This document shows, one piece after another, positions 1 through 32,000 of a stretch of 32,000 nt of DNA (its first letter is position 1; each line of letters starts with the position of its first letter). This DNA comes from Candidatus Saccharimonadota bacterium (lineage in GTDB: Bacteria; Patescibacteriota; Gracilibacteria; BD1-5; UBA6164), in NCBI GenBank assembly GCA_004563595.2, contig CP042461.1:660001-692000 (forward strand), in the 5' to 3' direction. The notes under the pieces were generated by a model. The model saw only the letters and a program-made list of their open reading frames with translations. It searched no databases and was not told the origin of the DNA. Both the position numbers and the translations under genes were made by a program.

Positions 1-1
1 A

Positions 2-235
2 AATTGAAATTTAGCGAACCTTGATCTAATTAAATTTAAAATTTCTACTGATATTAGATGACTTCTCGATACTTTTTGATGAGATTATCAAGAGGGAAAA
101 TATGATGATAGAGAAATAATTGTTGGTATTCCGGATCTTTATTCAGGTAAAACACCTATTTATTCATTATTTTTACCAATTTTATCAAAAAATGGTTTTA
201 AGATGGAGGATTTTTACTATTCTCCTACAGAATAA
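2..235 (+). CDS. C-terminal end of an unidentified protein (5' part upstream of window)
   Basis: Frame is open from the window edge to TAA 233-235 when TGA=Gly (4 in-frame TGA). A 12-bp-stem hairpin follows. No family recognised from ...IVGIPDLYSGKTPIYSLFLPILSKNGFKMEDFYYSPTE. Confidence 0.4.
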
Positions 236-258
236 GAATGTAAATATTCAAAAAAAAA

Positions 259-290
259 GAAACACTTATTAATCAATAATAAGTGTTTCT
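259..290. terminator. Hairpin between convergent genes (bidirectional terminator)
   Basis: Perfect 12-bp stem GAAACACTTATT / AATAAGTGTTTC, with an A-run before it and a T-run after it. The trhO stop codon (269-271) lies inside the hairpin. Confidence 0.55.
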
Positions 291-1354
291 TTTTGTGATA
301 TTTTATGGTTAAATGATACTCCTTCCAATTTCTCAGATAAATGCGTTCTTATTTTATTCATGATTTCATCTTTTTTCTCTGGGTGAACTTTTATATCTGC
401 CCTGAGTAATTTATAATTCATTCTATCAAAATCAGATGTTTTGATATGCCCTGTTTCCAGTGCATTATCTACACATTCTTGACTACAAAATCAGTAATGA
501 TTTTTGTATTCTTTTTCATCAGCGATAATTCTAGCATTACAATGACTATACCTACAGTTTTCACAATTATCTGTTTTTTTATCTGAAAAAATACATTCTC
601 AAATAATGGTATGAGTATTTTCATCTCATACATAGTCAGAAACTCTATCATCAAATACATATAAGTTTCCTTCCCAGTTTCCATCGTTAAATGTATTTAT
701 ATATTTAACCACTCCACCATCAAGCTGATATGTATTTTTGAGTCCTGCTTTTTGAAGCATAACCGTTGATTTCTCACATCTTATACCTCATGTACAATAT
801 GAAATAACCTTTTTATCTCAGAATTGTTTTTTGTAGTTTTCTATTTCAGTTTCTAGTTCTCTAAAATTAAGTGTATTCGCTGGAATTGCATTTTTGAAAT
901 GTCCCACTTTGTATTCATGATTATTTCTCATATCTAGTATTATATAATCATCGGTATTTCCGTTATCAATAATATCTTTAAAATCCTCGATTGACATTCT
1001 ATTCCCTGCTTCATCTATTTCTGATTTTGAATATTTTTTTCCAAGTGCTACAATTTCTTCTTTGTACTTCACGGCCATTCTTGGGAATTTATGTCCGTCT
1101 ACTTTTGAGGTTTTGATATCAAAATCTTCTGGGTTATTGAATAATGGGTGTTGATCTAAATACATTTTGTATGCTTTTAGTTGTCATTCATTACAAGTAA
1201 CAGTTGATGAGATTCCTTCTGTTCATATATAGATTCTTCATTTCATTCAGATATCTTTACAGAATTTAAGGTGATCTTCTACTTCTTTCTCTGGATTTAC
1301 TACGTCTACAAACTTATAAAAAGTTATAAGTTTAAATTGTTCTTTATATAACAT
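269..1354 (-). CDS. trhO: Rhodanese-domain tRNA uridine(34) hydroxylase TrhO (YceA/UPF0176 family), 361 aa
   Basis: 362-codon frame open with TGA=Gly, containing track fragment 818-1165. N-terminus ITFYKFVDVV...GMKGRIYIGTEGISSTV. Rhodanese active-site motif YCTGGIRCEK (first G is TGA 788-790). Cys-rich C-terminal tail. ATG 1352-1354, TAA 269-271. Confidence 0.85.
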
Positions 1355-1435
1355 ATAATATATTTCTAAATAATAACTTGCATGGTTATTGCAAAAATAT
1401 CTCTGATCCATTTGTGTGGTAGAGTGCGTGTATTA

Positions 1436-1450
1436 TAAGAATAATTCTCA
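1436..1450. promoter_or_regulatory. Candidate Fur-family 7-1-7 operator (TAAGAATAATTCTCA) in the trhO / U32 divergent intergenic region
   Basis: 14/15 identical to the core TGAGAATAATTCTCA of the palindrome at 21138-21152. Lies 82 nt from the trhO ATG and 133 nt from the U32 ATG, directly upstream of a TTGCAA (1453-1458) / TAAAAT (1475-1480) promoter-like pair. Confidence 0.45.
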
Positions 1451-1582
1451 TATTGCAAGATAGATAATAGTATATAAAATAATATTTTGATTTTAATGAA
1501 ATATTGAATACCTTGTTGTTACATTATTTTATATGTCGTAAGGCTAACTTACCCTTAGTTTTATTCACTAACCCTGTATATT

Positions 1583-2968
1583 ATGACAAAACAACTAGAA
1601 CTCCTCATGCCTGCATGAGATTTTGAGAAATTAAAATTCGCTTATGCATATGGTGCTGATGCATGTTATGTATGAGTGCCAATGTTTTCACTCAGAGCAA
1701 GAACGAATACTTTTAATATGAAAACAATCAAAGAAGCCGTAGATTATGCTCATAATTTGTGAAAAAAAATATACTTTACTGCAAATATATATGCACATAA
1801 TGTAAAAATTAAACCATTTATGGCTCAGTTTTCTAAAATGGTTGAAATGAAACCCGATGCTTTTATTATGGCTGATCCATGATTGATTAGTATAGTAAGA
1901 AAGCAATTTCCAGATGTAGAAATTCATCTCTCAGTTCAAGCAAATAATACAAACTGGGCCCAAGCTGAGTTTTGGAGTGATTTAGGAATAAAAAGAATTA
2001 TTTTAAGTAGAGAAATTTCCCTGAGAGAAATGAAGGAAATTCATGAGCATGTACCACAAATAGAATTAGAAGCTTTTGTTCACTGAGCAATTTGTATGGC
2101 TTATAGTGGGAGATGTTTAATTTCAAATTATCTCTCAAATAGAGATCCAAACCAAGGTACCTGTAGTCATTCATGTAGATGGGAATACAAAGTGTTTAAA
2201 GATGATAGATCTGAAGCAGAACTAGAAACGATTACATGAAGACCTGAAGATTATCAAGAATTAACGTGAAATTTCTATCTTGAAGAAGCTGAAAGGCCAG
2301 GTGATATTATGGAAATAGATGAAGATTCATACGGCACATACCTTATGAATTCAAGGGATTTATGTGCTATTGATTATATAGGAGAGCTAAAAGATGCTTG
2401 AATTATCAGTTTTAAAGTTGAATGAAGAAATAAAACTGTTAACTATATAGCTTCAGTTGGTCTTGCTTATAAAGAAGCTCTTGAAAAAGTCGAAGTATGA
2501 GAAAAATATGATTCTATTAAACTGAGTGAGGAGTTATTCTCTATAGCAAATAGAGGTTATATACCAGGATTTTTAGCTTGAAATCCAAATGCCAACGCAC
2601 AATTTTACGAAAGAAATGGTTGATTTCAAACAAAAGTATTTTTAGGAATACTCAGAGATTTTGATGCTGAGAATATGCTTTGTAGAGTTGAGGTGAAAAA
2701 TAATTTTAGCATATGAGATAATTTTGAAATCGTTACTCCAGATGGAATTATGAAATCGAAGATAACTCAGATTTATAGAACCAAGATTAATCACGGAGTA
2801 AAAAAATCATGAACAACTTTTATAAATAAAATCGCTTTTAATGAAGATATTTCTGAAAAAGTTGAATCAGCATATGGTTGATGATATGAAGTATGGATTA
2901 ATATGGATAAAGACTATACAGAGTTTGGTTTGATTAGAAAAATATCACCAGAAATGCAAGCAAGTTAA
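1583..2968 (+). CDS. Peptidase U32 family protein (YegQ/TrhP-like), 461 aa
   Basis: 462-codon frame open with TGA=Gly, containing track fragment 1883-2086. N-terminus LLMPAGDFEKLKFAYAYGADACYVG. U32 signature EAFVHGAICMAYSGRCLISNYLSNRDPNQGTCSHSCRW. Size resembles YegQ/TrhP-type members, but other U32 roles cannot be excluded. Confidence 0.85.
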
Positions 2969-2969
2969 A

Positions 2970-2993
2970 AGAGAGCTTTTGCTCTCTTTTTTT
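2970..2993 (+). terminator. Intrinsic terminator after the U32 gene
   Basis: AGAGAGC-TTTT-GCTCTCT hairpin followed by a T-run, starting 2 nt after the stop codon. Confidence 0.65.
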
Positions 2994-3017
2994 CTTTGTA
3001 TATGTTTGTAGAGAAAT

Positions 3018-3425
3018 CTATAATCTATCAGCGTTTATTAAATCCTTAAGACGAGATGATAGTATATCACTTAAATCAGATGCTATTTTTTTAGATTGCA
3101 AAACATTATTGATTTTTATTTCTATTTTTATTTTTTCATTTTCTTTGTTTTTTTGATCACATATTATTTGGATACGTGAATTGCTTCTATTATAACTGTG
3201 ATCTAGGATCCTGCTTTTATGTTTAAACGGAAGTTCAAATGTATATGCACCAGACTCATAATTTACTGTGCACTTATATCTGTCATCTGTTGAGTTATTT
3301 TCGAATCCCAACCCTAATTGCCTCTTTGCAATAAAATTTTTTTGAAATACTAAAAGTCCAGATTTGAGTACAGTGATTAATTGCTGTAACAACAAATTAT
3401 GAGCTTTTTCATCATTACTACTCAA
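3018..3425 (-). CDS. Hypothetical protein, 135 aa (atypical translation signals)
   Basis: Intact under both standard code and code 25. TTG start 3423-3425 with AGGAAGGAG 7 nt upstream, TAG stop 3018-3020, no in-frame TGA, and all 4 Gly encoded by GGN. No family recognised. Confidence 0.6.
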   Translation of the reverse strand: MSSNDEKAHNLLLQQLITVLKSGLLVFQKNFIAKRQLGLGFENNSTDDRYKCTVNYESGAYTFELPFKHKSRILDHSYNRSNSRIQIICDQKNKENEKIKIEIKINNVLQSKKIASDLSDILSSRLKDLINADRL

Positions 3426-3599
3426 GATGTAACTCCTTCCTATATTATTGTAGTTTTACGAAGTGAACACATTATACATATAAAAATCATAAATCAAGTT
3501 TTATAATCGTCAATATGATCTAGAAATAAAGATTTTATTATGTTTGTTTATGGTTATATTAGAGACTATTATAATAGTAATTATTTAAAGAATAAGAAT

Positions 3600-4757
3600 A
3601 TGAAAAACTATATATATATCATTCTCGGGGTCTCATATGTTACCTATTATTTCTTAAATCAAGAGAATTCTTATTTTTTATATATAAGAGAAAATGTTGC
3701 ATATTGAGATGTATTATTATCTTATTTTAATGCATTAGTATGATTTTTTGCAGTATTATGAACCATGAATTTGGTTAACAAAGTATTAGAAAAATTATTT
3801 ATTCGACTTTCAAAAAAAACTGAAACAGAACTTGATGATCTTGTATGAGAATTTATTATTAAGTTTATTAACCTCGCAAAATACATATTTGCACTCTATG
3901 TAGTATTCTATTTAGCAAAGACTCCTGTTTATATCGATATATTAGTGGAAAAGGCTACTTCAGTATTAATTATAATAATATTTTTATCTCTCTTTACTTC
4001 ATTTGTAAACTTAGTTTTTCAAAAAGAACTTATTCTTAAAAGTAAGTTAAAAGCTGTAAGTAGAACTCTCTTGCCTTTTATTAATAAAGTAACCGTTATT
4101 TTTATATGGATTATCTGAACTATCACTATTATATGAAACCTCTGATATGATGTATCTGCTCTTATAGCTTGAGCGTGAATAGGTTGATTAGCTGTTGCAC
4201 TTGCTGCGCAAAAGAGTTTAACAAATGTATTTGGTGCAATAACTATACTCCTTAATAAACCATTTAAGATTTGAGATTATGTTGCTATTAATTGACACTT
4301 TTGAGTTGTGAAAGAGATCTGACTCTCATACCTTACCTTAAAGGATAAAATGTGACATCAAATCATGATTCCAAATGAAACAATTATAAGTACAAGTATT
4401 GAAAACCTATCCGTAAGGGAGAATAGGAGAACTGATTTTAGTATTGGTCTTGTATATGGTACAACTCAAGCAAAAATGAAAAAATGAGTTAAAATTTTAG
4501 AAGATATACTAGAAAAGTACGTGGAAGATAAAACGGCCTCTGGATATAGAGTGAACTTTGATATGTTCTGAGACTTCTCATTGAATATTAATGCAACTTA
4601 TTTTTCTCTCCATAATAAAGTTTACAAAGATTATATTAAGCAAAAAGAAGATATAAATCTGAGCATAAAAGAACAATTTGAAAAAGCCTGACTTGATATG
4701 GCATTCCCTACTCAAGAATTAATAATAAAAAAAGAAGATAAAAAGAAAAACCTTTAA
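3600..4757 (+). CDS. mscS: Small-conductance mechanosensitive channel (MscS family), 385 aa
   Basis: 386-codon frame open with TGA=Gly. N-terminal TM helices, then ALIAGAGIGGLAVALAAQKSLTNVFGAITILLNKPFKIGDYV and a beta-domain. ATG 3600 (an in-frame ATG at 3540 is an alternative start), TAA 4755-4757. Confidence 0.85.
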
Positions 4758-4818
4758 AAACCCATCCCCTCGTTCCTCGGTACTTCCCTTCATTCGAATG
4801 GAAGACAGAAAATAAAAA

Positions 4819-4846
4819 AAGAAGATTTTTAATCTTCTTTTTTATG
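4819..4846. terminator. Bidirectional terminator between mscS and the RhuM-Doc gene
   Basis: AAGAAGATT-TTT-AATCTTCTT hairpin flanked by an A-run and a T-run. Overlaps the stop codon at 4842-4844. Confidence 0.65.
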
Positions 4847-5834
4847 CAATCAGGTTCATTACAAGTTTTACCATGAGTTCTTTATCTTTTGGATTACTAG
4901 ATGCAATGAGAAGCGTTATAGCTACAAGGGCTCTATCATTAATCTTTCTTTCTCAATTTTCGTCAAATAAGAGATTATTTTTTGCTAAGAAGAGAATAAA
5001 AGTAAAGGCTCAACTTCTTTTGTTTCCATCTATAAATGGATGATCTTTTACTATAAAATAAAGGAGATTTGCAGCCTTCTCTTCTGTGGTAGTATAGAGA
5101 TCAGCTCATCAAAATGTTTGATATATGTTTCAAAATATTGATTCTATTCAATATTTTTCTTTGTTTTTTGCAAATAAATCTGTTGCCTCTCATTTAGAAA
5201 CAAGGTTTTGTTTTAGCTCTAAAATAGCATTATATGCCTCCTTTGCTTCTAATTTATAATTTAAATTTTTTGTTTTTCATGTTTCTTTTAAACTACCTTC
5301 ATCATATTTTTGTAGAAGTAGCCAACTATTGGTATAGTTTGTTATGATATCTAAAAATCCTAGTGCTTCTTCTTTTCATAAATCTCATGAGATCAGGGCT
5401 TTTTTAATCATATTGATAGAACCTTCTAATTCTTTGAGACCTTTTTCCTGAATTCTTTTTTTATTGATAGTGTATCATTGAATAAGGTGATCTTTGAGAA
5501 TTTTATTTGCCCATATACGAAACGACGTTGCTTCTTTTGAATTTACTCTATATCAAACTGATAAAATCATATCGAGGTTATAAAATTTTGTTTGATATTT
5601 TTTTCCATCATTAGCAGTATGTTCCATTTTGGAACACACTGATTCAAGGGTTAATTCTTCATCTTTAATTATATTTTTAATATGTTTAGTTATCGCTGGT
5701 CTTTGTACTCAAAATAGCATAGATATATGTTCTTGAGTAAGCCATATATTTTCATTTTCAAGCTTTACCTGGATTTCAGCATCTCAATCTTTCTTTTTAA
5801 AGATATGAATGTCTCATCTTCTTATTTTAGTCAT
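4842..5834 (-). CDS. RhuM-family N-terminal domain fused to a Fic/Doc domain, 330 aa
   Basis: 331-codon frame open with TGA=Gly. RhuM-type region WLTQEHISMLFGVQRPAITKHIKNI...DGKKYQTKFYNLDMILSVGYRVNSKEATSFRIWANKIL. Fic/Doc motif HPFIDGNKRSGA at 5007-5042. Confidence 0.8.
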
Positions 5835-5910
5835 AATTTTTAAATTACATATTTTACTATATACAAAGTATATACATACTTGAAATAAAAGCAAATAATT
5901 TTAAAAATAA

Positions 5911-5945
5911 AAAAACTCAGAATTGTAAAAAATCTGAGTTTTTTT
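5911..5945 (-). terminator. Intrinsic terminator after ftsK
   Basis: AAAAAACTCAGA ... TCTGAGTTTTTT inverted repeat immediately downstream of the TAG at 5948-5950. Confidence 0.65.
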
Positions 5946-5947
5946 GA

Positions 5948-8134
5948 CTAATCTACATATACTTCTCTTGGTTTACTCCCATTGCTTGGTCAAACAACTC
6001 AAAGTTCTTCTAATATATCAAGTACTTTCGCAGCACGAGCATATCAGAGTCACAGTTTTCTTTGGATGAGAGATGTGCTTCCTTTTCATGACTCTTTTAC
6101 CACAAGGATAGCTTTTTCTATTAGCTCAGGATCTTCATCTTGATCTCATTTATAATTTTCAAGAATACTTCATTCTGTTTTAGACTTTCAATTTACAATA
6201 GATGAATCTTGAAGATTATTGAGTATATCAGGATCAATAGTAAGTTTTAATTGATTCACTACTGCTTCAACTTCATCAGTCTCCACAAGTACTCACTGTA
6301 CCCTCTCTGGTTCTAAATTCCCAGTTGGGTATGACAGCATATCTCACCTCCCTAGAAGGTCCTCAGCTCATTTTTGTCATATAATGGTTTGAGAATCAAT
6401 GTGTGATGCAACGGTAAATGCAATTCTCGATGGAATATTTGCTTTAATAAGTCATGTAATAACATCAACTGATGGTCTTTGTGTTGCAACTATCAAATGA
6501 ATTCATACAGCCCTTGCCATTTGTGCAATTCTAGAAATAGATTGTTCAACTTCTTTTTTATTTCAGCTCATCATAAGATCAGCCAACTCATCTATTACAA
6601 AAACTATATATGGTAATCTTTTATCTTTCTCTACTTTTGCGTTGTATTCTTTTAAATTTCTAGCATTTACGGCTGTCGCAAGGTCATATCTTCTAAGCAT
6701 TTCAGCTACACACCATTTTAATGCATTGAGTGCTTTATCTGGATTTGTAATAACTGGTGTAAGTAAGTGAGGAATTCCATTATATACTGAAAGTTCAACT
6801 CTTTTAGGATCCACCATTATCATTTTTAAGTCAGAAGGAGAGAATTTATAGAGAAGTGATATAAGAAAACCATTCATTCACACAGATTTTCAAGAACCTG
6901 TTTGTCATGCTATAAGAAGATGTGGCATTTTTGCAAGATCTCATACCATAATGTTTCAGCTTACGTCTTTTCACAGAGCAATTGGTATTTCTAATTTGGG
7001 AGAGTTAAATTCTTTTGATGAAAGTACTTCCCTCAGTCATACTGCTTGTCTATTATCATTTGGAACTTCTATTCAGACGGCTCAGAGTCCAGGAATTGGA
7101 GCTTGTATTCTTATGTTTTTTGCATGAAGAGCGAGGGTTAGATCTTTTTTAAGGTTTACAATTTTTTGAAGTTTTACTCATTCTCTTGGCTTCAGTCTAT
7201 ATTGTATTACAGTTGGTCAGACCCTAAATCATAACATTTCAACTTCTATTTTAAACTGGAGGAGCTTTTCTTGAATTTCTATTTCTTTTCTCCTTATTTC
7301 ATTTTTATCATAATTGATATTTTTTCCTCTTTCAGTTAAAAGGTCTAATTTTGGAAAAATCCAATTTTTAAATGTGCTTTTTCAAATAGTTTGAATTTTT
7401 TCTTCGGATTTTTTCTCTGTTTTTGAGAATAGGGCTCAAATTTTTGAAGGAGCTTTCTTTTCAATTTTAATTTTTTTTGGTGCATCAGAAAGGTTCAATT
7501 GTTTTGTTTTCTTTTCTTTACGTAAGGATTCTTTTTCCCTTTTTAACTCTTCCATCATTTCATCGAGTTCTTTCTTTTTATTATTGAGTTTCGTTTCTGA
7601 TTTGGTTCTCGGTATATTTTTGATTATTTTTTCTTTTTTAATAGTATTTTTTATATCAGAAACTGATGGACTTAAAGAAACCATTTTCTTTGTAAAATGT
7701 ATTGGTGAAAAACGAAATAATATAATAAGAGAGAGGATAAATAAACCTATAAATAGTAAAAGAAGTGAGTTTCGTCATATTATATCTACCAGGATTGGGT
7801 ATAAGTTAAATGCAGCTTGGTAATTTCATATAAAGAATCAAATTATTGTTGTGATACTAAAAAAGAAAAAAAGGAGTCAAAATCATCTATATATATTAAA
7901 ATCAAGATCTTTTTCTTTGAATAAAAATATACTCAGAAGTAATGTTACAGGCGAAAATAGAAATTGATAGTATTCTCAAAATAATATTGTAAGAATATTA
8001 AAAATATGAAATCAAACAACAGATTTTGTATCTGCTAATAAAACAAGGATCGATAAAAATAAAAATATAGTAGCAAAAATATATTTTTTTATATCTGGAT
8101 TTAGTTTTGGAACTGTTTTTTTTCTTGGTGGCAT
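5948..8134 (-). CDS. ftsK: DNA translocase FtsK/SpoIIIE, 728 aa
   Basis: 729-codon frame joining track fragments 6563-6877 and 7436-7684 through TGA codons. N-terminal TM helices. Walker A AGQTGSGKSV (TGA at 6905-6907 and 6890-6892), Walker [13 protein letters not shown]. Gamma domain [34 protein letters not shown]. Confidence 0.93.
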
Positions 8135-8197
8135 TTCTGTTGGGTTCTTAAAGTCTATTTAATCAAATTATACACACATTTTTTATTTTTTCAACAT

Positions 8198-8229
8198 AAA
8201 AAAGTAAGCATTTTACTGCTTACTTTTTT
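8198..8229 (-). terminator. Intrinsic terminator after ORF 8283-8609
   Basis: AAAAAAGTAAGC-loop-GCTTACTTTTTT, a 12-bp stem. Confidence 0.6.
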
Positions 8230-8282
8230 AATTATTTTAAATGAAAAGTTATTATAATAATTATGCTGCTACGGCATATTTA

Positions 8283-8609
8283 TTATGCTCTTGTTTCTGC
8301 TTCTAAGAATTGTGATAATTTTCAAGTTCTAGATGCAATTTCTATACCACTAATATCTATATTACTAGGCTTTTGAATTTCATTACTATCAATAGTACTT
8401 GATAATTCAGATATTTGCATCTGTGCTTCATACGATGTCATGTCAAATAATTTTTGTAATCAATCAATCTGTTCTCACATTCTTTCATCGATACGAGTTT
8501 CTCATGATAACATTTTTGCGAGTGTTTCTTTATTTGTATTTATAATCTTTTGTAATTCACTAGGACCTTCATTTGCTTGTTCTTGGAAATTTTGTCTTTC
8601 AGTTCACAT
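8283..8609 (-). CDS. Hypothetical acidic protein, 108 aa
   Basis: 109-codon frame open with 5 in-frame TGA. No TM segment and no recognisable family. Sits between the M23 peptidase gene and ftsK, with its own terminator. Confidence 0.5.
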
Positions 8610-8651
8610 AATTTTATAGTTAATTTATAAATTTGTTTTTATTTTTATCTT

Positions 8652-11039
8652 TTATTTAGATGTAAGGTAAATATTTGTGTTAGTATCCAATATATTGGCT
8701 ATCATAAATGCTCACTCTCATCTGGTTACTTTTAGATTAGGTCTGAAATAATTCTCTCAGAACTTATCTTTCCACGTAGTATTACTTAATACATAGCTGG
8801 CTTTTTTGTTATTTAAACTATCTAAATCTTTATATTTCTTGGTAATTACTTTATTATTATTTAATACAAGATATTTATAATTCAGATCTAAAAAATCTTG
8901 TCTTGTAATAGATCTAAATCTACTTGCGCTTAATTTCTCTGCTTTTAAATCACTTAGTTTTTTATTAATAATGTTTACTGTAGATCAAGAAACTGAACTA
9001 TCTTTTATTTTAATTAAACTATTTTCGATCCAATTCAGCGCATCGACTTCCACAAGTTCCCTGCTTTCTAGAAAATATCATTTATTAATTCAATCTACAA
9101 TTCAATTTTCTAACATTTTCACTACGTCATTTTTATAAGCGTAATTACTTTTTAATCATTTAGGATTCGTTACGCTGAGCGTTTTTGAGCTCATATTTTT
9201 ATTTCCATAATCATTAATAATAGTAATTTTCGCATCTTTAGAGATGGCTTTATAATCAAATATAAGTAATCCTCATACTGTATCAGTATAATCAAAATCT
9301 ATTGTATCAGTATAATCTGAATCATTACAAGATTTTTTATATATCTGTCTAATATTTTTTAATGATCATCTTTTTATACAAACTTCTACTCAATCAGTGG
9401 TTTTAAGTTTGAAACTAGATCAATATTTAAGATTTATTAATTTTCTTCAATTTTTATCTTTAAAAAGTGCTATACCAGTTTTTTTATCTCAAAGGACAAT
9501 ATTTCTACTTGAATATATTTTTGCGGTATTAGGATACACAACATTTCATGCTGCATAAACTTGTAAAGGTATAGATTTGACAGTTGATTGTCATATTTTT
9601 ATAAAAAGAGTAGTATTTCATGTTTTTAACCCTGAAAGTTTTATATCTCTTTTTCAATCAGTAAAATTATATAGCTTCTGTGGAAAGACGCTTACTTTTG
9701 TAGTATCAACTATAAATGTCATACCAGCAGGCATATTTCACTTAAATGGTCTTCACCTTTTATCAGTAACTTTTAATTTAACGGTTGTGGTTTTTCATGA
9801 CTCTATATTTCATCATATATTATTGAGCTTAAATTCAATATTATATTTTCTTATAAATTCTTTTGCTTCTTTTTCTTCAATTTCTTCTCTTGTCATTAAG
9901 TTCGCTTTTGATATTTTCTCAGTTTTTATACTACTCGTAGCTATAGTTGATGATATTTTTGTTTTTCAACCACTCGCTAAGAAGTTTGTATAATCATTTT
10001 TAACTTGTTTTCTCGTTTTAGGTCAAAACCAACCAGCTCATAAATCAGTTTTATTTTTTATAATATTATTAGAAATCTGGTATGCTATCATACTTTTTTC
10101 TATATCTTTATAATCTCAATTTATAGATCAGTTATATTCTCATAGATCTCTAAAGATTTGTTGAACTTCTTTAATATCTGAACTAGAATATCAGATATAT
10201 ACTGTTTTCGTAAATATTGATAAATCTACAGTTGAGTTATTAGTAGGAGTCTGAGTTGATGATTGAGAACTTGTTTTTACTATTTTTATACTATCTAATA
10301 TTCATCCATTTGTTTCTAAAAATAACAGAGGATCGATAGTGTTTACTTGTAATTCATCAAAACAAACTCATGTCTCAGTTATTTTATAATAACTATAAGG
10401 ACATTTAGAATAAGCATAATAATATGGGTGAAAAGGGGTATCTAAATCAATTTGAAAATGGAGATGATTTCATGTAGAATTTCATGTAGATCATACTTCT
10501 CATACTTTCATTCAGACACTGATCTTTTGTCCTTTTCTCACATTAATCTTTGACATATGTGAGTAATTTGAAACAATTACTTTTCCTTTTATTGTATGTT
10601 TCACTGATACAGTGTTTCATAATCATACTGTATTTTTTGCTAGTATTACTTCTCAGTTTGCAATACTATAAATTGGTGTTCATTTAGAAGTGGCAATATC
10701 AGTTCAGATATGACCTCCATTTCATACATCCCATCAATATTTATAACTTGCTCCCCATAATTCTGTATAAATTCTTGTATATTGATTATAACCACCATCT
10801 TCATTGGCATATTTTTTATAATCTTTTGTTTTTAAAACTGGTAAATTTTGTTTACAATCTGAAGTTAATTCAGAAAATTCTTTAAACCTACATTCTAATT
10901 TCGATATTTCCTTTAATGGATATATAATTTTGTCATTGCTCGCAGCAAGTGTAGTCGGTATCGGTATAATATTTGTTACAATAAAAATTCCGAGTAATCC
11001 TGTTTGACAAAACTTTGTTAAACTTTTTTTCATTTTCAT
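8652..11039 (-). CDS. Secreted M23 (LytM-type) metallopeptidase with peptidoglycan-binding-like and SLH-like repeats, 795 aa
   Basis: 796-codon frame extending track fragment 10734-11039. Signal peptide. M23 motifs GHIGTDIA and HLHFQI. PG-binding-like DIKEVQQIFRDLGEYNGSINGDY...GWFGPKTR. C-terminal SLH-like repeats ending FGENYFRPNLKVTRGEGAFMIANIL. TAA 8652-8654. Confidence 0.85.
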
Positions 11040-11326
11040 AATAACTTTATTTTTAAAATAATTTTTCTTTAAAGTAAGTTTCTATATAATGTCTTATATA
11101 TTGTTTTAGTTCTGTAGCATGAACTAAAAACATTCAACTTGACTAATTTAATTTCGTATACTTAAATTATTTTAGTAATATTATTATCCCACAAGATTAC
11201 ATACTTGTCAATTAATTGAATTGTTTTTTAATATAGTTTTTATTATATATTTATAACTTGCTTATTTTAAGCGATATATCATAGATAAATACTCTATTTT
11301 ACTTTTATAATAATTAATGTATAAAT

Positions 11327-12085
11327 ATGAATATATTTGAAATAAACGTACTATGATTCACTATAGCACCAAGTTACTATGGTTTAATGTATGCTTTAAG
11401 TTTTATAATATGATATCTGATTATTAGAAGAAGGTGATATGTGAAAAGTATTCTCCTTGATGACCTGCTCTTCTATATATTCTTATGAGTTATATTATGA
11501 TGAAGAATGTGATATGTTCTTTTTTATAACTTCAGTCATTATTTAAGCAACCTCTGAGACATACTAAAAATTTGGGAATGATGAATGAGTTTTCATGGAT
11601 GAGTGATAGGAGTAGTTATAGCAATGTATATCTTTTCAAAAAAGAAAAAGCTTAATTTTTACTTATTATCAGACGAGGTTACTGCCGTTTTACCAATATG
11701 ACTGTGACTTTGAAGGTTATGAAACTACCTCAATAAAGAGCTCTTATGATATAGTCCATATAATTGATTTCTAGCCATAGAGAAAAATGGGACCTCATAC
11801 TTCCCTTCACCTTTACTTGAATCTTTATTAGAATGATTATTTCTATATATTATATTGTTGTATTTTTATAAAAAAAGACAATTTGGATGACAGATAGCTT
11901 CATTATTTTTAATAGTTTACTGAATATTTAGGTTATTGGTCGAAATTTTCTTTAGAGAACCAGATAGTCATATCTGATATATATATAATTATTTTACTGT
12001 GTGAGAAATATTAACTCTCCCAATGATTATGCTTTGATTATGACTTTATATATATTTAAGAAAGAAAAATAATGTTCCATTATAA
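11327..12085 (+). CDS. lgt: Prolipoprotein diacylglyceryl transferase, 252 aa
   Basis: 253-codon frame with 24 in-frame TGA. Lgt motifs LGGRMGYVLFYN, IWEGGMSFHGGVIG and GLGLGRLGNYLNKELLG. Confidence 0.9.
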
Positions 12086-12653
12086 TAAATGACCTCTCGT
12101 AATGAGTGTATCAAATATACTTATATGAGTATCATTTATATGTACTCTTTGAGCATCAATATTCCCTGTTTTATATTTGTTTTGATTCAATGATATATTT
12201 CTAACTCGTTGAGATTATCATATATATATTATACAGTTTTTTACGTCGACCTTCTTACATGCATGATTTTTCCATTTTATTGCAAATGCTCTGTTTTTAT
12301 ATATTTTTTGAAATGTAGTGGAACTTTTGATATGAAAGAAAAAATATATAGGATTTTTTATATTTGCTATCTTTTTTATATGAAGTTGACTTACTTTTAT
12401 AAATGCAGGAAATACCGTATGAATTAGTTGATTTTGTATGGCTCTATTAAGTTATTATACACTTGAGCTTAAATCGCAAAACAATGTTGACTATAAGTGA
12501 TGAATCACAGCAATAATACTTAATATAGCTATTTGACTCCATCCTTGAATTAGTCTTTTTTGACATTTATTTTGAGTTATTGGATGAATACTATTCTATA
12601 TCTTTAATAAAACATTCTTTAAAAATATTCTTCTTTGAATTAAAAATTCTTAA
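12072..12653 (+). CDS. Rhomboid family intramembrane serine protease, 193 aa
   Basis: Invisible in the standard-code track because it has 20 in-frame TGA. Motifs FLHAGFFHFIANALFLYIFGNVVELLIG, GISGFCMALL (GxSG, catalytic Ser) and GHLFGVIGGILF (catalytic His). ATG 12072 overlaps lgt by 14 nt, and ATG 12102 is an alternative start. TAA 12651-12653. Confidence 0.8.
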
Positions 12654-12821
12654 TATAAGTATACATTAAATGGCTTATTTAAGTAGATCGTGATCAATAT
12701 TATAAAAAGTAATTTTAAAAGCTTGCTTTTGTTTTCTATTTCCTTATAATATGAGACTACATAGTGTAATTAAATAGGTTTTTCTTTCAGGTTTGTATAT
12801 TATTTAGCTAAATAATGAGAT

Positions 12822-13091
12822 ATGAAAACAAATATATTTATTAGTACAATAATTGTATTCCTCATAGGTATTTCTTCTGTTCATGCATCAGAAATAGATA
12901 TTCAGGATTCATTTGTAGAAACAGATTTATTGTCTGATATTTTTGAGACCTTTTGATGAGAAAGTATTGAGAATATTGAACTCATGGAAGAATTTTTAAG
13001 TGAGTATGAAACTATTGAGTATTATCAACTAGAAAATACTGCTGAATTTAAAGAATTAGATAACTTCATACAAAACTCAATATTCAAATAA
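12822..13091 (+). CDS. Small secreted acidic protein, 89 aa
   Basis: Signal peptide MKTNIFISTIIVFLIGISSVHA followed by a D/E-rich mature part. 2 in-frame TGA. A TTGCTT (12723-12728) / TATAAT (12745-12750) promoter-like pair lies upstream. No family recognised. Confidence 0.55.
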
Positions 13092-13127
13092 AAAAAATAC
13101 TGAAAATTAATTTTCAGTATTTTTTTT
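13092..13127. terminator. Bidirectional terminator between the small secreted ORF and the pilin-like gene
   Basis: Palindrome ATACTGAAAATT/AATTTTCAGTAT flanked by an A-run and a T-run. Confidence 0.7.
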
Positions 13128-13129
13128 AT

Positions 13130-14413
13130 TTATCTAATTGCAACCATACAATAGTTATTTATATCAAAATCTTGATTATAATATGTAGTATATAGTGCTG
13201 CTCATAGAGCACTTGAACTATTATATACTCTCATACTTCTTGATTTATAAGATCTAAAAATATACTTAAAATCTCAGGTTGATGCTTCAATTAATTCAAC
13301 TGATCATGATCAAGTCGAACTTCAATATGTATTTGTAAGGTAGTATTTATCCCCATTCCACTTTGCTTCTAATGAAGTTGATGAAAATGTAGAACTTTCT
13401 TTATTAGATTTTGTTAAGTGTGATATATCTGATTTTTTGAATCAATAAATAAATGTTGGTATTTCATAACTTTTAAAATATTCATTTGTTGTTGAACATT
13501 TAAGCATAAGATCCTTGTTTTCATTATCTTTCCATATATCTGATATATTTCATTTTGTTCAAATGTTATTTTTGATACTTGTAATTTTAGCTCAACTTCA
13601 TGTTTCAAATAAATTTTCAGTAGTAATATCAGTTGACATTGCTACATAAGTCCAGCCTCCACCATCAGAGGTCATATCACAATATACATCAAATCAAGTT
13701 CAGTTCCCTTCTGGATCAATTGTGTATATTCCATCATCACTTGATCACTTAATATCTTTTATTCTCTTACATGTTGAAGTTGGATTACTTCATATTAAAA
13801 CTACTCCTGATCAAGTAACTTTTTCCGTATTATCAATATATGCAGTGTATGTATCAGTAGTTGACGTGATATCTAAATTCCCTGCTGATTGTATAGTTGA
13901 AACTTCTTGAATTGGGGTATTGTCTGAGTCTACGAGAATACCTAGCTTTTTTCAATACGTATATGGATACCTATCTGTATAATCAGTGGCAGCAAAAGTA
14001 GTATTTACACTTGCTGTTAAGGCTTTGTTTTTTTCAAGAAGAGTAAGGAGTTGAAAATGCTTTTTATTTATAGATACATAATATGAATAATATACTTTAT
14101 CTTTGGGATCTTTTCCATCTTGAGTATATTCAATTGCCTCCAAAACTGTTTCTCAAGCATATCATTGATATCAAATAACTACTCCATTCGCTTGGACTTT
14201 CACATAATCATCGGGTAAAGGAAGTGATCTAGATGTTTTGTAAAGCTCTAATCAATCATGTATACCTGCGAGTTGAGATACTCTTGCAGTATCTCTAATT
14301 CAAGATAGGTATGATATATATGAAGCAAGTCAAATAGTTGATAGTATAAGTAATATCATCACTACAACTATTAATTCTACAAGTGTAAAAGCACTTTTTT
14401 GGATATCTTTCAT
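13130..14413 (-). CDS. Type IV pilin/pseudopilin-like protein with a fibrinogen-like (YCDxxxxGGGW) C-terminal domain, 427 aa
   Basis: 428-codon frame open with TGA=Gly. Track fragment 13952-14143 is in frame, while track ORF 13414-13608 is the wrong frame. N-terminus KSAFTLVELIVVVMILLILSTIG. C-terminal part has CKRIKD...GIYTIDPEGNGTGFDVYCDMTSDGGGWTYV. Confidence 0.8.
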
Positions 14414-14497
14414 CGGTATAAATAAATGTTATAATTATATATGTGTAGTATATTATAACTCTTTGAGAAAAAACAAATTAATTTCCATTGACGAATA

Positions 14498-14541
14498 AGA
14501 GATTATATATCTTGTAGAAGATATATAATCTCTGTTTTTTT
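14498..14541 (+). terminator. Orphan terminator-like hairpin in a divergent intergenic region
   Basis: 16-bp stem AGAGATTATATATCTT / AAGATATATAATCTCT, loop GTAG, then a T7 run on the + strand. No upstream + strand gene. Lies 59 nt before the LCP gene ATG. Confidence 0.45.
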
Positions 14542-14599
14542 ATTGAAAAAAAACATTTTTTCTATACAGTATAGATCATCTTAATTAATATAATATCAT

Positions 14600-16036
14600 A
14601 TGGGATTTAAAAAAAATAAAATTAAAAAAACTTCAGGAATCTACTCAAATTTTGTGTGACTTCTCTCACTTCTTATTATCTTTGTTATTTGATTATATGT
14701 GATACAGAATATCAATATACTCAATTTTGATTCTATTGATAATAATCAGATAATACAAAAGACAAATGACAACGATGATGATACTGAATCTATTTGAATT
14801 CAAACAGAGGAAAAATCAACAGATACAAAAAAGAATGATTGAAATAAAATTAATATACTCATAGTATGAAGAGGTGGCTGAAATCATGATGCTCCAGATT
14901 TAACAGACACTATCATTCTATGAAGTATAGATATGAAAAAAGAGGTCATAACTTTATTTTCACTACCAAGAGATCTTTATGTCAATTATGATAAAATCAC
15001 AAGTGGTAAGATTAATGGTATATATGCAAAGTATTCCTCAGAAAAAACATCAAAAACATACGGAATGACACAACTTGAAAAAAAGGTAACTCAAATCACA
15101 TGAGAAGAAATTGATTTTTTTGTAAATATTGACTTCCAAGGTTTTACAAAAATTATTGATTCTATTTGATGAATCCCAATTACTGTATCTAATAATTTTG
15201 TAGATAATCAATACCCTGATGGAAAATGAGGGTATAGAACTCTTGTATTTAAGAAATGAACATGGCTATTTGACTGAGATAGTGCATTAAAGTATGCAAG
15301 GAGTAGGCATTCTACAAGCGATTTTGATAGAAGTTTAAGGCAACAACAAGTTATTAAAGCATTTAAAGATAAAATGACTACATGATATTTCTTGAAATCA
15401 CCTAAAAAGATAAAAGAGTTTTATGATGTTTTTACAAAATATGTAACAACAGATGTGGACTTTGAAAATATTATAAAATTCTCTTATACTTTGAAAAAGG
15501 TAAAGGAGTTTAAAATATTATCTCACAGTCTCAATGATTCATGCTTTTATTGAAGTTCTACATGTGATAAATGATGATTCTTATATGTCCCGAATAGAGA
15601 ATATTTTTCTTGAATGTCGATACTTCTTATAGAATGAACTGATAAGAATAACTTAAGTAAGTATGAGCAATTACATAGCTATACTCAGATGATTTTTAAT
15701 GATCAAGAGCTCTTTTTAGAAAATCATAAAGTAAATATATTTAATTCACTAAAAGTAAATCATTTAGCTTGATCATTAAGTAATAATGTGAAAAGGTTCG
15801 GTTTTAATATACCAGAAAAATGATCTATATGAAATACAAAAAAGATATACGAAAAATCAGTTATTTTATATAATAAAGATATTAAAGACTCTGTAACTTT
15901 GAAAAAAATGCGTGGATTCTTCAGTTGAGAATTTCAACAAGTAGATAAACCCCTTTATTCCTCAGATATAGATACAAAAATTGAAATAATTATATGAGAA
16001 GATTATTTAAATAAAGATAATACCTTTCATTTCTAA
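14600..16036 (+). CDS. LytR-CpsA-Psr (LCP) family cell-envelope glycopolymer transferase, 478 aa
   Basis: 479-codon frame open with TGA=Gly. TM anchor. LCP core ILIVGRGGGNHDAPDLTDTIILGSIDMKKEVITLFSLPRDLYV...FFVNIDFQGFTKIIDSIGGI...ALKYARSRHSTSDFDRSLRQQQV. C-terminal LytR_C-like domain. Confidence 0.85.
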
Positions 16037-16067
16037 TAGAGACATATTTATACAATAAATTAAAAGA

Positions 16068-19000
16068 ATGTTTAAAAAGAAAAGTTTACAAAAAAGAAAG
16101 TTAAAAACCACCTACACAAAGAAAAAAACTCCAGCTAAAAAGAAAAAAACAGCATGAAGTATTTTGAAGTTTATTACTTATACAGTTATATTTTTTGTTA
16201 CTATATCTTTTATACTTTGACTCGTTCTCTATAAAAAGTATATAGTAAACCTTCCTTCTATTTCAGAGCTAGAAAACTTAGAAATTGCAGAATCATCTAC
16301 AATATATGATAAAAATGGAATTGAACTCTATAAAATATTTAAGGAAAAAAGAACCTATATTCCTTTTGATGAAATTAATTCCAATATGATTAATGCTCTT
16401 GTTGCAGGAGAAGATAAAAGATATTGGGATAACCCATGATTTGATGTTATCTGATTAATAAGAGCTGTTATAAATAAAGTGATATGAAAGAATGTTAAAG
16501 TAGAATGAACTTCAACGATTACACAACAACTTATCAGAAATACAATTATCAAAAATGAGAAAACAATTGAAAGAAAAATTAAAGAAATATATCTTGCATA
16601 CAAACTAACAAACTGAGTATCAAAAGAGAAAATTATTGAGCTATATCTCAATAAAATATCATTTTGAAGTAACGCTTTTTGAATAGAGCAAGCATCTCAA
16701 ACTTTTTTTGCAAAAAAAGCAAAAGAATTAAATATTTATGAATCGTCAATATTAGCATCCCTCCCAAAATGACCTACTTTTTATTCTCCATATAATCATC
16801 CGGATAGAATAGTATGATACCCCTATATATTTACTGAAGATGATACGGATAATATAATTCAAATATTATCTTCAAAAGACGCACTTATCCATCAAGAAAT
16901 GCTCCAAAATTTTATATCATTTATCAATAATATAAAGGCAACAAAATTATCTTGAACCGATAAGATTCTTTTATGTGGATTAAATAACGAATATTTCAAA
17001 AATAATTTATTAATAGATAATGATGGCTGTAGTGTGATGGCTCATTCGAAATTGCTTAATTTTTTAAATGCTATTCAAATTAAAGTAGATAGTAACTTTA
17101 TAGAATATCAGACATGAAGAAAAGATTTTATATTAGGAAGAATGTTAGAAGATGAATATATAGACTTTTCTCAATACAAAGAAGCAATTATTGAATGAAT
17201 TTGATATAAATTTAATATCTATAGTGAAAATATTAAAGCTCCACACTTTGTTTTCTACGTAAAGGAATATTTAGAGAATCTATACGGAAAAGATGTAGTG
17301 AGTATGTGAGGGTTAAAAATTTTTACTACTCTAGATTATGAGTTACAAGAAAAAGCTGAAGAAATTGTAAAAAAACATGCTGAATTAAATGAAAAAAGAT
17401 ATGATGCATCAAGTGCAGCTCTTGTTTCACTTGATAATAAAACCTGAGATATAATCACGATGGTTTGATGAAAAGATTATTTTGATGCAGATAATAAATG
17501 AAATGTTAATATTATTACATCTAAATTACAGCCTGGATCAACTTTTAAGCCATTTGTATATTCAATTGGTATGTATAAAGAAGAAATATGATCCAAAACT
17601 CCAATTTATGATGTAGAAACTCAGTTTCCATGATATAAGCCATCAAATTTTGATGGAAAATTTATGTGAAAAATGAATCTATCAACGGCATTAAATAATA
17701 GTAGGAATATTCCAGCTATAAAAATGTTTTATATGGCAGGGTGAGAGAGATCAATAGTAAGCTTCATGAAAACTCTATGAGTTGATTCATTAAAAAATCA
17801 CTGAAATTACTGAGCTCCACTCGCTTTATGAACAGGAGAGATGACTCCACTAGAGCTTGCTTCAGCTTACTCAGTCTTCGCAAATATGTGAATCAAAAAG
17901 GAAATTAATCCGATACTAAAGATTGTTGATTCAAAAGGAAACATAGTAACAGAAAGAAAAGAAGCTCAATGAGAGGAGGTTATTTCCTCAAGTCAGTCAT
18001 ATATAATGAATAATATGTTAAGTGATACAAGTACTCGTCCAGAATTTTGGAATAATTATTTGAGTCTTAGATGAAGGAAGGTGGCAGCGAAAACATGAAC
18101 TTCAACAAAACAATATACTAAATATGGGAGGAAGACTATATCTCCTAGAAATCTATGGACTATTTGATACACCCCGCAATACACAACTGTTGTTTGGGCT
18201 TGAAATCCCGATGGAACTGAATTGAATTTTAAATGAAATGGTCTAGAATGAGCTTGAGTTATATGGAAAGAATTCATGGAACTTGCGCACAAATGAAAAA
18301 AAGTTGAAAATTGGAGACGTCCTGCATGAGTAAAAGAAATAAGTATCTCAGAAATATCTTGACTTCTCCCTAGTCTTGAAAATTCAAGCTCAAGTTTTAC
18401 TACAAAGTCCCTATTTTTAAATACTCCTACAGAGTATGATAATAGCTTTAGGTCTATACAAGTAGATGCTCTATGTAATTGACTTGTCACAGATGCTACT
18501 CCTGTTGCAGCATTAAAAAATGTTACATTAGCCCAGTTTCATTCTCTTTCCCCTTCTAATGCAAGCTGGGAAAACCCAGTGCAAGATTGGGTTAATTCTG
18601 ATAAGGCAAGAGAGTTATATGGAAATATTCCAAATCTCATTACCTCCATCAGTGATCAAACATGTAAAAGAGAAGAAAGAGAATCAAGTATTATTATAAA
18701 ATCTACTACAAATAACTGAGATTGATTCGTCGCATGAGAAAACTTTATAGAACTTGCTTATAAGAGTAATCACCCTATCATAAAAATAGATATTTTAATT
18801 GGAGGGAGTCTTGTAGATGAAATTAAATTAAGAAATAAAAAAACAGGAACTTATTCAGGTAAATTTCATATCCCCTCAAGTTTTGTAGATAAAAAAACCA
18901 CTCTTACTATCCGTGCAGTTGATAATCAATTTTATTCTAATACTGAAGAAAAAAATATTGTTATTCTTAAAAAAGATATAGAAGCACCAAATATAAAAAT

Positions 19001-19268
19001 AACAAACCCTTCAGATTTAAAAATCAAGCTCTATAATGACAGCTTCTTTAATCTCAGATGAAAAGTAACTGATAAAACATCAATTAGGACTATAAATATT
19101 TATATAGATTGAGTCGTAGAAAAGATTTGAATAACTGATAGAAATTTTGTATATCCAATAACATGATCAAAACTATCGATTGGTACGCATATAATTAAAA
19201 TTGATGCCATTGATAATTATTTTAATAAGTGAACAAAAGAGATACAATTAGAAGTTTTAGAAAAATAA
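16068..19268 (+). CDS. Class A penicillin-binding protein (glycosyltransferase/transpeptidase) with long C-terminal extension, 1066 aa
   Basis: 1067-codon frame. GT51 motifs EDKRYWDNPGFD, GTSTITQQLIRN and RKIKEIYLAYKL. Transpeptidase motifs STFKPF, SRN and KTGTS (the G is TGA 18096-18098). C-terminal extension of about 300 aa. Confidence 0.92.
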
Positions 19269-19279
19269 TTCAAGAAAAT

Positions 19280-20704
19280 ATGAAAAAAACTAAAATAATA
19301 GCAACAATATGACCTGCTACAAATAATAAACAATCTATTATTGATTTATATACTGCATGAGTAAATGTGATTCGTTTTAATTTTTCTCATGCAAATTATA
19401 ATGATGTTGAAAAAACGGTTCATGTAATTAAAGATCTAAACAAGAAAGGTATTACAAATCTCAGCCTTCTTCTTGATACAAAATGACCTGAAATTAGAAC
19501 AGGTGACCTTGATAAAAAAATAGAATATATAGAGTGAGATATTTTTAATATGTATACTGATCCAAATATTGAGCTTTGAAATAATGGATTATTTTGTGAC
19601 TACCAATTCCTACTTGAATGAGTTAATATTTGAAGTCAAATTGTTATTGATTCATGATTATTTCTTGTTGAAGTAATTGAAAAACAAAAAAAACATGTTG
19701 TAGTAAAAGCCTTAAATTCTGCAACTATCTGATCAAGAAGACATGTTAATCTTCCTTGAGTCAGTCTAAACTTTCCAGGAATTACGGAAAAAGATATTTC
19801 TGATATTCAATTTGCTATCAAACATGACTTTGCATTTATTGCTGCTTCATTTATTAGAAGTGCATCAAACGTACAAGAAATTAAAGATCTATTTAAAAGA
19901 GCTGATTGTAACACTCTTAAAATTATCTCAAAAATTGAAAATCAAGAATGAGTCGAAAATCTTGATGAAATAATTGATATTTCTGATTGAGTAATGGTCG
20001 CGAGAGGCGATTTATGAATCGAAGTTCCAATTCAAAAGCTCGCTATCTACCAAAAAGAAATTGTAGAAAAATGCAATAAAAAATGAAAGTTTGTTATTAC
20101 AGCTACTCATCTATTGGAAACTATGATTGATAATCCAGTTCCTACTCGTGCTGAAAGCTCTGATGTGTTTAACTCTGTTCTTCAGAAAGCAGATTGTTTA
20201 ATGCTTTCAGGTGAAACTGCCATTTGAAAATTTCCTATTAAATGTGTTGAAATGATGACCAGTATAATAGAAGAAGCAGAAAGTATAGTTGATTATAGGT
20301 TTGAAGATTTTTCAAATGATAACTTATCTCTCAGAGACATAGAAAAAAAGTTACTTATTAGAAGCGCATTGTTTATAGGAAAAGAATTATGAGCTCAATC
20401 ACTTATTATCCTTACAAAGACATGATTATTAGCGCGTTTAACAGGTGCTTTTAGACCAAGTATACCAGTGCATAGTTTTACTCCATTTGAAACGTCTGTG
20501 CGTAATACAAATCTCTTATTCTGAATTAACACGAGCAAATTAGAAAAATGGGATAGAGAGGACTTTTCACATACATTAGATGAAGCAATTGATGAGTTAA
20601 AAGAAAAATGAATAATCAAAAATGGTGACAAAGTAGTTGCTATCAATGATATCCAAAAAAAATGAACAGAAATCCCTATTATGGAAATAATAAATATAAA
20701 ATAA
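19280..20704 (+). CDS. pyk: Pyruvate kinase, 474 aa
   Basis: 475-codon frame. Motifs KIIATIGPAT, LLDTKGPEIRTG (the G is TGA 19484-19486) and MVARGDLGIEVP. TAA 20702-20704. Confidence 0.93.
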
Positions 20705-20727
20705 AAAAGCAGCTTAGCTGCTTTTTT
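20703..20727. terminator. Bidirectional terminator between pyk and the fur-like gene
   Basis: AAAAAAGCAGC-TTA-GCTGCTTTTTT. Confidence 0.7.
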
Positions 20728-20730
20728 ATT

Positions 20731-21075
20731 TTACCCGAATTCTCATATAAGTTTTATATCCATTGAATTAATTTTAAAATTTTTTGGCAAATTTGGAATA
20801 TTAATATCTTTTAAATCAAGATCAAATATTTCTCAAGTTTTTTCATCAATTATATGAATATGATCTCATATATTTGTTTCAAAATATGTTTTTTTTCAGA
20901 CTCAGATAAGTTTTTTTAATAATCATTTTTTTGATAATTCTTCAACATTTCTATATATAGAAGACTTCCCTGCTTCAGGATAATCTTTTATAAGCTCATT
21001 ATATATATCATCAACAACTAAGTGTTTATGGCTACATATTTCTATAATTTTATCTGAGTAATAATGAGTTTTCAT
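20731..21075 (-). CDS. Fur-family-like transcriptional regulator (short, lacking CxxC), 114 aa
   Basis: 115-codon frame. Winged-helix-like DDIYNELIKDYPEAGKSSIYRNVEELSKKGLLKKL, then GDHIHIIDEKTGEIFDL. No CxxC zinc motifs. Divergent from the peroxiredoxin gene across a 7-1-7 palindrome. Confidence 0.6.
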
Positions 21076-21125
21076 AAGTGTTCATATTAATAATACTTTA
21101 TAAGAATATGGATTTTGATTCATCT

Positions 21126-21164
21126 GTCAAATTAAAATGAGAATAATTCTCATTTTAATTTGAC
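21126..21164. promoter_or_regulatory. 39-bp perfect palindrome with Fur-family 7-1-7 core TGAGAATAATTCTCA (21138-21152): candidate shared operator
   Basis: 19-bp arms GTCAAATTAAAATGAGAAT / ATTCTCATTTTAATTTGAC around one central base. Lies 63 nt from the fur-like ATG and 81 nt from the prx ATG. A perfect TATAAT at 21176-21181 places the right arm over the -35 region. Confidence 0.6.
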
Positions 21165-21232
21165 TTCGTTGTAAATATAATTAATCTAACTTCTGAGAGT
21201 ATATCTCATATTATTTTTTAAAAGATATATAC

Positions 21233-21844
21233 ATGGAAGATTTTAACATACCTACAATAGTAAAAATTGATAATGAAGCTCCTAGTTTTGACCTTCCTTA
21301 TTACGATCCAAAAACTGATACAGATGGTAAATTAGCTTTATCTGACTTACAATGAAAATGGTCAGTATTATTCTTTTATCCAGCAGACTTTACATTTGTA
21401 TGTCCTACTGAATTAAAAGATATGGCAGATGCTAAGCCTCATTTTGATAAAATGTGAGTAGAAATACTTGCTGTGTCTACAGATACTATTTTTTCTCATA
21501 GAGCATGGGTAAAAAGTGAAAAACTAATGGAAGATTTCCCATATAAAATGCTTGCTGATCATGGTCTAGAGACATCTGATATCTATAATATCCTTGATGA
21601 TGAATCTGGTATTGCAGGAAGAGGAACGTTTATCATTGATCCAGATGGAGTTGTAAGAACTATTGAAGTTGCTTCAGGTCCACTTGGAAGAAATAGTGAT
21701 GAACTTATCAGAAAACTCCAAGCTCTTCAATTTATGAGAGAAAATCCAACAGCAGCTTGTCCTGCTAAATGGGCTCCATGAGCTAAAACACTTACTCCAT
21801 CAATTAAACTTACAGGTAAGGTGTATGAAGCGTTACAAGACTAA
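21233..21844 (+). CDS. Typical 2-Cys peroxiredoxin (AhpC/Prx1 type), 203 aa
   Basis: 204-codon frame containing track fragment 21473-21781. Peroxidatic site [15 protein letters not shown] and resolving Cys in [10 protein letters not shown]. Only 3 of 12 Gly codons are TGA. Confidence 0.92.
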
Positions 21845-21858
21845 AACTTAAAAATACT

Positions 21859-21889
21859 AAAAAAGACATCAATCGGATGTCTTTTTTTT
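21859..21889. terminator. Bidirectional terminator between prx and holA
   Basis: AAAAGACATC-loop-GATGTCTTTTTTTT. The holA stop codon (21888-21890) abuts the T-run. Confidence 0.65.
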
Positions 21890-22829
21890 ATATTAACTTC
21901 AATATACACTTCTCTATCTCCAACTTCAAATCACTATCCTCTGATCAGATTAGTTTTCAAGATTTCATTTTTTTATCGAGACTTATAAGATCTAGATAAA
22001 AATTAGAGAGTTTTTTGTGAGAAATCTTATAATTCTTAGTAATGAGAAAACCTCTATTTCATAAACTAAGAGTTGAGTTAATTTCTTGAGTTGAGAGTTT
22101 TAAGCTCTTGAGTGTAAATATATAAATACTGGTCCTTAAGTTCGCAAGCAGATTATTATAAAAGGCATAACTATTAGTATTATTTAGGATAATATCAATA
22201 GTTTTTAATGCTGCTGGAATGTTTAGGTTTAAAAGATTATCAATAAGTTGAAAAATACTTTCTTCGAGCTCTGGTATTACAATTTCAGTAATGTCATTTT
22301 TTATAATAGAAGTTCTAGTGATAAAAATCTTATCTAATTCAGATATAATTTTTGAAAGGTTTCATGATTTATATTTAATAATTTCATATATAGCATCAGT
22401 TTCAATACTATTTCAATACTTCTTTTGAATAATAATTTTGATATCATTATCATCATTTGTATTAAATTCTTTTATTTCTGATATTTTGTTAATTCATTTA
22501 TAAATTTTAGATCTTTTATCAGGATTTAGTGAAATAAAAACAAGAATATTTTCTTCTGGTACATTCTCAGTGAGAGTTAATATAAATTCATGTTTATCTT
22601 GTATCTTAGAGTCTTTTGTTGCGAAGTCTAAGTCTATAACTATCAGTTTCTTTGCTGCTAAAAAACCTCATGAAGTGAGAGTAGAATTTAAGAAATTATT
22701 ATCACAATCTAGGAGTGATTTAATGTGTAAAAAATTAAATTCTCAGTGCTTTTCTATAAAGTGGTTTTTCCATACTGAGAGTTGATTTTTTATCAGATAA
22801 TCAGAATTTCATGTAAAATGATAGATCAT
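21888..22829 (-). CDS. holA: DNA polymerase III delta subunit, 313 aa
   Basis: 314-codon frame. Delta-subunit pattern: MIYHFTGNSDYL, FLAAKKLIVIDL, LEESIFQLIDNLL and a C-terminal LDKKMKSGK. No Walker A motif. Assignment is by pattern only. Confidence 0.65.
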
Positions 22830-22835
22830 AAGGTT

Positions 22836-24029
22836 TTAATTATTGATAATTGCTTTGAGTATATCACTTCCCTCTTTATTAATCTCTTCATATACTTCCT
22901 GAATAGAAAGAAGTGATTTTTTTAAGTTTAAGAGATCTCTTGGATTTGCTCTATTTAAAGCAAGCCTATTTAATATAGAATCAATATCAGATACAAATCA
23001 AAGCTTAATTCTTACTGTATCTAATAGTATTTTATTATTATAAAACTCCTGAATAAATTCTTGTCTTTTTTCTATTTCTTCAATGGATTGAAGAGGCTTT
23101 ATTATATTTTCTTTTAAAATCCTCGTTCACCCAGATGATTTAGTTTTATTTAAAACTCAAAATAATGTTCATTGTGTTCAAGATTTTGTTGAAACATTAT
23201 AAAGTAAATCTAGGTTTCTCATTGTAGATTCATCAATGTTCATATATTCTCAGTAATTGAGAGCTCAAATGCTATTCAGGAATGTAAGTGACGATTTTTG
23301 ATTCATTTCAAGGTAGTCAAGAAGCAACGCTGCTGCTGATATTCATAATATTAACGAATCGATTCAATATCATTCAAGGCTTTTTACTCAAAAATGTTTT
23401 AATAATTTTTCTTTTGGTTTTGATGGAGTTTGATGGTAAAAAATATTCAATGAATATTTTTTTTCTAATATATTTTTTATAGCATCATGAGAAAAAAGTC
23501 TTTTTTCTAATATAACTTCTTTTGGAGAAATTTTATATATTTCATTTTTTAATCATTCAAAGTCATGAAATTCTCATGTTTTCCATATATGTGAATCAAT
23601 ATCTAGGTAACTCAAAGCAAATATTTCTTTATTTTCTACAATTGTGAGAATAATATTAGAAGAATTTGTTCCTGCAAATTCTTCTCATTCTAAGTCTAGA
23701 GTAGCAGGAGTTACCACTCTAATAATCTCTCTTTTTACTATTCATTTTAATTTTGGATCTGAAACTTGTTCAGCTATTGCTACTTTATATCATGCGTTCA
23801 CCAAAATTGGGAGATACTTCTGTTTTGCATGATATGGAATTCATGCCAGAGGAGTTGGAATCTCTGCATTTTTATTCCTGGTTGTTACAGATATTCATAG
23901 TACTTTATGAGCTATATGAGCATCATCATCAAACATTTCATAGAAATCCCCCATTCTAAAAAACAAGATTGCATCAGGGCATTCTTCTTTTAGGTCATAG
24001 TATTGTTGCATTGCTGGTGTGATAGTCAT
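22836..24029 (-). CDS. mutS: MutS N-terminal fragment (mismatch-binding, connector and part of core domain only), 397 aa; possible pseudogene
   Basis: 398-codon frame. [51 protein letters not shown]...IPYHA...GYKVAIAEQ...[24 protein letters not shown], then TAA 22836-22838. The holA ATG follows 6 nt later. Clamp, Walker A and ATPase parts are absent. Confidence 0.8.
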
Positions 24030-24037
24030 GGCAAATA

Positions 24038-25252
24038 TTAAAACATAAATTTATTTTTACATATTCTTGAATATTTCTTATCTTTTTCAATATACCTAGA
24101 TATATTGAGAAGAATTCATAATGCTATAATAAGTGATAAAAGTGAACTTCATCAATAACTAATAAATGGGAGAGTAATTCAAGTCAGAGGAACAATATTT
24201 AAATTCACTCAAATATTTATGAATGCTTGAATCATTATCCATGAAGAAATTCAAACTGCGACATATTTTCCAAATAAATCTGATACTTTTGATGCAATAT
24301 AGAGTCACCTATATCAAATATGAAGATAAAAAGATAACAGAATAAATCAACCTAAAAATCATAATTCTTCTATAATTACTGAAAAAATAAAATCTCACTG
24401 TACTTCTGGTAAATATCAGTATTTTTGAATTGACTTACCAAATCATAAACCATTGAATCATCAACTTCCTATAGCTATTAGAGCTTGCTCTGTTTGATAA
24501 TTAATAGTTTTATTTTTAATAGCCTCTTTATTATCACTTAAGAAGTTATCAATTCTATTTGTTATATAACTCAGCTTGTTTGCTGTCTCAGGATTAGACT
24601 TATCATACTTACCTCACATATAAACAGAAGTAGATAAAACTACTCACAAAATGAATAATATTCATAAGTACTTTATGTTTGCTCATGCATAAAAAAACAT
24701 AATAACAGAAATAGGGACAATTACCATTATAGTTCAGAAATCAGGCTGTAATCATACAAGAAATAATGCTGATCATAATATGAGCATAAAAGGGATGAAG
24801 CCATCAGAAAAAGAATGAAGATGATTCTTATACTTCTTTAAAAATGCTGCTAAATAAAGAATCAAAGTAATTTTTAAAAATTCTGTTGGTTGGATAGCAA
24901 ATGGTAAAAATGGGAGATTAATCCATCACCTAGCACCATTCCAACTTGGTCAAATCAGAAGTACTACAAGCAATAATATAAGACTAAATATGAAAAAATA
25001 CTTTGCGTATTTTTCAAAAAAAGAATAATGAATTTTGACTATTACTCAGAGTCATAATAGAGCGACAATTACATGGATGATATTTCTAATAACGTAAAAA
25101 TGATTATATCATTCAGCAATAAATCATGCTTTTACCATAAGACTTGTTACCCTAAAAGATGAGTATACTGATACAGAAGATATCATTATCATTCAGAATA
25201 TTATTAAAAACAGGACTGTAAAAAAAAGCCTATAATCAACATTTTTTTTCAT
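24038..25252 (-). CDS. ftsW: SEDS family peptidoglycan polymerase FtsW/RodA, 404 aa
   Basis: 405-codon frame. Motifs [43 protein letters not shown] and [15 protein letters not shown]. FtsW cannot be distinguished from RodA from the sequence alone. Confidence 0.88.
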
Positions 25253-25263
25253 ATAGATGAGGT

Positions 25264-25551
25264 TTAATTAAGTAATTGGATAACTTCTATTTTTAGCTCT
25301 GGAAACAATAAGAATAGAATTCAACGAACAAATGCTAAAATTAAGATTACTACAATCGGAGTAAAGTCTATTGGTCAAATGGTAGTAGGTATTATTTTTT
25401 TTATATTTTCGTAAAGAGGATCAATAATGTATGCGAGAAACTTTGGTCTTAATTTAAGTCAAAATACTGTAAGCCAAGATAGAATAACATCAGCAAATAC
25501 AATATATTGTATTATTTCTAAAAAAATTATTATTGTAAGTAATATGGTCAT
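25264..25551 (-). CDS. yggT: YggT family membrane protein, 95 aa
   Basis: 96-codon frame with two TM helices. FADVILSWL...IDPLYENIKKIIP...GPIDFTPIVVIL. Its ATG lies 2 nt after the rnc stop. Confidence 0.7.
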
Positions 25552-25553
25552 AT

Positions 25554-26273
25554 TTATATATTAATTTTATTAAATCAGTTCAATGCTGCATGTTCTTGAG
25601 CTTTTTTCTTACTTGAACCATTTCCTTGTCCAATGATTTTTTCTCATAAATATACTCAAACTTCAAAATCTTTATCATGATCTGGTCATGACTCAGAGAT
25701 AATTTTATAAGTTGGTGTAACATCAAATTTTCACTGCGCTAACTCTTGAATCAAAGTTTTATAATCTTTTGTAAGATTATTATGAAGTATATCCTCTAGG
25801 GTAATATAAATATGTTTGTCCACGAAGCTTGTAGAGATTTCGATTCACCCATCCAAGTATATCGCTCATAATAGAGCTTCTACTACATTTGCAAGCAGAT
25901 AATTATTTTCTCTTCAACCTCATAATTCTTCTCATTTTCATAAAATTAAAAAATCATGTAATCAGAGAGTCTTTGCTATTTTTGCTAGATTTGTTCACCT
26001 TACAAGAGCACTACGAATATCAGTGAGGTCTCACTCGGGTTTATCAGGGAAGTCATTGAATAAATTTTTTGTAATAATTAATTCAAGAACAGCATCTCAT
26101 AAAAACTCTAATCTTTCATTATGTACCGGTGCATAATCAGGTCTTTCGTTTACAATCGATCTATGGATAAATGCTTGAATATAAGGGGATATATTATTAT
26201 ATTTTATATTTAATGAATCTAATAATTTTGATATTTTTGCAATTAAAATTTCATTTTCAACTGCCTTTTTCAT
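25554..26273 (-). CDS. rnc: Ribonuclease III, 239 aa
   Basis: Extends track fragment 26097-26282. Signature HNERLEFLGDAVLEL (the G is TGA 26097-26099). C-terminal dsRBD GPDHDKDFEVGVYLGEKIIGQGNGSSKKKAQEHAA. ATG 26271-26273 is preferred over TTG 26280-26282. Confidence 0.92.
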
Positions 26274-26343
26274 AATCACCAAAGGAACTTAAAATTAACG
26301 AATAAATCTATAATAAAATACCGTTTTTAAGAAAAAAGTAAAG

Positions 26344-26373
26344 AAAAAATCTCTTGTTTTAAGAGATTTTTTT
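26344..26373 (-). terminator. Intrinsic terminator at the end of nusB
   Basis: 12-bp stem AAAAAATCTCTT / AAGAGATTTTTT with a 5-nt loop. The nusB stop codon (26359-26361) lies inside it. Confidence 0.6.
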
Positions 26374-26835
26374 GAAAACAGAAAGTGTTGTATTTGAAAA
26401 ATCAGTTTTTGCTAATTCTGTGAGCTCTTCTACGTCTGTTAAGACCTTGTTTAATACTCAATTAACTATTTTTTTTGCTGAGTCATCTCAGTAGTTTTTT
26501 GCTACTTCAATTGCTTCATTCACAGATATTTTAGCTGGTATTTCTTCTTTCAAAAAAAACATTTCTGCAAGACAAAGAAATACTGGTAAAATATACATAG
26601 GATTCATAGTTTTGATATCAAATCTTGGAGAGTATTTTTTTAAGACTTCTATAAAAAAACCTTCATGTTTTTTGATAACATCAATCATTTCAATACTATA
26701 TTCTGTATCTATATCAAAACGAAATGTATTCTCATAAAAAGATTTTGTAAATAATTCCTCATTATATTCAGCAAATGTCATTGCATAGAGTTTTTGAAAA
26801 AGAAATTTCCTGGTTTTTTTACGATTTACTTGCAT
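26359..26835 (-). CDS. nusB: Transcription antitermination factor NusB, 158 aa
   Basis: Track fragment 26488-26835 extended through 2 TGA to TAA 26359-26361. RKKTRKFLFQKLYA ... EAIEVAKNYGDDSAKKIVNGVLNKV. Confidence 0.8.
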
Positions 26836-26867
26836 TTATTTTTATATCATTCTATTAAAAATATGAC

Positions 26868-26905
26868 ATAAAAAATAACATAGATGATATCTATGTTATT
26901 TTTTA
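26868..26905 (-). terminator. Intrinsic terminator after rpmF
   Basis: AAAAAATAACATAGAT-loop-ATCTATGTTATTTTTT. Confidence 0.65.
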
Positions 26906-26912
26906 TAATATA

Positions 26913-27119
26913 CTACACTCTAGTAACTTTTTTTGATTTTGCTTTTATAACTTGTTCTCCGTTATATGTACCATCTTCAGCAATATAATGAGCAAGTCAG
27001 TTCCCTTCTTTATTTAAAGAAACTCTATTAAAAAGCTTTCTAGCTGTAAGTTTAATCCAGTTACTTGTTCTTCTTTTTGATCTCGTTTTTGAGTGTTTCT
27101 TTTTTGGTCCGAAAGCCAT
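26913..27119 (-). CDS. rpmF: 50S ribosomal protein bL32, 68 aa
   Basis: MAFGPKKKHSKTRSKRR...HYIAEDGTYNGEQV matches the bL32 pattern. ATG 27117-27119, TAG 26913-26915. 1 TGA and 4 GGN glycine codons. Confidence 0.85.
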
Positions 27120-27258
27120 AATATAATTCTTAATTAATAAAAGTTTGAATTTTATGTGAGGATTTTATGAGCTTTTCCATAAAAAGCAAATTTAATTTGA
27201 AAAAAAGATATATAAAGTTACTATGATTTATATATAGAATATATAATAACAATTATAA

Positions 27259-27927
27259 ATGCAAAAAATTTTAATTGTAGAAGATGATAAATGAATCTCT
27301 CATTCATTAAAACTCTATTTAGAAAATTCAAATTTTGAAGTCCATCTTTATTATGAATGACTTGGTGCATTGGAAGAAATAGCGAAAATTAAGCCAGATT
27401 TACTAATACTAGATATTAATTTACCTGGAAAAAATGGTATTGAGATTGCAAAAGAAATACGTATAAACTCCAGTTTACCTATTGTTATCCTTACAGCCAG
27501 ATGAAGTGAATTAGATAGGATTACATGACTTGAAATCTGAGCTGATGACTATATAGCAAAACCATTCTCTCCACGAGAATTGCTTGCAAGAATCAACACT
27601 ATACTGAGAAGAATAAAAGTTGATCATAATTCAGATTGAAACACTATTAGCTATTGAAATGTATTTATTGATATAGATAAAAAAATAGTAAAATTAAATA
27701 ATATACTCATTTCGCTTACTTGAAATGAGTTTGATATCTTAAAAAAAATTGTAGAAGAAAACTGAAAATTAGTGAAAAGAGAAACTCTGATGACTGAAGC
27801 AATTTGATACGATAAATATATTTACGATAGAACGATAGATACACATATAAAAAATCTCAGAAAAAAACTTTGAAATAAAGACCTTATACTTACGGTAAGA
27901 TGAGAATGATATAGATTAAATAAATAA
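27259..27927 (+). CDS. OmpR/PhoB-family response regulator, 222 aa
   Basis: 223-codon frame. Receiver domain ILIVEDD...[13 protein letters not shown]...AKPF. Winged-helix output [13 protein letters not shown]...[13 protein letters not shown]...TVRGEGYRL. Confidence 0.9.
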
Positions 27928-27946
27928 TATTCTTTAAACCATACCA

Positions 27947-29254
27947 GTGTCACTATCAAAAAAATTCATTATTTCCCTTGTTATAAGCATATTTTTTATA
28001 GCTTTTATAAATATAATTGCTTTTTATGTCTTTTATAGTTCATACTTAAAAGTGTACTTAGTAGAAAAAATTAAATCTAGAGATACCATTACTATAGAAT
28101 ATATAAACAAAGTTATTCAGAAGCAAACTATTGATGAAATTGATAGTATTTTTACTGATACTGAAATAGAATTTTTTGAACTCTTAGAAAAAGAAAATTG
28201 AAAAATTTCCTTGAGTCAGGACAAAAATATTAATATAGTTATTAATTATTTAATAAAAAGCTGAATAACACCTAAATATATTGAAGAATTAGTTCCTACA
28301 GATAACTTTTGAAAAGTAATTGAAGCGATAAAAGATAAAGAATCTCCTGAATATCGTTTTGTAAATAAACTTACTATATCAATTATAATAACTAATATTC
28401 TTGCAATTGGGATTACTATCACTTCTATGTTGATTTTTATTAATAAGGCTATATTACCTATAAAACAAGCTACAGCCACTATCAAAAAGAGTAAGCCATG
28501 AAAAGAATATAAAGAAATTGACTACCATAATAAAAAAGATGAAATTTGACTCCTAATAACTGCCATCAACTCTCTTAATAAAAAATTAAACCTACAAGAA
28601 ACAATCAAAAATCGACTCTTAGCCGATATATCTCATGAGTTAAAAACTCCAATTACATCTATTCAATGTTATCTAGAGTGAATATCAGATTGAGTTATTA
28701 AACTTGATCAAAAAAACTTAAATGCCATTACGGATGAAATGAAGCGACTCATATTACTCGTAAATAGGATTATGGATTATGAAAAATCCGAACGTGTACA
28801 ACTAAAGTTAGAATTTATACCTGAAAATCTCAGTGAACTTATCAAACTGGTAGTTGAAACACATAAGAAAAAATTAAAAGAGAATAAACAACGTATCAAA
28901 GTTACATGAGATGAGAACCTTATGTTAGAGATCGATAAAGATTTAATTAAGCAACTTACACATAATCTTATTTGAAATTTCCTGAAATACGCTTGAAGAA
29001 AGAAGATATTAAAAATTAATATAACAAAAAACTATATAGATTTTACTGATGATTGAGTTTGAATAAAAATGAGTGAGATTCCATTTTTAACAGAAAAATT
29101 TTATCAAGGTAATATTGAAAAAACTTGAGATATTGATACCAGATGAATCTGAGTTTGATTAAGTATTACCAGAAGAATTATTGAATCGCATTGATGGAGG
29201 TTTGAAATAAAATCAGATTTAAATAAAGGGTTTAGCTTTAAAATATACATATAA
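27947..29254 (+). CDS. Sensor histidine kinase, 435 aa
   Basis: GTG start at 27947. Track fragment 27947-28201 extended to TAA 29252-29254. Two TM segments. H-box LLADISHELKTPIT. ATPase boxes HNLIGNFLKYA, DDGVGI and GIGVGLSI. Confidence 0.88.
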
Positions 29255-29401
29255 TTTCATCTTCACACAATATTCACATTAAAAATTTTTATATATTAAA
29301 TACTCAAGTATACTCAGTATACGAATTAGGGAATCATAATTAGGTTAAAGCCAAAAAAACTTAACATGTATTCTCTAGTTTTTTACGTATAAACTCATAT
29401 T

Positions 29402-30214
29402 ATGAAAAAAATCATAATCTCTATAATCTTCTTATTCTTAATTAATATACCATACTCAGTATGAGTGTATTCTTTTTCGTGAGTAATATCTAGCTCTAGC
29501 TGAACTATAAAAGAGATAAAAGAAAAACTATACGACCTTCAAAACAATCAAAGAGATCTAAAAATAGAATCTAAATCACTCTATCAAGATCAGCGTCTTA
29601 GGACATTTTTTAGAGACAATTTAAGACGCTCTGAAATAAAGAGTATTGAATTCATTATTAATAATTATACATATAAAAAAAATACAACGAATAAAGTCTT
29701 ACTAGAAAAAGCTGCAAATTTAGAAGATGTAACAAATGAAAAAAAAAGCTTATTAGATCAAAAAAAAGAACTATATATTAGGATGACCCCATATATTAAG
29801 ACATCTGAAATGTCTCGATATCTAGAATATATTAAGAATGATGCAAAAATATTAAAAGAAAGTAAAGATATCAGAACTGAGATTATAGTTAATAATGAAA
29901 TACTCTCCACAAAAGTATCTATTATAGAAAAAAGGATTGAAGAACATAGAAATATATTAAACGGAGCATTAAAAATAATTGTAAAACAAAAAATAGAACA
30001 AAAAATCAACAATCTTGAAAATAATGAAAAATTTAAGGCATTAAGAAATGAATTAAAATTAAAAGTTATTGAAAAAACTATAGTAAAAGTAAGAATTTTA
30101 AGCTCAAATTTAGAAAATGACACTGATAAGTCAGATATTATTATTAAAAAGTTAGAAATATATAACTTGCTTCTTACTGAACTAGAAGCATTTAAAGAAA
30201 GGTTAACACAATAA
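29402..30214 (+). CDS. Secreted coiled-coil protein, 270 aa (hypothetical)
   Basis: ATG 29402 extends track fragment 29783-30214 upstream through TGA codons. Signal peptide MKKIIISIIFLFLINIPYSVG. The remainder is K/E/N/I-rich and heptad-like. No family recognised. Confidence 0.6.
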
Positions 30215-30248
30215 AAAAACTCTGAATATACCATCTCAGAGTTTTTTT
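30213..30248. terminator. Bidirectional terminator between the coiled-coil ORF and wecB
   Basis: AAAAAAACTCTGA-loop-TCAGAGTTTTTTT. Confidence 0.65.
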
Positions 30249-30250
30249 AT

Positions 30251-31624
30251 TTAATTTATTTTCCAGTTAAAGTATTTTTCAAGTCATAATCTTTCGTCAT
30301 CAAATTTGAATAACTTTCAATCTCTCTTGAGCATTTTCAATACTTCATCTACAATTTTTTCAGAGACATTCTCTCAGTATAGACTTTTTCAAATCATTTT
30401 TTTATTTCAAATTGCTCATTTAACAATATCTACTATAAGATTTGAGTTTATAGGTGGTGCAATGACGTTATTTCAAGCTAGAATTGTCTCAGTTCTATCA
30501 GAACCAAATCTAACAGTAACACATGGTACTCATACTATATTTGCTTCTTCTTGCATACTCCCACTGTCGGTTACAACAGCTCAAGCTTGAGATATCATAT
30601 CAATCACTTCTGCATGATGAGCTAATGCTGGACCATAAGCAAAATTCTCAGCATACTTCTCTTTGAGTGAATCAATATCTTCTCTGAGTCAGTACTTATC
30701 AATTGCAAATTCCGAAGCATATAACCCTAAAAAACATACATAAACTCAATCTTCAATTAATTTTTTTATCGCATTGTATATTACAAGAAATCTTTCTTTC
30801 TTTTCTGTATTCTCTCTTCTATGGATAGTAATGAATAAGAAGTCTTTTCACTTCATATTTGGGTATTTTTCAAATGCTTTTGAATCTTTTACTTTCAATT
30901 TTGAAATCTCAATAGCATCAGCAACTGTATTCCCTACTACTTTTATATGATCAATAGGGAATCATTCATCAATCAAAGTCTTTTTATATAAGTCTACTGG
31001 TGCTGCAAACAATCATGTAGATCATTCAATTCATCTCGTATCAAACTGTTCAGGATATGGCTCTATACTCCCCCTTTCATATATATTAAAATCTTGTAAT
31101 TTTTTGTAATATGAGTCCCAATTAAATTTTCAAGATTCATAATCATTAAAAAGCTTTTCATAAAAAATTTTTGTTGGAGTAAATGTCCTAATTCATGCTT
31201 CTACATGTACCACTGCAAACTTATTCAAAAAAGCAGCTTTATCGGCTGTTGTCGCTGTCATAGTATCACCATGAACATATGGAACAGGAATTTTTTTATA
31301 ATTCTCAGCTAAATCTATAAGAATATCTCATAACCTCTCTATTACTAGAGAGAATTTTTTATGAATTTTTCAATATATATTTAAATTCATATCAACATCC
31401 ATTCAAAATTCTGTTAAGACTCATTTGCTTAAGTTGTAATCATAGTGTTGTCCTGTATGAATAAGAATTACTAACTCTCCCCTCTTTTTTAACTCTTGAT
31501 AAAGTGGTGCTTGTTTAATAATATCAGGTTTTGTTGCTATCATTATAATATGGGCATATTTTTTTTCTGATTTTTCAATATCTTGCCAAAAATTTTCTCT
31601 AACGAATACTTTATTATCTTCCAT
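30251..31624 (-). CDS. wecB: UDP-N-acetylglucosamine 2-epimerase (non-hydrolysing type) with internal insertion, 457 aa
   Basis: Track fragment 31421-31624 extended through TGA codons to TAA 30251-30253. IMIATKPDIIKQAPL, HTGQHYD, VHGDTMTA, HVEAGIRT ... PYPEQFDTR, ITIHRRENT, TDSGSMQEEA. Confidence 0.82.
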
Positions 31625-31691
31625 ATCAGTAATTATAAATTAATTTGAAATATTTTAACTGAAAAAGAAAATATGTAAAAAATAAAAATAA

Positions 31692-32000
31692 TTAAGTTTT
31701 AAATATCATTCAAACAATTATACAAATAGATACTAAAAGAGTCACTATAATATCTCTATTACCAGGTTTATCTCATAAAATAAAGAATCAAAAAAGATAA
31801 ACAAATCATAGATATAGCAGGCTGAGTAAACTCGTAGCAACTAATCATAATCATGTGTACAATGTAAAAATTAGGATAATACTTGTGAGGCCTATTATGT
31901 TTGTAAGAACAAGAAGTTTAGAATATTTTTTTGTTAATAATTTGAATTGATGAAACTCTGATTTAGTTACTAGTAGTAGTCATGCAAATATAAGAATTAC
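31692..32000 (-). CDS. C-terminal part of a polytopic membrane protein (possibly EamA/DMT-type); N-terminus outside window
   Basis: Frame is open from the window edge to TAA 31692-31694 with TGA=Gly. Three hydrophobic helices and FFILGDKPG. Family assignment is tentative. Confidence 0.4.

Follow-up and report, generated by a model that had tools for sequence, protein, structure and literature searches.

The window, a 32,000-nucleotide stretch of DNA analysed over its whole length, raises the question of how its TGA codons are read. Under translation table 11 only 10 of its ORFs reach 100 aa, and its longest stop-to-stop frame measures 237 aa. When TAA and TAG alone were kept as stops, the longest frame reached 1070 aa and the window was tiled by long frames, which end at TAA or TAG and are fragmented by table 11, in line with the proposal of a preliminary description of this DNA that TGA is a sense codon. 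Making TAG sense instead of TGA left the longest frame at 237 aa, with no rescue, and making TAA sense instead of TGA gave frames of 456 aa at most.

Genes and stop codons of the window

With TGA as a sense codon, the window comprises 26 complete genes plus a partial one (Table 1), with a coding density of 91.8%. This 27-gene set contains 449 in-frame TGA codons and not a single in-frame TAA or TAG, and the complete genes terminate with TAA (24 genes) or TAG (2 genes). TAA and TAG together constitute ~7% of the off-frame codons, a rate from which we calculated a chance of ~1e-34 for a frame of 1070 codons free of both. Matches to Pfam span the models over their full length across dozens of TGA codons, and the C-terminal ends of the models are reached just 5' of the TAA or TAG stops, indicating that UAA and UAG are still used as stops.

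The default ORF track lists 30 ORFs at a threshold of at least 60 aa, and our own classification of these into 13 gene fragments and 17 artefacts gave numbers identical to those reported before. Six TGA codons, which the preliminary description had placed in conserved motifs, were all found at the claimed coordinates, strands and motifs (x marks TGA): 26097-26099(-) in ERLEFLxD, 788-790(-) in CTxGIRCEK, 6905-6907(-) and 6890-6892(-) in AxQTGSxKS, 19484-19486(+) in DTKxPEIR and 18096-18098(+) in AAKTxTS.

A standard code with TGA as a stop, the locus being a pseudogene graveyard, an assembly or sequencing artefact, or a case of selenocysteine insertion or readthrough, would agree with the short, fragmented table-11 ORFs, but has practically no probability in view of the 27 frames rich in TGA and devoid of TAA and TAG, and of the full-length Pfam matches that cross these codons. 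Moreover, both the pattern and the gene order recur in an independent Gracilibacteria metagenome-assembled genome (MAG), whose syntenic locus L001 encodes proteins 55-77% identical to those of the window and has TGA either kept or swapped to GGN, and the independent Logan assembly of run SRR3580189 is 100% identical to the window over 15.6 kb. Control loci from other phyla show normal table-11 ORFs, and the share of TGA among the codons (4.7%) is too high for selenocysteine.

An antisense frame at 29665-30246(-) was taken as an artefact; the gene call of L007, a 3-kb extension, is on the plus strand there (29402..30214). The arrangement of a short MutS-like form followed by holA was also observed in L001.

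Table 1. Genes delineated in the window with TGA read as a sense codon (bits, Pfam scores of the translations with Gly or Trp at TGA)
Gene or product	Coordinates	Strand	Length (aa)	TGA codons	Remarks
trhO/yceA-like rhodanese	269..1411	-	380	9	one TGA in CTxGIRCEK; Pfam UPF0176_N, Rhodanese, Rhodanese_C, each scoring better with Gly than Trp
Peptidase U32 family	1583..2968	+	461	16	Pfam Peptidase_U32, 276.4 bits Gly vs 248.1 Trp
Possible hypothetical gene	3018..3455	-	135	0	stop-to-stop frame; length from TTG start; no family match
MscS-type mechanosensitive channel	3540..4757	+	405	18	Pfam MS_channel_1st, MS_channel_2nd, MS_channel_3rd
RhuM/Fic-domain protein	4842..5834	-	330	15	Pfam Virulence_RhuM, Fic
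ftsK DNA translocase	5948..8134	-	728	36	TAG stop; Pfam FtsK_alpha, FtsK_SpoIIIE, FtsK_gamma
Secreted M23 peptidase-domain protein	8652..11039	-	795	44	Pfam Peptidase_M23; ortholog in L001
lgt prolipoprotein diacylglyceryl transferase	11327..12085	+	252	24	TGA=Gly version identical to P0001, NCBI Lgt of 28_42_T64
Rhomboid-family protease	12072..12653	+	193	20	Pfam Rhomboid
Type IV pilin-like, N-terminal methylation motif and fibrinogen-C-like segment	13130..14413	-	427	22	Pfam N_methyl, Fibrinogen_C, both weak
LytR-CpsA-Psr family protein	14600..16036	+	478	24	Pfam LytR_cpsA_psr, LytR_C
Class A penicillin-binding protein (PBP)	16068..19268	+	1066	49	KTG-motif TGA; Pfam Transgly, 175 bits Gly vs 146.6 Trp; Transpeptidase, 101.3 vs 50.1
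Pyruvate kinase	19280..20704	+	474	20	TGA in DTKxPEIR; Gly-translation exactly GenBank QFR39221.1
Fur-family regulator	20731..21123	-	130	7	Pfam FUR; length from L007 gene call
AhpC/peroxiredoxin	21233..21844	+	203	3	Pfam AhpC-TSA
holA, DNA polymerase III delta subunit-like	21888..22829	-	313	9	Pfam DNA_pol3_delta_C
Short MutS-like, domains I-III only	22836..24029	-	397	18	Pfam MutS_I, MutS_II, MutS_III; GenBank QFR39225.1 ('hypothetical protein')
ftsW/rodA SEDS glycosyltransferase	24038..25252	-	404	29	Pfam FTSW_RODA_SPOVE, 308.8 bits Gly vs 231.8 Trp
YggT-family small membrane protein	25264..25551	-	95	3	L007 gene call and Pfam family, mapped to window
rnc ribonuclease III	25554..26273	-	239	15	GenBank QFR39228.1; Pfam Ribonucleas_3_3, 112.9 bits Gly vs 78.7 Trp
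nusB	26359..26835	-	158	2	GenBank QFR39229.1
rpmF ribosomal protein L32	26913..27119	-	68	1	TAG stop; L007 gene call, weak Pfam Ribosomal_L32p match, mapped to window
OmpR-type response regulator	27259..27927	+	222	13	GenBank QFR39231.1; Pfam Response_reg, Trans_reg_C
Sensor histidine kinase	27947..29254	+	435	17	GTG start; Pfam HisKA, HATPase_c; length from L007 gene call
Lys/Glu-rich hypothetical secreted protein	29402..30214	+	270	3	no Pfam match; L007 gene call
UDP-N-acetylglucosamine 2-epimerase-like	30251..31624	-	457	22	Pfam Epimerase_2, 164.1 bits Gly vs 141.4 Trp
Putative membrane-protein frame, 3' part	31692..32000	-		7	start beyond window; no Pfam match; Logan gene caller put a different ORF here

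The amino acid encoded by TGA

GGN codons alone make up 1.9% of the codons in the window, and GGN and TGA together 6.6%, which is a normal glycine content with TGA as the majority glycine codon (~70% of Gly codons). Ten proteins were compared with Pfam with either Gly or Trp at TGA, a scoring of code 25 against code 4 that the preliminary description had recommended. The Gly version scored higher in all 21 domain matches, and the printed scores sum, by our own addition, to ~2830 bits for Gly and ~2243 bits for Trp. When each of the 20 amino acids was substituted at 68 TGA codons, Gly gave the highest Pfam score (654.2 bits), followed by Ala (569.5) and Ser (563.9), and Trp came last (447.6). 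Gly led the runner-up by 85 bits and ranked first in every family taken singly.

For five families, TGA-masked queries were aligned with homologs of known structure from the PDB. Gly was found at 67 of the 112 aligned TGA positions (60%) and Trp at none of them; the predominance of Trp, which had been named beforehand as an outcome that would speak against glycine, was thus absent. The canonical GGN positions were occupied by Gly in 21 of 34 cases (62%), and the equality of the two rates indicates that TGA sits at glycine positions; the ~40% of TGA positions with other residues in these distant homologs compare with 38% for canonical GGN. Among the single alignments, pyruvate kinase has Gly at 14 of 20 TGA positions and Trp at none in the Plasmodium enzyme, Lgt has Gly at 16 of 23 in E. 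coli Lgt (5azb), and FtsW at 15 of 27 in P. aeruginosa FtsW. Gly is also the residue of P. aeruginosa FtsK (2iut) at both Walker A TGA codons of ftsK, and of Drosha at the TGA of the rnc signature ERLEFLxD.

TGG occurs in frame 44 times in the window gene set, and at the six TGG positions aligned with PDB homologs, a small sample, Trp was found three times and Gly never. The tryptophan of the CRWEY motif in the U32 protein is indeed encoded by TGG, as had been described; a search for a PDB homolog of this protein gave no match.

Comparison with L001, which has its gene order in common with the window, pointed in the same direction. The 297 window TGA codons compared are paired with TGA at 135 positions, with GGN at 95 and with TGG at one, and 35 of 104 window GGN codons are paired with TGA. 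Of 25 window TGG codons, 22 are kept as TGG and none is replaced by TGA or GGN, which bears out the claim that TGG still encodes Trp. These codon pairings show an interchange of TGA with GGN, not with TGG, between the two relatives.

Translation table 4, in which UGA encodes Trp and RF2 has been lost, is used by the Mycoplasmatales, Entomoplasmatales and several insect endosymbionts. Its use here would be compatible with TGA being plainly sense, and public databases seem to favour it: naive tabulation of the TGA columns in Lgt homologs of the same clade from a large protein database yielded W 1643 times and G 855 times, and many public metagenome copies of the window genes, including those of the locus in JGI, ENA and Logan, are translated with Trp. 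However, the excess of W over G arises from table-4 gene calling, since the W-carrying Lgt homologs contain 11-12% Trp; the JGI/ENA/Logan copy of NusB (P0124) differs from GenBank QFR39229.1 only by G to W at its two TGA codons. Considering also the last rank of Trp against Pfam, its absence from the PDB-aligned positions, the single TGA-TGG pair in orthologs and the Trp content of 5.1% that results from reading both TGG and TGA as Trp, the use of table 4 is extremely unlikely. Three independent tests, with Pfam, PDB homologs and orthologs, identify glycine and exclude Trp, as the preliminary description had proposed.

Source genome and decoding machinery

The Gly-translations of Lgt, Rnc, the response regulator, NusB, pyruvate kinase and MutS-N are identical to NCBI proteins of Candidatus Gracilibacteria bacterium 28_42_T64, which are encoded on a contig of 1,343,103 bp, so that the organism is a Gracilibacterium, as had been suggested. 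The nearest GTDB species representative is also a Ca. Gracilibacteria MAG. The published 28_42_T64 genome (Sieber et al. 2019, mBio, PMC6851277) is closed and 1.343 Mb long, and code 25 was applied in its annotation; its GC content of 28.87% compares with ~27% in the window. We are therefore nearly certain that the window stems from the chromosome of this bacterium (BD1-5, Candidate Phyla Radiation), an organism using translation table 25 with UGA=Gly, UGG=Trp and only UAA and UAG as stops. Both code 25 and its use by this genome have already been published, and the reassignment reported here is not new.

Since recoded phages exist and one gene encodes RhuM and Fic domains, of a kind often found in phages or islands, we considered that the window might derive from a stop-codon-recoded phage or mobile element instead of a cellular chromosome. 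The probability of such an origin is negligible: the window carries core housekeeping genes (ftsK, ftsW, class A PBP, lgt, pyruvate kinase, rnc, nusB, rpmF and holA), its proteins correspond to GenBank entries on a 1.34-Mb chromosome, and its gene order is kept in another Gracilibacteria genome.

A search of the window, L001 and L007 found no tRNA genes, and the window carries neither prfA nor prfB. In the 28_42_T64 genome, prfA was detected and prfB was not (PMC6851277), which agrees with the absence of RF2 that the preliminary description had suggested looking for. The expected UGA decoder is tRNA-UCA-Gly (PMC8629427). Taken together with the literature, this suggests that release factor 2, which recognises UGA, would have been lost, that a dedicated tRNA-Gly with the anticodon UCA would decode UGA, and that RF1 would terminate translation at UAA and UAG. 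Once the reassignment was fixed, strong AT pressure (27% GC here) may have favoured TGA over GGN.

In principle, U34 might allow a tRNA to read UGG too (Shulgina and Eddy, PMC8629427), and UGA might be ambiguous, being mostly Gly but at some sites a stop, or in part taken for Trp via U34 wobble. We consider such ambiguity very unlikely, because TAA or TAG closes every one of the 26 complete genes, leaving no need for a TGA stop, TGA is exchanged for TGG at one of 297 ortholog positions and TGG for TGA at none of 25, and prfB is reported absent. Our preferred reading is UGA as an ordinary glycine codon, against which no direct evidence emerged.

CGN codons and comparison with known codes

CGG is absent in frame from the ~9,650 codons of the window and occurs 25 times off-frame on the coding strands. 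CGG was predicted to encode Trp in some Gracilibacteria and in Absconditabacteria, and the sole in-frame CGG of L001 aligns to a window TGG (Trp). A second code change in this lineage, with CGG either unassigned or read as Trp, is nevertheless doubtful. The likelier reading is simple AT-driven codon loss, because CGC and CGA are strongly avoided as well and the window offers no CGG codon. CGA of the window is paired with AGA, CGT and AGG in L001 and occupies the conserved Arg of [12 protein letters not shown].

NCBI translation table 25, the Candidate Division SR1 and Gracilibacteria code, was described in 2013. The window shares with it UGA=Gly, UGG=Trp, UAA and UAG as stops, low GC content and membership of the CPR Gracilibacteria, and nothing differs in kind. 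The decoding of UGA as Gly in BD1-5 was validated by proteomics (Hanke et al. 2014, PMC4032931, as cited in PMC6851277). Set against the closed 28_42_T64 genome, the window shows no difference in the six identical proteins and appears to be a segment of it. The resemblance to table 4 consists in the reassignment of UGA, an AT-rich genome and the loss of RF2, but the amino acid in the window is Gly, not Trp. In the sister clade Absconditabacteria, UGA=Gly is accompanied by a predicted reassignment of CGA and CGG as Trp codons (Shulgina and Eddy 2021, PMC8629427). The window has UGA=Gly in common with this clade and CGN codons are rare in it too, whereas its CGA behaves as Arg.

Reading frames and gene content

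The window has a GC content of 25-30% (2-kb bins), and under the bacterial standard code (table 11, TGA as stop) just 10 ORFs across its 32 kb reach 100 aa, the longest stop-to-stop frame being 237 aa. When TGA was read as a sense codon, the longest frame extended to 1070 aa and the window was tiled by long frames. Since TAA and TAG together make up ~7% of off-frame codons, a 1070-codon frame free of both would, by our own arithmetic, occur by chance with a probability of ~1e-34. Readings with TAG or TAA as the sense codon were rejected on ORF structure (longest frames of 237 and 456 aa, respectively). The final gene set comprises 26 complete genes and one partial frame, which cover 91.8% of the window and contain 449 in-frame TGA codons; 24 of the complete genes end in TAA and two in TAG. 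The preliminary description had read TGA as glycine (code 25) throughout and had quoted six TGA codons within protein motifs, for each of which coordinates, strand and motif proved correct. Its division of the default ORF list (30 entries, each 60 aa or longer) into 13 in-frame pieces of real genes and 17 others was reproduced as well. Two genes below our 100-aa scan, for YggT and ribosomal protein L32, were found via the gene calls on a Logan contig matching the right half of the window, and fill apparent intergenic gaps.

Features of the window and of the related locus L001 (x in a motif, in-frame TGA)
Feature	Position (strand)	GenBank entry identical to Gly translation	TGA motif	Observation
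TrhO			CTxGIRCEK	
RhuM/Fic-domain protein	4842-5834 (-)			Between MscS channel gene and ftsK; outside window-L001 overlap
FtsK			AxQTGSxKS (Walker A, two codons)	
ftsK-M23 interval	8135-8651			Overlapping antisense small frames
Small frame	8200-8619 (+)			
Small frame	8283-8624 (-)			No family match; the one frame of the pair scanned
Interval	12654-13129			476 bp; no convincing ORF, no Rfam match
Pilin-like protein	13130-14413 (-)			
PBP			AAKTxTS	
Match to Logan assembly of run SRR3580189	16359-32000			100% identical
Pyruvate kinase		QFR39221.1	DTKxPEIR	
Short MutS-like gene	22836-24029 (-)	QFR39225.1		397 aa; domains I-III, no clamp or ATPase domains
YggT	25264-25551 (-)			95 aa
RNase III		QFR39228.1	ERLEFLxD	
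Ribosomal protein L32	26913-27119 (-)			68 aa; rpmF, the sole ribosomal-protein gene in the window
NusB		QFR39229.1		
Response regulator		QFR39231.1		
Right edge	31692-32000			Partial membrane frame
Logan contig ORF	31897-32316 (+)			Conflicts with right-edge frame
L001 short MutS	14952-16166			60% identity
L001 M23 ortholog	within 1200-3668			Sole in-frame CGG of the L001 orthologs

Among the GTDB species representatives, the nearest is a related uncultured Ca. Gracilibacteria MAG, which contributed a syntenic locus (L001) and whose pyruvate kinase is 64% identical in the best segment of the scan. The window and L001 share the gene order FtsK, M23, Lgt, rhomboid, LCP, PBP1, PK, Fur, AhpC, HolA, MutS-N, FtsW, Rnc, NusB, RR, HK. 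The short MutS-like gene, named a hypothetical protein in GenBank, is directly followed by holA, and L001 has the same short form with the same neighbour; we therefore regard it as a maintained lineage feature rather than a pseudogene or an assembly break. The pilin-like protein shows an unusual combination of an N-terminal methylation motif with a short segment matching the Pfam fibrinogen C-terminal (E ~1e-7) and fibrillar-collagen C (E ~5e-4) families; L001 has just a weakly similar protein (28% over the N-terminal 190 aa), encoded at another position. RhuM/Fic-domain proteins, of which the window encodes one, are typical of mobile or toxin-antitoxin-like modules.

Amino acid assigned to TGA

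GGN codons alone account for 1.9% of all codons and GGN plus TGA for 6.6%, a normal glycine content, while reading TGA as Trp (table 4) would give a Trp share of 5.1%; codon composition thus points to glycine. Profile scores, whose comparison the preliminary description had proposed, were obtained for ten proteins against Pfam with TGA set to Gly or to Trp, and Gly was ahead in all 21 domain matches (LGT 188.4 vs 116.4; FTSW_RODA_SPOVE 308.8 vs 231.8; Transpeptidase 101.3 vs 50.1). Lgt, FtsW and RNase III together contain 68 TGA codons, which we also translated as every one of the 20 amino acids in turn, summing the FTSW, LGT, Ribonucleas_3_3 and dsrm scores. Gly scored highest (654.2), followed by Ala (569.5), Ser (563.9), Thr (555.2), Asn (546.0) and Cys (539.8); the other residues gave 461.8-531.6, and Trp was the lowest of the 20 (447.6). 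Gly was at the top in every single family, the margin being slight for dsrm (54.8 vs 54.2 for Gln).

Solved structures from organisms that use the standard code (Plasmodium PK, Pseudomonas aeruginosa FtsW and FtsK, Escherichia coli Lgt and human Drosha) then served as alignment targets for TGA-masked queries; the U32 protein had no match in the PDB. The TGA positions faced Gly in 67 of 112 cases (60%) and Trp in none. For canonical GGN codons, these alignments gave Gly in 21 of 34 cases (62%), indicating that the TGA glycines are as conserved as the GGN glycines. The Gly fraction for RNase III (5/15) is conservative, since this protein was aligned to human Drosha, bacterial structures having ranked lower. 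TGG codons faced Trp at three of six positions and Gly at none.

The TGA-sense pattern is also present in L001, and control loci from Kiritimatiellia, Eubacteriales, Bacteroidia and a Mollicutes bacterium showed ordinary table-11 ORFs. Codon pairing at aligned ortholog positions, which needs no protein database, placed 135 of the 297 window TGA codons opposite TGA in L001, 95 opposite GGN and one opposite TGG. In the reverse direction, 35 of 104 window GGN codons lay opposite L001 TGA. Twenty-two of the 25 window TGG codons were paired with TGG and none with TGA, in keeping with the earlier claim that TGG still encodes Trp. Three independent lines, namely the Pfam substitutions, the solved structures and the codon pairing with L001, thus support code 25, not code 4, in a Gracilibacterium: UGA is translated as glycine, UGG stays Trp, and UAA and UAG terminate.

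As CGG is predicted to mean Trp in some Gracilibacteria (PMC8629427), the CGN codons were checked as a second REASSIGNMENT question. CGA (seven codons in the window) appears by its behaviour to encode Arg: its partners in L001 are AGA, CGT and AGG, and it falls on an Arg conserved in a 12-residue stretch. CGG is absent in frame, vs 12 and 13 occurrences in the two off-frames; CGC (1 vs 15 and 27) and CGA (7 vs 50 and 44) are avoided in the same way, so that the absence of CGG looks like a general loss of CGN codons. The single in-frame CGG of the L001 orthologs lies opposite a window TGG in LGAG[W]FGPKTR, an anecdotal pairing that fits the CGG=Trp prediction.

Tryptophan versions in protein databases

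Tabulating the residues aligned to TGA, also proposed in the preliminary description, gave Gly against the standard-code structures and the wrong answer, with W exceeding G, against a metagenome-derived protein database. In 120 database homologs of Lgt (P0002-P0120), the TGA columns held 1643 W and 855 G. We rejected this count as evidence for Trp: every one of the 120 belongs to the same clade, and tryptophan makes up 11-12% of the W-rich sequences, marking them as table-4 gene calls. Such versions of the window genes (P0124, P0126-P0128) and of most Gracilibacteria homologs are present in the JGI/IMG, ENA and Logan protein sets. Their NusB copy (P0124) differs from the GenBank protein solely by G to W changes at its two TGA codons, and their PK copies contain 4.3% W and 1.8% G. 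Among close matches, Trp mistranslations outnumber table-25 versions, and checks based on TGA alignment can therefore mislead unless limited to standard-code organisms. For annotation, table 11 breaks the locus into 13 pieces of genes plus 17 spurious ORFs, and table 4, a common fallback, turns each TGA-encoded glycine, ~70% of the glycines here, into tryptophan.

Source genome and known use of code 25

Read with TGA as Gly, the window lgt gene yields exactly the protein listed by NCBI as Lgt (P0001) for Candidatus Gracilibacteria bacterium 28_42_T64, and five further Gly translations match GenBank entries from a 1,343,103-bp contig exactly, which supports the suggested Gracilibacteria origin. 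Exact look-ups in a contig index with the table-11 NusB fragment and with P0001 gave no match, and an exact 40-mer did not occur in the GTDB species representatives; the identification came from protein identity and from the W-translated record P0124. TGA makes up ~70% of glycine codons (445/632), a share that, following the literature, may be due to AT mutational pressure. From published work, UGA would be decoded by a tRNA-Gly(UCA), RF2 would have been lost and termination would be carried out by RF1. A search for tRNA genes in the window, L001 and the Logan contig found none, and neither did a search for Rfam families in the window.

Knowledge that Gracilibacteria and SR1 translate UGA as glycine dates from 2013, and its validation by proteomics from 2014. 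The closed 28_42_T64 genome (1.343 Mb, 28.87% GC, 42x coverage) was described by Sieber et al. 2019, who predicted its genes with code 25 and detected prfA, but not prfB, the latter being undetected in any other BD1-5 genome as well (PMC6851277). For the validation of UGA=Gly in BD1-5 by proteomics, its authors refer to Hanke et al. 2014 (PMC4032931). Of 15 Gracilibacteria species, 13 gave UGA=Gly in the work of Shulgina and Eddy 2021, which also describes the tRNA-UCA-Gly expected as the decoder (PMC8629427). The use of code 25 is thus already known for the clade and, since 2019, for this exact genome, and our result adds nothing scientifically new to it.
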